Positions 1-64,000 of a DNA stretch of 64,000 nucleotides are shown here, piece by piece. Position 1 is the stretch's first letter. The number at the start of each line of letters is the position of its first letter. The stretch spans positions 1 through 64,000 of the forward strand of contig OZ219790.1 in the NCBI GenBank assembly GCA_964291215.2, in the 5' to 3' direction. The notes under the pieces were generated by a model. That model did not search any database. It was not told the origin of the DNA and saw only the letters and a list, made by a program, of their open reading frames with translations. A program made the translations under genes and the position numbers. The DNA comes from Alphaproteobacteria bacterium (lineage in GTDB: Bacteria > Pseudomonadota > Alphaproteobacteria > MPNO01 > UBA830).

Positions 1-391
1 GCTCCCGTCCGGCGGCGCGCGCGCCGTCGCCGGCGGGAACGATCTCCACGATGCGCGCGGCGCGCATCGCCTCCTCGGGCACCGAAGGAGTGAGGTTCAC
101 CAGCACGTCGAGCTCGCCGCCCCACGTCCCCGGCGTGGTCACGATGACCGGCTCGCCCGCCGGCTCCACCGCGGCGGGATCGCCCGCGCCCACCCTGCGA
201 TGGGGCACGAAGCTCTCGTCCCGGAACGTCCAGAGCAGGTCGTCGAGCCGTCGCGCCGCGGCTTTGGAGGAGGCGAGGACGAGCACGCGGTGTCCGCGCT
301 GCCACACGGTCTCGACGAGACGGCATGCGAAGGCCTCGAGCGCATCGGGGCTCGCCTCCGGCCGCACGTAGAAGTCGACCTGTCCGGGCAC
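1..391 (-). CDS. holC: DNA polymerase III chi subunit (runs off window start)
   Basis: GTG at 391 gives VDFYVR..FACRLVETVWQRGHRVLV...LDDLLWTFRDESFVPH, the HolC signature; directly downstream of pepA. Confidence 0.88.
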   Translation of the reverse strand, partial: MPGQVDFYVRPEASPDALEAFACRLVETVWQRGHRVLVLASSKAAARRLDDLLWTFRDESFVPHRRVGAGDPAAVEPAGEPVIVTTPGTWGGELDVLVNLTPSVPEEAMRAARIVEIVPAGDGARAAGRE

Positions 392-404
392 GGGCGGCGC
401 GGCG

Positions 405-1910
405 TCAGGCGGACGCTTCGCCGGCGCGGTCGAGCAGGTACTGGCAGAGCAGGCCCACCGGGCGCCCGGTGGCGCCCTTCTCCTTGCCGCTGCGCCACGC
501 GGTGCCGGCGATGTCGAGATGGGCCCAGCGCTGCTTCGTGGCGAATCTGGAGAGGAAGCTCGCCGCGGTCACCGCCCCGGCGTCGCGTCCGCCGACATTG
601 GCGACGTCGGCGAAGTTGCTCTCGAGCTGCTTCTCGTACTCGTCCCACAGCGGCATCTGCCACGCGCGGTCGCCCGCGTGCTCGCCGGCCGCGAGGAGGG
701 CGTCGGCGAGCGGCTGGTGGTTCGAGAATAGCCCGCTCGCGTGGTGACCGAGCGCGATGACGCACGCACCGGTGAGGGTCGCGACGTCGACGACCACGTC
801 GGGCTTGTAGCGCTCGGCGTAGGTGAGGGCGTCGCACAGGATCAGGCGTCCCTCGGCGTCGGTGTTGAGTATCTCGACCGTCGTCCCGGCCATGGTGGTG
901 ACGATGTCGCCGGGCTTGCTCGCGTTGCCGTCGGGGAGGTTCTCGGTCGCGGGAGCCAGCGCCACGACGTTGAGCGGGAGCCCGAGCGTCGCGCAAGCCT
1001 CCATCGCGCCGATGACGCCGGCCGCGCCGCACATGTCGAACTTCATCTCGTCCATGGCGGCGCCGGGCTTGATCGAGATCCCGCCCGAATCGAACGTGAC
1101 GCCCTTGCCCACGAGCACGATCGGGGCGACGGATCTCGCCGCGCCCCGGTACTCCAGGATGATGAGCCGCGGCGGCTCCCGGCTCCCGCGCGCGACCGAG
1201 AGCAGCGAGCCCATCGCCAAGCGTCTCATCCGGGCCTCGTCGAGCGCCTTGAAGGTCACCTTCGCATGCCGCGCGGCGAGCGCCTTCGCTTGGTCGGCGA
1301 GATGGCTCGGGGTGCAGACGTTGCCGGGGAGGTTGCCGAGGTCGCGGGCGAGGGAGGTGCCCGCGGCGACGGCCCGTCCGGTCTCGATCCCGGACGCCGC
1401 GGCGGCACGGTCGCGGCGTGGCGCGGCGATCGACGCCCGCGCGGGCGGCGGGGTCCGGCTCTCGTCGGCCTTGCCGCGCATCGCGTCGAAGCGGTAGGCC
1501 GCGTCGCTCAGGCGCTCGACCGCGACCCGCGCCTTCCACTGGAGGTCGCGGCCGTCGACCTCGAGCTCGCCGAGGGTCCAGGCCGCGTTCCGGGCGCCGG
1601 TGCCCACCGCCGCGCGCGCCGCGCCGTCCGCGATCTTCAGGTACCGTGCCGCGGTCATCGCCTTGTCCTCGGGGCCGCATCCGACGACGAGCACGCTGTG
1701 GGCGGTCACGCCGTCGAGCGCGTGGACCTGGATCTGTCTGCCGGCCTCGCCCCGGAACCGCGCCTTGCGCGCGATCGCGTCGAGCTTGCCGGCGCTCGCG
1801 GCGTCGAGCGCCCGGTACGCGGGCGTGGCGCGAAGCCCTTCGAACACGCCGGCGACGAGACAGCCGGTACGGATGCGGGGCGCGTCGGCGGTGGTTGTGC
1901 TGAACTGCAT
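405..1910 (-). CDS. pepA: Leucyl aminopeptidase (M17)
   Basis: VGKGVTFDSGG, MKFDMCGAA, NTDAEGRL motifs; start MQFSTT. Confidence 0.96.
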   Translation of the reverse strand: MQFSTTTADAPRIRTGCLVAGVFEGLRATPAYRALDAASAGKLDAIARKARFRGEAGRQIQVHALDGVTAHSVLVVGCGPEDKAMTAARYLKIADGAARAAVGTGARNAAWTLGELEVDGRDLQWKARVAVERLSDAAYRFDAMRGKADESRTPPPARASIAAPRRDRAAAASGIETGRAVAAGTSLARDLGNLPGNVCTPSHLADQAKALAARHAKVTFKALDEARMRRLAMGSLLSVARGSREPPRLIILEYRGAARSVAPIVLVGKGVTFDSGGISIKPGAAMDEMKFDMCGAAGVIGAMEACATLGLPLNVVALAPATENLPDGNASKPGDIVTTMAGTTVEILNTDAEGRLILCDALTYAERYKPDVVVDVATLTGACVIALGHHASGLFSNHQPLADALLAAGEHAGDRAWQMPLWDEYEKQLESNFADVANVGGRDAGAVTAASFLSRFATKQRWAHLDIAGTAWRSGKEKGATGRPVGLLCQYLLDRAGEASA

Positions 1911-2200
1911 GGTCTGTCCTCGGTTCGTTCGCTGCGCGGTGGGTACGGCCACTGTCGCGGCCGCGGACGATTCACGCTGGCCGAATCGCAAGGCTGCCGG
2001 CCGCGCCGGGCACGGCCACCGATGCGGGTGAAGGCCGGGCAGGGCGTCTGATACCATCGCGTCCTGCGTCGGCCGTCGCGGGCGGTGCCGTGCGGCGTGT
2101 CCCGATCGATCCCTCGCGAGTGGCCGAACGTGTCGGAATCCGCCGCCGGCAGTGTAGTGAGAGCGCGGGGAAGCTGTCCATCCGTGCCGGCCACAGCGCC

Positions 2201-3322
2201 TTGATCATCGAACGCTACCTCGGCCGTGAAGTGCTGCGCACGTGCGCCGTGGTGCTCGCGGTGCTCGTCCTGGTCTACGGGGCGGATCGGTTCTCGCGCA
2301 TTCTCTCCGACGCGGCGGCCGGCGCGGTGTCGCCGGATCTTATCCTCCGGATCCTCGCCCTGAAGCTCGTCGAGAAGCTTCCCGTATTCCTTGCGCTCGC
2401 GCTCTACCTCGCGGTGCTCATCGGTCTCGGCCGTCTCCACCGCGACAGCGAGGTGGTCGCGTTCGGAGCGGGGGGGATCGGAGTGTGGCGTCTGTCGCGG
2501 GGGGTCTTCGGGGTGGTGGCGGGGTTCTCGCTCGCGGGAGCGGCGCTGTCGCTGTTCGTCTCCCCGAGCGCGGCCTCGACGCGGTGGGCGCTGCTCGAAG
2601 AGGCGAGACACCAGGCGGAGAACCGGATGTTCGTGCCGGGAAGGTTCAAGGAGTTCGGAGGCGGGGACCAGGTCATCTACGTCGAGACGGTGGACCCCGA
2701 GAGCGGTCGGATGACGGACGTGTTCGTGCGGGTGCGCAAGCCCCACCGGCAGTACGTGCTGGTCTCCGGCGCCGCCTGGCAGGACGTGCATCCGGAGAGC
2801 GGAGCGCGGTACATGGTGCTCGAGAACGGCTGGCGCTACGCGGGACTGCCAGGGGATGCGCTGTTCTCGGTGACCCGGTTCGAGCGGCACGCGGTCCGGA
2901 TCGAGGCGAAGGCGGGGGAGACCTTCGCGCGCGGGAGAGAGATTCTCGCAACGACGGAGCTGATCGGTTCCGGCGATCCCGGCCACCTCGCGGAGCTCCA
3001 GCGGCGGATCTCGGCCGCGGTCTCCATCGTGGTGCTCGGGATGCTGGCGGTGCCGCTCGCGCGGACCACGCCTCGCGAAGGGCGCTACGGAAGGCTGTTC
3101 CTGGCCGTCGTCGTCTACTTCGTCTACAGCAATGCGATCAGCATCGTCGAGAACCTGGTCGAGCGGGGGGTGGTGCCGCAGATCGTGGGGGTGTGGCCGG
3201 TGCACGCGGCCATGGCCTTCGTGGTCCTCGTGCTTCTCCTCGCACAGACGACGGGCGCCCGGCGTCTCGGCGCGAAGGTGCGCTCGGCCCGCCGCACCTG
3301 CCGCGAAGGCGTATCGCCATGA
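2201..3322 (+). CDS. lptF: LPS export ABC permease LptF
   Basis: IIERYLGRE start, LGRLHRDSE motif, divergent from pepA; TTG start inferred. Confidence 0.9.
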   Translation: MIIERYLGREVLRTCAVVLAVLVLVYGADRFSRILSDAAAGAVSPDLILRILALKLVEKLPVFLALALYLAVLIGLGRLHRDSEVVAFGAGGIGVWRLSRGVFGVVAGFSLAGAALSLFVSPSAASTRWALLEEARHQAENRMFVPGRFKEFGGGDQVIYVETVDPESGRMTDVFVRVRKPHRQYVLVSGAAWQDVHPESGARYMVLENGWRYAGLPGDALFSVTRFERHAVRIEAKAGETFARGREILATTELIGSGDPGHLAELQRRISAAVSIVVLGMLAVPLARTTPREGRYGRLFLAVVVYFVYSNAISIVENLVERGVVPQIVGVWPVHAAMAFVVLVLLLAQTTGARRLGAKVRSARRTCREGVSP

Positions 3323-4377
3323 GGATCATCGACGCCTGGATCGCCCGGCACGTCGTGGGCGGCGCGTTGCTGGCGCTGTCCGTGCTCCTGTCGCTCACCG
3401 CGGTGGTGGCGTTCGTCGAGGAGCTCGATGAGGTCGGCCGGGGGCGCTACGGCATCGGCGGCGCGGTCGAGTACGTGCTCCTGACCGTTCCGAGGCAGGC
3501 CGTCGTCCTGTTCCCCCTCGCCTCGGTGATCGGCGCCCTCATCGGGCTCGGGACCCTGGCCGTCTCGCGCGAGCTCGCCGTGGTGCGCGCCTCCGGCGTG
3601 TCGGTCGCGCGCATCGTCGGCTCGGTGCTCACGGGCGCGCTCGCGCTCATGGTCATCGCGGTCGCGGTCGGAGAGGTCGTCGCTCCGTACTGCGAACGCC
3701 TCGCCCAGGCTCGGCGCGCCGCCGCGCTCGACGAAGCGCAGAACCGGGGAACCGGATTCTGGATCCGCGAAGGGCGGCGTTTCGTCAACGCGGTGCGGGT
3801 GCGGCCCGATGACACGGTCGAGGACATGTACATCTACGAGGTGGATCCCGACGGGACCCTGCGGGCGGTGACGCACGCCCTGCGGGCGCAGTACCGCGAC
3901 GGGGCGTGGAGGCTCGAGTCCGTGCGCTGGAGCGAGATCTCGGCCGACGGAGTCGTGACCCGGTCCACGCCGACCGTGGCGTGGGAGACCGGGCTGAAGC
4001 CCGACCTCGTCAAGCTCGCCTCGGTCCGCCTGGAGAGCCTTTCCGGGCGCGCCCTGGCGCGATACATCGACTACCTGCGCGACAATCGGCTCGAGACCGC
4101 CGCGTACGAGCTCGCGCTGTGGATGAAGATCGTCTATCCGCTCGCGACCGGGGCGATGATCGTGCTGGCGGTGCCGCTGGTGCTGGGACGCCTCGGCGGG
4201 ACCGGGATCGGGCAGCGAATTCTCGTCGGCTGCCTGATCGCGGTGGCCTTCCACGTCGTCAACGAGGTCTCCGGCAAGATGGGCATCGTCTACGGCCTGA
4301 ACCCGGCGTTGAGCGCCTTCGCGCCGACGCTGCTGTTCCTCGCCGCGGGGGTGTGGCTGCTGCGCCGGGTGCGTTGA
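3319..4377 (+). CDS. lptG: LPS export ABC permease LptG
   Basis: MRIIDAWI..., LGTLAVSRELAVVRASGVS; ATGA overlap with lptF. Confidence 0.9.
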   Translation: MRIIDAWIARHVVGGALLALSVLLSLTAVVAFVEELDEVGRGRYGIGGAVEYVLLTVPRQAVVLFPLASVIGALIGLGTLAVSRELAVVRASGVSVARIVGSVLTGALALMVIAVAVGEVVAPYCERLAQARRAAALDEAQNRGTGFWIREGRRFVNAVRVRPDDTVEDMYIYEVDPDGTLRAVTHALRAQYRDGAWRLESVRWSEISADGVVTRSTPTVAWETGLKPDLVKLASVRLESLSGRALARYIDYLRDNRLETAAYELALWMKIVYPLATGAMIVLAVPLVLGRLGGTGIGQRILVGCLIAVAFHVVNEVSGKMGIVYGLNPALSAFAPTLLFLAAGVWLLRRVR

Positions 4378-4499
4378 GCGCCGCGCGGGCCATGCGCCGC
4401 CGGCGGCGCGGAGTCTCGCGGCGGGCGCCCGTCGCGCACGGCAGGCCGGGCTCCCCCGCCGTGCGGCCCGCCGGGGCATCCCCGGGTCGCGCCGGACGC

Positions 4500-4961
4500 T
4501 CAGCCCTCCGGGGAGATCATCTCCAGCACCGTGCCCGAAAGGCGATCGTGCAGGCTCAGCCGGTCCCGGTCGAAGGCCACCCACAGCAGGCCGGCGCCTG
4601 CGGCGCCGATCGAGACCAGCGCGGCGGCGAATCGCGCGAGCGCGTGCCGCCAGCCGAGCCGTGCCCCGTCACGGGTGCGCACCCGCATCCTCCACGCCCG
4701 CATCCCCAGGGTCTGACCGCTGCGTGTCCAGCACCAGCCCAGGTACACGTAGCTCACCGCGAGCAGCCAGAGCGTGTAGGCGGGTTCGTTCGGGCCGACG
4801 GTCTGCCCGCCGGTGACGACCAGCACGGGGACGGTCGCCGCGAACAGCAGCGCGAACAGGAGGAGCGCGTCGTAGACCAGGGCGGCGAGCCGCCGGAGCA
4901 GCCCGGGTCGCTGCGGTGCGCCGGCTTGCGGCGAGCCCGCACGGGCGGTGCCGCCGGTCAC
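4500..4961 (-). CDS. RDD family membrane protein
   Basis: [30 protein letters not shown]. Confidence 0.88.
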
Positions 4962-5524
4962 GCTTTCGGCAGGGTGACGCCGCGCTGTCCCATGTACTTC
5001 CCCGCGCGGTCGCGGTAGGAGGTCTCGCAGACCTCGTCGGACTCGAAGAAGAGCACCTGGGCGACGCCTTCGTTGGCGTAGATCTTCGCGGGCAGCGGCG
5101 TGGTGTTGGAGAACTCCAGGGTGACGTGGCCCTCCCATTCCGGCTCGAGCGGGGTCACGTTGACGATGATGCCGCAGCGGGCGTAGGTCGACTTGCCGAG
5201 GCAGACGGTGAGGATGTTGCGCGGGATGCGGAAGTACTCGATGGTGCGGGCCAGCGCGAAGGAATTCGGCGGGATGATGCACACGTCGGCGCGGTGGTCC
5301 ACGAAGCTCGAATCGTCGAAGTTCTTCGGGTCGACGACGGCGGAGTTGATGTTGGTGAAGATCTTGAACTCGTCCGCGCAGCGCACGTCGTAGCCGTAGC
5401 TCGACGTTCCGAACGAGATGACGCGCCCGCCGTGGCGCTCGCGGACCTGCCCCGGCTCGAACGGCTCGATCAGGCCGTGCGCGCGGGCCATCTCGGCAAT
5501 CCAGCGGTCGGACTTGATGCTCAT
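4958..5524 (-). CDS. dcd: dCTP deaminase
   Basis: [40 protein letters not shown]. Confidence 0.96.
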
Positions 5525-5589
5525 GCCGGCTCGGCGACGGTGCGCCGCGGGCGGTTGCGGGGTGGCGGCTGCCGCTCGACCCGCATCGG

Positions 5590-6675
5590 CTACTGGATGA
5601 CGATCTTCGGGAAGGCCTGGCTGTAGTCCTTCGCCTTGAGCGAAAGCTTCGCCGCCACCCGCCGCGCGATCTCGCGGTAGCGCCGGCCGACCGCTCCGTC
5701 CGGGTCCTTGACCACGGTGGGCTGCCCGCCGTCGGCGTCCTCGCGGATCGCCCGCGCGAGCGGGATGTCGCCGAGCAGGGTGACGCCGTACTCCTCGGCC
5801 ATCCGTCTCCCGCCACCCTCGCCGAAAATATGGTCCTCGTGCCCGCACTCGCTGCACACGTGGGTGCTCATGTTCTCGATGATCCCGAGCACCGGCACCT
5901 TGACCTTCTCGAACATCCCGAGCCCCTTGCGCGCATCGAGCAGCGCGATGTCCTGCGGCGTGGTGACGATGACCGCGCCGCTCACCGGGATGCGCTGGGC
6001 GAGGGTGAGCTGGATGTCGCCGGTGCCGGGCGGCAGATCGACCACGAGGTAGTCGAGATCGCGCCAGTTCGTGTCGCGCAGGAGCTGCTCCAGCGCCTGG
6101 GTGACCATGGGCCCGCGCCAGATCATCGGGGTGTCTTCCTCGATCAGGTAGCCGATGGACATCGACTGGACACGGTAGCTGGTCATGGGCTCGAGCGACT
6201 TTCCGTCGCGCGAGTCCGGCTGCCCCTGCGCGCCCAGCATCCTCGGCTGGCTCGGCCCGTAGATGTCGGCGTCGAGCACGCCCACCGTCGCGCCCTCGGC
6301 CGAGAGCGCAAGGGCCAGGTTGGCCGCGATGGTGGACTTGCCGACCCCTCCCTTCCCCGACGCGACCGCGATGATGTTGCGCACGTCCTTCAGCGCGTCG
6401 AGACCCTGCTGGACCGCATGCGAGGCGATCTTCCAGCCGACGTCCACCTCCACGTTCTCGACGCCGTCCACGGCGCGAATCCTCTCGTCCAGCGCGGCGG
6501 CGATCTCGGAGCGGTGCCCTGCCGCCGGGAAGCCGAGCGTCACGCCGACCCTGACGCGCCCGCCCTCGACGTCGAGTGACTTGATGGCCTTCGCACTACG
6601 CAGATCGGTCTCCACGTAGGGGTCGCGGTAGGAGGCGATGGCGTGCTCGATCTGTTCGCGCTGCGGCTCGGACAT
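5590..6675 (-). CDS. apbC: Fe-S cluster carrier ApbC/Mrp
   Basis: [29 protein letters not shown]. Confidence 0.95.
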
Positions 6676-6790
6676 CCTGGGGAGCTCCGTGACGGGACTG
6701 GAATCGGGTCGCAATCTTACATGACTTGCGCGCCGCCATTCGCCGTGGCGGCTGGGGAAGGGCAGGGCCATTCATGGCCGTGTCGATGGC

Positions 6791-6860
6791 ATCATTCCCG
6801 CTTCCGCGGGAATGACGGCACATGCGCCGGCAACGTCATTCCCGCGAAGGCGGGAATCCA
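6791..6860. repeat. Pair of REP/dRS3-like palindromes (ATTCCC-N8-GGGAAT)
   Basis: ATTCCCgcttccgcGGGAAT at 6794-6813 and ATTCCCgcgaaggcGGGAAT at 6838-6857, inverted relative to each other. Confidence 0.75.
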
Positions 6861-7009
6861 CGATTTCGGGCACCCGAAATCTCGCTCCGCGTCTTGCACC
6901 CCATAGCGTGAATAGCGCCTTCGACATCCGCCGAAGGTGGATGAATGGTCCTGCCCCCGGACGCAATGGTGTGTCGGAGTCCTGTCCGCACGTGCCTGCG
7001 GCAGTATGC

Positions 7010-7027
7010 TTGTCATATGAATGTCAT
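7010..7027 (+). promoter_or_regulatory. Pho box upstream of phoB
   Basis: TTGTCAT-ATGA-ATGTCAT, an 11-bp-period match to the CTGTCAT repeat consensus. Confidence 0.8.
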
Positions 7028-7079
7028 CAATCGACGTTGAAATGTCCGCAGTCGCAGGGATCGGGGAGACAACCCGGCG

Positions 7080-7771
7080 GTGAGCAAGAGCATACTTCTG
7101 GTCGAAGACGAGGCCGCCATCCGGGAGATGGTGCAGCACGCGCTCTCCCGGGTCGGTTTCGAGACCCGTGCCGTGGCGGATGCCGAGCACGCGGACCGCG
7201 AGATCGAGCGGGTTCCGCCCGATCTCATCCTGCTCGACTGGATGCTGCCGGGCGTGAGCGGCCTGGAGTTCGCGCGCAGGCTTCGTCGCAGCGACGCCAC
7301 CCGCAAGATCCCGCTCATCATGCTGACCGCGAAGGGCGAGGAAGGCGACAAGCTGAGCGGATTCGACGCGGGCGCCGACGACTACGTGGTCAAGCCGTTC
7401 TCCGTGAAGGAGCTGGTGGCGCGGATCTGCGCGGTGCTGAAGCGGACCACTCCCGTCGGTGACGACCATCCGATCGAGATCGGCGGGCTGCGTCTCGACC
7501 CGGTGAGCCACCGCATCACCGGCCGGGGGAGACGATCCGCACCGGACCGACGGAGTTCCGCATGCTCCACTTCTTCATGAGCCACCCCGAGCGCGTCTTC
7601 ACCCGCGGCCAGCTTCTCGATCGGGTGTGGGGCCGCAGCGTCTACATCGAGGAGCGCACCGTCGATGTCCACATCCGCCGGCTGCGCAAGGCGCTCTCCG
7701 GACAGGGCTACGACCGGTTCGTGCAGACCGTGCACGGAACCGGCTACCGGTTCTCGCGCCACCCGGACTGA
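7080..7771 (+). CDS. phoB: Phosphate regulon response regulator PhoB (frameshift near 7527, probably a sequencing error)
   Basis: Receiver domain in 7080-7580 and winged-helix C-terminus ([30 protein letters not shown]) in the next frame; one extra G in the run at 7525-7529 restores the frame. Confidence 0.9.
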
Positions 7772-7880
7772 TCCGCGGGCGAACGCGGCCGTGGGCGGGT
7801 CGCGTCGGGCGGCAGGTCTCCGATTGCGGTCGGATCGCCACTCGGCATAATGGGGCGGGTGATGTCCAGGGATCGATCCG

Positions 7881-9215
7881 ATGACGATATCGAGCGCCCG
7901 TACCCGTGAGTGGCGCCGGCTCGCGGCAGGGGCGGTCGCGCTCGTCGCTGCGGACTGGCTCTTCGGGCTCACGCCCTGGCTGCTGCTCGCCGGCACATGC
8001 GCGTACCTCGCGTGGCATCTCCACCACGTACATCTCCTCGCCCGCTGGCTCGCGAGCGGAGGGCGCGCGCCCGAGCCCGAGACCCGCGGGATCTGGGCTC
8101 AGGTGTTCGAGTCGCTGAGCCGTATCCACCGGCAGAACCGCAAGCGCAAGAAGCGCCTGCGCAAGGTCGTGATGCGGTTCCAGCATGCGGCCGAGGCGAT
8201 GCCGGACGGCGCGATCGTCCTGGACGCCGCCGGGACCATCCTGTGGATGAATCAGGCGTCGAGCCGGCTGCTCGGCCTGGAGCGCCCGCGCGACATCGGC
8301 CTGCCGGTGTCCAGCTTCATTCGACATCCGAGCTTCGCCGACAGGCTGAACACGGAGGCGTTCGACGAGCCGATCCGGCTCACCTCTCCGCTGCGTGAAG
8401 AGCTTCAGCTCCTGATCAGAATCGTCCCCTACGGCGGCAGCCGGCGGCTGATGCTCGTGCGTGACGTGAGCCGGATCTACAACCTGGAGCAGATGCGCAA
8501 GGACTTCGTGGCCAACGTGTCGCACGAGCTGAGAAGTCCGCTCACCGTTATCGTCGGGTACCTGGAGGCGCTCCGGGACGACGATCGGTTCCCGGTCGAG
8601 TTCAGGCGGCCGGTCGCGCAGATGTCGCAGCAGGCGGCGCGGATGAGCCTGATTGTGGAGGACCTGCTGCAGCTTTCGCGCCTGGAGGCCACGCCCGGCG
8701 TCGCGTCCGGCGAGCCCGTCGCGGTGGCGGGGATGCTCGAATCGATCGCCAGGGACGCCCGCGCTCTCGGAGACGGGGGGCATCGGGTCCATCTGCGCGC
8801 GGATGCGGCTCTCTCCCTGCTCGGCGACTGGAACGAGCTCTACAGCGCGTTCTCCAACATCGCGTTCAACGCGGTGCAGCACACCCGCGCCGGAGGGTTC
8901 GTCCGGCTGCAATGGACACCGGACGGGGAGGGGGGCGCGCAGTTGAACGTGACCGATACCGGTGAGGGCATCGAGGCCCATCACATTGCCCGTCTCACCG
9001 AGCGGTTCTATCGCGTGGACAAGGCGCGTTCGCACGAGAGGGGAGGCACCGGGCTGGGCCTTGCCATCGTGAAGCACGTCCTGGTGCGGCACGACGCCGA
9101 GCTCGAGATCGAGAGCCGCCCCGGCGAAGGCAGCCGGTTCTCGTGCCTGTTCCCCGGGCATCGGGTCGTGCGCGCCGAGGTGCCGGCCGAGCGGGAGCGG
9201 CAAGCGGTTGGATGA
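7881..9215 (+). CDS. phoR: Phosphate regulon sensor kinase PhoR
   Basis: DFVANVSHELRSPLT, RLTERFYRVDKARS, GTGLGLAIVKH. Confidence 0.95.
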   Translation: MTISSARTREWRRLAAGAVALVAADWLFGLTPWLLLAGTCAYLAWHLHHVHLLARWLASGGRAPEPETRGIWAQVFESLSRIHRQNRKRKKRLRKVVMRFQHAAEAMPDGAIVLDAAGTILWMNQASSRLLGLERPRDIGLPVSSFIRHPSFADRLNTEAFDEPIRLTSPLREELQLLIRIVPYGGSRRLMLVRDVSRIYNLEQMRKDFVANVSHELRSPLTVIVGYLEALRDDDRFPVEFRRPVAQMSQQAARMSLIVEDLLQLSRLEATPGVASGEPVAVAGMLESIARDARALGDGGHRVHLRADAALSLLGDWNELYSAFSNIAFNAVQHTRAGGFVRLQWTPDGEGGAQLNVTDTGEGIEAHHIARLTERFYRVDKARSHERGGTGLGLAIVKHVLVRHDAELEIESRPGEGSRFSCLFPGHRVVRAEVPAERERQAVG

Positions 9216-9501
9216 CGCGATGAACGCCGCGCCGCGCACCGAGGTGCCCGCGGCGGCGGACGACCTGCCGCCCGTTCCCGCGCAGCTCGCCGCGATCGAC
9301 CTCGGCTCCAACAGCTTCCACCTCGTCATCGGCAAGGTCGTCGACGGCCACGTGGACATCGTCGACCGGCTGCGCGAGCCGGTGCGTCTCGCGGCGGGAC
9401 TCGACGACCGCAAGCGGCTCGGCCGCGACGCGATCGAGAGCGCGCTCGACTGTCTGCGCCGCTTCGCGCAGAGGCTGCGCGGCATGCCGGAGCACGCGGT
9501 C
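9208..9501 (+). pseudogene. ppx: Exopolyphosphatase Ppx, N-terminal fragment
   Basis: LAAIDLGSNSFHL...LREPVRLAAGLD; similarity stops after RGMPEHAV at about 9500. Confidence 0.85.
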
Positions 9502-9874
9502 AAAGGCAGAGCAGGTAGGAGGTGTAGAACATGTAGGCCCGTTCGCGCACGTATTCGAGCAGCAGCGAGTTGCGCGAATAGGGCACGATGACCGAGCCGA
9601 TGCCGGAAACGATGAGCAACACGAACGCGTTGAGCATGTCGACCCGGTATTCAATGCCGATCGGCGGCGGCCAGCCTCCGAGGTGGTAGGACAGCGTGCC
9701 TTCGGCGCCCACCCGCGCGATCAGCCAGCACGCGCAGGCGAACGAGAACCAGGTTGCCAGCAGCGCTGTCCAGAAGGCCTGGTCGCGGCCGCGAAGCAGG
9801 ACGCAAAGCGGTGCGCATATGAGCGGCACCACGATGATCAGCGCCGGAAGATGCTCCAGGAAAAAGACCATCAC
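9500..9874 (-). pseudogene. mnhD: Mrp/Mnh antiporter subunit D, N-terminal fragment
   Basis: YHLGGWPPPIGIEYRVD; only 124 aa, truncated where ppx is truncated. Confidence 0.85.
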
Positions 9875-10227
9875 ATGCTCTCGTCCTGGCTGTGGATTTC
9901 CTCCTCCTCGATGGTGCCGTAGGCGGTCCGGATGCGGACGACCAGCGCAAGTCCGAGTGCCGTGGTGGCGATGCCGACGACGATCGCGGTGAGGATCAGG
10001 ACGTGAGGCAGTGGGTTGGAATAGGTGTCGAAGGTCTTGTCGAGAATCGGGGCGGTGCCGCCGGAGACCTTGCTGAAAGAGATGTAGAGCACGAACACCG
10101 AGGCCTGGAACACGTTCAGCCCGATCAGCTTCTTGATCAGGTTTCCGTGCGCGATGACGATGTAGAGGCCCGCCATCGCGAGGAAGATCACGATCCAGTA
10201 GTTGTAGAGTCCCCAGATGTCCTGCAC
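9871..10227 (-). CDS. mnhC: Mrp/Mnh antiporter subunit C
   Basis: NLIKKLIGL, NPLPHVLILTAIVVG; start approximate. Confidence 0.9.
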   Translation of the reverse strand: MQDIWGLYNYWIVIFLAMAGLYIVIAHGNLIKKLIGLNVFQASVFVLYISFSKVSGGTAPILDKTFDTYSNPLPHVLILTAIVVGIATTALGLALVVRIRTAYGTIEEEEIHSQDESM

Positions 10228-10243
10228 CGCGCCGACTGTCCCG

Positions 10244-10663
10244 TCAGTTCTTTCGCCAGCCGGCAAAGGTGAAGAACACCGTCATCATCACCGATGCGAC
10301 GGTGATGCCCACGGCGAGTTCGATGGTGACGATGCCAATATGCTGGCCGTCCTTCGTCTTGTCCGCGAGCGGGCTGTAGTCGAGATAGTTCTCGCCGAGC
10401 AGCAGCGAGGCGACGCCCACACAGGCGTAGAGCAGGAGACCGCCGGCGATGCCGGCGCGCAGCGTCCCGGGCGGCAGAATCTCCTCGGCCGCACGGACGC
10501 CGTAGACGAGCGCGTAGAGGATGAAGCCGGCGGCGAAGATCACGCCGGCCTGGAACCCGCCGCCGGGCCCGAAATCGCCGTGGAACTGGACGTACAGCCC
10601 GAACAGCAGGATGAACGGGAGTAGCAGCTTGGTGACCACCCGGACGACCAGATATTCCCTCAT
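10244..10663 (-). CDS. mnhB: Mrp/Mnh antiporter subunit B
   Basis: HGDFGPGGGFQAG. Confidence 0.9.
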   Translation of the reverse strand: MREYLVVRVVTKLLLPFILLFGLYVQFHGDFGPGGGFQAGVIFAAGFILYALVYGVRAAEEILPPGTLRAGIAGGLLLYACVGVASLLLGENYLDYSPLADKTKDGQHIGIVTIELAVGITVASVMMTVFFTFAGWRKN

Positions 10664-11223
10664 GCGTCGTCCCTGTGGTGCGGCCGCAGCGGCCTGAGGC
10701 CCCTGCGCCAGCTGCCGAGCAGCAGGATGACACCGATTCCGGCCGTGAATATCACGGTGACCTCGCCCAGCGTATCATAACCGCGGTAGGTGGCGAGTAC
10801 CGCGGTGACGACATTGGGGATCCCGGTATCCTGCTTCGTGTTTTGCAGATAGTAGGGTGCGACATGCTGTTGCGCCGGCGCTTCCGGATCGCCGAAGCGC
10901 GCCATGTCCAGCGTGCCATAAATCAGCACTGCGCCAGTGACGATGACGACGAAGAGCGGCAGGAACGGGCGATGCGCCGGCGGTTTCTCGGTCTGCGTCG
11001 TAAGCGCCACCGTGCCGACGAACAGGATTGTTGATATGCCGGCCCCGACGGCAGCCTCGGTGAACGCGACATCGACGGCGTCGAGCACGACGAATATCGC
11101 CGCCGCAAGCAGGCTGTAGATGCCTCCCAGCATGACGACCGCCAGCAGGTTCCGCAGCACCACGATACCGAACACCGTTGCTGCCATGAAGGCGAGAAGC
11201 GTGAACCCGACCGCCTGATCCAT
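10660..11223 (-). CDS. DUF4040/MnhB-related antiporter subunit
   Basis: DAVDVAFTEAAVGAG, PNVVTAVLATYRGYDTLGE. Confidence 0.85.
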   Translation of the reverse strand: MDQAVGFTLLAFMAATVFGIVVLRNLLAVVMLGGIYSLLAAAIFVVLDAVDVAFTEAAVGAGISTILFVGTVALTTQTEKPPAHRPFLPLFVVIVTGAVLIYGTLDMARFGDPEAPAQQHVAPYYLQNTKQDTGIPNVVTAVLATYRGYDTLGEVTVIFTAGIGVILLLGSWRRGLRPLRPHHRDDA

Positions 11224-11567
11224 CAGTCCCTGGTCCCGTCCGCATCTGTCCGCTCGTCCGGGGCGTCGTCCAGGACCGGCTGTAGGCCGCTCGCCCAAGC
11301 GGTGTGGTTGAGCGCGTACGACGATGTCGGGCTGGTGAACAGCAGGAACAACAGGATCAGCCCGAGCTTGACGGTGACCAGCGTCAGTCCCGACTGGATC
11401 GCCAGCCCGGCAATGATCAGAAGTGCGCCGAGCGTGTCGGTGATGCCAGCTGCATGACTTCTCGTGTAGACATCGGGCATGCGGAGGACACCGATGCCGC
11501 CGGTGAGCACGAAGAAGGAGCCCGAGAGAAGCAGAATCCAGGAGGCGATGTCGGCGATGACGGGCAT
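11223..11567 (-). CDS. mnhG: Mrp/Mnh antiporter subunit G
   Basis: RMPDVYTRSHAAGITDTLG. Confidence 0.9.
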   Translation of the reverse strand: MPVIADIASWILLLSGSFFVLTGGIGVLRMPDVYTRSHAAGITDTLGALLIIAGLAIQSGLTLVTVKLGLILLFLLFTSPTSSYALNHTAWASGLQPVLDDAPDERTDADGTRD

Positions 11568-11875
11568 CAGCCTGCCTCCCCCTTGCCGCTGGACGCGTCC
11601 TCGGCTTCCTCGCCGGGGCCGATCGCCAGAGAGCCGTACTTGAAGTACTTGAGGAGCGCGATGACGGCGATGAAGTTGATCAACGCGTAGGCGAGCGCGA
11701 TGTCCATAAATTCCGGCCGTCCCATCAGGAAGCCGATGACCGCGATGATCAGCACCGTCTTGGTCCCGAACATGTTGACCGCGAGAATGCGGTCGAAGAG
11801 CGTTGGTCCCATGAACGCCCGCGCCAGCGCCAGCGCCATCGTCACGAGGATGGCAATTGCCGTTGCCGTAAACAT
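11567..11875 (-). CDS. mnhF: Mrp/Mnh antiporter subunit F
   Basis: GPTLFDRILAVNMFG, DIALAYALINF. Confidence 0.9.
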   Translation of the reverse strand: MFTATAIAILVTMALALARAFMGPTLFDRILAVNMFGTKTVLIIAVIGFLMGRPEFMDIALAYALINFIAVIALLKYFKYGSLAIGPGEEAEDASSGKGEAG

Positions 11876-12372
11876 CAGCCGGCGGTTCCGTCCGTTGCCG
11901 TGCCCGCCATCGCTGTGACCCGCCGGTCCATTTCGCCGTTCATCAGCGACTCGGCACCCTCGCAGCTGAGCGCGTGCACCAGGATGCGTCCCTCGGGCTC
12001 GACATCGATCGAGATCGTTCCCGGGGTCAGGGTGATCGAGTTGGCGAAGATCACGAGGCCAAGATCGGATTTTTGGCTCGCATTGATCTCGACCATGGTC
12101 GGGCTGATGCCGGCTGAGGGGAGGAGGACGCGCCGGGTCACGTCGATATTGGCCTTGACGATCTCCCACAGCAGCCAGGGCCAGTAGCTGAGCGCGCCCA
12201 GCGTGAGATGGACCGGCACAGTTTCGTGGTCGACCACGTCCATGCGCATGGCGATGGCCACCACGCCTGCGCATGAGAGGATACCGAAGATCAGGATCAG
12301 GGGATCCAGTATTCCGGACATGAGGAGCCAGGTGGCGAACAGGATCAGGCCGAGTGACAGCGCATGTACCAA
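11875..12372 (-). CDS. mnhE: Mrp/Mnh antiporter subunit E
   Basis: [19 protein letters not shown]; start approximate. Confidence 0.88.
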
Positions 12373-12508
12373 TCCGGGACCTCGTCGTGTATTTCCGCCA
12401 GAAGGGGGCAGCTTGCCCGTGTGCGGCCGCATCCCTGCCGGAGAGCGTCCGGCGCACCACGAGTGTAGCTGCGCGACTCGGCCATTTCAATCGTCCCGAG
12501 GCAAACAC

Positions 12509-12702
12509 CAGGACTTTCCCACGCTGCATTCGATCTTGCCGACTGCTGATGGAGGGAGGCTGCCCAGGCCCAAGCCTGTCGGGTTTTCTGGCCGCGGGGC
12601 CGTCCACGGGTCGCCGCAGCCGAAAAACCTGGCAAGAATGCGGAAATTTGTGCCCCGTTCAGCGGTCATTCAAAACACCAACCACAGCGTGGGAAAGTCC
12701 TG
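12509..12702. mobile_element. MITE (194 bp), ISAs1-related, complete
   Basis: Perfect 18-bp TIRs CAGGACTTTCCCACGCTG / CAGCGTGGGAAAGTCCTG; 9-bp TSD GGCAAACAC at 12500-12508 and 12703-12711. Confidence 0.92.
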
Positions 12703-12856
12703 GGCAAACACAGGAATGGCAGCCCGATCTGACTGCTGCCGGGAAGGCGCCCGTCAGGTTCCTGCGGCGACCTTGCTTGCCGCTGTATTTTTTGTTGGCG
12801 AACGATGGCCGGTTGGTGGTATGGTTGAAGCTGTTTTCACCTGTGGAGTACGAACG

Positions 12857-13453
12857 TTGAGTGACAGCACGCCAGATTCAAGGGACGGACCGCTAGGAGC
12901 TGTGCGGCTTAGCGGAACTGTTAAGTGGTTTAACACCGTCCGCGGCTACGGTTTCGTGTCCCCCGACGAAGGAGGAAACGATGTTTTCCTCCATGTAACG
13001 GTGTTGCGCCAGGCGGGTTACGAGCAGATTCTTCCGGGTTCAAGGATTGAATGTACAGCAGTTCCGGGCGACAAGGGACTGCAATGCACGTCGGTCGAAA
13101 GCGTTGACATGTCCACTGCCACCGAGGAGTACGCTCCTGCGGCGCCACGCCGCCCCGGCGATGATTGGGGTGGTTACGGGGGCTATGGCGAGCAGCACGA
13201 CCATGGGGGCTACGGCAGCCCCGGCGACCAGGGCGGCGACTATATCGCGGCAACCGTGAAGTGGTTCAATCCCAACAAGGGGTATGGCTTTGTTTGCCCC
13301 GAAGGCGTGGAAGAAGACGCATTCATCCACATGGTCACGCTGCGCCGCGCCGGGATGGGCGATCTTCTCGCAGGCGAGGTGGTTGATGTCAGGATCAACC
13401 GCGAGCCGAAAGGCTATCAGGTTACAGAAGTGCGCAAGCGTCACGGCACCTGA
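12857..13453 (+). CDS. Tandem cold-shock domain protein
   Basis: Two CSDs (GTVKWFN..GYGF..DVFLH; TVKWFN..KGYGF..DAFIH) with a Gly/Tyr-rich linker; TTG start after GGAG. Confidence 0.9.
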
Positions 13454-13494
13454 ACTTCCGTAACCCGCCGCCACGCCCGGGCGGCGGCGGACGA

Positions 13495-14436
13495 TCAGCG
13501 GAGTTCGACCGCGTACTGTTCCACGGGGACGGTCCTGTCGATCAGATTCTGGGACAGCAGGAACGCGGCGAAGTCGCGGTATCGCGTCTTGTCGAGGGCG
13601 CCGGGCCTGAGAGCAAAGCGCGGCAGGGTATCGTGCCACGCCCGCTGATTGAGTTCATCATCGAGCTTCGGGCGTCCCGCGATAAAGAGCTTCCAGCCTT
13701 CGCCCGGGTGATTTACCATATACTGGACGCCGCGTTCGATGGCGCGTACGAATGATTTCAGGCCCGGCTTGGCGATGTTGCGGTTATTGGCCACCACGAT
13801 CAGTTCGTCGTAGGGCGGCACGCCTTCTTCCTCGACATAAAACGCACGTCCCGGTTTGCCAAGTATATCAAGCTGATTGAGTTCGAAATTGCGGTAGGCG
13901 CCGATGACCGCGTCAACCTTTCCCGACACCAGCGCTGGCGACAGGGCAAAGTTCACGTTGACGAGCGTGATGTCGTCGAGCGTGAGGCCGTGCCGACCAA
14001 GCATCGCCCGCAACATCGCGTCCTCGAAGCCACCCACCGAGAACCCGACGGTCCGGCCCCTGAGATCCGCAATCGAGCGGATGGGGCCGTCACGCAGCGC
14101 GACCAGCGAATTGAGCGGCGTTGCCACCAGCGTCGCAATGCGGATCAGAGGAAGGCCGCTGGCGATCTGCAGATGGAGTTGCGGCTGGTAGGATATCGCC
14201 AGATCAGCCTTGCCTGCGGCGACCAGCTTCGGCGGATCGTTGGGATCGGCGGGCGCCTTGAAATCGACCTCGAGCCCGGCCTCGCGGAAATATCCCCGTT
14301 CGAGGGCGACATAGAGCGGCCCGTGATCCGGATTGACAAACCAGTCGAGCAGCACGGTGAATTTTTGGGCGGCGTCGGCCCTGGCGGAGAACGAAAGTGC
14401 AAGCAGGATGGCAGCAAGGATGGCGGCAAGTCTCAT
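13495..14436 (-). CDS. ABC substrate-binding protein, NMT1/THI5 (ThiY-like)
   Basis: LLDWFVNPDH, signal peptide, operon under a TPP riboswitch. Confidence 0.88.
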   Translation of the reverse strand: MRLAAILAAILLALSFSARADAAQKFTVLLDWFVNPDHGPLYVALERGYFREAGLEVDFKAPADPNDPPKLVAAGKADLAISYQPQLHLQIASGLPLIRIATLVATPLNSLVALRDGPIRSIADLRGRTVGFSVGGFEDAMLRAMLGRHGLTLDDITLVNVNFALSPALVSGKVDAVIGAYRNFELNQLDILGKPGRAFYVEEEGVPPYDELIVVANNRNIAKPGLKSFVRAIERGVQYMVNHPGEGWKLFIAGRPKLDDELNQRAWHDTLPRFALRPGALDKTRYRDFAAFLLSQNLIDRTVPVEQYAVELR

Positions 14437-15200
14437 CGCGAGATCTCCCTGTTGTCAGTTGGCAGCCAAGGCGTCATGCGCGCCGCGGCGAAGTCGATGA
14501 AGAAAAAGAGCGCACAACCCAGCACTGCGAGCACGAAGAGCGCGGCAAACATCAGGTCGGCCTGGACACGCGCATTGGCGTGGAGCATCAGGTAGCCGAG
14601 CCCTGCGCTTGATCCCACCCATTCGCCAACTACCGCGCCGATCGGCGCGACGGCAGCGGCGACCCTGAGGCCGGATCCGAGAGACGGCAGCGCAGCGGGC
14701 ACGCGGATCCTGAGGAGTTCAGCCCTGCGCGGGGCGTTCATCACGCGACAGAGATCGATCCATCCCGACTCGACGCGCTGCAGCCCGTCATGAAAGGCCG
14801 CAGTGACCGGGAAATAGATAATCAGCACGGCCATCGCTATCTTGGATTCCAGCCCGTAGCCGAGCCATAGCGTGAGGATCGGGGCCAGCGCAAAGACCGG
14901 GATGGCCTGGCTGACGACGAGAACAGGTAGCAGCCACCGGCGAGCCGGGCGGAACAGGACCATGGTCAGCGCGCTCGCTCCGCCGAAGGCGACGCCGATG
15001 GCAAATCCCGCGACGATCTCGACCAGAGTGACGCCGGCATGCCCTGCGATCAGCCTGAACTCCGATTGGAGTGCGGCAAGCACCGCAGGCGGAGCGGGGA
15101 GGATGTAGGGTGGCACGGCGGTCAGCAGGACAATCGCCTGCCAGAGAAGGAGCAGGCCTGCGAAAATCACCAGCGGGCGGATCCAGTTCGCCAGGTTCAT
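14433..15200 (-). CDS. ABC permease (ThiX-like)
   Basis: SQAIPVFALAP, GAVVGEWVG. Confidence 0.88.
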   Translation of the reverse strand: MNLANWIRPLVIFAGLLLLWQAIVLLTAVPPYILPAPPAVLAALQSEFRLIAGHAGVTLVEIVAGFAIGVAFGGASALTMVLFRPARRWLLPVLVVSQAIPVFALAPILTLWLGYGLESKIAMAVLIIYFPVTAAFHDGLQRVESGWIDLCRVMNAPRRAELLRIRVPAALPSLGSGLRVAAAVAPIGAVVGEWVGSSAGLGYLMLHANARVQADLMFAALFVLAVLGCALFFFIDFAAARMTPWLPTDNREISR

Positions 15201-15979
15201 CCCGGAGCCTCTCCGCCGCCACCGGCCAGGCGCTCAAGGAGCGCGGCATGCAGCGCGATCAACGCGGGGTCTCCGGGCGCGCGCGGGGCGTCTCCTGGTG
15301 GCGAGATCGCCTCGCGGATTGCCGCCGGCCTTCCGGTCATGACGTGCACGTGATGTCCGAGCCGCAAGGCCTCAAGGGGGTCGTGGGTAACCAGGAGCAC
15401 GGTGCGTTCTCCGAGGAATTCGGCAGCAAGGTCCTGGAGCGTCAGGCGCGTGATCGCGTCGAGAGCCGAGAAGGGCTCGTCCATGAGCACGATCGGACGG
15501 TCCTCGACCAGCGTGCGGACCACTGCCGCGCGCTGGCGCATGCCGCCGGAACAGGCGCCGGGGTGGCTGTCGGCATAGGCCTCGAGGCCGACGCGGGCAA
15601 GCAGGAGGCGGGCCCGTTCGGTATCGGCCGGGGTGAGTTCGCCGCGAAGCCGCCGGCCAAGCACCGCGTTCTCGACGAGGGTCAGCCACGGTAGCAGCAG
15701 ATCCTGCTGAGCCATGTAGGCGACGCGGCCTGCCACCGCGCCGCCGTCGCTGCACCGGACCGACCCGGATGCGGTACCCTCGAGGCCGGCTATCAGGCGG
15801 AGGAGCGTCGTTTTGCCGACGCCGCTCGGGCCGAGCAGGCAACTCCATGAGCCGGCAGGCAGACGCAGGGAAAGCGAGTCGAACAGGAGAAGGCCGTCAT
15901 GATCCATCCGTGCGCCGGCAAGCTCGACCGAAGGCGGCGTGCTGGAGCTCCTCGTGGCCTCAAGATTTCGGTTCTGCAT
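15197..15979 (-). CDS. ABC ATPase (ThiZ-like)
   Basis: GPSGVGKTT, SGGMRQR, MDEPFSALD. Confidence 0.9.
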   Translation of the reverse strand: MQNRNLEATRSSSTPPSVELAGARMDHDGLLLFDSLSLRLPAGSWSCLLGPSGVGKTTLLRLIAGLEGTASGSVRCSDGGAVAGRVAYMAQQDLLLPWLTLVENAVLGRRLRGELTPADTERARLLLARVGLEAYADSHPGACSGGMRQRAAVVRTLVEDRPIVLMDEPFSALDAITRLTLQDLAAEFLGERTVLLVTHDPLEALRLGHHVHVMTGRPAAIREAISPPGDAPRAPGDPALIALHAALLERLAGGGGEAPG

Positions 15980-15985
15980 CCCGTG

Positions 15986-16076
15986 CACTGGTCCCTTCGC
16001 CGGCATGATCCGGAGCAGGTTCGAGGGGTCGCCCCGTTCGGGACCTCTCAGCCGGACAATCCGACTCCCCCCAGTG
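15986..16076 (-). ncRNA. TPP riboswitch
   Basis: Minus strand CACTGGGGGAG...GGCTGAGA...GACCC..GAACCTG..CCGG.TCATGCCGGCGAAGGGA CCAGTG, with P1 pairing CACTGG/CCAGTG. Confidence 0.92.
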
Positions 16077-16362
16077 ATGTAACCATCATACCACAATCCG
16101 GAGCGGGAGAAAGACCGGCGGCGGACCGCGCACGACGATCCCACGCTGCTAATCCAGCGGCGACCGGCGAGATTTTTCGGTCTGCGTCGCGCTGCAATCG
16201 TGCCGCCAAGGCTCAATGAGACCTTCTCGGCGCGAAAAATTGCGATCAAGGAGCGATCCGTGATGACGCGAGCCCCAACACATTCGGATTTCGCGTCTCG
16301 GAATCAGCATGGGATCATCGTGCGGACCGCGACATCCGCGGCCGGCATTGTATATTCGGGCG

Positions 16363-16869
16363 ATGAGACGTTCGCGCTTCAGAACAGTAGCGCTGCCCGC
16401 GGCGCTGCTCGCCACGGTGCTGGCCGCCGGGGCCGGGTTCCCGGCGGCGACGGAGGGCCAGACCCGGCGGCCGCTGGTCACGTTCGAGAAGAGCCGGATC
16501 ACGGTCCTCTCCGGCGGTCGCTCGCACGCCTTTCGGGTCGAACTGGCGCAGACCCCCCGCCAGCATGCGCAGGGGCTGATGTATCGTCGGCACATGGCGG
16601 CCGATGCCGGCATGCTCTTCATCCATCGCCGACCGGCGCCGCGGTCGATGTGGATGAAGAACACCTACATTCCGCTCGACATGCTGTTTCTGGGAACGGA
16701 CGGCACGATTCTCGGGATCGCCGAACGGACGGTGCCGCTCTCGACAAGGGTCATACGGTCGGGCATGCCGGCGACCGCGGTCCTCGAACTCAATGCCGGC
16801 ACGGTGGCACGGCTCGGGCTGCGCGAAGGTGATCGTGTGCTGTCGCCGGATCTGCCCGGAGCCCGCTGA
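16363..16869 (+). CDS. DUF192 family protein
   Basis: VELAQTP..QGLMYR, MWMKNTYIPLDMLF, VLELNAG. Confidence 0.9.
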   Translation: MRRSRFRTVALPAALLATVLAAGAGFPAATEGQTRRPLVTFEKSRITVLSGGRSHAFRVELAQTPRQHAQGLMYRRHMAADAGMLFIHRRPAPRSMWMKNTYIPLDMLFLGTDGTILGIAERTVPLSTRVIRSGMPATAVLELNAGTVARLGLREGDRVLSPDLPGAR

Positions 16870-16908
16870 GCATGGTCGGCTGGTCGAGGGGCCCCCGAAG
16901 CCGCAGAA

Positions 16909-17709
16909 TCAACGGTCCTTCGGTGACCACCAGACCGGTCTGCGCTTTTCCAGGAACGCCGATATTCCCTCCTGCGCGGCCCCGGAAAACCTTGCCTCGA
17001 CATTGAATTCGAGGCCGCGGGCAAAGGAGTCCTCGTCCGCAGCGGCACCAAGGGCGTGGACCAGGCGCCCGGTGGCGGCAATCGCGTCTGGCGATGCCTG
17101 GAGGGCGAGATCGACATGTGCCGCGACCCGGGCCTCGAGTTCGTCGTCGCCGGTCACTATCTCGTGCACGAGGTTGGCCTTGAGCGCGGTGTCCGCGTCG
17201 AACACGATCGCCGATTTTGCAAGATAGCGGAGCCAGTGGGGACCGATGCGGGGCAACAGGAGCGCTGCGATCAGCCCCGGCGCAAGTCCGACCCGGACTT
17301 CGGAGATGCAGAACCGGGTCTCGCACTCGGCAATCACGATGTCCGACGAAGCGACAATGCCCATGGCGCCGGCGAACACGGCGCCGTGGACGCGTGCGAT
17401 GACGAGCTTCGGGCAGCCGTCGATTGCCCGGTACATCTCCATCAGCTCGCGCGATTCGGCGGTAACCTCTTCTTCGCTCTTGTCGAAGACGTCGCGCATC
17501 CAGTTGAGGTCGCCGCCGGCGCAAAACACCGGGCCGTTGCCTTCGATGACGACGATCCGGATCACGTCGTCGGTTGCAGCGGACTCGAAGGCGGAACGAA
17601 TTTCCGCGATCATCTCCGGGTTCATCGCGTTGCGGAACTCGGGCCGGTTCAGTGCGACCCGCATGACTGCGCCGGAGCGGTCGATGGCAATGGTGCCGGG
17701 TTCAGTCAT
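16909..17709 (-). CDS. Enoyl-CoA hydratase/isomerase family
   Basis: LNRPEFRNAM, FCAGGDL, ISEVRVGL. Confidence 0.88.
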   Translation of the reverse strand: MTEPGTIAIDRSGAVMRVALNRPEFRNAMNPEMIAEIRSAFESAATDDVIRIVVIEGNGPVFCAGGDLNWMRDVFDKSEEEVTAESRELMEMYRAIDGCPKLVIARVHGAVFAGAMGIVASSDIVIAECETRFCISEVRVGLAPGLIAALLLPRIGPHWLRYLAKSAIVFDADTALKANLVHEIVTGDDELEARVAAHVDLALQASPDAIAATGRLVHALGAAADEDSFARGLEFNVEARFSGAAQEGISAFLEKRRPVWWSPKDR

Positions 17710-20071
17710 CTGGTCCTCCTCCGCCGGCTCTTGCGATGGCATTGCGGACGCGGCGCGGGCTGAGCGGAGTCTCGCAGATCCCGGCGTCGATGCCGCCGGA
17801 GAGGAGGGCATCCCGGACGGCATTGGCTATGGCGGCCGGCGGTGCGATCGCGCCGCCTTCTCCCATCCCCTTCATCCCGTACTCGGTACCGAGCGCGGGC
17901 GTCACCATGTGAGCAAGGCGGAAGCGGGGGAGGGTGGTCGAGCCCGGAAGATGGTAGTCCGCAAACGTGGTCGCGAGCGGTTGTCCGTTGTCGTCGAACG
18001 GTATTTCCTCGAACATTGCGGTGCCCACGCCCTGAGCCACGCCGCCACAGATCTGGCCATCAACGATCATCGGGTTGACGACGGTTCCGCAGTCCTCGGC
18101 GACCGCGTAGTCGCGGATCTCCACCTCCCCGGTGTCAGGGTCGACCGCAACGACCGCCGCATGGGTGGCGTAGGAAAACACCCCGGACGTGATTTCCGGC
18201 TCGTAGACCCCGGTCTCCTCAAGCGTCGGCAGCATGCCGTCCGGTAGCAGGTCCTGACGGATATGGGCGGCGCGGGCGATCTCGGCAATGCTCACCGAGG
18301 CCTCGCCGCCGAACACGGCTTGGTCGCGCAGCACGACCTTCGCCTCGTCGAGCTGCAGGAGGTGCGCGCCGATGCGCAGTATGCGCTGCGCAAGCGCCCG
18401 GCAGGCCTTCGCGGCAGCGCCGCCGGCCATGACCATGGATCGCGAGGCAAAGGTTCCATTGCCGTAAGGCGATATGCCGGTATCACCGTAGCGCACCGAC
18501 ACCTTGTCGATGCTCAGGCCGAGCTCTTCGCACGCCACCTGGGCGAGGCTTGTTTCCATCCCTTGCCCGTGGCTGTGGATGGCGACAAGGAGTTCAACCG
18601 TGCCGTCGGCATGCATGCGGGCCGTCGCGCTCTCGAAAGCGGGCACCACGGGGGTGCCGCGGAGCTTCCATTCCTGGGTGCCGTGCGCGGTCTGCTCCGA
18701 GAAGCTGGCGAAGCCGATACCGACGAGTCGACCGTCTTCATCGGCGGCGGCCCGGGTCTCGCGCACCTCGCCCATGCTGACCGCCGCGGCTGCCTTTTCG
18801 AGGCTGGTCGGATAATCGCCGTTGTCAAAACGCATCCCGCCAATGCTCGTGTATGGCATCTGATCGGGCCTCACCATGTTCTCGCGCCGGACCTCGTAGG
18901 GGTCGCGGCCGGCGGCGCGGGCGATCTCGTCGAGCATGCGCTCGACGGCGAAACACGCACCGGGGCGGGCAACGCCCCGATAGGGGCCGAGCGGCGGCTT
19001 GTTGGTCGCCACGGTCCAGGTATCGACCCTGAGGGCGGGCACCTGGTAGGGGCCGGGAAGGTTGCGCGCCGCCATGCCGGTTTCCATGAACGGACCCGAA
19101 GGCCAGATCGAATAGGCTCCTGCATCGACGATCAACTCGCCTTCGAGGCCGAGCAGACGGCCGTCCGGGGCGGCATGGGCGGTCAGGCGGTACCAGTGCT
19201 CGCGCGCCTGGTTGTTGGTGGTGATGTTCTCGCGGCGATCCTCGATCCAGCGCACCGAACGCCCGGTCCGCAGCGCCGCGGCGCAGACCATGATTTCCTC
19301 GGGCATCAGCCGGTTCTTCGAGCCGAACCCGCCCCCGACATCCGGAGAGACCACCCTGAGGCTGCGCTCCGGAATGCCCAGGCTCTCCGCGAGTCCCACA
19401 CGCATGACGTGAGGCCCCTGCGTTGAAAGGTAAAGCACAAGCTCGTCGCGGCGGTCGTCACGCACGGCCAGCGCCGCTCGGCACTCGAGTGGAACCGCGC
19501 CATGACGGCTGAGACGGAATTCCCTGGTGACCGAGATCGCGGCTTCGGCACGGGCTGCCGCCATGTCGCCGCCCTCAATGAGCTGCTCGACATAGACGTT
19601 GTCGCGCCATGCCTCGTGAAGCAGGATATCCTTTCGCTTCGCTGCCTCGCGGCTGTCGATGATGGGGGCGAGTGCCGCGATGTCGAGATTGACCTCCTGG
19701 GCGATGTCTTCGGCCTCGGCGCGGCTTGGCGCCAGGCAGATGCCGATCGGCTGGCCGACATAACGGACCTTCCCGGTGGCGAATACGGGGAAATCGGAGG
19801 CCTTGAAGCCGGGTACGCGCGGGGCCGCACGGATCGGCCGCAAATCGGGGAAGTCGGAAGCCTGAAAAACGCTGCGCCCGGGGGCAAGCCTGCCCGGAGT
19901 GACGCCATCGAGGCGTCCATGGGCGACGGGACTCCTGAGAATCGCCGCCTCGAGGACGTTGTCGACAGGCAGGTCGGCGACGAATCGTCCTTTTCCCGCC
20001 AGATGGCGCGCGTCCTCCTTGCGAAGCGGGGAGGCGCCGACGCCATGAGGGCTGTGCGGCTCTCGGTCCAT
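17702..20071 (-). CDS. Xanthine dehydrogenase family molybdopterin-binding (CoxL-like) subunit
   Basis: DVGGGFGSK, HGQGMET, GQICGGVAQG, KGMGEGG; active-site loop PYRGVARP. Confidence 0.9.
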   Translation of the reverse strand: MDREPHSPHGVGASPLRKEDARHLAGKGRFVADLPVDNVLEAAILRSPVAHGRLDGVTPGRLAPGRSVFQASDFPDLRPIRAAPRVPGFKASDFPVFATGKVRYVGQPIGICLAPSRAEAEDIAQEVNLDIAALAPIIDSREAAKRKDILLHEAWRDNVYVEQLIEGGDMAAARAEAAISVTREFRLSRHGAVPLECRAALAVRDDRRDELVLYLSTQGPHVMRVGLAESLGIPERSLRVVSPDVGGGFGSKNRLMPEEIMVCAAALRTGRSVRWIEDRRENITTNNQAREHWYRLTAHAAPDGRLLGLEGELIVDAGAYSIWPSGPFMETGMAARNLPGPYQVPALRVDTWTVATNKPPLGPYRGVARPGACFAVERMLDEIARAAGRDPYEVRRENMVRPDQMPYTSIGGMRFDNGDYPTSLEKAAAAVSMGEVRETRAAADEDGRLVGIGFASFSEQTAHGTQEWKLRGTPVVPAFESATARMHADGTVELLVAIHSHGQGMETSLAQVACEELGLSIDKVSVRYGDTGISPYGNGTFASRSMVMAGGAAAKACRALAQRILRIGAHLLQLDEAKVVLRDQAVFGGEASVSIAEIARAAHIRQDLLPDGMLPTLEETGVYEPEITSGVFSYATHAAVVAVDPDTGEVEIRDYAVAEDCGTVVNPMIVDGQICGGVAQGVGTAMFEEIPFDDNGQPLATTFADYHLPGSTTLPRFRLAHMVTPALGTEYGMKGMGEGGAIAPPAAIANAVRDALLSGGIDAGICETPLSPRRVRNAIARAGGGGPDD

Positions 20072-21303
20072 CAGGTGACCGCTCTTGCCTGTTCCAGGCT
20101 GGTGTACATACCCGCATTCAGGCAATAGGCGCGATGACGGGCTGGATCCTCTGCCGTCCGGCGGACATCGTCGAGTTGCCTCTGTCGCACCGCCGGATTC
20201 CTTGCTTCCATCAATTTCTTGTTCGTGATCGATGTGGCCTGCACGCCGTCCATCTGGGCCTTGTGGCGCTGGCGGCTGTAGCGGTCGAGAAGCGCGTCGG
20301 ATGCGCCCGCCGAGACCGAGCCGAGGGCTTCGGCGAGGCCGATCGCGTCATGGATGCCCCCGTTCATTCCGAGGCCCCCGATCGGGTTGTTGACATGGGC
20401 GGCGTCGCCAGCGAGGAGGACCCGGCCCTTGCGGAAGGTTTCGGCCACGCGCTGATGTACATCGTAGATGCCGGCATAGATGATATTGTAGTCGCCGCTC
20501 TTGGGAAAGAACTTCTGCAGTCGGCCCTGAATGCTGCGTTCGCTGAGGCAGTCTTCCGGCGTTTCGTCGAGCCGGGTCGGAAACACGGTGCGCCAGATGC
20601 CCGGCGGGCCGTAACCATTGACCTTGAACAGGTTGCACCATTCTTCGGGATCGGAAAAGAAATTGCGGATGCACAGGGCCTGGCCAGCCGCCAGGAAGTC
20701 AAAATCCGATCCGATCTTCACAAATCGTTCCGGATAGGTGAAGCCGACGAATTCTATGCCGGCGGCGCGGCGGATTATCGAGCCGTAACCGTCGCACCCC
20801 ACCAGCCAGTCGGCGCAGAGCCTTGCCTCCTCCCCGTCCTCGTTGCGAAACAGTGCGGTCACCGAGTCTGCGTCCTGGTCCAGGCCCGTGACCTCGCAGG
20901 AAAAACGGAGCCGGACATCGGCGTCATCTGCGATCTTGCGGATGATCGTTTCCACGAGCTTGAACTGCTCGTACTGAATCACGAAGGGAAACTCCGTCAT
21001 GTCGGCGAGGACGGAGAAATCGAACTCGGCGACCAGTTCGCCGCTTACACGGTCGCGGTAATGAAAGGTGGGGGAGACCAGTCCCCTCTCACGGATCTCG
21101 TCGACGATGCCGAGCGCATGCAGCATTTCCAGCGACGACGGCTGGATGGCGGCCGCCCGCTGGTCCTCGATCGGCTCGCTCTCGCGCTCCAGCAGCGTCA
21201 CCCGCATTCCGCGATGCCGGAGCGCCAGCGCCAGAACCATGCCGACCGGGCCGCATCCGACGACGATGGCGTGGTCGGGTGGTATTCGTGCAGTGCCGTT
21301 CAT
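20071..21303 (-). CDS. FAD-dependent monooxygenase (MhpA/UbiH-like)
   Basis: VGCGPVG, GCDG, LAGDAAH..NPIGGLGMNGG. Confidence 0.9.
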   Translation of the reverse strand: MNGTARIPPDHAIVVGCGPVGMVLALALRHRGMRVTLLERESEPIEDQRAAAIQPSSLEMLHALGIVDEIRERGLVSPTFHYRDRVSGELVAEFDFSVLADMTEFPFVIQYEQFKLVETIIRKIADDADVRLRFSCEVTGLDQDADSVTALFRNEDGEEARLCADWLVGCDGYGSIIRRAAGIEFVGFTYPERFVKIGSDFDFLAAGQALCIRNFFSDPEEWCNLFKVNGYGPPGIWRTVFPTRLDETPEDCLSERSIQGRLQKFFPKSGDYNIIYAGIYDVHQRVAETFRKGRVLLAGDAAHVNNPIGGLGMNGGIHDAIGLAEALGSVSAGASDALLDRYSRQRHKAQMDGVQATSITNKKLMEARNPAVRQRQLDDVRRTAEDPARHRAYCLNAGMYTSLEQARAVT

Positions 21304-22367
21304 TGCCGGCCTCGCTCGCGTTCAAGGTGCAGCCGGGCCATGAAGGACACGAAGGGATGGATCCCAAACCCGGCCAAGGCTTCTTTGTCCATGGTCACAA
21401 GTGCGGCGCGTTCCTCGTCGGCCAGTTCGAGACCGCGGGAGAACTCGCCGGGATCCTCCATGTAGAGCCTGCGCGCGTCCCGGTCGTTGGCGAGGCGGTG
21501 CAACGCTTCGGTCAGGGCCACGCGTTCGGGCGCGACTGCCGGGTAGTGGAGGCTGGCATTGTTGCTCGTCGTTTCCGACCACCAGGCGAGGGTCGCGTAG
21601 TTGTGATGCCAGCTCGGGTCGAAGGACATCGTATCGGGTACGCGCTCGCCCAGCATTCCGGCAACCACGGCCCAGCATCTGAGCTCGATGTTGCCGGTAT
21701 CGTCCAGTGTCCGCTCGTCAAGCGACAGCAGCCAACGCAGATTGCCGGTCTGCAGTTCGCGCATTAGCCTGAGATCGAAATCGGTTGCCGGATCCGAATA
21801 GCGGTCGGTGCCGGGGAAATGCGACAGGCCGCCGCTCGCCACAACCACCGCACGAACGCCGAGTGACCTGAGCGCGCGGTCGATCGCCTGGCCGAGATGA
21901 TAGCAGCGCTCCATGCACGGCTGCGGCGGCACGTAGGCGTTCACGTAGACGGGGATGACCGGACCGCTCATCTCCATGAAGGTCAGAGGGATCCCGAACG
22001 CGTAGTCGAGTTCGGCCGTGCTCGTGAAGGCGGGGTCAAACTTCTCCTCCTGCAAGTGGCGCACCAGAGCCATTGCGTTTGCGCTGTCGATGTCGAAACG
22101 GAATTCGCGATCGGCGAAGGTACCGCCCGCCCGCCCACCGACATGCACGGCGAAGGACGGGACGCAATGAAGGAGGAACTGGTTGGCGTGGTCGTTGGCA
22201 ACGACGATGGTCACGTCGGGCTCAAGTGCACGCAGGCGTTGCCCGTTGTCCGCGGCCAGCGCACGCACCCGCTCGACGGTGTCACGATTCTCGGTCTCGG
22301 GAAGCGTGAAGAACTGCGGCGCATGGGCCATGCAGACTCCACCGACTATGCCCGTGCGATCCGTCAT
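21300..22367 (-). CDS. Extradiol ring-cleavage dioxygenase, LigB-type with C-terminal LigA-like domain
   Basis: MAHAPQ, NDH, SGGLSH, plus a LigA-like tail (..ALVTMD...FGIHPF). Confidence 0.82.
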   Translation of the reverse strand: MTDRTGIVGGVCMAHAPQFFTLPETENRDTVERVRALAADNGQRLRALEPDVTIVVANDHANQFLLHCVPSFAVHVGGRAGGTFADREFRFDIDSANAMALVRHLQEEKFDPAFTSTAELDYAFGIPLTFMEMSGPVIPVYVNAYVPPQPCMERCYHLGQAIDRALRSLGVRAVVVASGGLSHFPGTDRYSDPATDFDLRLMRELQTGNLRWLLSLDERTLDDTGNIELRCWAVVAGMLGERVPDTMSFDPSWHHNYATLAWWSETTSNNASLHYPAVAPERVALTEALHRLANDRDARRLYMEDPGEFSRGLELADEERAALVTMDKEALAGFGIHPFVSFMARLHLERERGRQ

Positions 22368-22709
22368 GTACAGAGGCCTCAGCTTCTTCCAATACGACCA
22401 ATGATAGCGCCAAAACAGCGCGACAAGTAGCCCGGCCGAACCTCCGAAAGCGCCATACGACAGCTCAACCACATCGTAGCCGGCTTCGGATAGTCAACTC
22501 CTCGACGGCGTCAAACACGCGAATTCGGCAGGTCGCAAGGAGGGGCGCAACAATGATCAAGCCACGCTGGAATATCGCTTGTCTCAGCATGCGGCCCCCA
22601 TCGGCTTCCTAAGCCCTGTGGGGCCTCGGGCAAGAACTGGGCGGGCTCCTGCCCGAACTGCGTCAGGAGGATCGCAGCGGATCGCGGCGCGGCCGCTTGC
22701 GGAAAGGGC

Positions 22710-23468
22710 CTATTCCCTGGCTCGCATATAGCGGCGCGGATCGCCCTCCATCGAAGTCTCGTGAACGGCCCAGCCGAATTCGAGAAACGGTGTCGCGATC
22801 TCGCCAAGTTCCCGGATGATGCCGATCAGCTTCCTGCTCTGCGCCTGCCGATCGGTGACTTTCCTGGTCAACAGGAAGTGCTTCCACTTCAAATATTCGG
22901 CCACCGGGCTCTCCGCGTATTCCTGGAAGCCCCGCGGCATCGTCTTGAGGACGCCGCGATGCCCGAAGGAATACCGGCTCCGAGGCGTGAGGAAGGGAGT
23001 GGTCAGCTCGAGGAAGGCGTCCGGATCCTCGGCGATTCGCCGCCGCCAGGCATGCAGGAACTCCTTGCCGGGGGAATAGAACCCGGCGGAGACGAAGCAT
23101 TCTCCGGGCTGGATATGGACATACACCAGTCCCGGTTCACCCTTGCCGCCAGTACGGGTCATTACGGCGCCGGCATGGGTCTTGTACGGACTCTTGTCCT
23201 TCGAGAAGCGCACATCGCGGTAGATGCGGAACATGCCGCGTCCGGGATTGCCCCGGACCGGAAAGGAATCGTGGCCGGCCGGCCCGGAAAATTCCCCGAG
23301 CAGGCATTCCATGGCGAACTTTACCTCGGTGTCGTAGAGTTCCTTGCGGGCCATGAACCACGGCCGCTCGTTGTTTCGTGCAAGACCTTCGAAGAACGCG
23401 AACGCCTCCTTTGAGAATCCTAGGAAATCCGGGCGGACATCGTCCGGAAACTCAAGCCGCTTTTTCAT
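22710..23468 (-). CDS. DUF2461 family protein
   Basis: NNERPWF, FRIYRDVRFSKDKSPYKT. Confidence 0.88.
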   Translation of the reverse strand: MKKRLEFPDDVRPDFLGFSKEAFAFFEGLARNNERPWFMARKELYDTEVKFAMECLLGEFSGPAGHDSFPVRGNPGRGMFRIYRDVRFSKDKSPYKTHAGAVMTRTGGKGEPGLVYVHIQPGECFVSAGFYSPGKEFLHAWRRRIAEDPDAFLELTTPFLTPRSRYSFGHRGVLKTMPRGFQEYAESPVAEYLKWKHFLLTRKVTDRQAQSRKLIGIIRELGEIATPFLEFGWAVHETSMEGDPRRYMRARE

Positions 23469-23699
23469 TTCCCCGCCCGCAACAGTGTCGTGTCGGGCCG
23501 GTTCTTCCGACCGCCCCGCCACCCCTATACGACAATTCCACCCCCTCTCCAAGAACGCCGGCGGCGCGTTCAGGAAATTCCCGCGCCAAATTCTGTTTGA
23601 TTTCTCAGGGCAGCATCTGGGTATTGCGGGGGCGCGGGTTGGTGCGGGAGATTTTTTTGCAGTTTTCGCTGGCTTTCCTGCACTGGAGTTGTCATGGTG

Positions 23700-24458
23700 C
23701 GGGGATGTCGGTTCGCAAGCACATCGCGTCCGATTCACGTCGCAGCTCCGGAAGGGTCTGTCCGAGGTTCGCGAAGCCTGAGGAGCGTCCGCTGCGTTGA
23801 TGGACGACTATCTCGGGTTTCGCCGTCTGGCGGGGCTGCGCCATATTGCGTCCTTCAGGAGGCAGTGGTCTGGCCGGGGCCTTCAAGTGCCGCGACCGGT
23901 GGCTGGAAGCCGGAGCAGCAGTGGCCTGATCGCGAACAACACGCGACTGCTGGTGCGTGCGGCGCCGGGAACGTTTCCGAACCTTGCCTCCTTCTTTCTT
24001 GCGACGCGGCGGCTGGCCGACGACTGGGCCTGCGGCCACTAGGTGGTGGAGACGTTCTGTGATCCGGCGCGTTTTGCGGGCACAAGGCGGCGGGCTGGCG
24101 TGCCAGGGGGTTTGCCCGCGCCAACGAGCGCTGTACCGACCGCCATGGCAAGGAGATTTTCGTTGTGCGGCGCGACGGCGGCTGTCGCGCCCGCAGGCGC
24201 AGGCGCTGCCTGCCTCCTCGCTCCCCGGGGTTCCGAGGTGATGCGTTCGCTGCACGACGAGTTGGCGGCGATCGAGGACTTCCGCCGCGCAGGAAGCACA
24301 CGGTGTGCTCACGTTCTCGCCGAGCTTGCGAACATGAAAGGCAGCTGCGCAGTTTTCGCGGTCGCTGTCCCGGGACGAGCTTGAGGCCATCGGCGGAACC
24401 CGAGGACGGGGTTGCGCGAGCCGCCCTCCGGGGCGACTCTCCACCGGGCCGTCCGACC
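23700..24458 (+). pseudogene. ISAs1 transposase piece 1 (DUF4338-like domain + H-repeat-associated domain)
   Basis: Fragments LIANNTRLL, PNLASFFL, RLADDW, VETFCDPARFAGT, SLHDELAAIEDFRRA spread over frames; start approximate. Confidence 0.72.
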
Positions 24459-25957
24459 ATCGCGGTAGGGAACCGGGTTACCCCCCGCACAGAACCGGAC
24501 GTGCGCTGTTCGCTCCTCCCCTGACGACAAGGCGCTGGTTTGGCCACGGGCTCAGTGGGCAGCGGTGAGGGTGTCTATGTCCCCGGTGAAGTCCTTTTGG
24601 GAGCGTCGCCGAAGGGCACGCAGCTGTTTGCATTGGTGTATGAACTTCTGCAGGCTGCTTCCTGGAACGGCGTAGTAGCAGCCGTTGATAACTCACCACT
24701 TGGCCGTTTCGTGCCGGTTATCGTGCCACCGCCTGCGCAAGGCCTCCTTGATCCGCCGCAGGGTGCCCGTTTGCGACCGACCCTGAACCTGCCTTTCCTC
24801 GTCTGTTCGCAGAAGTGCGTCATGCCGAGGAAGTCGAACGTCTTGTCCGCGCTTCCGCGGTTTGCTCTGGCAAACCGACCGAACTCGATGATTTTCCGGG
24901 TGCAGTTCAAGTGGGCCAGTCTCTCCCCAAGGTCTCAGCGCCGCCCAGATGCTGAAAGCCGCACACGAAGTCGTCCGCATAATGATCGTGTCGCCTCCAG
25001 CCATCCGCTTGCGCCAGTGGTTCTGGAACCAGTCGTACGTAGTGCAGGTTCGCAAGGCATGGCGCCGCCCCTTGCGGTGTTCCCTTGCCAGTCGGTCCCT
25101 TCCATGACGCCGGCGTCACTTGATGATCAGACCCCCCGATCCGTTTCCCGAGCATCGCGACCAGATGGTCGAGATTGTCGAAGGGGCGTCAACGATCCAG
25201 TTGACCTTCCGCCGTTCCACCGTGACGGCGCATGATGCGCCCCGGCCGGAAGCCGTAACTAAACCCGAGGAACTCCGTCTCGCGGCACCAGAATCACACC
25301 GCCCGCTGAAGAATCTTGTCCGAGGCAAGTTGCCCTCCATCCTCCTTGGGTATGTAAACCCCGGAGGCGCCCGGTACGCACCCCTGTGCACACGGGCGTG
25401 CAGCAGTTCCACACCCTCCGCGTACGCTTGCCACACAACGCCCCGCCGCCGCGTCCTTCCTCAAGGAATGGAACGCATCGTGCAGAACGTCACGTGGTGG
25501 AGTAAAGACGCTCTTCCGGGTTCCTCTTCGCTACCTGCGTTCAGCCGCCTGTGACCCCCGCTTCTGCGCGCGGCGCGGGCCAACCGCATTGCCCTTCCCT
25601 CCAACAACTCCGCAGGCTCCGAAGAACCCTTGTTCGCCGCCTTCAGCGGTACTATGGCCGAATCTGACTTCTCGTTCATCATCGGTTTACGGAATTTCCT
25701 CTGCGGCCCCTCCACGACAGAGGGGCAAGACCTCCCAGGTCCCTGCTTCGGCCCTGGTTCTCGGACCCCGCGGAGCCCCCCTCACCAACGCGGCTCGTTG
25801 CCTTCGGCCACGACCTCGGCACTCCGGTTTCAAAGCATCTCGTGGCTCAATAGCCTGCCGCTCCCCAACGCTTCGCCTGGCGACGCATGGTTCACGGAGA
25901 AATTAGCCTCTCTCGGGACTTGCACCCGGCCACATTCCACCAGTTTGCCTGGCGCAC
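24459..25957 (-). mobile_element. Group II intron (degenerate)
   Basis: Minus strand starts GTGCG at 25957 and ends with domain V/VI GCACGTCCGGTTCTGTGCGGGGGG...CCCTACCGCGAT at 24459; removing it rejoins transposase D-P-E-A-L-Q. Confidence 0.9.
24560..25560 (-). pseudogene. ltrA: Intron reverse transcriptase/maturase, fragmented
   Basis: RVHRGAYRAPP, GTPQGA, YADDFVCGFQ, LELHPE, TFDFLGMTH in different frames; ends approximate. Confidence 0.85.
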
Positions 25958-26166
25958 CCGAGGCGCTTCAGGACGTGCCCGGCCGCGGGCTCGCCCGGGC
26001 GCTTACCGCCGACGGCAAGCGCATCCGCGGCGCCAACCGCCACCACGAGACCGTGGCCCTCACGCCTCCGGCGCACCCTTCGCGCTGTTGAACTTCGACG
26101 ACGGCGAGCTGGCGGCCACCTCCTCGAGCGCACCGATGTCCGTGGCAAGGTGATCACTTTCGACGC
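25958..26166 (+). pseudogene. ISAs1 transposase piece 2
   Basis: PEALQDV, ALTADGKRIRGANR, GKVITFDA. Confidence 0.8.
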
Positions 26167-26341
26167 ACCGATGGTGCCTAACCCGCAAGCGTCCGCCATC
26201 GCATGAACGGGCAGAAACCCCTGTGACGACAGAGCCTTATGGCCCGTCCCGCACCGCCGCGCGGCTTCCCCGACGAAACGCCGCCGCGGCTGCTTCCTGC
26301 ATTACCGCTCAGCCGCGCGGCCCGAACAGGGAGCCGCGACC

Positions 26342-28561
26342 ATGGCCGACAATCCGAAGTCCACCTTCGCCTGGCGCGTCCGCGCCGTCAAACTCCGAAC
26401 AACGAAATCCGCGACGATGTCGTGAGCGGACTAGCCCTGGCAGTCCTGGGACCCGGGAGACCAACGCCTGCATGGTCCGCAACCATATCCTGCCCGCCTT
26501 CGGTCATATGACGGTGGATGCCATCACGGTCGAACAGGTTCGGGACTGGTTCGCCTCCCCGAGCGACCGGCCCGGCGCCGCCAACCGCGCCATGCCGGTA
26601 CTGTCCATGATGATGCGCATGGCCGAGCTCTGGGGATACCGCGCCCATAACTCCAATCCCTGCAAGCATACCCGCCGCTAAAAAACAGGAGGTACTGTAA
26701 CTTGATGTCTGGAAATTTGTCTGAGGTTTGCGCTTTGAGGCGTTTCACTGGGGGGCTAGCCCCCCAGTGAAACGCGGCGCCATCGTACTATCCCATGGAG
26801 TTGCAAAACCTTCATGGAGGAAGCGAATGGACCTGCGACACACTACGACGATCGGGACTGTTTTGGAACATCTGATCGCAAACGGAGCAACGGATCTGGG
26901 GCGGGTCTTTGGCCAGCTCTTCGAGCTTGCGATGCAAATCGAGCGCGAGCAGTACTTGAAAGCGGGCCACCGGACGCCGGAGCGACAGGGCTATGCCAAC
27001 GGCTACAAGCGGATCGACACCCCCACTGTTACCGTTCAGGTGCCAAACGGTCACGGGGACGACCCGTCCCCAGTCGCTTGAACGCGGCCAGCGATCTTCT
27101 CGCGCCGTAGCCGAGATGTACATCAAGGGTGTTTCCACGCGGCAAGATGTAATGCGCGAGTTCGGGAGCCTGTCCTCTTCTCAGGTCAGCCGGGCCACCA
27201 GGTTGCTCGATGAAGAACTCGCCGCGCAACCGGCCCCTGATGAAATACCTGGATGCGCGCTACGAAAAAGCCCGCCATGACGGCGTTGTGCGCGATGTCG
27301 CAGTGCTCTCGGCCATCGGAATAGGGGCTGCAGGCACGTTCTGGGGCTCTCTGTGGCGCTCTCCGAGGCCGAGGTCCATTGGAGAGCCTTCCTGGAAAGC
27401 TTGCTAGCCCTGCATGGTACGACCTTCATCGTCTCGGATGCCGGGCTGAAAGCAGCACGACGCGCGGTGCTGGGCGCGGCGATGTGGCAGCGCTGCCAGT
27501 TCCACCTGGCGCAAAACGCCGTGCACCGAACAACGACATCAGGAAACGTATTGGAAAACAGCTCGGAGCCATGCGTCCTCACTCCAAACCGCCGAGGCGA
27601 ACTGGGCGCCCTCGTGGCCAGCTATCGCGACAAGCATCCAGGCTTCCTGGCTGGAAAACAATGCGGGGCTCGCTGTCTTCACCTTGCCCGATGCTCACCA
27701 CAAGCGTATGCGAACCTCGAACGGTATCGAGCGACCGATCCAGCAAGAGCTCAAGCGGCGCACCTCCAAAGTCAGGGTCTTTCCAAACCTCGCCTCGTTG
27801 GAGCGCCTCTCAACCGCGGTCCTCATCGACGAAAAATGGGAAACCGAAACCAAGATCAAATGGGAACAGCTCGATGACTGAGAGCTTCACGACAATTTCC
27901 AGACATCAGGTTGCGTAATCCTACAGGATGACGCCGAAGGAGCGGTTCCTTACGGCGGACGAAATGGACCGGCTCAACGCCGTGCTCGCCCGCGACGAGT
28001 TTTGGTGCCCGCACATCGTCGCCATCGTCCGCCTGCTGATGTTGACCGGCTGCCGCTTCGGCGAGATCGCCTCCCTCGAATGGGACTGGATCAGGGACAA
28101 GCGCATCCACCTTCCCGACTCGAAATCCGGGCCGCGCACGGTCTGGTTGTCGGACGCCGCGCGCGCCGTCATCGACGCCATCCCCCGATATAGCGCGGAT
28201 TGCCCGTATCTCTTGCCCGCCCGTTGGCCGACGCGGCCCATCGACAACATTGCCTTCCAAGTGGGACCGCATCCGCAACGAGGCCGGATTGCCCGGACTG
28301 CGCCTTCATGACCTGCGGCACACGTGGGCCTCGGTCGCCGCCATGAACGACGTGGACATGGTGACCGTCGCCAGGCTGCTCGGTCACGCCCTGGTCGAGA
28401 CCACGGAGCGCTATGTCCATCTCTCCGACCAGTCCGTCGCAGACGCCGCCGACCGGGTATCGAACCGCATCCATGCGGCCCTGGCCGGAAGGGAGGAAGG
28501 AAGCGGGCGGGCGCCCTGCGTCCGACCCAGGCTGACATCCAGCCCAAGGGAGCCCTCGGCT
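26342..28561 (+). pseudogene. Tyrosine recombinase 1 of element A (deleted, IS256-interrupted, frameshifted)
   Basis: Near-identical to 34470-35669; TGCRFGE, HDLRH, LLGH..TTERY. Confidence 0.88.
26691..27920 (+). mobile_element. IS256-family element, transposase pseudogene
   Basis: IRs sharing TGATGTCTGGAAATT; GYANGYK, AEMYIKGVSTR, WQRCQFH, RTSNGIER, FPN; TSD CTACAGGA at 27921-27928 (left copy has extra A's). Confidence 0.9.
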
Positions 28562-29754
28562 ATGTCCACATTTGACCTCACGCCGCGCCTTGCCCGCGAG
28601 GCCAGGTCCAACGGCAAGGACACCATTCTGTTCGACAAGGCGCTCACCGGTTTCGGGCTGCGTATCCATCCCTCGGGCCGCAAGGTCTGGATCGTCCAGG
28701 CCCGCATCGAGGGGCGGAGCCGGCGCATCGTCATTGCCCGGCACGGCGAGATGGAGTTGGCCCAAGCCCGCCGCCGCGCCCGCGACATGCTCGCGCGCAT
28801 CCGTGCGGGCGAGAACCCCGCCGACGACATCCGGAGGGAGAAGGAGACCCCAACCTTCCGGCAGTTCGCCGACGAGTATCTGCGGCGCTCGGACCCGCTC
28901 TGGAAGCCCTCCGGGCGCAGGACAGTGCGCATCTATCTCAAGGCCCGCATCTCCTGCCCGCATTCGGCGGGATACCGCTCGACAACATCGGACCCGAGGA
29001 TGTGGCCGTGTGGTTCGACGCGGCGAGCAGGGAAAAACCCGGCGCGGCCAATCGCGCCTTCGAGATATTGCGCGCCATGATGTTCCGGGCCGAGGAGTGG
29101 GGATTTCGCGAACGCGGAACCAACCCCTGTCTCGGTATCGCAAGGAACCTAGAGAAGAAGATTGCCCGGTTTCTCGACGCGGAAGAGCTGGCCCGGCTCG
29201 GGCGTGCACTCGACGCCAGCGAAGACCGCTGGCCCGAGGCCGTCGCCGCCATCCGCCTGCTCGCGCTTATCGGCTGCCGCCGCGGCGAGGTGCTCAACTT
29301 GCGCTGGCGCAACATCGGCGCGGTCGCCTTGAACCTCGGCGATTCGAAAACTGGGCCCCGCACGGTTCCGCTCGGCGAGGCCGCGCGTGCACTCATCAAG
29401 GCGCTGCCCGGCCCCCGCACGCCTTCCTGTTCCCGAAGAACGCCGGACGGCAGAACCCGCACAAAATCGTCGCCTGCTGGCGCGCCGTCTGCGAAGACGC
29501 GAAGCTCGGCAGGCTGCGCCTGCACGACCTCCGCCACACGGCGGCCAGCCACGCCGTCATGGCGGGCGAAAACCTGCCCATGGTCGGCAAATTGCTTGGC
29601 CACCGGCGTCATCGCACGACGGCAGGCTATGCCCACCTCGCCGATACCCATCTCGTCGAGGCGGCCGAAAAGGTCGGGAGCGCCATTGCGGCGGCTATGT
29701 GGAAGGAGGAACGGCACCGCCGCCTCCCCATCCCCGCCCGTATCGCAGGCATGA
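28562..29754 (+). pseudogene. Tyrosine recombinase 2 of element A (frameshifted)
   Basis: GFGLRIHPSGRK arm domain, GCRRGE, HDLRH, LLGH..TTAGY; frameshifts near 28950 and 29420. Confidence 0.88.
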
Positions 29755-30003
29755 CCGCTGAAAGCATTGGGGGTCAAGCAAGGTTCCGTCGCCCGTGGCG
29801 TCGGATGACCCCGGGTATGCCGGGTGCGTGCAGCAGCCCAAGTCTCCACCAACTCCGACCGGTTGAGCAGCGGCCCGACCGTCCGCCGGTTGGGCGTGGC
29901 GTCTTCGGTCACGAACCGCAGGTCAAGCCGGCCGGCGCACAGCCGTTCGAGATCGCCGCGCATCTCCCGGCCCGGATCGGGCGAGGCCGCTTGGCCGCAC
30001 GGA

Positions 30004-31270
30004 TCAGTTCTTGTGGGCGCCGAAGGCACCGTCCATATGGCCCTCGGTTCCGTAGTACCGTAGTACGCGCTGAACCTGCCGTAGAGGCCGGCCGGTTGGC
30101 TGTTGGCGCCGCCCGGCGGCGTCCCCTTGCTGTTGTTGAAGAAGCTGATCCAGAGGGCTTTCGACGGGGTTGGGGCTCACGCCCTTCACCCCGTCGATGC
30201 TCCATGCTGTTATGCCATACCCGCTACTATAATCAATGTCGACCTGCTCCAGATCGACCTTCCAGTTGCGGCTCTGCCCGCCCACCATGAACTCGGTAAT
30301 CGTGACCGTCCCGATCGCGGTGCCGTCGCCGAAGGCGCGGTCACCGTGGCCTTGGCCGTCCACTTGCCGGCCTCGTCGGTCTGACTCTCCCGTTTCAGGG
30401 CATACATGCAGACCCCCGCCCCCGAGTAGGTCGCCGTGCCTGTCACCCCGGCGGTGACGGGTGCCGGGTCTTCGGCATACCATTCTTCATCTTCGGTATC
30501 CCGATACTGGCCATAGGCCAACTCCCTGAAGGCCAGCGTGCCGTTCTGCTTGTCCTTCCGCAACCACCAGCCGAAGTACGTGTACCTGTCGTCCGTTGTG
30601 CCGTCCGAGGCCGGCGCCTCAAGGTCCGCGTAGAGCACGAGGGTGTGTTCGTAGCTGTCGTCACTGCCGGTCGCGCGGGTGCCGGCCCATCCGTGGAGGG
30701 CAGGGAGCTTCACCGACGTCACGGGGATCTCCCCTCGGAACTCCAGCTCCCCATACTTCCCATCGTCGCGCACTTCGTCGTAGATCTTGAGGCCCATCGC
30801 CTTGCTGTGCACCGCCGAGGTAAAGTCCCATTCCTGATCGATGAGGAGTTGCCTGCTATCTTCGCCCGTGCCCACACTTCTGTGTTCGAGCGCGGCGAAC
30901 AGCTTGGCGACATCTAGGGAAGGCGTTGCCGGCGGAGGCGCACCGCCAGTCGAGGGCGTTCCATCATCCGGAGGCGTCAGCATCACCGTCGGCATAGGTG
31001 GCCGTCTTGTCGTCACCGACAGTGACCATGCAGTCCGCGCCGCCGGCCGGGCAGCTGTAGGTGAGATCGCCAAGCGTCCCGCTTTCGCCAGCGGCGATAG
31101 TCAAGGTCCCGGCCATGATCGCGGCCTCATCGAGGCTGGACAGGTCCAGAGGCTTCGGTGTCGGCATCACCGTCACGCTTGCCGTCCCGGACGACCCGCC
31201 GCCAGGGCCGCATGTTTCATCGTTCTCATCGAACCCTTCTCCTTCTCTCAGACCGGACCGACCGGGCAAA
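30004..31270 (-). pseudogene. Surface protein with TbpB-like C-terminal barrel (frameshifted)
   Basis: Joined frames: CPAGGADCMVTV, YTYFGWW, GTATYSG, C-terminal GHMDGAFGA. Confidence 0.55.
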
Positions 31271-31587
31271 CCGTTTGAACCGTTCCTGCGTTTCCCGAAC
31301 CGCCCTCAGAAGCCGAGCGTGATTCCGGTCACGAAGCCGGCGCCCTCGACAGTGCTGCCAGCGGTGCTTTTGCTCTCGTCTTCGGCGAACTTGCTGCGTT
31401 GCCTCTCGGCTATGATCAGCGAGTTCACTAGTCAATGCCCGGCGGCGCCTCCGTGCGCGGACATGCCCACCAAGATCATCGCGACCGCGCGCGCGAGTGA
31501 CTTGCTTCGCCTCCCCCATGCTGCCGGATGCCCGATGTCTTCCGGCATGGCGGCCGGGGCGAGGTCGTCACCCCGGCCGCCGAATCA

Positions 31588-33618
31588 CTAGGCGCCGAAA
31601 ACGAAGTCGAAGTCGTCGATGGTCAGGGAGCCCATGCTGGTGTCGAGCAGTGTGATGGTGTCTCCCGCATTGCCGTAGCCGATGACGGTATCGCGGCCGT
31701 CCTGGCGGATCTTCAGCGACTCGAAAGCGGCTTCGTCCGAGGTGTCGCCCGAAACGTTGAGATGAAGCTCGATTTTATCCGTCCACCCATTGGCCAGGGC
31801 CTTCTTCTCGGCCGCAACGTGATCTTCGTAAGTGGGCAAGTATCCGTCGCTGCCACTGAACCCGAAGCCGAAATCCTCGATCGTGTCCTGCCCGTCGCCC
31901 TCGTGGAACACGAAGGTCTCGGCCCCCCAGCTGCTCCCCATGGTGTCGTTGCCCTTGCCGCCAACCACGGTGTCGTCACCCCAGCTGCAGTGTATGGTGT
32001 CGTTGCCGGCCCCGCCGTAGATCTCGTCATCGCCCCAGCTGCCGTCCAGGGTGTCGTCGCCGGCCCCGCCGTGGAGGATATCGTCGCCCCAGCTACCTTT
32101 CAGGGTATCGTCGCCGGCCCCGCCGTGGAGGATATCGTCGCCCCAGCTACCTTTCAGGGTATCGTCGCCGGCATAGCCGTAGATGCATGCGTCCTCCCAG
32201 AAGCCTCTCAGGGTGTCGGCGCCGCTGGTGCCGTGGAGAGTGACGACGCAGTCGTGAATGCCGTCGCTGAAGATGTTCCCGATATCGAGAGGGTTGCCGC
32301 CGTCGTTGTCGTCATCCCTATCGTCCTCAACGTCGAGCGGACCATCGCCCGAAATGCCCGGGACCGTGTCCCCGCCGCCGTCATTGTTGGCATTCGGGTT
32401 GCCGCCGTCGTTGTCGTCATCCCTATCGTCCTCAACGTCGAGCGGACCATCGCCCGAAATGCCCGGGACCGTGTCCCCGCCGCCGTCATTGTTGGCATTC
32501 GGGTCGCCGCCGTCATTGTTGGCATTCGGGTCGCCGCCGTCGTTGTTGGCATTCGGATCGCCGCCGTCGTTGTCGCTCGTACTGGCGCCGTACACGACCG
32601 TTTCACTGCCGCCAGCAGGCAGGATGAAGTCGTTCGCATCCAGGCTGTCTGCCGACACGCCCGACAGCGTGATGGTATCGCCGGCGTTGCCGTAGCGAAT
32701 GACGGTATCGGCGCCGTCCTGCTCGATGACCAGCGCCTCGAACCCGCCGGTCACGCCATCAAGGCGGATCTCGTCGCCCGCCCCGAAATCGGTGATCGTG
32801 TCGGCGCCGTCTCCTGCCTCGAACACGAAGGTGTCGTCGCCGCGGCCACCCGTCAGCGTATCGTCGCCCGCGCCGCCGATCAGCGTGTCGGAGCCCTTGC
32901 CGCCCCTCAGCGTATCGTCGCCCGCGCCGCCTTTCAGCGTGTCGGAGCCCTTGCCGCCCCGAAGGGTGTCGCCGCCATCACCACCTGTCAGCGTGTCATC
33001 ATCCATGCCGCCCTTCAGGGTGATCCCGTCGCTGCCGCCCGTCTGCGTGCTCTCGCCGGGGCCCTTCGGCGCATCGCCGGACGTGCCGTCCGGCGGCGCA
33101 CTCTGTGCAAGAGCGTCCTCGTCGCCATCTTCTGGCGGAACCGTCTCCACGGGCAGAAACCGGAAGTCGTCCGCGCCCAGGGAGGTCGCCGTCACGTACT
33201 CCAGCGTGATCTTGTCGCCATCACCGTAGCGGATGACGGTATTGGAGCCTTCCTGCTCGATCACCAGATCCCCGAAACCGCCGGGCACGCCGGCGATCTC
33301 GATGATGTCGCCGGCCTCGAAACCGGTGATGCGGTCGGCGCCGTCCCCGACCGCGAACACGAAGGTGTCCGCCCCCATGCCGCCATAGAGGTAGTCGTTG
33401 CCTCGGCCGCCGGTCAGCGTGTCGTCGCCCTGACCGCCGAACAGGCTGTCGATGCCGTCACCCCCCTCGAGCGTGTCGTCCCCGTTGCCGCCATACAGCG
33501 TGTCGACACCGCCGCCGCCGGACAGCGTGTCGTCGCCAAGGCCGCCATCCAGCGTGTCATCGCCGATACCACCCGTCAGTGTGTCGTCGCCGGCCCCGCC
33601 GGTTTGCTCGATAGCCAT
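31588..33618 (-). CDS. RTX/hemolysin-type Ca-binding repeat protein (676 aa)
   Basis: Many GGxGDDTL nonamers in three blocks, each followed by DTFVF..G.D.ITDF..DTVIRYG; GGGAG RBS before MAIEQ. Confidence 0.9.
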   Translation of the reverse strand: MAIEQTGGAGDDTLTGGIGDDTLDGGLGDDTLSGGGGVDTLYGGNGDDTLEGGDGIDSLFGGQGDDTLTGGRGNDYLYGGMGADTFVFAVGDGADRITGFEAGDIIEIAGVPGGFGDLVIEQEGSNTVIRYGDGDKITLEYVTATSLGADDFRFLPVETVPPEDGDEDALAQSAPPDGTSGDAPKGPGESTQTGGSDGITLKGGMDDDTLTGGDGGDTLRGGKGSDTLKGGAGDDTLRGGKGSDTLIGGAGDDTLTGGRGDDTFVFEAGDGADTITDFGAGDEIRLDGVTGGFEALVIEQDGADTVIRYGNAGDTITLSGVSADSLDANDFILPAGGSETVVYGASTSDNDGGDPNANNDGGDPNANNDGGDPNANNDGGGDTVPGISGDGPLDVEDDRDDDNDGGNPNANNDGGGDTVPGISGDGPLDVEDDRDDDNDGGNPLDIGNIFSDGIHDCVVTLHGTSGADTLRGFWEDACIYGYAGDDTLKGSWGDDILHGGAGDDTLKGSWGDDILHGGAGDDTLDGSWGDDEIYGGAGNDTIHCSWGDDTVVGGKGNDTMGSSWGAETFVFHEGDGQDTIEDFGFGFSGSDGYLPTYEDHVAAEKKALANGWTDKIELHLNVSGDTSDEAAFESLKIRQDGRDTVIGYGNAGDTITLLDTSMGSLTIDDFDFVFGA
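32291..32572. repeat. Intragenic tandem repeats: 2 x 105 bp plus about 3 x 27 bp
   Basis: 32291-32395 duplicated at 32396-32500, followed by DPNANNDGG units. Confidence 0.9.
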
Positions 33619-33652
33619 TGCAATACACTCCCGATTTCTTTCAAGGTGGTAC

Positions 33653-33681
33653 ATTCTACCCCCCCCCCCCCCCATCATCAA
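33653..33681 (-). promoter_or_regulatory. Sigma70-like promoter with G15 tract in the spacer
   Basis: Minus strand TTGATG-AT(G)15-TAGAAT, 17-bp spacer, 34 bp upstream of the RTX start codon. Confidence 0.75.
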
Positions 33682-33789
33682 GCAAGTCGAGAAATTTTTT
33701 TGCCTGTTCGACCGCAGGAGATGGTGGGCGGTCTTGTGTTCCGGCGTGTTCGGTTGTCCGGCTGCCGGGGTCCGGCGCACTTGACTGGC

Positions 33790-34020
33790 AGCAGGCGCGA
33801 CAGCGTTCCGCGCCGCCTCACGTTCCAACCCGCATCGTCCATGCTCTCAAGTTCGCCCGGGTGCGGCGGGTTCTACATCGGACCGACGCGATCGCCAGCA
33901 ACATCGTTCATGGTCATCGCTCCCTTTCTGTCAGCGACAGTCGATCAGGTCCACGGCCTCGCCGTCCTCGAAGCGGAACACCACGCGCCATTTGTCGGAA
34001 ACGCTACACTGGCCCGTACG
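33790..34020 (-). pseudogene. higBA remnant of element A
   Basis: WRVVFRFEDGEAVDLID identical to 40945-41000; deleted higA fragments. Confidence 0.8.
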
Positions 34021-34033
34021 GCCGCTGACGTTA

Positions 34034-34289
34034 CAGGCCGGGCAAATGACGCTGCCGATGAACGGGACAGCGTACATTGCACCATTCCCTCGTGCTTCCT
34101 GTAGCGCCGCCCGGAAGCCGCGCGGCGGTTCGCAGGATTGTCTCTGCAAGTGCGCGGCGGGCGCTGCCGCTCAAGCGCCGCTCGGGCTGAATGCCGATGA
34201 CACAACGGCTTGCATCGCCCGACGGGTTGAGCGGTCAGGAAGCGCGATTGCAACACTCTTCTCGGCGTGGTGGTTTTCACACCCGACGC
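34034..34289. repeat. Conserved right end of element A
   Basis: Collinear high-identity copy at 41320-41573. Confidence 0.9.
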
Positions 34290-34469
34290 GCCAAGGGCGC
34301 AAATCCCGCCAGCGCCCGCCATCGCATGAACGGGCAGAAACCCCTGTGACGACAGGGCCTTATGGCCCGTCCCGTCCCGCACCGCCGCGCGGCTTCCCCG
34401 ACGAAACGCCGCCGCGGCTGCTTCCTGCATTACCGCTCAGCCGCGCGGCCCGAACAGGGAGCCGCGATC

Positions 34470-36845
34470 ATGGCCGAAAGGTCCACCTTCGCCCGGCGCG
34501 TCCGCGCCGCCAAACCCCGAACAACGGGGTACGAAATCCGCGACGATGTCGTGAGCGGACTCGCGCTGACGATCCAGCCTACCGGAGTCCGGACCTTCTT
34601 CCTCGCCCGCATGGTGCGCGGGCGCAGGCGCTACGCCACCATCGGCAGCGCCGAGGCCATCCCAGAGGCGCGGCGCGAGGCCCGCAGGCTCATCGCCAGC
34701 TATCCGGCGAAGACGGACAACGGACCCCGCACGCCGGGACACCCGATGGACGCCTTCGCCGCCGAGTTCCTCGACCGGCAGGCCCGGCACTGGAAGCCCT
34801 GGACCCTGGAGACCAACGCCTGCATGGTCCGCAACCATATCCTGCCCGCCTTCGGTCATATGACCGTGGACGCCATCACGGTCGAACAGGTTCGGGACTG
34901 GTTCGCCTCCCTGAGCGACCGGCCCGGCATCGCCAACCGCGCCATGCCGGTGCTGTCCATGATGATGCGCATGGCCGAGCTCTGGGGATACCGCGCCCAT
35001 AACTCAAATCCCTGCAGTAACACCAGGCGATACCGGATGCAGGCGAAGGAGCGGTTCCTGACCGCCGACGAGATGGCCCGGCTCAACGCCGTGCTGACCC
35101 GCGACGAGTTCTGGTGCCCGCATATCGTCGCCGTCATTCGTTTGCTGATGCTGACCGGCTGCCGCTTCAGCGAGATCGCCTCCCTCGAATGGGACTGGAT
35201 CAGGGACAAGCGCATCCACCTTCCCGACTCGAAATCCGGGCCGCGCACGGTCTGGCTGTCGGACGCCGCGCGCGCCGTCATCGACGCCATCCCCCGATAT
35301 AGCGCGGATTGCCCCTATCTCTTTCCCGCCCGTCCGCCGACGCGGCCCATCGACAACATTGCCTTCCGGTGGGACCGCATCCGCAACGAGGCCGGATTGC
35401 CCGGACTGCGCCTTCATGACCTGCGGCATACGTGGGCCTCGGTCGCCGCCATGAACGACGTGGACATGGTGACCGTCGCCAGGCTGCTCGGTCACGCCCT
35501 GGTCGAGACCACCGAACGCTACGTCCATCTCTCCGACCAATCCGTCGCCGACGCCGCCGACCGGGTATCGAACCGCATCCATGCGGCCCTGGCCGGAAGG
35601 GAGGAAGGAAGCGGGCGGGCGCCCTGCGTCCGACCCAGGCTGACATCCATCCCAAGGGAGCCCTCGGCCATGTCCACATTTGACCTCACGCCGCGCCTTG
35701 CCCGCGAGGCCAGGTCCAACGGCAAGGACACCATCCTGTTCGACAGGACGCTCGCCGGTTTCGGGCTGCGTATCCATCCCTCGGGCCGCAAGGTCTGGAT
35801 CGTCCAGGCCCGCATCGAGGGGCGGAGCCGCCGTATCGTCATTGCCCGGCACGGCGAGATGGAGTTGGCCCAAGCCCGCCGCCGCGCCCGCGACATGCTC
35901 GCGCGCATCCGTGCGGGCGAGAACCCGGCCGACGACATCCGAAGTGAAAGGGAGACCCCGACCTTCCGGCAGTTCGCGAACGAGTATCTGCGGCGCTGCG
36001 AACCGCTCTGGAAGCCCTCCGGGCGCAGGACAGTGCGCATCTATCTCAAGGCCCGCATCCTGCCCGCTTTCGGCGGCATGCCGGTGGACCGTGTCGGACC
36101 CGAGGATGTCGCCGCGTGGTTCGACGCGGCGAGCAGGGACAAGCCCGGCGCGGCCAATCGCGCCTTCGAGATATTGCGCGCGATGATGTTCCGGGCCGAG
36201 GAATGGGGATTGCGCGAACGCGGCTCAAACCCCTGTCTCGGCATCGCCAGGAACCCGGCGAAGAAGGTTGCCCGGTTCCTCGACGCGGAAGAGCTGGCCC
36301 GGCTCGGGCGCGCGCTCGACGACCACCAGGACCGATGGCCCGAGGCCGTCGCCGCCATCCGCCTGCTGGCGCTTACCGGCTGCCGCCGCAGCGAGGTGCT
36401 CAACCTGCGCTGGCGCAACATTGGCGCGGACGCCTTGAACCTCGGCGATTCGAAAACCGGCCCGCGCGCCGTGCCGCTCGGCGAGGCCGCGCGGGCGCTC
36501 ATCGAGGCGCTGCCCGGCCTCCGCGACCAGGACGCGTTCCTGTTCCCGCGCCATGCCGAAGGCCGGGGCGCCAGCAGCCTCGCGACCTGCTGGCGCACGG
36601 TCTGCGAGGATGTCAGGCTCGGCAGGGTCCGCCTGCACGACCTGCGCCACACCGCAGCGAGCCACGCCGTCATGGCGGGCGAAAACCTGCCCCTGGTCGG
36701 CAAGCTGCTCGGCCACCGCAGGCATCGTACGACGGCAGGCTACGCCCACCTCGCCGATACCCATCTCGTCGAGGCGGCGGAAAAAGTCGGGAACATCATT
36801 GCGCAGGCGATGGCTTACAGCCATCGTTCGCAATCCTTGTCGTAA
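34470..36845 (+). CDS. Two tyrosine recombinases in one ORF (791 aa; internal start 35670)
   Basis: Two arm-binding domains and two R..HxLRH..LGH..Y sets; no stop in the linker; AAGGGAG before the second ATG. Confidence 0.88.
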   Translation: MAERSTFARRVRAAKPRTTGYEIRDDVVSGLALTIQPTGVRTFFLARMVRGRRRYATIGSAEAIPEARREARRLIASYPAKTDNGPRTPGHPMDAFAAEFLDRQARHWKPWTLETNACMVRNHILPAFGHMTVDAITVEQVRDWFASLSDRPGIANRAMPVLSMMMRMAELWGYRAHNSNPCSNTRRYRMQAKERFLTADEMARLNAVLTRDEFWCPHIVAVIRLLMLTGCRFSEIASLEWDWIRDKRIHLPDSKSGPRTVWLSDAARAVIDAIPRYSADCPYLFPARPPTRPIDNIAFRWDRIRNEAGLPGLRLHDLRHTWASVAAMNDVDMVTVARLLGHALVETTERYVHLSDQSVADAADRVSNRIHAALAGREEGSGRAPCVRPRLTSIPREPSAMSTFDLTPRLAREARSNGKDTILFDRTLAGFGLRIHPSGRKVWIVQARIEGRSRRIVIARHGEMELAQARRRARDMLARIRAGENPADDIRSERETPTFRQFANEYLRRCEPLWKPSGRRTVRIYLKARILPAFGGMPVDRVGPEDVAAWFDAASRDKPGAANRAFEILRAMMFRAEEWGLRERGSNPCLGIARNPAKKVARFLDAEELARLGRALDDHQDRWPEAVAAIRLLALTGCRRSEVLNLRWRNIGADALNLGDSKTGPRAVPLGEAARALIEALPGLRDQDAFLFPRHAEGRGASSLATCWRTVCEDVRLGRVRLHDLRHTAASHAVMAGENLPLVGKLLGHRRHRTTAGYAHLADTHLVEAAEKVGNIIAQAMAYSHRSQSLS

Positions 36846-36890
36846 AGTCATGAAACTGTGTCCTGATCTACACGTTATGATACATTCGTC

Positions 36891-37703
36891 TTACCGAGGC
36901 AAGTCATAATACCAATTCACGTTCTGGGAGCTAACCATAACAACCCGATCCCAGAAGTCGAAATCCTGATCCCGGACAAACGACAATTCATGCTCCGAAA
37001 GCATCTGCATTGGCGCGAGGCAAACGTGGTCAACGAGAATAAGCCACCAGCTTTCATATGCTCCAATCTTTTTCTGTTCGCGAATTTTTTTCGACTTTTC
37101 ACGAATTATGTTTTGGGCGCTTATTTTCATTTCGTCAGCTACGATAATACCTTTCCCATCCGACACATTTGACACGAAGAACTTTTCCGGGCTATGAGGA
37201 ACCTCTGTCAGATCAAGGCAAATGCCGCATTCCAGACAGAGATGAGGATACCCAATCTCATCCAAACTTTGTTCGGCGTGCCTGCTGGAATCGAAGTGCC
37301 TTGCCCACATGCCTTTAATCACACTGTCGTCATATGGCTTCAAGAGTGGCTCCAGCGCATCCGATATTTGGGTTTTAACTGTCCTGCGATTTGGTAGCCG
37401 CACGGAGAAGTCGTACTCGCAATCGATGTTCCAACTCCGTCCTTCATTTCCGGGTGACCCAAGTTGCTCAATTGTTTTTTTGATCTGATCTGTCAGCGGT
37501 ATCCGTACCTCCTCTTCTCCCTTGGAATGGTTGTCAGAGCCACCGTTTATCCTTTGGTTTAGCCGAGTCACTTCCACCGCCAATTTCCCATCCACAACGA
37601 AATCAGGCGGATTGTTGCACTGCTTCCGAATATCACCGTATCCTTGGGCTTTCAACCACTTCTGGGCAATGACTTCATCGTCGTTTTGGCGCTGCCTGCT
37701 CAT
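36891..37703 (-). CDS. Hypothetical low-GC protein, putative PD-(D/E)xK-fold nuclease
   Basis: PPDFVVDGKLAVEVT motif; visibly AT-richer than its flanks. Confidence 0.55.
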   Translation of the reverse strand: MSRQRQNDDEVIAQKWLKAQGYGDIRKQCNNPPDFVVDGKLAVEVTRLNQRINGGSDNHSKGEEEVRIPLTDQIKKTIEQLGSPGNEGRSWNIDCEYDFSVRLPNRRTVKTQISDALEPLLKPYDDSVIKGMWARHFDSSRHAEQSLDEIGYPHLCLECGICLDLTEVPHSPEKFFVSNVSDGKGIIVADEMKISAQNIIREKSKKIREQKKIGAYESWWLILVDHVCLAPMQMLSEHELSFVRDQDFDFWDRVVMVSSQNVNWYYDLPR

Positions 37704-37737
37704 TTCAAACTCCGTATTGCGGCCTGTTTTGCCCAAG

Positions 37738-40566
37738 TCACCTTGAGGCTGATCCGCGCACCCGATGCCTGGAGCGTCGTTTCGGTTGCCGGCGCATGAC
37801 AGTATCCAGAGGCACGCGCATGCTCTCATACAGCATGAACAGGTGCTCGACGCGTTCGCGCTCGGAGGAGAACCGCCTCTGCCGGTATAGCCGGTCCACC
37901 GCTCGGTCGAGGCGCGTGTGGGCGCGGCGGAGGGTTGGAGGCATGAGATCGGGGTCGTAGATGTCCGCCAGGGTTGCGTCCGGGTGGGCGGCACGGGCGT
38001 CGAGGACGGCCTGGGCCAGCGGCTCCAGATTCGACAACAGGTCCGCCTCGCCGGAAGCGAAGCCGGGCGGGGTCGGGAAGGTGTTATAGACGAGACCGAT
38101 GGAATAACGGTAATCGCTCTTGAGCCGCCCACCGACATGGCGCAACCATGCCATGTGCATCGCCGAGGTGAGCAGTGCGAAGTCGGTCAGGGTCGCGTTT
38201 TCCAGAACGCGGACGAGGTTGCTGGGAATCGTTGGAGGCTCCAGCCAGCCGATGGGCGCGTATTCTCGCCGCTCCGAACTGACCTCGGGGATCACCAGGA
38301 ACGGCGAGGTGGGGATGACGTTGACATGGTAGAGCGTCGGTGTCGTCGCGAGTTTGCGTGTCGGCGCGCTCTTGCTGGCCTCGCGGTAGGAGCGAACGGC
38401 AGCGATCCGCTTACGGACGCGCGGCAACTGCGCCAGCACCCCGGGCGATGTGTCTTGCAAGGCCAGAATCCACCGCTCGCCGCCTTGCAGATACTCGCGA
38501 GCGCCGACATAGGGGCGCAAATATGGCGCGGCGTCCGGTTCCGCTTCCAATAGTTCGGCGCGTTCCGCCGCGTCGAAGATGTAGTTGCCGCCGTCAATGG
38601 GCTTGGAGCCGATGATCAGTCGTCCCATCCCGTTGATCGGCGCGCTTTCCTCCCGCACCACCAGATGCGGGTCCGACAGCCCGCCCGCATCGAACAGATA
38701 GGGTGACAGCGCCCCGTGGCGGCTTTCCTCCGGGTCGCCGCTGATGTCGGGATAGCTGAACAGGCGCTTTTCGGCCGGCGCGTCCTCCCGGCGGTCGAGG
38801 CCGAGGATGACGACATGCACATGCGCCCTGCCGCGCGCATCCGATCCCCATGCGAAGGTCCGGTGCGCGAACGCAATCTCCAGCTTGCCGCGCCCGAACA
38901 GCACCGGCCATAGCTGCGCGACCTGCTCGCCCTGGGTGATCGAGTTGGTCGCGACGAAGCCGACCCGGGCTTCGCCGCCCTGCACATACTTCCCTGCCTT
39001 GATGAACCATGCGGCGACATAATCGAGCGTGCCGCCGCTCTTGCCGAGGGCCGCGACCCCGCGCACCTGCGCACGCTGATCCGGCGTCTGGTACTTCGCG
39101 CCGACGAACGGCGGATTGCCCAGCACGAACGAACACTCGCCCGGCGGCAGCAATTCGGACCAGTCGGTTTCCAGCGCGTCGCCGTGGACGATCTGCGGCG
39201 ACTTCTCGAGCGGGATACGCGCGTAGCTCCGGCCGAACTCCAGACTCAGCCGGTTGTTCATGATGTGGTCCATCATCCACAACGCGGTCTCCGCGATCCG
39301 GGTCGGGAACTCGCCAAGCTCGATCCCGTGAAACTGGTCCACCTCCACCACCGACTGCCATGCGGTGTCGAGCACTGCCTGCCCGGTCGCCGCCGTCGCC
39401 TCCCGAATCTCGCGAATGACCTCGATTTCCAGCAGCCGCAATTCCCGGTAGGCGATGATGAGGAAGTTGCCGCAGCCGCACGCCGGGTCGAAAAACGTCA
39501 GGCGGCCGAGCTTCGCCTGGAACTGGCGCAGCGCCGCGAGGCGGCCCCGGCGCGCTTTCACCCGCCCGAACTCCGCGCGCAGGTCGTCCATGAACAGCGG
39601 CTCCATCACCTTGAGGATGTTCTTCTCGGTCGTGTAGTGCGCCCCTTGGGCGCGGCGCTCCGCCGGGTCCATCACCGACTGGAACAGCGCACCGAAGATC
39701 GCGGGAGAGATGTTCGACCAGTCGAAGCGGCAGGCGTCCAGCAACGCCCCGCGCATCGCCGTGTCGAACGAGAAGGTCCGCAGATGCCCCTCGAACAGGT
39801 CGCCGTTGACATAGGGAAAACGCGCCAGGTCCTCGTCGAGCGTCGCAGCGCGCTCGTCCTCCGGCGTATCGAGCACCTCGAACAGTTGCGCGAGCCACGG
39901 TCCGAGATCGGCCCCGTCCTCGCCGGTGCGCGTTTCGATGAAGTCGAGGAAGATGTCGCGCGGCTCGAACACCCCGGTGTCGTCGGCGAACATGCAAAAC
40001 ACTACCCGCACAAGGAAGCGTTCCAGATCGTGGCCCCCGTGTCCGGCACCGGCGAGCGCGTCGTGCAGCCGCCCGACCAGCTCGGCGGCTTCGATGTTCG
40101 CCGGGTCCTGGTCCCGGAACGTCCGGCGCTGCACGCCCAGGATGAAGCCGAACGACTCGACATGCGCGGGCAGGTCCGCCAGCGGGAAGACAACGGTCCC
40201 CCGCTCGTCGAGATCATGAAGCTCGAAGGTCCGGAAGTCGCTCACCAGGATGAAGCGCGGGCGCTCGCGGTCCGGCAGCGCGTCGAAATACTCCCCGGCC
40301 TGTTCGTACGCTCTCCGGAGATCGCGCCCGGCGCTCTTCTGCTCGACGATGAGCACGCCCGGCCAGAACAGGTCGATGAAGCCCGAACGGTTGTCCAGCT
40401 TGGAGACGTGCTGCTCGTAGCGCGCGACGTTGCGCCGCCGCACGCCGAACACGTCGAAGAAGGCGTTGTAGAAGCTCTGCGTCTCGCCCTTCTCATAGGC
40501 CGCATCGCACCACTCTTCGGCGAAGGCCGCCGCCCGCGCCCGCACCTCGTTCCACGACAGACGCAT
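37738..40566 (-). CDS. MmeI-like type IIL restriction-modification enzyme
   Basis: GFIDLFWPGVLIVEQKS nuclease, GAHYT, FFDPACGCGNF, GNPPF, GRLKSDYRYS, TLADIYDPDLMP. Confidence 0.92.
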   Translation of the reverse strand: MRLSWNEVRARAAAFAEEWCDAAYEKGETQSFYNAFFDVFGVRRRNVARYEQHVSKLDNRSGFIDLFWPGVLIVEQKSAGRDLRRAYEQAGEYFDALPDRERPRFILVSDFRTFELHDLDERGTVVFPLADLPAHVESFGFILGVQRRTFRDQDPANIEAAELVGRLHDALAGAGHGGHDLERFLVRVVFCMFADDTGVFEPRDIFLDFIETRTGEDGADLGPWLAQLFEVLDTPEDERAATLDEDLARFPYVNGDLFEGHLRTFSFDTAMRGALLDACRFDWSNISPAIFGALFQSVMDPAERRAQGAHYTTEKNILKVMEPLFMDDLRAEFGRVKARRGRLAALRQFQAKLGRLTFFDPACGCGNFLIIAYRELRLLEIEVIREIREATAATGQAVLDTAWQSVVEVDQFHGIELGEFPTRIAETALWMMDHIMNNRLSLEFGRSYARIPLEKSPQIVHGDALETDWSELLPPGECSFVLGNPPFVGAKYQTPDQRAQVRGVAALGKSGGTLDYVAAWFIKAGKYVQGGEARVGFVATNSITQGEQVAQLWPVLFGRGKLEIAFAHRTFAWGSDARGRAHVHVVILGLDRREDAPAEKRLFSYPDISGDPEESRHGALSPYLFDAGGLSDPHLVVREESAPINGMGRLIIGSKPIDGGNYIFDAAERAELLEAEPDAAPYLRPYVGAREYLQGGERWILALQDTSPGVLAQLPRVRKRIAAVRSYREASKSAPTRKLATTPTLYHVNVIPTSPFLVIPEVSSERREYAPIGWLEPPTIPSNLVRVLENATLTDFALLTSAMHMAWLRHVGGRLKSDYRYSIGLVYNTFPTPPGFASGEADLLSNLEPLAQAVLDARAAHPDATLADIYDPDLMPPTLRRAHTRLDRAVDRLYRQRRFSSERERVEHLFMLYESMRVPLDTVMRRQPKRRSRHRVRGSASR

Positions 40567-40603
40567 CAGTCAGACCCGACCGCACCGACGGCGGAAGCCT
40601 CGA

Positions 40604-40927
40604 TCATGCGTACAACGCACCCGCACGCCGTCCGGCGGCAACCCGGTCCCGGCGCGCCTGTGCAAGCTCGTAGCTCGCCTGCATCCGCATCCAGTGTTCG
40701 GCGGTTCCCCAGCCGATATCCTCCAGCGCCAGCGCCATTTTGGCCGACACCCCCGCCTTGCCGTTCAGCAGGCGCGACAGCGTTCCGCGCTCGCAACCGA
40801 GCCGAGCCGCCGTACCGGTCACGTTCCAGCCCACATCGTCCATGCTCTCGCGGATCAGTTCGCCCAGGTGCGGCGGGTTCCGCATCGGACCGACGCGCTC
40901 GTTTTCAATGTCGTTCATGGTCAGCAC
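40604..40927 (-). CDS. higA: HigA antitoxin
   Basis: NPPHLGELI, HTH, LSRLLNGKAGVS..MAL, WMRMQASY. Confidence 0.9.
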   Translation of the reverse strand: MLTMNDIENERVGPMRNPPHLGELIRESMDDVGWNVTGTAARLGCERGTLSRLLNGKAGVSAKMALALEDIGWGTAEHWMRMQASYELAQARRDRVAAGRRAGALYA

Positions 40928-40936
40928 CCCATTCGG

Positions 40937-41203
40937 TCAGTGATAGTCGATCAGGTCCACGGCCTCGCCGTCCTCGAAGCGGAACACCACGCGCCAGTTG
41001 CCCGAGACGCGGACGCTCCACTGGCCCGCACGACCGCCCTTCAGGGGATGCAGCCGGAAGCCCGGCGCGTCGGCGCTGCCCGGATGCGTTGCCTCTTGCA
41101 GCCGAAACAGGATGCGCTTCAGTCGTGGCGCGAGAGTAGCAGGCACCCGTACGGGATTGTCCCGCTCGTGCAGCGCCCGCAATCCCTTGTGCCTGATCTT
41201 CAT
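40937..41203 (-). CDS. higB: HigB (RelE-family) toxin
   Basis: HKGL, RLHPLKG, WSVRVSGNWRVVFRF, terminal DYH. Confidence 0.92.
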   Translation of the reverse strand: MKIRHKGLRALHERDNPVRVPATLAPRLKRILFRLQEATHPGSADAPGFRLHPLKGGRAGQWSVRVSGNWRVVFRFEDGEAVDLIDYH

Positions 41204-41319
41204 GATTGACTATGGCGCGCCACGCCACGCGCCGCAAGCATCCGCCGCGTCGTCGCGTTCAGCGGCAATGCTGCGGAGCGGTAGCGGGAGCGTCCGGGCC
41301 CGCACCACCGCCGACGGCG

Positions 41320-41573
41320 CAGACCGGGCGAATGACGCTACCGATGAACGGGACTTCGCGCATTGCATCGTTCCCTCGTGCTTCCTATAGTGCCGCTTGG
41401 AAGCCGCGCGGCGGTTCGCAGGACTGTCTTCGCAAGTGCGCGGCGGGCGCTGTCGCTCAAGCGCCGCTCGGGCTGAATGCCGGTGGCACAACGGCTTGCA
41501 TGGCCCGACGGGTTGAGCGGTCAGGAAGCGCGATTGGAACGCCCTTCGGCGCGGTGGTTCACACACCCGACGC
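41320..41573. repeat. Conserved right end of element B
   Basis: Copy of 34034-34289. Confidence 0.9.
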
Positions 41574-42085
41574 GCTGCACACGACGCTGGCGACGCTGAT
41601 CACCCGGCGCTGCGGCGCAGACCAGGTCTTCCCGGTCAAGGGCGCCCGAAACCTTCGACGGCATCGACCGGGAGACGGATGCCAGCGGCCGCTTCAGGGA
41701 GGCAAGGCCCGCCTCGAGCAGCGCTCGATACGTGCCGCTCGAGGACCTGATCAACTACCCCGGCCAGACCGCCCGCATGCTACCGCAAGCCGCCGGGAAA
41801 GAGCGCCAGCGGCGCAGCGAGCGGCAACGACTGCACCGGTACATCATCACCTCGATCGATGCGCAACACGCGTCGCCAGAGGAACTGCTGCGGCCGCGGG
41901 CTGTGGAAAACATGAACCACCGAGACTGCGTCTTCGGCGAGGACGCCTGCCTGACCCGCAAACCGCGCCAGCCTCGACAACATCGCGCTCGCGGTGATCT
42001 TCGCCAACCGACGCGAGAGCCTTGCCGAAACACGGCAGCGGCTCGACCGCCGGGAAGCCGTCGCAGCCCTGAGCGCCAATGGTGT
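41574..42085 (+). pseudogene. ISAs1 transposase piece 3
   Basis: [34 protein letters not shown]; end approximate. Confidence 0.82.
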
Positions 42086-42319
42086 CCGGCCGATTCCCGG
42101 ACGCCGCCCACAACCCGCCCACATCCCGAAAACAACCCGCCCACGCGCCGCCGGCGACGACCGCGGACGGCTCCGAAGCCGGAAAACCCGGCACGCCGTG
42201 AAACCTCCGGACAGCAGAAGACAGCAAAATTGAATGCAGCGTGGGAAAGGCATGCGGCGCGTTGCGTCCGCGTTGCCGGCGATATATGTCTTTGGATCGG
42301 CAACGGACGAAAGACAGAG

Positions 42320-42835
42320 ATGGCGGAACAATACAGCAAGGCCTTTCCGGTCTCCTGGGACCAGCTTCATCGCGATGCAAAGGCGCTCGCCTGGCGCCTG
42401 ACGGCGGGTGCGGAACCCTGGCGCTGCGTCGTTGCAGTCACCCGCGGCGGTCTAGTACCGGCCGCAATCGTCGCCAGGGAGCTTGAGGTTCGCATGATCG
42501 ACACCATCTGCGTGTCCTCGTACGACCATCAGGATCACGGGGCACTGCAGCTTCTCAAGGGTATCGAGGACACCGAGCGGGGACGCAACATCCTGATCGT
42601 CGACGACCTTGTTGATACAGGACAAACCGCCCGGATCGTGCGCAACCTGCTGCCCGAGGCGCACTTTGCAACCGTCTACGCCAAGCCCGAGGGCCGTCCG
42701 ATGGTTGACACCTTCATCACCGAAGTCAGCCAGGACACCTGGATTTTCTTCCCCTGGGACACTGAGTTGCGCTTCGTCGAACCCATTGCGAAGCAGCCGC
42801 CGGGAACGGAGCCGGTGGCCGGCGCAGCCGGTTAG
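42320..42835 (+). CDS. gpt: Xanthine-guanine phosphoribosyltransferase
   Basis: [32 protein letters not shown]. Confidence 0.94.
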
Positions 42836-42874
42836 CGGATTTCGCCTCCGATCGCTGGCGACCGGACCTCGCCT

Positions 42875-43807
42875 TCAATAGCCGCGCCCGCGGTCGACCC
42901 CGCCGGGCATTGATTCTCCGGCAAGGATCTGCGTTATGCTTCCGGCCAGGATCGAGCCGGCCTCTTCCGGCAGCGCCCAGGCGGCGGCATGGGGAAAGAG
43001 CGTGATTCCCGGGTGTTGCCAGAAGGGGTGGTCTCCGGGAAGCGGTTCCTCGCGGAAGACATCGAGCGTGGCATGGGACAGTTGTCCGCTGTCGAGGGCA
43101 TCGAGGAGATCCGCCTCGACAACATGCCTGCCCCGACCTGCGTTGATGAGCGTCGCACCCCGCGGCATCGCGCCCAGCAGAGTGGCGTCGATAATGTCTT
43201 CGGTCTCCGCCGTCAGCGGCAGCAAGCAGACAAGGATCTCGCTCCGTTCGACCAGCGGGAACAGGTCTTGATCGCCTGTGTACGTCCCAATTCCCTCGAT
43301 CGACTTGGGCGAAGCCGACCATCCGGATACCCGGAAGCCGAGATTGTGCAGTGTTTCGGCGCAGGCGCGCCCGAGATATCCGAGACCGAGAATCCCGACC
43401 CTGCGGCTCGGGGCCAGTGGCTGGTGCAACAGGTTCCATTGCCGACGCGATTGCTGGAGGCGGTATGCCGCTTCCTGCCGGTGATGGCGCAGCACCTCCA
43501 TGGTCACGAACTCGACCATCGCCGACCGAAGTCCCGGATCGATCAGCCGGACGACCGGAACTTCGTGTGGGAGCCCGGGATCGCGAAGCACATGCTCGAC
43601 ACCGGCGCCGAGCGAAAGGACCGCCCTGAGTCGGGGAAACGTCGCGAGGATACCCGGTGGCGGCTGCCAGACCACGGCTATGTCGATGTCTTCCGCCGGT
43701 CCCGTATCGCGAGGCCAGACCCGGAACTCGAGTTCCGGAAGCTCGGCCTCGAGCGCAACCTTCCAGCCTTCCGGATCTTCGCCGCGGCAGATGATGATGA
43801 CCGCCAT
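42875..43807 (-). CDS. ghrA: Glyoxylate/hydroxypyruvate reductase A-like
   Basis: GAGVE, GLGYLG, LPLTAET, INAGRG, LDVF..EPLP. Confidence 0.85.
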   Translation of the reverse strand: MAVIIICRGEDPEGWKVALEAELPELEFRVWPRDTGPAEDIDIAVVWQPPPGILATFPRLRAVLSLGAGVEHVLRDPGLPHEVPVVRLIDPGLRSAMVEFVTMEVLRHHRQEAAYRLQQSRRQWNLLHQPLAPSRRVGILGLGYLGRACAETLHNLGFRVSGWSASPKSIEGIGTYTGDQDLFPLVERSEILVCLLPLTAETEDIIDATLLGAMPRGATLINAGRGRHVVEADLLDALDSGQLSHATLDVFREEPLPGDHPFWQHPGITLFPHAAAWALPEEAGSILAGSITQILAGESMPGGVDRGRGY

Positions 43808-43893
43808 GCATCCAGTCTCCCGTCCTCGCAATTTGATATGCGTCCATTTTGGCGTTAATCCATGCCCGGGTCAGCAAGGGTGGGGGCAAGGCG

Positions 43894-44694
43894 GTGAAGG
43901 TCGGAATCGCTGGTTTTGGAACGATCGGACGGTCGATAGCCGCAGCTCTCGGGCGTGGCATCGAGGGCATGGAGCTTGCCGCCGTCTGTTCCGGGGACGA
44001 TGACCGAGCGCGCCGAGCCATGGCGGGACTCTGCGATCCGGTGCCGGTCGTCGAACCGGCAGCGCTTGCCGCGCGCTGCGACATCATCGTCGAGTGTGCG
44101 CCGAAGGCGGCCTTCCGATCGATTGCCGAGCCCGCGCTCGGGACCGGGCGGATCTTGGTGACGGTAAGCGCCGCCGCGATTCTCGAAAACCCCGAAATGG
44201 TCGAACTCGCCACGACGAACAGGGCGCAGATCATTCTTGCTACCGGCGCGCTCCTCGGCCTTGACGCCGTGCGCGCGGCGGCCGAGGGCGAGATCCACGA
44301 GGTGCGCATGATCACCCGCAAGCCGCCCGACTCGCTCGAGGGCGCGCCCTATCTGCTGGAAAACGGCGTATCGCTCGAAACTCTTCAGGAACCGCTGAGG
44401 GTCTTCGAGGGTTCGGCGCGCGAGGGCGCCCGCGGCTTTCCGGCCAACGTCAATGTGGCGGCGGCTCTCGGCCTTGCCGGGGTGGGGCCCGACCGGACCC
44501 GCCTCGAGATCTGGGCTGATCCCGCGCTCGATCGCAACACTCATCAGATCGAGGTCGACGCCGACACCGCGCGGTTCTCGCTGAAGATCGAGAACGTACC
44601 GACGGTCGAGAATCCGAAGACCGGAAAAATCACGGCCCTGAGCGTCATCGCTGCGCTGAGGGCGCTTACCGCGCCGCTTCGGGCGGGAAGCTGA
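43894..44694 (+). CDS. nadX: Aspartate dehydrogenase family
   Basis: GFGTIG, GLDAVRAA, FPANVNVAAA, ENPKTG. Confidence 0.88.
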   Translation: MKVGIAGFGTIGRSIAAALGRGIEGMELAAVCSGDDDRARRAMAGLCDPVPVVEPAALAARCDIIVECAPKAAFRSIAEPALGTGRILVTVSAAAILENPEMVELATTNRAQIILATGALLGLDAVRAAAEGEIHEVRMITRKPPDSLEGAPYLLENGVSLETLQEPLRVFEGSAREGARGFPANVNVAAALGLAGVGPDRTRLEIWADPALDRNTHQIEVDADTARFSLKIENVPTVENPKTGKITALSVIAALRALTAPLRAGS

Positions 44695-44719
44695 AACCTC
44701 CGCGGGAGCGCGAAACGAC

Positions 44720-45610
44720 ATGGAATACAAGACTCTCAAATGGGAACTCAGGGACAACCCTCAACGGCCCGGGGAACAGTCCATCGGGCTGCTTACATTC
44801 AACCGCCCAGAGTTCCTGAATGCGGTCGATGTCCGCATGCGGGTCGAACTCGATGTGCTCTGCGATGAAATCACCCACAACTCCAACCTCAAGGTCATCG
44901 TTGTCACTGGCGAGGGCAGGGCGTTTTCCGCTGGCGGCGACCTCAAGACCGAGGCCGGGCCGCTCGGCGCCGGTGAAGAGGATTTCGATTTTGGCAGCTT
45001 CGGCGCCTACCGGGATCTCGCCAGCTACTTCTTCAACGACCTCCGCCATCAGGTGCTGCAGCGCGCTTTCCGCAAGTTCGAGGACTTGCCCTGCATCGTG
45101 ATCGCCGCCATCAATGGGCCCGCGGTCGGAATCGGCCTTGAAATCTGCACACTCTGCGACCTGCGCTTTGCGTCGGACAGGGCACGGATGGGTGAGGTCG
45201 CGGTGCCGGCGGGATTCCTCCCCGAATCGGGGGGAGCGCGGAACCTTCCGAAACTGGTGGGCGTCGGCAAGGCCCTCGATCTGATCCTCACCGGGCGCAT
45301 CATCGATGCCGAAGAGGCGCTCGATATCGGTCTCGTCGAACGGATCTTCCCGCATGACGACCTGCTCCGCGGGACTTTCGCCTATGCTGGCGAGATCGCC
45401 TCCAACCCCTATCTCTCGGTGCGCTACGCCAAGGATCTGGTCAAGATGTACTGGAACCATAACCGCACCGACGAGGGTTGGGCGCGCGAATTCGCGGCGA
45501 TCCAGGAGATCACGCGCACCGGGGACTGCGTCGAGGGCATCCGCGCCTTCCTCGAGAAACGTCCGCCCCGTTACCGCGGTCCTCTCTATGGAGGCGAAAC
45601 GGATACATGA
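44720..45610 (+). CDS. Enoyl-CoA hydratase/isomerase family
   Basis: FNRPEFLNA, AFSAGGDL, AINGPAVG. Confidence 0.88.
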   Translation: MEYKTLKWELRDNPQRPGEQSIGLLTFNRPEFLNAVDVRMRVELDVLCDEITHNSNLKVIVVTGEGRAFSAGGDLKTEAGPLGAGEEDFDFGSFGAYRDLASYFFNDLRHQVLQRAFRKFEDLPCIVIAAINGPAVGIGLEICTLCDLRFASDRARMGEVAVPAGFLPESGGARNLPKLVGVGKALDLILTGRIIDAEEALDIGLVERIFPHDDLLRGTFAYAGEIASNPYLSVRYAKDLVKMYWNHNRTDEGWAREFAAIQEITRTGDCVEGIRAFLEKRPPRYRGPLYGGETDT

Positions 45611-47184
45611 CTCCGCCTCTCCCGGATCCGCCGCCAGGCTACCGGGCGATCCCGCCGCGTCTGAATATCGCCCGGGAAGCCGTCGGGAACATTGACACAA
45701 GATCTCTCGGGGACCGGACCGCCTTCGTCTGGGACGGCGGTCGGCTGAGTTATCGGGATCTCGAGGCCAGGGTCGACCGCCTCGGCCACGGGCTTGCGGC
45801 GTGCGGAATCGTGCGCGACATGCCCGTGCTCGTCATCATGCACAACTGCCACGAGTTCGCGGAGGCGGTGCTCGCGCTGTTCAAGCTCGGGGCCGTACCG
45901 GTTCTCGTCAACTCGCTCTCCGGAGCCGAGGAGCTCCGCTATGTCGCCGATCATTCGGAAGCCGCCGCTGCAATCGTCGTTGCCGGCCGCGCTGACACGT
46001 TGCAGGCCGCAGGGTGCAGTCTTCCGAGTGGCGTGGTCGTGGTACGCGGTACCCCAGCCGGTGGCGCCGTTGCATACGAGGCGCTCGTCGGGGGCGCTCC
46101 GGGAGCCTCTCTCGCCACTGCCGACACGGCAGCGGACGAGCCGGCGTTCATCGTCTACACCTCGGGGACTACTGGCCGGCCCAAGGGCATCGTCCATGCC
46201 CACCGCTGGATCGCTGCGCTCGGCGATTCCAACCGCTACCGCGTCCCGGTCGAAAGCGACGATCGTGCGCTCGCTACCGGCGAATGGAGCTTCATCAGCG
46301 CGCTCGGCCACAACGTCCTGTTTCCGCTCCGGAACGGCGTCACTGGCGTGATCCTCGAGGAGCGCCCCACGCCGGAGAATGTCCTCGCGGCCGTGGACCG
46401 GCACCGGGTGACGTTGCTTTACTCGGTAGCTACCGTCTACCGGCGCATCCTCGCCATTGACGATGTCGAGCGGCAGTACGACCTGTCCTCTCTTCGCGGC
46501 TGCAACGCTACCGGCGAGGCGCTCGAGGCAGCGACCTGGCAGGATTTCCGCGACCGGATCGGTTGCGACATCTGGGAGCATTACGGCCTTTCGGAAATGC
46601 AGATGGTGATGGGACAGGGCCCCCTGCTGCCCGTGCGGCCGGGATCCGTCGGCATCCCGATGCCGGGAACCATGGCTGCCGTCATGGACGACGATTACCG
46701 GCGCGTGGCCGACGGCGAGATCGGACACCTCCTCATCGCCTCCGACAATCCCGGCTTCTTTCTCGGCTACCACAGGGACCCTGAGAAGACGAGCGAAGTC
46801 GTCCGTGATGGCTGGTACCACACCGGAGATCTCGCCTTCCGCGATGCCGACGGCTTCTTCTGGATCGCCGGGCGCAGTGACGATTGCTTCAAGAGCCGCG
46901 GGATCCTGATCTCCCCCTACGAAGTCGAAAACGTGCTCCGCCAGTATCCCGGAATCGCGGAGGCCTGCGTGGTGCCGCTGGCCGACGGCGAGATCGGCAA
47001 CCGGATTCGTGCCGTGTGCGTGCTCCGTCAGAGCCACGCGCACCGGCGCGGGCTTGCCGACGATGTCAGGTCGCATGTCCGCGGTCGCATCGCACCCTAC
47101 AAGGTGCCGCATGTCGTGGAATTCGTCGATTCGCTCCCGAAGAGCGTCGTCGGCAAGATCCTGCGCCGGGAGCTGGCGTCCTGA
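45607..47184 (+). CDS. Acyl/aryl-CoA ligase
   Basis: YTSGTTGRPKG, YGLSE, YHTGD, GRSDD, LPKSVVGKI. Confidence 0.9.
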   Translation: MTPPLPDPPPGYRAIPPRLNIAREAVGNIDTRSLGDRTAFVWDGGRLSYRDLEARVDRLGHGLAACGIVRDMPVLVIMHNCHEFAEAVLALFKLGAVPVLVNSLSGAEELRYVADHSEAAAAIVVAGRADTLQAAGCSLPSGVVVVRGTPAGGAVAYEALVGGAPGASLATADTAADEPAFIVYTSGTTGRPKGIVHAHRWIAALGDSNRYRVPVESDDRALATGEWSFISALGHNVLFPLRNGVTGVILEERPTPENVLAAVDRHRVTLLYSVATVYRRILAIDDVERQYDLSSLRGCNATGEALEAATWQDFRDRIGCDIWEHYGLSEMQMVMGQGPLLPVRPGSVGIPMPGTMAAVMDDDYRRVADGEIGHLLIASDNPGFFLGYHRDPEKTSEVVRDGWYHTGDLAFRDADGFFWIAGRSDDCFKSRGILISPYEVENVLRQYPGIAEACVVPLADGEIGNRIRAVCVLRQSHAHRRGLADDVRSHVRGRIAPYKVPHVVEFVDSLPKSVVGKILRRELAS

Positions 47185-48389
47185 CAGATCCTCCACAGCC
47201 GCGCACAGGCTGGCTGTTCTTGTCGGCCCTGGTCCTGATCACGCTGATCGGGCCCCTCGCCGTGCATATGTACATTCCGATCATGCCGACGATCCAGGCC
47301 GCGTTCGCGGTGTCGACGGAACTTGCGACCCTGAGCTTCAGCATGGTCCTGTTCGTTATGGCCTTCGGCACGCTCCTTTATGGCGGAGCGTCGGACCGGT
47401 TCGGCCGTCGTCCCGTGCTCCTTGCCGGGCTGTCGCTGTTCGTCGGTGGCTCGTTCGTGTGCGCCGTCGCCTGGAGTTTCGATATTCTCCTTCTCGGCCG
47501 CTTTTTGCAGGCGCTCGCGGCTGGTTGCGGCGTAGTACTGGCACGCGCGATCGCACGCGACGTCTACGGCCCCGAGAAGCTCGCCCAAGTCATCGCCTAC
47601 CTTACCGCGGCCTACGTGCTCGGGCCGACCCTCGCACCGCCGGCAGGGGGGTTCGTTTCCGACCTCTTCGGCTGGCACGGGGTCTTCGCCGGCGCGTCCG
47701 CGATGTCCCTGCTCGTGGTTCTCGCTGCCGTGCTGGTCATCCGTGAAACCCATCATGCGAGACGGGCGGCGCGGCGCCCGCTCGCCCAGTTCGGCGATTA
47801 TCGCCTGCTGGCCCGTAATCCGGTCTTTGTCGGCTATGCCTTCGCGCCCGCGATGACTTCAGGTTCGTTTTTTGCGCTGGCAGCCTACGCGTCCTATCTC
47901 ATGTCGGATCATTATCACGGATCGGCAGGCGAATACGGCCTTTACTTCATGTTGCTGACGGTCGGCTTCATGGCCGGAAACTTCATCTGCGGGCGCCTCG
48001 GCAGCCGTGTGCGCAGTGGCGACACGGTGTTGTTCGGCACTGCATCCGGGATCGCCGCCTCGCTGCTCCTCGCTGTTTTCGTCAGCCTCTTCCCGGCGGA
48101 GCCCTTGGCGCTGTTCGTCCCCGGGTTCTTCATCGGGGTCGGGCAGGGCCTGGCGATGCCCCACGCCCAGGCGATCGCGATCAATTCCGAACCCAAACTG
48201 ACCGGAACTGCCTCAGGTGCCGTGATGTGCCTTCATTTCCTGCTTGCGGCTATCGCCTCGCTCGGGATTTCGACCTTTTATGACGGAACATTCTTGCCGC
48301 TCTTGGTGGTACTTCTGGGGCTCACGGTTCTTTCGCTGTTCTCGGCGCTGTTCGGGTACGTGCACGCGCGCCGCCGGAGCGTCGCCTGA
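47181..48389 (+). CDS. Bcr/CflA-type MFS efflux transporter
   Basis: MYIPIMP, SDRFGRRPVL, ARAIARD; start uncertain. Confidence 0.85.
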   Translation: MTDPPQPRTGWLFLSALVLITLIGPLAVHMYIPIMPTIQAAFAVSTELATLSFSMVLFVMAFGTLLYGGASDRFGRRPVLLAGLSLFVGGSFVCAVAWSFDILLLGRFLQALAAGCGVVLARAIARDVYGPEKLAQVIAYLTAAYVLGPTLAPPAGGFVSDLFGWHGVFAGASAMSLLVVLAAVLVIRETHHARRAARRPLAQFGDYRLLARNPVFVGYAFAPAMTSGSFFALAAYASYLMSDHYHGSAGEYGLYFMLLTVGFMAGNFICGRLGSRVRSGDTVLFGTASGIAASLLLAVFVSLFPAEPLALFVPGFFIGVGQGLAMPHAQAIAINSEPKLTGTASGAVMCLHFLLAAIASLGISTFYDGTFLPLLVVLLGLTVLSLFSALFGYVHARRRSVA

Positions 48390-48406
48390 CGGCAGCAGTC
48401 CGGCCT

Positions 48407-49372
48407 TCAGGTGCGGTCGAAGACCGCTCCGTGCCGACCCAGCGCTTTGAGAGCTTCCAGGAGAGGTTCCCGGACCAGGATGTCGTCCTGCGTCACTGCG
48501 GGAAGGTCGGGATAAAGCTCGCCATAGAGCGTCAGCTGCCGCGCCCAGTGCGTCTCGGTCATTTCTCCGTTCACGGCGAAGGCGCCCGAGTCATGCTCCC
48601 ATTTCCAGATGGCGCGCAGCTGGTCTTCAGGTATCTCGACCGTCATGTGCGCCTCATAGACTCCGCGAAAGGTCGAAAACTCGTCATTGAGTGCACGCGA
48701 CGCACGCAACAGGCCGCAGACGAGGCCCGCAACCGTGTCGGGCCGCTGGCTTATGAAGGACTCGCGCGCTCCGAGCACACCATGCGGCTGGACCGGGACG
48801 AGCTCGCCGAGCGCTGCCGAATCGAGAAGGCAGTGAATGCGGTCGCCGTGAGAGAGCTCGAGAAACGCGGCCTCCTCGACGCGGATGAGGGAGGCGTCGA
48901 CTTCGCCTTCGAGGAGGAGGGCAATGCGTTCTGGCGGCGGGCCGGCGACACGCCATGAAATCCGCTCCTCGTCAATGCCGAGAGCGCGCACCACGAGCCG
49001 CGCCATGTGATGGCTGAGCGCATTGGTCCCGTCAATTGCCCATGCGGCGCCGGCGAGGTCGTCCGTCGATTCGATACCGATGCGAGTGACGAGATTCTGA
49101 GCAAGCCCCCGCGCCATGGAGACGAAGGCGCGGACCGGATTTCCCCCGGAGCGGCAGCGGATAAGCGGACCGAGCCCGCCATAGGAGACGTCGACGCTGC
49201 CGTCGCAGACGGCGTTGATGGCCGCGACTCCGCCATGGACCGGAGTCCAGCGGACATCGAGCCCCTCGTCGGCCCAGCATCCGAGCGTCGTCGCAGCTGC
49301 GCAGGCGAGGTCGTCTATTCCGAAGGTGGGGCCGGAGCCGGCGGCGAGGCATACCGTGTCCCTGTCAGCCAT
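48407..49372 (-). CDS. ABC substrate-binding protein (SsuA/NMT1-like), no obvious signal peptide
   Basis: DEGLDV..GG..A..A, ERIALLLEGEVDA pattern. Confidence 0.6.
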   Translation of the reverse strand: MADRDTVCLAAGSGPTFGIDDLACAAATTLGCWADEGLDVRWTPVHGGVAAINAVCDGSVDVSYGGLGPLIRCRSGGNPVRAFVSMARGLAQNLVTRIGIESTDDLAGAAWAIDGTNALSHHMARLVVRALGIDEERISWRVAGPPPERIALLLEGEVDASLIRVEEAAFLELSHGDRIHCLLDSAALGELVPVQPHGVLGARESFISQRPDTVAGLVCGLLRASRALNDEFSTFRGVYEAHMTVEIPEDQLRAIWKWEHDSGAFAVNGEMTETHWARQLTLYGELYPDLPAVTQDDILVREPLLEALKALGRHGAVFDRT

Positions 49373-49850
49373 TGTCGGGTCCTTCCTGTTCCAAGGCGGC
49401 GCGGCGGCGCACGAAATGGAGGCTGGTGAGTGTCATGACGATTTCATCCCTCTGGTTGTAGGTGTCATAGCGTATGCGCACTGCGTCGTGCCCGCGCGCA
49501 CCGCGCGCCGGCGAGACCTCGATCACATGGGCCAGTACACGGAGCGTGTCGCCGGCCCGTACCGGCAGTTTCCAGCGCAGGCTGTCGACCCCCGGCGAGC
49601 CCATGCCGCTGGTGGCGAGTACTCCGGTGCGAGCGAACAGTCCGAAGGTTACCGCCGCCGTCTGATAGCCGGGAGCGATGAGGGCGCCGAAGCTGGTCTC
49701 TCTGGCGGCCACCGGGTCGGTGTGATAGGGGAGCGGCGCATAGCGCTGTCCGAATGCGATGATCTCCTCTTCGCCAAGGGTGCAGCTGTCCGTCTCGTAG
49801 ACTTGGCCTTCCTCGAAATCCTCGAAGAACAGCAGTTGTACGACCTTCAT
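49365..49850 (-). CDS. MaoC family dehydratase
   Basis: FEDFEEG, HTDPVAA, FGALIAPG, PVRAGDTL. Confidence 0.88.
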   Translation of the reverse strand: MKVVQLLFFEDFEEGQVYETDSCTLGEEEIIAFGQRYAPLPYHTDPVAARETSFGALIAPGYQTAAVTFGLFARTGVLATSGMGSPGVDSLRWKLPVRAGDTLRVLAHVIEVSPARGARGHDAVRIRYDTYNQRDEIVMTLTSLHFVRRRAALEQEGPDNG

Positions 49851-49910
49851 TCCCGTTTTTCCTCCGGTACCTGCGGCGGACGCTTCCGCTCCGTCGAAAC
49901 GCGGTCAGTC

Positions 49911-52900
49911 TTAAGCGGGCATCTCCGGCAGCGAACTCTCCGTCCCTATCGCTGCGAGTTCCGCGGCAAGATCGAGAACGCCTCCCAGACGATCTTGCGG
50001 CCGTGCCCACTCGGCGCGGTAGACCAGCGTATTGTCGGGCCGGATCCGACATCGTCCCTTCCCGTCGCTGACGAAGCCGAGCAGACCCTGGAGATTGGCG
50101 ACCGTATTGTCATGGAACGCGATTGTCGCTCCCTTGGGACCGGCGTCCAGCCTTTCGATGCCGGCGCGCCGGCAGGCCCGCTTGACGGCTACGACCTGAA
50201 GCAGGTTCTCGACCTCTTCGGGCAGGGCGCCGAAGCGGTCGATCAGTTCGGCCGCAAATCCCTCCTGCTCGCGAGCGTCGGCAATTCCGGCCATCCGCCG
50301 GTAGAGGCCGAGCCGCACGTCGAGATCCGCCACATATTGATCCGGTATGAGCACGGGAATACCGAGATTGATGGTCGGACTCCAGTCCCGGTCGGCGAAA
50401 TCGTCGCCTCCGCGAGCCGTCGCGACCGCCTCTTCCAGCATGTGCTGATAGAGCTCTACGCCGATTTCCCTGATGTGCCCCGATTGCTGGTCGCCGAGCA
50501 GGTTGCCGGCGCCGCGAATATCGAGATCGTAACTCGCAAGCCGGAAGCCTGCGCCGAGCGTATCGAGTGCCTGCATCGCTTCCAGGCGCTTCAGGGCGGC
50601 TTCTGTCAGCCTTCGCTTCGCCGGCAACAGCATGTAGCAATAGGCGCGAAGCCGGGAGCGTCCGATGCGGCCGCGCAGCTGATAGAGCTGGGCCAGCCCG
50701 TACATGTCCGCGCGATGGACGATCATCGTGTTGGCGGTCGGTATGTCGAGGCCCGATTCGACGATTTGGGTCGACAGGAGAAGGTTCACCGACTGGTCAT
50801 AGAAGGACGACATCACGTCTTCCAGCTGGTCAGACGGCATGCGCCCGTGGGCGATCGCGACATCGATTTCCGGCACCAGTTCCTTCAGTTCCGCCGCAAC
50901 CTCCTTCAGGTCCGATATCCGCGGGCAGACATAGAATGTCTGCCCGCCCCTGAAATGCTCGCGCATGATGGCTTCACGGATCATCACCGGGTCGTAGGGG
51001 GCGACGAAGGTACGGACGGCGAGCCGGTCGACGGGCGGCGTGCCGATGACGCTCATGTCACGGACCCCGGTCAGCGCCATCTGCAGGGTTCTCGGGATCG
51101 GCGTTGCCGAGAGCGTCAGCACGTGGACATTGGTCTTGAGGCGTTTCAGCGCCTCCTTCTGCCTGACCCCGAAGCGCTGTTCCTCGTCAACGACGATGAG
51201 ACCGAGATTGCGAAAACGAACAGAGTTCCCCAGGAGCGCGTGGGTGCCGATCACGACATCTATCCGACCATCCGCGAGGTCATGCCGGACCCCCCGCGCC
51301 TCCGGTTCGGCCATCAATCGGGAAAGCTGGGCGACGCTGATCGCCGTACCCTCGAAACGCTTGCTGAAGGTCGCGAAATGCTGGCGGCAGAGAAGCGTCG
51401 TCGGCGCGATGACCGCCACCTGCGCGCCGGACATCGCCGTCGCGAAGGCCGCCCGGAGCGCAACCTCGGTCTTGCCGAAGCCGACATCACCGCAGATCAC
51501 GCGGTCCATCGGCTTCCCGGAGCAGAGATCACCGAGCGCGTCTTCTATGGCCTCGATCTGGTCCTCGGTCTCGTCATAGGCGAAGCCTGCCGCGAACTGG
51601 CGGGTCATCTCGACGCCGGCGTCGAACACCGGAGCCGCCTTCACCGTCCGCTCTGCGGCGATCGTGATCAACTCGCCGGCAATTTCCCGCAAGCGTTCCT
51701 TCATCCTCGCCTTGCGCGCCTGCCAGGCCTGGCTTCCGAGGCGGTCGAGGGGCATCGTGGCATCGCCCGATCCGTATCGCGACAGCACGTCAATGTTCTC
51801 GACCGGAAGATAGAGCTTGGTGTTGCCGGCATAGGTAATGCGCAGGCAGTCATGAGGGGCGCCCGCGATGTCGAGGGTTTCCAGGCCCCCGTAACAGCCT
51901 ATGCCGTGCTCGATATGCACGACGAGATCGCCTTCCGAGATCTCGGAGATATCGGCGATGAACTGTTCCGTGCGCGCGCGCTTGCGGTCCGCACGCACGA
52001 TGCGTTCGCCAAGAACGTCCTGTTCGGTCAGCAGCGACAGCGCATCACCCCTGAAACCATGTTCGACGGGCAGCACCGTCAGCGCCACCGCTGCGGCCGG
52101 AAGGGCTGCAACTTCGCTCCAGCTGTCGACGCGGCAGAGGCCGCCGATTCCGCACTTCTCCAGGAGTTGGCCCAGGCGCTCGCAGGAACCCTGAGAAAGT
52201 CCCGCGATCACGAGCCGCCGCCCCTTCCTGATCTCGCGTTTCGCATAGGCGGCGAGCATGCCGTGCGGGCCGAGCCTTTCGGTGTCCGGTGCCGCCTGCG
52301 GCCCGTCCGCTCGGGCGAGGCTGAAGTCAGGCACGCGCAATCCACCGCAGGCAACGCTCTCCGTGTAGAGCGACATCGCAACCCCTTCCGGAGCGTTCAG
52401 CGGGCTGAACTGGCCGACCATGCGATCGGCAAGCACCCGCTCGAACTCGGCTGCGTCGAGATGAAGCAATTCGGGCCGCAACGGACGGTAGGGGGCGGTT
52501 TCCGCCATCACCCGTGAGGTTCGCGATTCGAGATAGGTCATCCGCGCGTCGAAATACTCGGTGATCGTTTCGAGCCTGGTATCCCGCAGCTGTTCGGTCT
52601 CATGGTCGAGCGTGACGGAGGCATCGGGGAGGTAGTCGAACAGTGTTTCCAGCCGCGTATGGAACAGCGGCAGCCAGTGTTCGATCCCGATCTGCCGCCG
52701 CCCCTCGCTGACGGCGACATAGAGCGGATCGTCGGCCACGTCGCCGAAACAGTCCCGGTATCCCGCGCGGAAACGCTGGATCGCCTCGGGATCCAGAAGC
52801 ACTTCGCTTGCGGGCCGGAGGTCCAAGCCGTCAAGGGCTGCGCCCGTGGTTCGTTGCGAGTGCGCGTCAAATGCGCGAATGGCCTGAAGATCGTCGCCGA

Positions 52901-53468
52901 AGAAGTCGAGCCGGAGCGGCAAATCCGCGCCCGGTGGAAATAGGTCGACAATGCCGCCGCGCACGGCAAACTCGCCGGGTTCGCGCACCGTTCCGGCACG
53001 CTCGAAGCCATTGCGCGCGAAGAAACTGTAGAGATCATCGTGCGCGACCGGAGTTCCGGTTTGCAGCTGCATCACCGAACCGTCGATCGTCTCGCGTGCG
53101 GGAAGGCGCTGCAGGATTGCATTTACCGAGGTGATGACCACCAGCGGTCGCGCCGGCACCGGGCGGGGGGCGGCGAGCGCCGCAAGCGTGGCGATGCGAC
53201 GCGCCACGACCTCCCGGTTCGGCGACACGCGGTCATAGGGGAGACAGTCCCACGCCGGAAAGAGCAGCACGTCAATATCCGGCGCAAAGAAGCGAAGCGC
53301 CACGGCCAGTGCATCCATGCGCCCGGCATCGCGCGCGATGTGGAGGTGGCGCCGGTGGCCGCCGACTTCCGCAAGCCGCTCCGCAAGCACCACGGCATCG
53401 TAACCCTCGGGCGCTCCGGCGAGCAGGAAGCGACCCCTCGCGGGAAAGAGTTCTCTGTTTTCAGGCAA
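49911..53468 (-). CDS. mfd: Transcription-repair coupling factor
   Basis: AWDCLPYD, GDVGFGKTEV, DEEQRFGV, ATPIPRT, QLRGRIGR. Confidence 0.97.
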   Translation of the reverse strand: MPENRELFPARGRFLLAGAPEGYDAVVLAERLAEVGGHRRHLHIARDAGRMDALAVALRFFAPDIDVLLFPAWDCLPYDRVSPNREVVARRIATLAALAAPRPVPARPLVVITSVNAILQRLPARETIDGSVMQLQTGTPVAHDDLYSFFARNGFERAGTVREPGEFAVRGGIVDLFPPGADLPLRLDFFGDDLQAIRAFDAHSQRTTGAALDGLDLRPASEVLLDPEAIQRFRAGYRDCFGDVADDPLYVAVSEGRRQIGIEHWLPLFHTRLETLFDYLPDASVTLDHETEQLRDTRLETITEYFDARMTYLESRTSRVMAETAPYRPLRPELLHLDAAEFERVLADRMVGQFSPLNAPEGVAMSLYTESVACGGLRVPDFSLARADGPQAAPDTERLGPHGMLAAYAKREIRKGRRLVIAGLSQGSCERLGQLLEKCGIGGLCRVDSWSEVAALPAAAVALTVLPVEHGFRGDALSLLTEQDVLGERIVRADRKRARTEQFIADISEISEGDLVVHIEHGIGCYGGLETLDIAGAPHDCLRITYAGNTKLYLPVENIDVLSRYGSGDATMPLDRLGSQAWQARKARMKERLREIAGELITIAAERTVKAAPVFDAGVEMTRQFAAGFAYDETEDQIEAIEDALGDLCSGKPMDRVICGDVGFGKTEVALRAAFATAMSGAQVAVIAPTTLLCRQHFATFSKRFEGTAISVAQLSRLMAEPEARGVRHDLADGRIDVVIGTHALLGNSVRFRNLGLIVVDEEQRFGVRQKEALKRLKTNVHVLTLSATPIPRTLQMALTGVRDMSVIGTPPVDRLAVRTFVAPYDPVMIREAIMREHFRGGQTFYVCPRISDLKEVAAELKELVPEIDVAIAHGRMPSDQLEDVMSSFYDQSVNLLLSTQIVESGLDIPTANTMIVHRADMYGLAQLYQLRGRIGRSRLRAYCYMLLPAKRRLTEAALKRLEAMQALDTLGAGFRLASYDLDIRGAGNLLGDQQSGHIREIGVELYQHMLEEAVATARGGDDFADRDWSPTINLGIPVLIPDQYVADLDVRLGLYRRMAGIADAREQEGFAAELIDRFGALPEEVENLLQVVAVKRACRRAGIERLDAGPKGATIAFHDNTVANLQGLLGFVSDGKGRCRIRPDNTLVYRAEWARPQDRLGGVLDLAAELAAIGTESSLPEMPA

Positions 53469-53736
53469 TGTCTTGAAGGGTTTTTCTGAAGTTCTTCAGC
53501 ATGTGGAGGACATCATTGTCGAAACGCGGCGGTGGCGGTGCGATGTCGGCCACCCAGCCAAGCACATCCTGATCGTTCTGATCCAGCAGGGCCTCGAACC
53601 TGGCAAGCTGTTTGCCATTCATCCCGTCAAGGAAACCGGCAGCGAAGCCGCCAATGACCAGGTCGCTTTCCCTGGTGCCTCGCCTGAGGCTGCGGAACCG
53701 CAGCTTCCGGCGCAGCCTTTCAAGCGGTTCAGCCAT
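53461..53736 (-). CDS. sdhE: Succinate dehydrogenase assembly factor
   Basis: RRGTRESD motif; located between mfd and recG. Confidence 0.9.
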   Translation of the reverse strand: MAEPLERLRRKLRFRSLRRGTRESDLVIGGFAAGFLDGMNGKQLARFEALLDQNDQDVLGWVADIAPPPPRFDNDVLHMLKNFRKTLQDIA

Positions 53737-53856
53737 CGCCCCTCTGCCGGATTAGAAGCTATAATAGCAGGAAGGCCGGAAGCAGGGGAATCGTCGTTCT
53801 GCACCGGCGAGCGACGGGTTTCCGCGTCGATATCGCAACGGAATACCGGCCTTCGG

Positions 53857-55932
53857 ATGCGCCCTCAGATACTGTTTTCCTTGTTCAAGCCGGTCACCCG
53901 CCTCAAGGGGGTGGGGCCGCGTACTGCAAAACTTCTCGAAAACGTCGCCGGATCCCAGGTTCTCGACCTCCTCTGGCACCTGCCCGCCGGCATGGTCGAC
54001 CGCCGCCACGCTCCGCGCGTCGCAGACGCCGCACCCGGCACGGTGACAACGCTCACCGTTGTCGTCGGCGCCCACCAGCCGCCGCGCGAACGCCACCTGC
54101 CGTACCTGATCGACTGCCGCGACGATAGCGGTGAACTGGTGCTCGTGTTCTTCAACGGTCGGGACAGGCATCTGCTGGAGGAGCTGCCCCCGGGCGAGGT
54201 CCGGGTGGTCAGCGGAAAGATCGAGTCCTTCCGCGGCAAGCTCCAGATGACCCATCCGGACCGTATCGGAACCTTCGGGGAACTCGAGAGCATCCGCCGG
54301 ATCGAGCCCGTCTATCCGATGACAGCGGGCCTCGCGGCGGGTGTGTTGCGCCGCGCCCTCGATGCCGCGCTCGCAGAGGCACCGGATCTGCCCGAATGGC
54401 ACGATGCAGCATGGAAGAAACAGCGCCGATGGCCAGCTTGGAGGGAGGCGCTCAGGATAGCGCATGAACCGCGGACGGAAAGCGATCTCGCTCCGGACGG
54501 TGCGGTGCGGGAACGTCTTGCCTATGACGAACTTCTTGCCAACCAGCTCGCCCTGCTGCTCGTGCGCGCGCGCCAGCGGCCGGGGCGGAGGATTGCGGGC
54601 GACGGTTCGCTGCGCCGCCGCCTGATCGCGGAACTTCCTTTCAGACTTACCCCGTCCCAGGAGCAGGCGATCGGCGAGATCGGCGACGACATGGCGTCCG
54701 GCGCGCGCATGCTCCGTCTGCTGCAAGGCGACGTCGGTAGCGGAAAGACCCTGGTTGCCCTGATCGCCATGTTGGCTGCGGTGGAAGAGGGCGTCCAGGC
54801 CGCTCTCATGGTACCGACGGAACTCCTTGCCCGTCAGCACCATGCCACCATCGCCCCGCTGCTCGAGCCGCTCGATGTTCCCGCCGTGCTGCTGGCGGGA
54901 CGGAACGCCGGCGTTGGGAACGAGAAGATGCGTATAGCACTCTCTTCCGGCGCCTCGAAGATTACGATCGGAACCCATGCGTTGATCCAGAAGAGCGTGA
55001 GCTTTCACGATCTCGCGCTTGTCGTCGTCGACGAGCAACACCGCTTCGGCGTGCACCAGAGGCTTGCGCTTGCCGACAAGGGCACCGCCCCCGATGTCCT
55101 GGTGGTCACTGCGACACCGATTCCGCGAAGCCTTCTCATGACGGCCTATGGCGACTTGGCGGTTTCCCGGCTGACCGAGAAACCGGCTGGACGCCGGCGC
55201 GTCGAGACACGTGTCCTGCCGCTGTCGCGCCTTGATGGCGTGATCGCGCGTCTCGGAGACGCCATCGCCCGCGGAACCCGCGCCTATTGGGTCTGCCCAC
55301 TGGTTGAAGCCTCCGAGAAGACGGACCTTGCGGCAGCCACCGAACGACATGCGGCGCTCGCGAAACGCTTGGGCGCGCGCGTCGGCCTCCTCCATGGCCG
55401 CCTCGACAGCGTGCAGAAGGAGGCCGTGATGGCCGAGTTCGCGGCCGGCAGGATCGATATCCTGGTCTCGACAACCGTGATCGAGGTCGGCATAGACATT
55501 CCCGAGGCGACGATCATGGTCATCGAACACGCCGAGCGTTTCGGCCTCGCGCAGTTGCACCAGCTGCGGGGAAGGGTAGGGCGTGGCGAGGCCGGATCGA
55601 CATGCCTCCTCCTCTATGGCCGGTCGCCGGGACGCATGGCCGAGGCCCGTCTTCGCACGCTTCGGGACATCGATGACGGCCTTGTGATCGCGGAGAAGGA
55701 CCTTGCGTTGAGGGGCGCCGGCGAGGTGCTCGGAAACCGCCAGAGCGGGCTCCCCCGTTTCCGCATCGCCGATCCCGCCGTCCACGGCGACCTGGTCGCC
55801 GCTGCCCGTGATGACGCGCGCCTGATTCTTGAACGCGACCCGGAACTGGATTCCGAAAGGGGCCAGGCGCTGCGCATCCTGCTCTATCTCTTTGAGCGGG
55901 ATGCTGTCGTGAAGAACGTGCTTTCGGGATGA
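53857..55932 (+). CDS. recG: ATP-dependent DNA helicase RecG
   Basis: QGDVGSGKT, DEQHRFGV, ATPIPR, QLHQLRGRVGRG. Confidence 0.96.
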   Translation: MRPQILFSLFKPVTRLKGVGPRTAKLLENVAGSQVLDLLWHLPAGMVDRRHAPRVADAAPGTVTTLTVVVGAHQPPRERHLPYLIDCRDDSGELVLVFFNGRDRHLLEELPPGEVRVVSGKIESFRGKLQMTHPDRIGTFGELESIRRIEPVYPMTAGLAAGVLRRALDAALAEAPDLPEWHDAAWKKQRRWPAWREALRIAHEPRTESDLAPDGAVRERLAYDELLANQLALLLVRARQRPGRRIAGDGSLRRRLIAELPFRLTPSQEQAIGEIGDDMASGARMLRLLQGDVGSGKTLVALIAMLAAVEEGVQAALMVPTELLARQHHATIAPLLEPLDVPAVLLAGRNAGVGNEKMRIALSSGASKITIGTHALIQKSVSFHDLALVVVDEQHRFGVHQRLALADKGTAPDVLVVTATPIPRSLLMTAYGDLAVSRLTEKPAGRRRVETRVLPLSRLDGVIARLGDAIARGTRAYWVCPLVEASEKTDLAAATERHAALAKRLGARVGLLHGRLDSVQKEAVMAEFAAGRIDILVSTTVIEVGIDIPEATIMVIEHAERFGLAQLHQLRGRVGRGEAGSTCLLLYGRSPGRMAEARLRTLRDIDDGLVIAEKDLALRGAGEVLGNRQSGLPRFRIADPAVHGDLVAAARDDARLILERDPELDSERGQALRILLYLFERDAVVKNVLSG

Positions 55933-56723
55933 ATTGCCCGGTCAGGCCGCTTTTCCCGGGGATCACCGCCATCCTCGATGCTCGGCCTGGCATCTGCGGT
56001 CACGATCGTCTTCAGGTCTCCCGATGCAGCGGCAACTCTCTTGACTTCCTTGACTTCCCGAGAACGGCGGTCGGGCGGGGTCACGATGCCGCCCGAAATC
56101 ACCATCTTGATGCCTTCCTCGACAGTCATATCGAGAACGACAAGCTCCCTTCGTGGCAGAAAGAGCAGATAACCCGAGGTCGGGTTCGGCGTCGTCGGCA
56201 GAAATACGTTCACAACATCGTCTTCGGTCAGGTTCTGCACCTCTCCCTCGGTCTGCCCGGTGATGAAGCCGAGGGCCCAACTGCCGCGCCGCGGATATTC
56301 GAACAGCACAACCTGCCGAAAGGCGTTCGATTGCTGTTGCAGGATTGTCTCGATGATCTGCTTTATTGCGCCGTAGATGTTGCGGACGACCGGCATCCGG
56401 GCGAGGACGGATTCGCTGATTCTCGTCCACAGACGTCCGAGCAGGCCGGCGGTGGCCCAGCCAACAAAGGTCAGGAAGAGGATTACGATGACGAGACCCA
56501 GCCCCGGAATGGCGAAGGGCAGGTAGTTTTCCGGGTTGTAGGCGTCGGGCAGCAGTGGCGTGATTTTCGAATCGACCCAGCGGATCAGCAGCCACGAGAT
56601 GTAGAACGTGATTACGATCGGCGCGGTGACGAGCACCCCGGCAAGAAAGTACCCGCGCAAGTGGCCGCCGAAATGGCCCCTTCTATGGTGACCGCCGTCC
56701 CGGTGTTGCGGCTGATCGCTCAT
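55884..56723 (-). CDS. DUF502 membrane protein
   Basis: GYFLAG, EYPRRG, PTTPNPTSG. Confidence 0.9.
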   Translation of the reverse strand: MSDQPQHRDGGHHRRGHFGGHLRGYFLAGVLVTAPIVITFYISWLLIRWVDSKITPLLPDAYNPENYLPFAIPGLGLVIVILFLTFVGWATAGLLGRLWTRISESVLARMPVVRNIYGAIKQIIETILQQQSNAFRQVVLFEYPRRGSWALGFITGQTEGEVQNLTEDDVVNVFLPTTPNPTSGYLLFLPRRELVVLDMTVEEGIKMVISGGIVTPPDRRSREVKEVKRVAAASGDLKTIVTADARPSIEDGGDPREKRPDRAIHPESTFFTTASRSKR

Positions 56724-56780
56724 CTGGCTTCCCTTCCTCCGACCGCCTCCTCCGGGGGAGAGGCCGGGCAGGCCCCGAGA

Positions 56781-57428
56781 TTATTCGGCGCTCGCAGTCA
56801 GCGCGTCACGGTTGGCGAGGTCGAACAGCTTGGCGATGACTTCCGGTGCCTGGGCCCCCGAAATAGCATATCTGCGGTTGATGATGAAACTCGGTACGCC
56901 GTTGATCCCGAGTCTTCGCGCCAGGTCATCCTCGGCGACAATCTTGTCACTGTCGCGGCCGCTTTCGAGGAATTCCAGAACCTCTTCGCGGTCGAGGCCC
57001 GCGCTTTCTCCGATCCCGGCGAGCTCGGCCCTGTCGCCGATGTCCCGCCCGACTGAGAAATAGGCATGGAACAGCGCCTCGACAACCCGCGTCTGCAGGT
57101 CGAAAGCGGCGGCGAACCGAATGAGACGATGTGAATTCAATGTGTTTGGAATTCTGTTTATACGATTGAAATGGAATTCTATTCCTTCTTTATGCCCGGC
57201 CTCTTCGAGGGTCTGGAAAAGCGGGCGGGCCTTGTCCTTGCTGCCGAATTTGCAGACCGTGTAGAGATCTCGCTCCATGCCGGCCTCCGACATGTCCGGA
57301 TTGAGCTGGAAGGCCCGCCACCCGACCCGAAGATCATCCTGCGGGGACAGTTCGAGCGCGCGGCTGAAGCGCCGCTTGCCCACGTAACACCACGGGCAGA
57401 TGGTATCGATGACGATGTCGACGATCAT
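56781..57428 (-). CDS. DsbA/FrnE family oxidoreductase
   Basis: DTICPWCYVG, FQLNP, GVPSF, SGAQ. Confidence 0.9.
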   Translation of the reverse strand: MIVDIVIDTICPWCYVGKRRFSRALELSPQDDLRVGWRAFQLNPDMSEAGMERDLYTVCKFGSKDKARPLFQTLEEAGHKEGIEFHFNRINRIPNTLNSHRLIRFAAAFDLQTRVVEALFHAYFSVGRDIGDRAELAGIGESAGLDREEVLEFLESGRDSDKIVAEDDLARRLGINGVPSFIINRRYAISGAQAPEVIAKLFDLANRDALTASAE

Positions 57429-57444
57429 CCCCGCCTCGCAGCTT

Positions 57445-58446
57445 TCATCGCCCTCCGGCGCCGTCCGGCGTACTGGCCTCGAGGTAGTGAAGCCCGAACA
57501 GATTTTCGGAATCGGTCCAGCATTTGCGGAATGCGAACCCGGCGCGGGTGCAAAGCCGCCGGAACTGCTGAATTGTGAACTTGTACGAGTTCTCGGTATG
57601 TATGTATTCGCCGGCATTGAAGAAGAACTCATTCGGGCCCACGGACGCACTTTGGTCGCGCTTGCTGATCAAACGCATTTCTATCTTGCCGTCCTTTTCG
57701 AGATAAGGGGCGTGATGGTCGAAACCGTCGACATCAAAGCTGCCGTCAAGTTCAGCGTTGATGCGATTGAGCAGGTTGAGATTGAATTTGGCCGTGACGC
57801 CGTCGGTATCGTTGTAGGCCGCATAGAGCGTGTCCGGGTTCTTCTTGAGGTCGGTCCCGATCAGGAGGCCGCCGTCGCCCCCGAGCATCGTCCTGATGCG
57901 CCGCAGCAGGGCGAGTGATTCCTCCGGATGGAAATTGCCTATCGTCGAACCGGGAAAGAAAGCGACGCGCTGCGCCCCGGGCCGGTTTTCCGGATTGGGG
58001 ATGTCGAACTTGCGGGTGAAGTCCGCGCACACCGCAAGTACGGACACCTCTGGATAGTCGCGCGCCAGGGCTTCGGCGCTTTCGACAAGGAACTCTCTCG
58101 AGATGTCGACAGCTGTGTACTGCGCAAGGTCCGGGATGGCATCGAGCAGCATCCTGATCTTGATGCTCGCGCCGCTCCCAAGCTCGATGAGATGGGCTCC
58201 GGGGCCGATCAGGCGGGAAATGTGTTCGGCATTGTCCCTGAGAAGCCCGATTTCAGTGCGGGTCGGATAGTAGGCGTCAAGCTCGCAGATCCGATCAAAA
58301 AGCCGCGAACCGCGTTCGTCGTAGAAGAACTTGCAGGGCAGGCTTTTGGGACTGTCGGAAAGGCCGGAGATCACCGCGGACTCGAAATCATCGATCCGGT
58401 GATCGCAATCAATGACCTGAACTGCACTTTGAGAATTGTTATACAA
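57445..58446 (-). CDS. egtD: L-histidine N-alpha-methyltransferase
   Basis: KFFYDERGS.LF..IC.L..YYPTRTE, ELGSG, GSTIGN, AYND, IHTENSYK. Confidence 0.92.
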   Translation of the reverse strand: MYNNSQSAVQVIDCDHRIDDFESAVISGLSDSPKSLPCKFFYDERGSRLFDRICELDAYYPTRTEIGLLRDNAEHISRLIGPGAHLIELGSGASIKIRMLLDAIPDLAQYTAVDISREFLVESAEALARDYPEVSVLAVCADFTRKFDIPNPENRPGAQRVAFFPGSTIGNFHPEESLALLRRIRTMLGGDGGLLIGTDLKKNPDTLYAAYNDTDGVTAKFNLNLLNRINAELDGSFDVDGFDHHAPYLEKDGKIEMRLISKRDQSASVGPNEFFFNAGEYIHTENSYKFTIQQFRRLCTRAGFAFRKCWTDSENLFGLHYLEASTPDGAGGR

Positions 58447-58619
58447 ACCGTTGTTTCCCTGATAGTTTCAACCTTTAGAGTGCCGAGTTTTCGATATGTC
58501 GAAGAGAGTGCGAACGCGGTTTCGCCGTTATCCCCTCCTGACGGGGCCGTGCTGCAGCAGCTTAGGCGGTAGCAAAAGACATGACAACCGCCCGCCTTGC
58601 AACAGGGCTTCTCCACGGC

Positions 58620-58775
58620 GAATGACCGCTGAACGGGGCACAAATTTCCGCATTCTTGCCAGGTTTTCCGGCTGCGGCGACCCGTGGACGGCCCCGCGGC
58701 CAGAAAACCCGGCAGGCTGTGCAACCTCGCTCCATCAGCAGTCGGCAAGATCGAATGCAGCGTGGGAAAGTCCTG
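58620..58775 (-). mobile_element. MITE copy 2 (156 bp, one TIR missing)
   Basis: Reverse complement of about 12509-12671; flanked by direct repeat CTCCACGGC at 58611-58619 and 58776-58784. Confidence 0.88.
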
Positions 58776-58933
58776 CTCCACGGCGAACCCGTAACTCTCT
58801 GGCACCGCAGTCGACAGCCTTTTTCGGGCCAATGAGGGTTTGTCCGTTGCCGCAAACGGTGCGCGCGTCCCGTGATCATGATGACGCGCGCGGTCTCCGG
58901 GCTCGTGGCCGACTTCCGGCCGGTTCTTTCGCC

Positions 58934-60160
58934 TCAGCCTCCGTATCTGCTGCGGGCGGTGACAAATGTCAGGCAGGCGGCGGCCACGAACAGGCCGCAG
59001 ATCCAGAACACCCAGCTGCCGTTGAACGTGTCCATGGCGAAGCCGAGAATCAGTGGAATGAGGGCGCCTCCCAGGTTCGAGCCGGTGGACGCGAAACCCA
59101 TGACCTTGCCCATGGAACCTGGCGGAGTTACGGAACGCAGCAGCAGATCCCGCGACGGGATCAGCAGCCCGATCAGGTATCCAGATGCTGCGAGGAGCAG
59201 GGCAAGGGCGATTCCGCTGACGTTCTGCCATCCCAGGAACCAGATGATCGCAGCCGCGGGCACCAGCGTCGCGAGCGCGGTGGTGATTCGCGGCCCGAAC
59301 CGGTCGGCCACGAAGCCGCCGGAGAGAATCCCGAGAACGGATCCGATGGTGAACGTGGTCAGTGCTGTCGCAGCAATGATTGCTGGCGTGCCGTAAAGAT
59401 CGCCGAGCGCCGCCACGAGGAAGCTCCGGATGCCCCCGTTTCCCATTTGGTGCAGCACGAAATAGAGGAAGCACATCAGCACGGGCACCGACAGGAGCAG
59501 GCGCAGACCGCTTGTCGTCGACATCTTCGGCGTCGGAGATTGGGTCGCGGCGTTATCGCCGGTATCGCTGTCGCGGAGCGCGGCACTCTGGGTGAGCAGG
59601 AAGAGCGCCGCCACGAGACCGATGATCCCGATCAGCAGAAAGGCCGCCCGCCAGTGCCACAGCGCGGCAATCCCGGTCATGAACACTGGCGCCACAGCGA
59701 AGCCGATGTAGCCGGTAGCCGAGTGAATGGAAAAGGCGCGGCCCATCCGGCTCTCGCTGACCCGTGACGACAGGATGGCGTAATCTGCGGGATGGAAGAC
59801 AGTGTGACCGATGCCGGCGAGGGCGGCGAGAACAAGGAGTTGCCAGTAGGCGGTCGCCAACCCGAACAGGCCGATCGCCACGGCCTCGAGCGCGAGTCCG
59901 CCGATCAGGACCGACCGCGCACCCACACGGTCGACAATGAAACCGACCGGCGTCTGCACGATGAAGGTGGCGGTCGCAAACACCGTGGTCACGAGGGCGA
60001 TCCTCGTATAGGCGAGATCGCCGGACAGGCCGAACGCCTGAATCAGAATCAGGTACATTGGCGGGATCACCTGCCAGTAGGCATGACTCATCAGGTGCGG
60101 AAAACACACCAGGCTGATAATCCGTGCATCGCGGCCGAAGGCACCCGAAATCTGCGTCAA
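58934..60160 (-). CDS. MFS transporter
   Basis: GFIVDRVGAR, FHP, GFVADRFG; about 12 hydrophobic segments. Confidence 0.88.
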   Translation of the reverse strand: MTQISGAFGRDARIISLVCFPHLMSHAYWQVIPPMYLILIQAFGLSGDLAYTRIALVTTVFATATFIVQTPVGFIVDRVGARSVLIGGLALEAVAIGLFGLATAYWQLLVLAALAGIGHTVFHPADYAILSSRVSESRMGRAFSIHSATGYIGFAVAPVFMTGIAALWHWRAAFLLIGIIGLVAALFLLTQSAALRDSDTGDNAATQSPTPKMSTTSGLRLLLSVPVLMCFLYFVLHQMGNGGIRSFLVAALGDLYGTPAIIAATALTTFTIGSVLGILSGGFVADRFGPRITTALATLVPAAAIIWFLGWQNVSGIALALLLAASGYLIGLLIPSRDLLLRSVTPPGSMGKVMGFASTGSNLGGALIPLILGFAMDTFNGSWVFWICGLFVAAACLTFVTARSRYGG

Positions 60161-60332
60161 CTGCTTACCTTTCCGTCTGTGCTGACAGGATAACCGGAAC
60201 CGTCAAAAGCCCGCAATGCGCGTTTCGCTGTCTTGCCCGGGCAGTGCGGTATTTCCCGGCTGCCGTTTGCAGTGTAATTTGTTCGCGCACGGATCGAACT
60301 CGGGAACCGCGGGTCACAAAGGGGATAACACC

Positions 60333-61085
60333 ATGGCTACAAACAAGTACGGCAAGGAGGCCGCCGAAGGCGTGATTGCGCTGCGCGAGGCATGGCACAC
60401 GAAGGATCATCCATTTTACATGGACTTCTTCCACGGCAAAATTGGTCTTGAGCCCATGGCCAGGCTGATGGCTCAGCACTATCAGCATGTCAGGCGGGTG
60501 TTGCCGAGCCTTGGAATCCTCTATTACAAGGGTCCGCCGGAAGCCCGCGAATTCGTGCTCGAGAACCTGGCTGAAGAAGAGGGGATGATTGCCGGACCGG
60601 GAGAGGACCGGGAGCCCCATGACCACATGGAACTGATATTCCGTTTCTGCAGAGCGGCGGGAATGACTGATGAAGAGGTTAAGGCAACCGAACAGCTCCC
60701 CGCGTGGCGAGCCCGCTCCTATTTCTATCTCAACACGGTGCAGGACATGCCGATCGGCGTGGTCCTGGCGATGCAGAGCACGCAGGAAGGGCAGCAGCCG
60801 GCGATTAACGGCGAGCGGACGCTGCCAGCGTTCGAGAAATACCATGGCTATGGCCCCGGCGCGCCCGAGATCGAGTTCTTCACCGAACATCACGTTGCCG
60901 ACGCTGACCATTCGAGCCGTCAGCTCCAGCTGGTCGAGGAACTGATCACCTCTCCGGAACTGCGCGACCAGGCGCTTGAAGTGGCCGAGACCCAGGTCAA
61001 GACACGCTGGGCCGGAATGAACGACATCTACCGGACGGCGGTCCTCGGAGAACGCGATCCGCTGCCGGCGGCGGTTGCCGCCTGA
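60333..61085 (+). CDS. Heme-oxygenase-like diiron enzyme (PqqC/CADD-like)
   Basis: HPFY, ENLAEEE..HDH, E, H...D..H ligand spacing. Confidence 0.75.
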   Translation: MATNKYGKEAAEGVIALREAWHTKDHPFYMDFFHGKIGLEPMARLMAQHYQHVRRVLPSLGILYYKGPPEAREFVLENLAEEEGMIAGPGEDREPHDHMELIFRFCRAAGMTDEEVKATEQLPAWRARSYFYLNTVQDMPIGVVLAMQSTQEGQQPAINGERTLPAFEKYHGYGPGAPEIEFFTEHHVADADHSSRQLQLVEELITSPELRDQALEVAETQVKTRWAGMNDIYRTAVLGERDPLPAAVAA

Positions 61086-61112
61086 GCGCCGGGCGCCCGA
61101 CCGGGCGTTCTG

Positions 61113-62066
61113 TCAGCCGTCGAGATAGAGGAGCGTTTCCGGCATGGTGCCGCCGGCGGGGAAACCGCCGTCGGTCGTGGAAGCGCGCTCCAGATCTATC
61201 CTCGTGATGTCGCCGTTGGCGAGCGCGACGAGCGCGTGGCGCCCATCGGGTTCGGGAAGAGCATGGAACGGTTCCGCGGGCACCTCGACCACCCTTCGGG
61301 ATGTCAGGTCGCCGCTATCGAGCAGTTCCACGTAGCCGCGGTCGCCCGGCTCGTCGTAGGTCGTCACGATCAGCAGCCGACCGTCGCCGCTGTTGAACGG
61401 CCAGCCCGGCACGCCGGCAAGAGGGACCGACTGCACTACCTCCCGGGACGACAGTTCGACAACATGGAGCAGCGGCCGGTGAAAATCTCCGACATAGAGC
61501 TTCGTGCCGTCGGCTGACACGCGAATCGCCTGCGCCCCGACCGGCACCGGAATGCGGCCGACAATCCGCCGCGCTGCTACGTCAACCTCGACAACGACAG
61601 GATATTCCTTGGCCGAAAACCACACGGTAGCGCCGTCGGGCGACGCCGCGAGAAAATGCCCGGGAACCTCAAGCCAGATCGAGTGCTCGATCTCCCGGCT
61701 CACGGGATCAATGACAAGAACGCAGCGGTTGTGGTCGACCGTCACCCAGATGCAGCCTGCGGGATCGGTCATCATCGCGTGTGGCCCGCGATAGAGGCCG
61801 AGATCCACATGCCCGTCAAACGCCATGTTTTCCAGATCGACGACGCCGAGCCGGTTGTCCGGTGTGTTGAGGCCGTAATCCCTGTCCCCATAGAGCGAGA
61901 CGAATGCGTGCTTGCGGTCTGCGGTTAGCGCGATCTCGTGGGGCTTGGCGACATCCTTTTCTCCGACCGGGACGACGGCCAGCGTCTCACCGTTCGTCGC
62001 GTCGAATGCGGTCAGGCTGACGTTTTCCTTGACCGTGGCAAGGATGATTCCGGGGCCTTCGCTCAT
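61113..62066 (-). CDS. YncE/YVTN beta-propeller protein
   Basis: Repeats PH.IAL..D, IPV....A.R.S.DG.KLYV. Confidence 0.75.
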   Translation of the reverse strand: MSEGPGIILATVKENVSLTAFDATNGETLAVVPVGEKDVAKPHEIALTADRKHAFVSLYGDRDYGLNTPDNRLGVVDLENMAFDGHVDLGLYRGPHAMMTDPAGCIWVTVDHNRCVLVIDPVSREIEHSIWLEVPGHFLAASPDGATVWFSAKEYPVVVEVDVAARRIVGRIPVPVGAQAIRVSADGTKLYVGDFHRPLLHVVELSSREVVQSVPLAGVPGWPFNSGDGRLLIVTTYDEPGDRGYVELLDSGDLTSRRVVEVPAEPFHALPEPDGRHALVALANGDITRIDLERASTTDGGFPAGGTMPETLLYLDG

Positions 62067-62097
62067 GGTGATACCTCCCGCCGTCGATCTCGGGGAG

Positions 62098-62187
62098 TGG
62101 CGGATGGGGTGGGATTCGAACCCACGAGACGCGCAAACGCCTGCTGGTTTTCAAGACCAGTGCCTTCAACCGCTCGGCCACCCATCC
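62098..62187 (-). tRNA. tRNA-Ser (TGA)
   Basis: GGATGGGTGGCCGAGCGG...CTTGAAA...long variable arm...GGTTCGAATCC...CCGCCA, 90 nt. Confidence 0.96.
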
Positions 62188-62337
62188 TGCGGCGGAGGAC
62201 TCCTAGCAGATGTCGGGCAGTGGCGGAACCCAAGAATATTCGGGGAAGCCAGGCTCGTCTTGCTGATCACCGACCCCGTTCATGACGTTCGGGCACGATG
62301 ATTCCGCGGTCCCTGACGGTTATCGGAGCGGCACTTT

Positions 62338-63837
62338 CTATCCCATCGTGCCCGGGAGCCACGTCGCGAGGCCCGGAACCGCGACCAGAGTCGCGATCAG
62401 CAGTACTTCGGCCACGACGAAGGGCAGAACACCGGAGTAGATTCGCGACAGCGGCACGTCGGGCGCCATGCCCTTGATGATGAAGACGTTCATTCCGACC
62501 GGCGGAGTGATCAGCCCGAGCTCGACCACCATGACGACGATGACGCCGAACCAGATCGGGTCAAACCCGAGCTGCAGCACGATCGGGAAGAAAATCGGGA
62601 TCGTCAGCAGGATCATCGCGAGCGAGTCGAGCGCGCAGCCCAGAAGCAGGTAGATCAGCAGGATTACCGCGATCGTCAGAAGCGGCCCGGCACCCAGACC
62701 GCCCACCCAACCGCCCAGCGCATCCGCAAGCCCGCCCAGAGTGAGAAACTTGTTCAGGAGAATGGCGCCGATCAGGATCGTGAAGATCATCGCCGTGGTC
62801 CGGGTCGTCTCAAGCAGACAGGAACCCAGCCGCTTCCCGGCGAAGATCCCGAGCCAGATATAGATCGCATGGGCGGCGAGGATTCCGGCATAGGCGAGAT
62901 ATCCGACCCAGCCGGGCCAACCCGTGGGCTCGACGCCCGTCGACAGGTTGATGACCACGGCGACGAGCAACACCAGCAGCGAGGCGACGAGCAGCAGATT
63001 TGCCCCACGCAACAGCCGTTTGCGGTGCACCGGCGCGTCGCGGGTCCAGGTGTTGACCGCGAGATCGAATGCCCCCATTGCGCCGATCCCGGCGGCTTCG
63101 GTCGGCGTAAACGCGCCGGTATAGATGCCGCCCATCACCAGGACGAACAGCACGATGGTCGCCCATACATCCCTGATCGCGGCCAGTTTCCTGCGCGTCG
63201 AGGCCCGTTCGCCCGGTGGACCCATCTCGGCGTTGCGGTGCGCGATGATCGATACCGTCGCCATGAAGACGATTACGGTCAGAATGCCGGGGATGATGCC
63301 CGCGGCGAAAAGCTGGCCGATATCCGACTCGGTCAGGATGCCGTAGAGCACCAGGATGACGCTCGGCGGGATCAGGATCCCGATGGTGCCGCCGGCGGCA
63401 ATCGCACCCGTCGCCAGCCGCTCGTCGTAGCGGTACCGGCGCATCTCGGGCAGCGCGACCTGGCTCATCGTCGCCGCCGTGGCGAGACTGGACCCGCAGA
63501 TCGCGGCGAACGCTCCGCAGCCGCCGATCGTCGCGAGCGCCAGACCGCCGCGCCGGTGCCCCAGCCACGTGTTGCACGACCTGTAGAGGTTCTTCGACAG
63601 CCCGGAGCCGGTGGCGAAGAAACCCATCAGGACGAACAACGGGACCACGCTCAGTTCGTTGGTGATCACCGTTTCATAGACGGTAAGTCCGAGCAGCGAC
63701 AGCGACGGCCCCACGCCGATCAGCAGGACCGCGCCGACGGTGCCGATCGCACCCATCGCGAAGCCGATCGGCATGCCCATGGCGAGCAGCACGAACATCG
63801 CGGCGAGGCCAACGAGGTTCAGGACGATGGGGTCCAT
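62338..63837 (-). CDS. dctM: TRAP transporter large permease
   Basis: VPLFVLMG, GSSLATAA, GILIPPS, FTPTEAA, ITPPVGMN. Confidence 0.93.
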   Translation of the reverse strand: MDPIVLNLVGLAAMFVLLAMGMPIGFAMGAIGTVGAVLLIGVGPSLSLLGLTVYETVITNELSVVPLFVLMGFFATGSGLSKNLYRSCNTWLGHRRGGLALATIGGCGAFAAICGSSLATAATMSQVALPEMRRYRYDERLATGAIAAGGTIGILIPPSVILVLYGILTESDIGQLFAAGIIPGILTVIVFMATVSIIAHRNAEMGPPGERASTRRKLAAIRDVWATIVLFVLVMGGIYTGAFTPTEAAGIGAMGAFDLAVNTWTRDAPVHRKRLLRGANLLLVASLLVLLVAVVINLSTGVEPTGWPGWVGYLAYAGILAAHAIYIWLGIFAGKRLGSCLLETTRTTAMIFTILIGAILLNKFLTLGGLADALGGWVGGLGAGPLLTIAVILLIYLLLGCALDSLAMILLTIPIFFPIVLQLGFDPIWFGVIVVMVVELGLITPPVGMNVFIIKGMAPDVPLSRIYSGVLPFVVAEVLLIATLVAVPGLATWLPGTMG

Positions 63838-63858
63838 CGCGGGCGAGCGGAGTCCGGA

Positions 63859-64000
63859 TCAGCCGGCGTTGACGCCGGCCGGAGGATCGGGCTCGGCCGG
63901 AGCCTCCAGCCCGGCGGCGATACGGATCGCCCGGAGCCACTGGATTGCGAGCGCGGCAAGCATGACCAGCGAGCACAGCACCATGACCGTGGTCACGGGC
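63859..64000 (-). CDS. TRAP small permease, 3' part
   Basis: Hydrophobic C-terminal helix ending just upstream of dctM. Confidence 0.55.
   Translation of the reverse strand, partial: PVTTVMVLCSLVMLAALAIQWLRAIRIAAGLEAPAEPDPPAGVNAG

Follow-up and report, generated by a model that had tools for sequence, protein, structure and literature searches.

A nested island inside an ISAs1-family element, and 5-7-bp deletions that probably reached its multi-copy parts from other copies

Between two intact host genes of an alphaproteobacterium (assembly GCA_964291215.2, contig OZ219790.1) lies an island of mobile elements inserted into one another, which raises the question of how it was assembled, whether it can still move, and how its multi-copy parts came to carry so many short deletions. 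The stretch analyzed, hereafter the window, comprises positions 1 to 64,000 of the contig. The island is one ISAs1-family insertion sequence (IS) later entered by a group II intron, by a tandem of two-integrase elements (A and B), and by an IS256-family element.

The island and its insertion site

The host flanks, the IS pieces, the intron, and the IS256 are located as follows (window coordinates and strand).

22710..23468, minus: DUF2461 gene, intact left host flank (PF09365 positions 1-208 of 208)
23562..23570, plus: target site duplication (TSD), left 9-bp copy, CGGCGCGTT
23571..24458, plus: IS piece 1, with the left inverted repeat and the DUF4338-type N-terminal transposase part; 27 small deletions
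24459..25957, minus: ectopically inserted group II intron, its D5/D6 and reverse transcriptase gene broken; 52 of 59 family deletion hotspots
25958..26166, plus: IS piece 2; its end is the 6-bp core CGACGC (26161-26166), which falls in the codons of the ITLDALH motif
26691..27920, plus: IS256-family element (PF00872) interrupting A's first integrase gene; target duplication imperfect; deletions at 16 of the 23 hotspots of its family
41574..42254, plus: IS piece 3, with the catalytic C-terminal part and the right inverted repeat (terminal CATG variant); 11 small deletions
42255..42263, plus: TSD, right 9-bp copy, CGGCGCGTT
42320..42835, plus: gpt (xanthine phosphoribosyltransferase), intact right host flank (NF006613, 250 bits against a cut-off of 138)

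A preliminary description had placed a perfect 9-bp TSD around the whole island. By itself the 9-mer is weak proof, because it occurs 6 times on the plus strand of the window and 339 times in the genome; proof came from the empty DUF2461-gpt site that the same description had proposed to seek in relatives and that was found, with a single CGGCGCGTT, in the close relative G001 (DUF2461 94% identical). Positions 1-2358 of the G001 locus L002 align to window positions 21225-23570 and positions 2350-3756 to 42255-43662, and the two aligned halves overlap by the 9 bp that hold the one CGGCGCGTT. In 14 of 15 same-family loci gpt lies at most 1.5 kb from DUF2461, and a promoter scan of the empty site found none. 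Read-derived contigs bridge the left island junction in all three runs and, among the contig pieces listed, the right junction in two of three; the three runs belong to one study, and the source sample may be among them. The sizes first given also hold: 18,684 bp between DUF2461 and gpt, made up of 1,499 bp of intron, 15,407 bp of A plus B (8,123 and 7,284 bp), and 1,778 bp of leftover IS.

Short terminal inverted repeats and a target duplication of 8-10 bp are traits of the ISAs1 family. The imperfect 18-bp inverted repeats noted earlier match at 11 of 18 positions, and both are typical ends of the family here, the same ends occurring on 44 left and 81 right matches in the genome. The right end of the window IS, CATG, has a variant third base seen in 2 of 81 right ends (CAGG in 57 of 81). 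Perfect TSDs of 9 and 10 bp were present at 4 and 3, respectively, of 30 end pairings, many of which are non-cognate. Rejoined, as the preliminary description anticipated, the three pieces align to one ISAs1 transposase and are colinear with an uninterrupted genomic copy and with an intact 608-aa homolog; they map to positions 15-1072, 1086-1325, and 1320-2058 of the 2,064-long uninterrupted copy, with 4-6% mismatches (94-96% alike) and 42 gaps totalling 286 bp. The IS resembles the long form of the family (NF033564; PF14236 + PF13808 + PF01609) in its profile match and in TSDs of 9-10 bp; the least-broken sister copy scores 91 bits against the NF033564 cut-off of 70, and the best of 484 transposase homologs, 606-608 aa long, have the same three domains. 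It differs in that each copy examined in this genome is damaged, the window copy, split twice and gapped as above, lacking an intact DDE transposase gene. A PADLOC search with the transposase gave no match. ISAs1-family ends were not enriched in repeats (25 of 103).

The order of events proposed earlier stands in part: nesting places the IS first and the IS256 after element A, but which of intron, A, and B came earlier cannot be read, since either order of arrival would give the same A/B joint. The companion proposal, that a dead IS served as a landing pad, also divides. Landing in repeats finds genome-wide support, 113 of 216 IS256 ends lying in multi-copy DNA against a background of 29.5% (p = 4e-12), and nesting is thus the rule in this genome; the nested island by itself is an ordinary, clearly legible pile-up. 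The IS need not have been dead before the first insertion: the element target is whole in the window copy and was kept whole in only 2 of 32 other copies, and therefore much of the decay came later. Earlier damage is hinted at solely by a deletion of 8 bp that lies 5 bp away from the intron junction and is shared with one other copy.

The intron has the ends GTGCG...CGAT, in agreement with GUGYG at the 5' end and AY at the 3' end, and no target duplication. It is the sole one of 68 introns at this site and therefore likely arrived as a working RNA; 46 of the 68 occupy one site in another repeat. The window copy scores 65.8 bits with RF02005 and no longer yields RF00029 (catalytic D5/D6), which is found in the least-deleted intron copy at 43.4 bits; since D5/D6 are gone and 52 of 59 hotspots are deleted, its deletions likely postdate insertion. 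The target duplication of IS256 elements is about 8 bp. The window IS256 has its Transposase_mut domain and inverted repeats, the left copy of its duplication has five extra A, a matching repeat is kept in 10 of 49 near-complete copies, and reads without this insertion exist.

Elements A and B and the mobility of the island

Both elements have the layout of tyrosine-recombinase elements: the integrase genes lie at one end, and each junction has a core repeat.

26167..34289, plus: integrative element A, two-integrase, 8,123 bp; integrase pair broken
30210..31073, minus: A cargo, 287-aa ORF with a weak lead to a TbpB/FHBP-type barrel (high Atlas score, low recognition)
31588..33828, minus: A cargo, ORF of an RTX calcium-binding repeat protein (PF00353, 10 stretches)
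33818..34025, minus: higBA-like module remnant close to A's right end (82% to the higBA region of B, two 6-bp gaps)
34284..34289, plus: core CGACGC where A's right end meets B's left end (A/B joint), circle-junction-like
34290..41573, plus: integrative element B, two-integrase, 7,284 bp
34362..36845, plus: 827-aa ORF, two tyrosine integrases in one frame
36891..37727, minus: B cargo, 278-aa conserved hypothetical protein (very high Atlas score to unnamed clusters)
37738..40566, minus: B cargo, full-length MmeI-like restriction-methylase (five MmeI Pfam domains)
40604..41203, minus: B cargo, higB-higA toxin-antitoxin pair (PF05015, TIGR02607)
41568..41573, plus: core CGACGC at the B/IS joint

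A and B are like two-integrase (Arm-DNA-bind_3 / P4-type) elements in their paired ~400-aa integrases at one end, short core repeat, and non-tRNA targets, and unlike them in that two of them form a tandem within an IS gene, the core is 6 bp long, and both integrase pairs are damaged. The 827-aa ORF is disfavored as a true fusion protein: a 7-bp deletion common to A merges the integrases, two in-frame 6-bp losses accompany it, close homologs are separate proteins of 394-435 aa, and reads carry an allele 7 bp longer. Fused or frameshifted mobile genes of this kind are decay products here, which is a warning for annotation. The cargo is not wholly dead, because B holds the full-length MmeI-like enzyme (E = 1e-264 against PDB 5HR4 residues 1-904) and the higBA pair; the 287-aa ORF of A has no Pfam match. 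No circle joint of A or B was found among the read-derived contigs listed. A role of A and B as ISAs1-specific parasites was rejected, other right ends lying in unrelated DNA.

The preliminary description had also suggested that the whole island might move as one cargo transposon by a transposase supplied in trans, which we consider highly improbable. Both IS ends and the perfect TSD are still present around the cargo, and other assemblies contain intact homologs of 606-608 aa with up to 85% identity, so that an incoming element could provide the enzyme; a nested insert common to 12 of 33 ISAs1-family copies could likewise represent amplified composites. That insert, however, which by its motif we take to be IS110-type, could have entered each copy independently. 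A search of the genome, which is 99% complete, found no intact ISAs1 transposase: of 324 matching open segments, only 2 span more than 90% of the profile, both with in-frame losses and a changed HW motif, and no segment of the genome holds all three transposase motifs together. The search for a second island copy found that each of nine junction 60-mers occurs once in this genome, and the empty site attests a single insertion event only. With one inverted-repeat end mutated as well, the island is likely immobile.

Deletions of 5-7 bp in the multi-copy parts

Dozens of deletions of 5-7 bp occur at fixed positions in the IS, the intron, and the IS256; tens of genomic copies share them, in patterns that are mosaic and not nested. 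In each of four unrelated families gap sizes peak at 6-7 bp, and median deletion densities range from 12 to 26 per kb relative to the least-deleted copy; the spectrum dips at 2-4 bp and peaks at 5-7 bp, lengths of 5 and 7 bp being abundant. The gaps represent losses, because intact proteins of other genomes and Rfam models hold the bases. Presence in more than half of the covering copies was recorded for 107 of 321 deletions of 5-8 bp versus 2 of 106 deletions of 1-4 bp. The number of 5-8-bp gaps per 100 mismatches climbed with copy number (3.6, 6.2, 10.4, 18.9, and 28.6 in five classes of 120 sampled segments each). In a single-copy alignment of 133 kb, without an outgroup, 5-7 bp were missing at 26 sites in G000 and at none in G001. 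Deletion load and private SNP count were not correlated (p 0.06-0.67).

The hotspots lie a median of 23-34 bp apart. Microhomology of at least 2 nt was mildly enriched (43 of 108 ISAs1 sites versus ~20% expected), yet 35-44% of sites have none and the same breakpoints recur there. No sequence motif or PAM was found at the hotspots, only a weak G/C periodicity, and hairpin loops at deletion sites gave no signal. Multi-allelic clusters at cut sites numbered 38 versus 35 plus or minus 4 at random, and a search for outside templates, confined to the own genome, found junction 14-mers in single-copy DNA no commoner than random. Hotspot flanks are slightly GC-richer (0.655 versus 0.628).

Probable spread of the deletions between copies

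We propose that, in a likely immobile island, the 5-7-bp deletions of the multi-copy parts were probably copied from other copies by short-patch, deletion-biased gene conversion; that a biased, templated spread of deletions is real we consider fairly likely. SNP linkage decays within tens of bases (for IS256, r2 of 0.18 below 15 bp and 0.03 at 30-60 bp, null 0.013), which shows short-tract exchange, and mosaic alleles with linkage decaying over short distances are the mark of ectopic gene conversion. In an intron subfamily (n = 7, ~9% diverged) the deletion was shared at 15 of 16 hotspots with at least 8 identical bases on both sides, compared with 7 of 22 other hotspots (p = 1.7e-4; 8 nt is one of five thresholds, all with p < 0.003), a test that is partly circular because conversion itself removes flanking differences. 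The deletion was also shared at 12 of 13 hotspots whose deleted bases differ, a count that depends on few undeleted copies and on gap placement. Crossing between intron subfamilies was seen in 51 of 102 cells for deletions and in 45 of 753 for diagnostic SNPs.

MutS has a loop threshold of 5 bases, and strand annealing would favor deletions over insertions. On the proposed route, the lineage would make occasional 5-7-bp deletions anywhere; a short single strand of a deleted copy would then anneal to an intact copy through about 8 or more matching bases per side, with the 5-7 bases looped out. Mismatch repair would reject patches with SNPs or 1-4-base loops and miss loops of at least 5, so that only these would spread, and the shorter strand would usually win. 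A family would in this way accumulate the deletions arising in any of its copies, and its dying out would scale with copy number. Mismatch repair is described, in the part of PMC8918686 drawn on here, as blocking recombination at substitutions and small indels while being blind to large loops. The conversion mechanism and its direction bias are what we infer from end states, no molecular intermediate having been seen. Loss of RecJ or ExoVII would favor single-strand annealing, and the presence of both therefore counts against the proposal; RecT was searched for and not found.

Copies might instead lose the same bases independently, the local sequence acting as a slippage or end-joining hotspot with no template, which we regard as unlikely. 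The microhomology excess and the occurrence of the same size class in single-copy DNA agree with such hotspots, and dependence on local identity is likewise expected of sequence-set sites. However, breakpoints are the same at sites lacking microhomology, neither motif nor hairpin marks the sites, copies in which the deleted bases differ share the deletion all the same, such hotspots do not predict the rise with copy number, and Ku and an ATP-dependent ligase were not found.

Quite unlikely, in our judgment, is an origin from heavily deleted masters that were amplified in trans and then shuffled by ordinary unbiased gene conversion. SNPs are shuffled as well, and the 46 introns at one site in another repeat could be passengers, but unbiased conversion predicts equal crossing of deletions and SNPs, contrary to the counts above; moreover, the insertion sites of the subfamily introns and of the window intron are unrelated, deletions of 1-4 bp remain rare, and about 100 times more deletions per substitution than in single-copy DNA would be needed. 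Gene conversion among non-functional IS copies, maintaining them, is reportedly the subject of Cordaux 2009, to go by the title; dispersed dead copies exchange sequence there as here, but here the exchange appears size-selective and loss-biased instead of maintaining.

Cutting of repeats at fixed sites by a guided nuclease (CRISPR, Argonaute, or similar), with repair leaving 5-7-bp scars, is very unlikely: the genome does hold two CRISPR arrays and two cas1 genes, and the hotspot spacing could be read this way, but no spacer among the 112 has a match longer than 14 nt in the four families, PAM-like motifs are absent, alleles cluster as at random, Piwi was not found, and mismatches within the deleted bases give no protection. 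An assembly or polishing artefact limited to repeats is scarcely credible. The deletions are indeed concentrated in repeats, and no sequencing platform is recorded; yet in contigs assembled separately for three runs the 5-7-bp sites have both alleles, the short one often deeper, in G002 a set of 8 undeleted copies identical to one another coexists with others that show this size peak, and the host genes and the MmeI gene are whole.

Fungal repeat-induced point mutation (RIP) makes C-to-T changes by a dedicated methyltransferase-like enzyme in the sexual cycle. The copy-number trend here is alike in outcome, damage scaling with repetition, but the lesions are 5-7-bp deletions, no dedicated enzyme is known, and the process is possibly a by-product. 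We lean slightly towards biased conversion being, in some IS-bloated bacteria, a deletion-based counterpart of RIP, a size-selective exchange between dispersed repeats that, in every multi-copy element family, kills transposases, integrases, and ribozymes according to copy number and spares single-copy genes; that it is an evolved defense with its own enzyme, as opposed to a by-product of the limits of mismatch repair, is unlikely. If true, the spread of deletions between repeats would lead to copy-number-dependent extinction of IS families and introns, and would bear on how bacteria silence IS bursts without removing the elements and on the origin of the bacterial deletion bias.

Our literature searches found no description of this erosion. 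IS-rich Wolbachia, as portrayed in the portion of PMC3205602 consulted, has copies split by nested insertions (18 cases) and mostly degraded, as here, but by general substitutions and deletions and not by a 5-7-bp class common across copies. Bacterial pseudogenes, according to the part of PMC6054270 used, gather small deletions, ~40% with microhomology, as here, but following a power law with an excess at multiples of 3, in contrast to the 2-4-bp trough, the 5-7-bp peak, and the identical deletions in many copies found here. In SPDIR (short-patch double illegitimate recombination), as outlined in the sections consulted of bioRxiv 10.1101/2023.11.22.568220, an ectopic single strand pairs over short matches and is incorporated at the fork, which yields microindels; it is very rare in the wild type, with heterologous donors and variable 3-100-bp changes. 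Here, in contrast, homologous copies would act as donors, the search for an outside template was negative, and both RecA and RecJ are present.

MutS, MutL, and RecA are open frames, and loss of MutS, MutL, RecA, RecJ, or ExoVII as the cause was rejected, all being present in 5 of 5 genus genomes. Within the genus (G003 has too few repeat data and G001 no copy pairs), the size peak recurs in one sister species; it is present in G000 and G002 and absent from G004, which has the same repair genes and multi-copy ISAs1 and to that extent tells against the proposal; the contrast makes the cause directly searchable.

Host IS and boundaries of the island

The 18,684-bp island between the DUF2461 gene and gpt lies in the window (G000:C1:1-64000) and comprises the following features:

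23562-23570: left copy of the target site duplication (TSD), CGGCGCGTT
24459-25957, minus strand: group II intron, beginning GTGCG and ending CGAT, with no target duplication
26167-34289: element A, starting with a tyrosine integrase pair; cargo includes a weakly TbpB-like ORF and a higBA remnant
about 26691-27920: IS256, interrupting the first integrase of A
31588-33828: RTX-repeat ORF, also cargo of A
34290-41573: element B, starting with a tyrosine integrase pair; cargo includes a full-length MmeI-like enzyme, higBA and a conserved hypothetical protein
42255-42263: right TSD copy, CGGCGCGTT

Because the TSD 9-mer is common in the source genome G000 (339 occurrences), the claim of an insertion required an outside test. 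The empty DUF2461-gpt site with a single CGGCGCGTT anticipated in the preliminary description was found in G001, of the same genus, whose locus aligned to 21225-23570 and then to 42255-43662 with a 9-bp overlap. DUF2461 and gpt were adjacent in 14 of 15 same-family loci, the sole exception being the congeneric G002, where they lie ~1 Mb apart (G002:C1:1091480 and C1:2067362), and in none of four loci of other families. Contigs derived from three sequencing runs, all of one study that may include the source sample, spanned the left island junction in 3/3 runs and the right in 2/3, among the contig pieces listed.

The sizes proposed earlier proved exact (intron, 1,499 bp; A plus B, 15,407 bp; residual IS, 1,778 bp). 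The imperfect 18-bp terminal inverted repeats (IRs) agree with each other at 11 of 18 positions and match the 44 left and 81 right ends detected for the family in G000; the family TSD is 9-10 bp long (7 perfect in 30 end pairings tested, many of them non-cognate). IR positions ~4-9 are highly variable among copies, with outer CAG and inner ACGC conserved (window ends 23571-23587 and 42238-42254). One right and one left IS end, lying on opposite strands (G000:C2:266718 and C2:344623), have the 9-mer GGCCTGCGG in common, as expected for inversion between two IS copies.

The least-broken sister copy in G000 scored 91 bits on the ISAs1 model (cut-off, 70), and its transposase had 484 matches, the best being 606-608 aa proteins with PF14236, PF13808 and PF01609. 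As had been supposed, the rejoined IS pieces align to one ISAs1 transposase: the three are colinear with one such protein and with one uninterrupted genomic copy (positions 15-1072, 1086-1325 and 1320-2058), relative to which 42 gaps (35 of 5-8 bp) leave the window IS 286 bp short. An insert of 1.3 kb, which looks IS110-like by motif, occupies the same position and orientation (equivalent of 23766) in 12 of 33 ISAs1 copies (e.g., G000:C1:924707 and C1:2494592), reflecting either site-specific insertion or amplified composites.

Passengers, order of insertion and mobility

The intron family has 68 5' ends in G000, 46 at one target in another repeat, 8 head to tail behind another intron and 14, including that of the window intron, at single sites. 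In the head-to-tail cases, which form runs of at most three, the 3' end of one intron abuts the 5' end of the next (e.g., G000:C2:1320035-1324966, C2:151332-157109 and C2:123810-128783). Contigs lacking IS256 in A were found in 3/3 runs; the left IS256 target copy (26680-26690) has five extra A, and A or T runs adjoin several other IS256 ends. Elements A and B are flanked by the 6-bp core CGACGC, inside codons of an ITLDALH motif. Specificity of their family for ISAs1 was ruled out, since other ends sit in unrelated DNA of G000. The 827-aa ORF of B is likely a decay product, because its close homologs are separate proteins of ~400 aa and because reads carry, at the integrase fusion point of B as of A, an allele longer by 7 bp. 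In the stretch 37738-41203, which also holds higBA, the MmeI-like enzyme of B is still full length while the B integrases decay, and together with higBA it could aid retention of the island; HigB of B may be short of two residues near its end relative to more distant copies. The RTX-repeat gene has several relatives, 70-78% similar, elsewhere in G000, where further two-integrase pairs, some broken, occupy ~20 loci (e.g., C1:175702-178037 and C2:3048575-3050794).

Regarding the proposed order of events, nesting fixes the IS as first and IS256 as later than A; no order of intron versus A/B, or of A versus B, is readable from the island, as insertion in either order would leave a right end abutting a left end at the A/B joint. 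The element target is whole in the window IS and in just 2 of 32 other copies, so much of the decay came later. An 8-bp deletion lying 5 bp from the intron junction, common to the window IS and one other copy, hints at damage that may predate intron insertion. The idea of a landing pad is supported genome-wide by IS256, with 113 of 216 ends in multi-copy DNA versus a 29.5% background, as expected if insertion into other mobile DNA is tolerated; ISAs1 ends showed no such excess (25/103). Movement of the whole island in trans found no support: only two of 324 matching open segments in G000 cover >90% of the homolog profile, one with nine in-frame gaps and its HW motif changed to HR, the other of a related family and likewise damaged, and no segment in G000 has all three motifs. 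Moreover, the nine island junctions are each single-copy in G000, and the third base of the right IR is an uncommon variant. The island is real, ordinary in kind and likely immobile, and its interest lies in the erosion that it exposes.

Shared short deletions in repeats

Aligned repeat copies in G000 (6.15 Mb, 64% GC, two contigs, 99.3% complete, ~35% present in at least one further copy) repeatedly carry identical short deletions. Four unrelated families (two ISAs1 types, intron and IS256) showed a size peak at 6-7 bp and a trough at 2-4 bp, with median loads of 12-26 deletions per kb, counted against the least-deleted natural copy of each family, alongside 2.7-5.9% mismatches. Presence in more than half of the covering copies was seen for 107 of 321 distinct 5-8-bp deletions and for just 2 of 106 deletions of 1-4 bp. 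Deletion patterns were mosaic, forming no nested series, and SNP linkage also decayed over tens of bases; read-derived contigs held both deleted and undeleted alleles.

When 500-bp segments were sampled, 120 from each of five copy-number classes, 5-8-bp gaps rose with copy number from 3.6 to 28.6 per 100 mismatches. In single-copy DNA (22 alignments from 20 G001 stretches; 133 kb, no outgroup), 5-7 bp were missing from G000 at 26 sites and from G001 at none, a loss of ~0.2 per kb, roughly 1/100 of the load in 50-100-copy repeats. The same peak appeared in G002 (50 of 79 distinct deletions being 5-7 bp; 30 loci, one family), whose family also holds 8 identical undeleted copies, and was absent from 41 pairs in the congeneric G004 (0.27 per kb); G003 offered little repeat sequence for this comparison and G001 no copy pairs. 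The erosion pattern is well measured, in two species; its mechanism, which we infer, is testable.

Proposed templated spread and its alternatives

Two observations on introns point to templated spread of deletions after insertion. The window intron, having a site of its own, likely arrived as a working RNA, yet it carries 52 of the 59 family hotspots (positions of recurrent deletion) and lacks the D5/D6 match present in the least-deleted copy. Seven introns ~9% diverged have the exact deletion of the main family at 15 of 16 hotspots with at least 8 identical flanking bases on each side versus 7 of 22 without (38 hotspots in all; the 8-base threshold was among five tested, each with p<0.003, and the test is partly circular). 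Deletions crossed into this subfamily in 51 of 102 cells versus 45 of 753 for diagnostic SNPs. In the proposed mechanism, mismatch repair would have a loop threshold of 5 bases, and the shorter strand would be at an advantage. Repair would reject patches holding SNPs or 1-4-base loops and overlook longer loops, a principle supported in PMC8918686. MutS, MutL, RecA, RecJ and ExoVII are present in G000, in which Ku, ATP-dependent ligase, Piwi and RecT were looked for and not found.

Simple sequence hotspots, with each copy losing bases on its own, are argued against by the lack of microhomology at many sites and by our finding neither hairpin nor outside template. Guided cutting of repeats at fixed sites is disfavoured, with no match beyond 14 nt among 112 CRISPR spacers, no motif at hotspots and random clustering of deletion alleles; furthermore, both intron groups share the deletion at 12 of 13 hotspots whose deleted bases differ (few copies underlie these inner differences), so the data fit a guide that recognises undeleted sequence less well than a short strand carrying the junction. 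The two G000 arrays (C1:574173-581202, 97 repeats; C2:2068487-2069557, 17 repeats) have cas1 close by and no convincing self-target among their spacers.

The literature searched, mostly outside subscription journals, yielded no account of bacterial repeats sharing deletions in a size-selective way. RIP is the nearest known outcome to this erosion, and gene conversion among dead IS copies was reportedly described by Cordaux in 2009. Nested and degraded IS copies are already known (PMC3205602). Bacterial pseudogene deletions have a power-law size distribution in which 3n lengths are in excess (PMC6054270), whereas the G000 repeats show a size peak. The nearest strand-annealing mechanism is SPDIR, which is itself rare and uses heterologous donors (bioRxiv 2023.11.22.568220).

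Follow-up and report, generated by a model that had tools for sequence, protein, structure and literature searches.

The locus studied here raises the question of what kind of element lies twice in tandem inside an ISAs1 transposase gene, and of whether that gene is what it recognises. The window, i.e., the whole 64,000-nucleotide stretch of alphaproteobacterial DNA that was analysed, points to an answer to which we give a probability of roughly 0.8: the two units, A and B, would belong to a family of relaxase-less, two-integrase elements whose ends form a MOB_F nick-like site, which is also the family's usual target, with the ISAs1 sequence likely a chance look-alike and a host relaxase likely being borrowed. 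The initial annotation had reported two tandem elements with fixed ends interrupting ISAs1, and this core observation was confirmed. The hexamer CGACGC indeed marks three junctions, at 26161, 34284 and 41568. Behind it, the left ends of A and B align without gaps over 36 bp (27/36 identical), identity reaching about 99% over the 107 bp beyond; between the right ends, identity is 87.5% over 279 bp, a likeness that stops at the hexamer. The host gene is a heavily decayed ISAs1-family copy, of which a 5' remnant (25961..26160, + strand) and a 3' remnant (41574..42060, +) persist. Deletion of 26167-41573 had been noted to restore its ITFDALHT codons, and uninterrupted alleles, the empty copies that were to be sought, do read through the site elsewhere in the genome, at C1:2048787 and C2:461982, the latter passing the NF033564 cut-off.

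Both units follow the order left end, int1-int2, cargo, higBA, right end, as annotated, but A has a broken int1, a frameshifted int2 and only remnants of higBA; moreover, in both units int1 reads in frame into int2, a correction to that annotation. Element A is decayed. Its attL (26154..26177, +) associates a target-derived arm and a CGAC spacer with the element hairpin GCACC-GAT-GGTGC in a degenerate oriT-like core, and its left end (26165..26341, +) comprises this hairpin, blocks complementary to the right end and the int1 ribosome-binding region. The int1 gene (26342..28489, +) is broken by deletions and by a decayed IS256 (Mutator-family) copy (about 26691-27920, +), one of many in the genome, and int2 (28562..29726, +) continues the reading frame of what remains of int1 on its 3' side. 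On the minus strand follow a 287-aa ORF (30210..31073) with no Pfam or NCBIfam family, an RTX calcium-binding-repeat protein (31588..33828) of uncertain start and under the RTX-toxin cut-offs, and the truncated higA and higB (33777..34023). The right end of A (34011..34283, +) bears a degenerate outward sigma70-like promoter (34077-34105) and terminates in the nic-side arm CACACC. At the A/B junction (34277..34300, +), a complete oriT-like core, TCACACC-CGAC-GCGCC-AAG-GGCGC, is predicted to be nicked on the bottom strand, between 34279 and 34278.

In element B, the left end (34288..34469, +) precedes an int1-int2 fusion (34470..36845, +; int1 34470-35597, int2 35670-36845) that forms a single 791-codon frame from the ATG at 34470. 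Its halves share 39% identity, and each displays arm-binding, SAM-like and catalytic domains with the R, HxxR, H and Y catalytic motifs; the profile scan placed two stretches of PF13356 (Arm-DNA-bind_3, which we take to be DUF4102) in this ORF. The cargo, on the minus strand, consists of a 270-aa hypothetical ORF (36891..37703) and an MmeI-like type IIL restriction-modification protein (37738..40566) with N, helicase-spacer, MTase, TRD and C domains, next to a higBA toxin-antitoxin pair (40604..41203; higB 40937-41203, higA 40604-40927). The right end (41297..41567, +) contains an outward promoter-like TTGCAT-N17-TATAGT (41363-41391) and the nic-side arm, and attR (41562..41573, +) reads CACACC-CGAC-GC, followed by hairpin-less ISAs1 sequence. 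The outer junctions of the window are thus poor oriT cores, attR of B being devoid of a hairpin and attL of A having TTT instead of ACC.

Across related loci, only int1 and int2 are conserved, with no third conserved gene in the family. They are paired in 76 loci, fused in frame in only one of these pairs, and occur alone in minimal copies of 2.94 kb, among them six 2,948-bp copies, 100% identical, at six sites in one genome; such copies leave room for neither an excisionase nor a relaxase. No excisionase family was found in the profile scan of the window ORFs, nor any relaxase family among those scanned (all but the 270-aa ORF of B), and the att-bounded element contains an integrase and no relaxase or mating-pore (MPF) genes. 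The label "non-conjugative" proposed earlier holds only as regards a relaxase gene of its own; the element is likely mobilisable. Family cargo includes restriction-modification, retron and toxin-antitoxin systems. Close int1 relatives occur in metagenome-assembled genomes (MAGs) of many phyla, and viral contigs yielded only relatives at 28-30% identity. In a midpoint-rooted tree of 35 sequences, int1 and int2 fall on opposite sides of one branch (support 85/80), a split that is suggestive only.

The junctions of the family share the motif TCACACC-NNAC-GC together with a 5-bp hairpin that covaries at stem positions 3-5. This motif is far above chance: in 1.63 Mb of related loci it was counted 98 times on the integrase strand, never on the opposite strand, and 6 times after shuffling. 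The left arm is exactly CACACC in 75/93 cases. Right flanks keep the hairpin in 35/52 cases; judging by the 17 that lack one, insertion at secondary sites, or decay, is frequent. Among the 35, no more than 7 have the same stem on both sides, so that the hairpin lies outside the crossover; a hairpin 5' arm copied from the target was rejected on the same count. The left end indeed opens with the element's own 5-bp hairpin and the right end closes with the nic-side arm, the crossover taking place in the ~6 bp between them, and the apparent "foreign ends" flanking the elements are the two halves of the host site. Spacers are equal at both ends in 35/53 cases (shuffle mean 10.5), which may stem from each genome having a single oriT variant, and from copies that are not independent, rather than from a homology requirement. 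In two copies that are 99.98% identical, the spacers (TGAC/CGAC in one, CCAC/TGAC in the other) agree with a left-to-right footprint; passage of the donor left spacer to the new right end would fit the copies L074/L073 and L075, and the right spacer of L118 had no matching donor among its sibling copies. Integron-like cassette arrays were rejected, an integrase following the right junction in only 2/47 loci and three junction sites occurring in just 1/60 loci of at least 20 kb.

The nature of the usual target emerges from the other strand of this motif, which matches in register the MOB_F oriT nick sites of R388 (hairpin, 8 nt, nick; PMC4814116, Table 1) and F (nic region of PMC3074121, Table 1). 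Hairpin, 8 nt to the predicted nick, TrwC/TraI neighbour and polarity away from the mob genes were all found. In related genomes and on cultured MOB_F plasmids, empty sites sit between the trwC relaxase gene and leading-region genes, one host showing the order traF-traH-traG_N-T4CP-trwC, site, then YAcAr-Toprim-NADAR-AlkB-like-SSB oriented toward the site. Where TrwC is of ~1000 aa, the motif lies past the 3' end of its gene, on the relaxase-coding strand, in 17/26 loci, 15 of which, on our reading of the table, are empty sites with a YAcAr gene about 1 kb off on the opposite side. Among 91 related left ends, 67 of them with at least 3 kb of upstream sequence, 39 had a Toprim/YAcAr match upstream on the same strand, and trwC was located downstream in 6 cases, on the opposite strand, and upstream in one. 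Cultured MOB_F plasmids carried the motif in three cases out of four, in two gene orders, with the 3' side of the nick always away from the mob genes. In Shewanella baltica, comparison of two filled and two empty plasmids revealed a distant relative inserted exactly at the nic-like site and flanked by a 12-bp repeat, which is the reverse complement of the F nic region at 12/12 bases; pPHDD1 of P. damselae has the same layout, adjoining traI. Around distant (36-41%) integrase matches, the motif was found at most 320 bp upstream in 9 of the 15 plasmid regions fetched, and was absent from the other 6.

From a mechanistic point of view, insertion leaves two direct oriT-like cores, one made of the host nic half and the element hairpin, the other of the element nic half and the host hairpin. 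The right-hand core is a fresh target, which leads to tandems such as A-B; tandem build-up, as suggested earlier, is supported by 9/92 left flanks that, on clustering, group with right ends of their own type. Since the element brings its own hairpin on the left and its own nic half on the right, an oriT-like core arises at either junction and in the predicted circle. The two arms being unlike, each may be served by one of the two catalytically complete recombinases. Excision would yield a circle in which right end meets left end, itself an oriT core open to nicking and export by the host TrwC/TraI, and the 4-nt spacer of this circle would pass from the donor left junction to the right junction of the new copy. 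More speculatively, the host relaxase itself might make the circle, starting at attR and stopping at attL, and the right-end promoter might, across the circle junction, drive an RNA by which the ribosome-binding site of int1 is freed. What we infer, then, is mobilisation, circles made by the relaxase and an RNA switch that senses the junction. In the F system, TraI terminates in 80% of transconjugants at an oriT core of 35 bp (PMC3074121). In its most complete form, which we regard as less likely than not, the scenario is that of a widespread family of parasites with two genes, a single site of 25 bp serving them as att and as conjugative origin: they would insert between hairpin and nick of MOB_F oriTs, be copied out by the host relaxase as a single-stranded circle (attR to attL, with no excisionase) and be exported, an RNA that pairs the two ends sensing circularisation in the recipient and turning on int1 for reinsertion in the next oriT. 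Over 17 elements, the predicted accessibility of the Shine-Dalgarno sequence rose from 0.06, when the left end was taken by itself, to 0.33 on addition of its own right end, against 0.09 when that right end was shuffled. Long-range pairs between the ends show few two-sided changes, neither end has an Rfam family, and the Shewanella ends share direct repeats instead of complementary blocks. Predicted folding clearly favours neither strand, with -219.9 for the top versus -226.9 for the bottom, and GT at 92 versus AC at 48, counts that are biased by the method. No circle or clean excision joint appeared among the joints listed for three runs of one study, in whose contigs rare forms are lost; nor, at 99% likeness, did the contig sets searched contain a circle joint. 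A joint at 26157-41580 was rejected as an excision product, as it has three other letters and matches deleted ISAs1 copies elsewhere in the genome.

A possible, though in our opinion doubtful, alternative is that the oriT-like site merely offers a conserved safe harbour: the elements would excise and integrate by their own recombinases and would move only when the host element carries them, with joined ends that do not work as an oriT. A short oriT core indeed terminates F transfer and cannot initiate it, according to the sections available of PMC3074121; similarly, in the available text of PMC7563843, streptococcal IME_oriT need their own relaxase, with no cis-mobilisation detected. Against this, every left end keeps its own covarying hairpin despite its position outside the crossover, the right end keeps a nic-side arm with a second hairpin ~10 nt further in, as host flanks do, and close int1 relatives are spread over MAGs of many phyla.

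It is improbable that the site between trwC and the leading region is instead a nic look-alike at which the host recombines or binds a protein. The trwC gene is oriented toward the site, presumably unlike its orientation relative to oriT in R388, and the class of 1550-1870-aa TrwC has the motif, as one poor match, in just 1/14 loci. However, the identity with the F nic region in Shewanella, the constant polarity relative to mob genes, the occurrence of this motif in Cupriavidus pRK1-4, where it lies on the opposite strand and upstream of the mob operon, and the lack of a second nic-like motif upstream of trwC in 40 loci all argue for an origin of transfer.

The MOB_F nick-like site also accounts better for the flanks than the ISAs1 motif, which the initial annotation had proposed as attB. 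The motif, whose aspartate we take to be catalytic, is cleanly split and empty alleles exist, but this interpretation is very unlikely: when flanks of related elements were tabulated, clear ISAs1 was limited to the window's own two among 146, with none in the other 144 (one further match being weak, 28 residues, E 5e-4), and the usual target proved to be the MOB_F oriT-like site. Within this genome, about 35 other ISAs1 remnants are unoccupied, and the other right ends border unrelated DNA or another element's left end, never ISAs1. The bottom strand of the ISAs1 target resembles the nic consensus, the 5' remnant ending in TCACTTT in place of the nic-side arm (consensus TCACACC); judging from sequence, these codons likely mimic nic as an accidental look-alike, and the window copy occupies a secondary site. 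What the annotation said of the element itself was, for its part, supported: compact, with cargo and two tyrosine recombinases, it has fixed ends and a short core of which CGACGC is part, and it regenerates its site. That the tandem is an assembly duplication is scarcely credible, for although both units have the rare int1-int2 fusion within a stretch 98% identical between them and no contig was reported to bridge the A/B junction in the contig sets compared, A and B are only ~91% identical in the integrase region, have unrelated cargo that is covered in each case by 99-100% contigs at a similar depth of ~40-50, and such right-end/left-end tandems recur in other genomes. The fusion alone could be a polishing artefact.

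If the MOB_F reading is correct, oriT-targeting integrative elements would be known not only from the MobT systems of Firmicutes but also from F-type (MOB_F) conjugation, there in a minimal form of two genes, and would offer restriction-modification, retron and toxin-antitoxin cargo a route among conjugative elements of many phyla. Each insertion would then be a base-exact marker of a MOB_F oriT, including origins downstream of the relaxase gene. The filled and empty plasmids of cultured Shewanella make the whole model testable, and a two-gene integrase whose target is short and conserved could also serve to tag conjugative plasmids.

The closest known system is the streptococcal IME_oriT, from which target and gene set differ. 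As far as the available text of Libante et al. (2020; PMC7563843) and Guedon et al. (2017; PMC5704250) goes, IME_oriT of Streptococcus and Staphylococcus likewise carry a tyrosine integrase and insert at the nic site within a conjugative element's oriT; their cargo varies, and they sometimes occupy secondary sites. The present family, on sequence and gene context, shares this insertion, but in MOB_F-type sites of Proteobacteria and other phyla rather than MobT oriTs of Firmicutes; it has paired integrases (the 76 loci above) in place of a single integrase and excisionase, no MobT/Rep_trans relaxase, which IME_oriT need for transfer, and ends that rebuild the nic core. The iOriTs, which are IMEs with an oriT but no relaxase (Ares-Arroyo et al., bioRxiv 10.64898/2026.01.13.699239), are, in the accessible part of the preprint, also integrative, with no relaxase or mating-pore genes, defence cargo and presumed hitch-hiking by oriT mimicry. 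Their oriT lies inside the island, with separate att sites and mostly one recombinase, whereas here att and oriT core coincide and the nic-like core forms only across junctions. No two-integrase element inserting in a MOB_F oriT was found in the full-text literature searched, a corpus with few subscription journals, consisting mostly of titles and abstract openings and exclusive of supplements such as that of this preprint.

Integrative elements that circularize in a strand-biased way (SEs), GInts and Tn554, as outlined in the portion available of Idola et al. (2023; PMC10214605), likewise have a pair of tyrosine recombinases at one end and are specific in their target; they also copy a short spacer from the donor left flank to the new right end, a passage that some of the present copies would fit. 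SEs and GInts need IntA, Tfp, IntB and Srap, Tn554 needs TnpC, and SE ends are imperfect inverted repeats. By contrast, the present family has only two equal-sized arm-domain integrases and an oriT-like target; the four SE/GInt core genes (intA, tfp, intB, srap) and tnpA-tnpB-tnpC are lacking, and in place of 13-19 bp imperfect terminal inverted repeats the ends are unlike, with complementary blocks internal. We agree, on gene content, that it is neither RIT (two recombinases, asymmetric ends), Tn554 nor an integron, IntI and attC cassette arrays being absent and TIGR02249 scoring 27-29 bits against a cut-off of 265. The core resembles the R388 and F oriTs in its hairpin, 8-nt spacer to the predicted nick and GCG-N4-GTGT core (tabulated regions of PMC4814116 and PMC3074121), but doubles as the integrase crossover site, its nicking being predicted. 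Finally, the N-terminal Arm-DNA-bind_3, SAM-like and catalytic domains are shared with IntSXT/P4-type integrases, which carry an N-terminal DUF4102 in the part available of Smyshlyaev et al. (2021; PMC8138268); unlike these, the present integrases form a coupled pair and are found away from tRNA genes.

The 15.4-kb insertion in the decayed ISAs1-family transposase gene (25961-42060) is real, since ISAs1 alleles without the interruption elsewhere in the source genome (G000; 6.15 Mb, 64% GC, in two contigs, C1 and C2, the window being C1:1-64000) read through the insertion site, and one of them scores over the ISAs1 transposase cut-off. The three CGACGC junctions and the common left ends of the tandem elements A and B, as described in the initial annotation, are indeed present, and so are the common right ends, which extend over about 280 bp. 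Element B comprises int1 fused in frame to int2 (the paired tyrosine recombinases), a 270-aa ORF, an MmeI-like enzyme and the toxin-antitoxin pair higBA. Element A is decayed, its int1 broken by an IS256 copy and deletions, its int2 frameshifted and its higBA reduced to stumps, with a cargo composed of an RTX-repeat protein and an uncharacterised ORF. In relatives, int1 and int2 are separate, mostly overlapping genes, and their fusion was found in one of 76 pairs, namely the window's own. The tandem may have arisen by arrival of A before B, of B before A, or of both together as one AB circle.

The search with the int1 alignment yielded 80 loci (of 101 confirmed) in species genomes, 27 in metagenomes and three distant ones in viral contigs. 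In 107 of these loci, taken together with the window, we could delimit 93 left ends and 53 right ends matching them, several of which are copies from one genome and hence non-independent. Thirteen of 60 relatives proved to have the right end. According to record titles, int1 relatives occur in Alpha- and Gammaproteobacteria, Binatia, Acidobacteria, Nitrospirales and Thermodesulfobacteriota MAGs, some records carrying sponge-related names.

These ends do not point to ISAs1, a conserved motif of which had been proposed as the target: only the window's two flanks, out of 146, are clearly ISAs1. In G000, CACACC-CGAC-GC is also the limit of every other right end extending as far as the core, and beyond it lies unrelated DNA or a related element's left end. 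The first reading is right about the element and wrong about its target. The junction consensus consists of an arm (TCACACC), a 4-5-nt spacer (CGAC, CCAC, TGCC, TGAC, GGAC or GGAAC) and a 5-bp stem with a 2-3-nt loop, in which stem positions 3-5 covary; the integrase strand has 98 occurrences of this motif, the opposite strand has none, and shuffles gave six. The hairpin at the left junction comes from the element's own left end. Of 52 flanks beyond a right end, 35 carry a hairpin, mostly unlike that of the left end (identical in 7 of the 35). Because the two hairpins usually differ, the sequences place the crossover between arm and hairpin, within or beside the hexamer CGACGC. Host left flanks (L053-L133) resemble the element right end in two features, a common motif at a distance of about 100 bp from the core and a second covarying hairpin only about 10 nt away from the core, which suggests that the right end derives from an oriT copy.

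In sequence, the junction corresponds to an oriT of the MOB_F type. Read on the bottom strand, it is hairpin-G-N4-GTGT-G, with the nick predicted to fall between GTGT and the final G, in register with the nic sites of R388 and F as given in excerpts of the published accounts (PMC4814116; PMC3074121). Among 91 left ends, a Toprim/YAcAr match lies upstream and points at the site in 39, and six have trwC on their downstream side, encoded by the other strand; in G000, the motif follows 7 of 11 YAcAr-type matches. Our TrwC survey examined 40 of 58 matches, from five relatives. The motif lies past the 3' end of the gene in 17 of 26 loci encoding a TrwC of about 1000 aa, 15 of these 17 sites being, from our reading of the table, empty, with YAcAr about 1 kb away. 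In the 20 kb examined around the 14 loci of the longer TrwC class (1550-1870 aa; L184-L186 and L188-L198), no nic-like motif was found, bar one poor match. In one host, an F-type transfer region is followed by the site and then by genes that we take, from their content, to be of the leading-region type. The motif is present in three of four cultured MOB_F plasmids; in two it lies downstream of mobF, and in the third it lies upstream, on the opposite strand. In each case, the predicted nick has its 3' side facing away from the mob genes.

Cultured plasmids also provide filled and empty sites. In nine of 15 plasmid regions, the motif marks the start of a distant integrase pair (36-41% identity), the int1 start having been guessed in two unannotated records. 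In Shewanella baltica pSBAL17501 and pSBP2_mcr4, such a pair, with restriction-modification or retron cargo, is flanked by the leading region on one side and by the 3' end of traI on the other; the site is empty in pS18501 and pS19501. Comparison of filled and empty plasmids reveals a 12-bp repeat, CACACCCCACGC, identical to the F nic region once reverse-complemented. P. damselae pPHDD1 is laid out like the filled plasmids, and the left hairpin of its element resembles the F hairpin.

Regarding the window, the bottom strand of the ISAs1 codons retains GC-GTCG-N3-GTGA of the nic consensus, a likeness that probably suffices for insertion at a secondary site. Such sites are used by IME_oriT as well, according to portions of PMC7563843. 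The locus is probably a dead end, because its outer cores are poor and A is broken; the core of the middle junction is complete and has CGAC, the dominant spacer in G000. A Vibrio europaeus copy (L206, upstream of 9001), with the same left end as a V. crassostreae copy, appears by eye to lie at a degenerate core inside a reading frame that is aldehyde-dehydrogenase-like, likely another secondary site.

By its sequence features, the family would work like IME_oriT, as far as excerpts of PMC7563843 describe it, and it fits the iOriT concept (bioRxiv 10.64898/2026.01.13.699239). As a class assignment, IME_oriT, SE/GInt, Tn554, RIT and integron all failed gene-content tests, and searches of the open full-text literature found no account of two-integrase elements inserting at nic sites of the MOB_F type. 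The comparisons demonstrate fixed ends, the crossover position and an oriT-like core remade at both junctions, as well as tandem insertion and recent multiplication of copies made of int1 and int2 only. Both recombinases retain their catalytic motifs and separate in the tree (85/80 support); they may serve the two unlike arms. The junction of an excised circle would be an oriT core, mobilised by a resident relaxase; the reads for G000 gave no evidence for or against circles. Upon integration, the donor's left spacer would pass to the right end of the new copy, with one clear pair, one further consistent case and one unexplained. The same reappearance is described for SE and Tn554 in excerpts of PMC10214605. 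Two direct oriT cores would also let a relaxase start at attR (the right junction) and stop at attL (the left one), and such copying would give the same spacer footprint; F TraI stops efficiently at a 35-bp core, according to part of PMC3074121.

A junction-sensing RNA switch for int1 is a tentative and rather doubtful proposal, built on modelled structures. An outward promoter-like motif is conserved in the right end, and the predicted transcript starts at a 16-nt block complementary to a left-end segment that is otherwise predicted to pair with the int1 SD. Compared with the left end alone, predicted SD accessibility was higher in all 17 elements; compared with shuffles, it was higher in 14 of the 17. 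Two-sided covariation of this pairing is sparse, either strand could be the folded one, and the pairing motifs could be arm-type sites instead; the Shewanella ends have common direct repeats in place of complementary blocks.

Further elements of G000 contain B sequence (C1:2268593-2271635; C1:1003778-1005532), one having the cargo region (97% over 3 kb) and one the 1.76 kb at the right-hand side, which include higBA and the right end (93%). A second two-integrase subfamily, at about 42% identity, begins at the same junction motif (C1:447831, C1:1975657, C2:3051020, C2:3229015 and C2:2222236), its copy at C2:3229015 coming after a right end of the window's type. Two related loci (C1:174720-178037 and C1:887508-890794) have three consecutive integrase-like segments, and the motif is absent from the 400 bp upstream of both. 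Four related genomes (G037, G043, G047 and G053) have 45-76 integrase matches each, with several open frames of 792-870 aa that hint at further int1-int2 fusions; G037, G047 and G053 also have 13-22 TrwC matches each. In Photobacterium plasmids, an annotated replication initiation protein directly follows the integrase pair (L219:11689-12522; L222:3218-4087).

IS256 and ISAs1 are present in G000 in dozens of copies, at about 90-97% identity and with different small deletions in each, from either real decay or an assembly effect; most ISAs1 copies have a common deletion exactly spanning the nic-like site. A decayed group II intron (24575-25960, minus strand) abuts the ISAs1 remnant, with an Rfam group-II-D1D4-6 match at 25756-25922 and fragments that, from their motifs, we presume to be RT-like. 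At the edge of this remnant, other sequences are joined at 25961 in reads.
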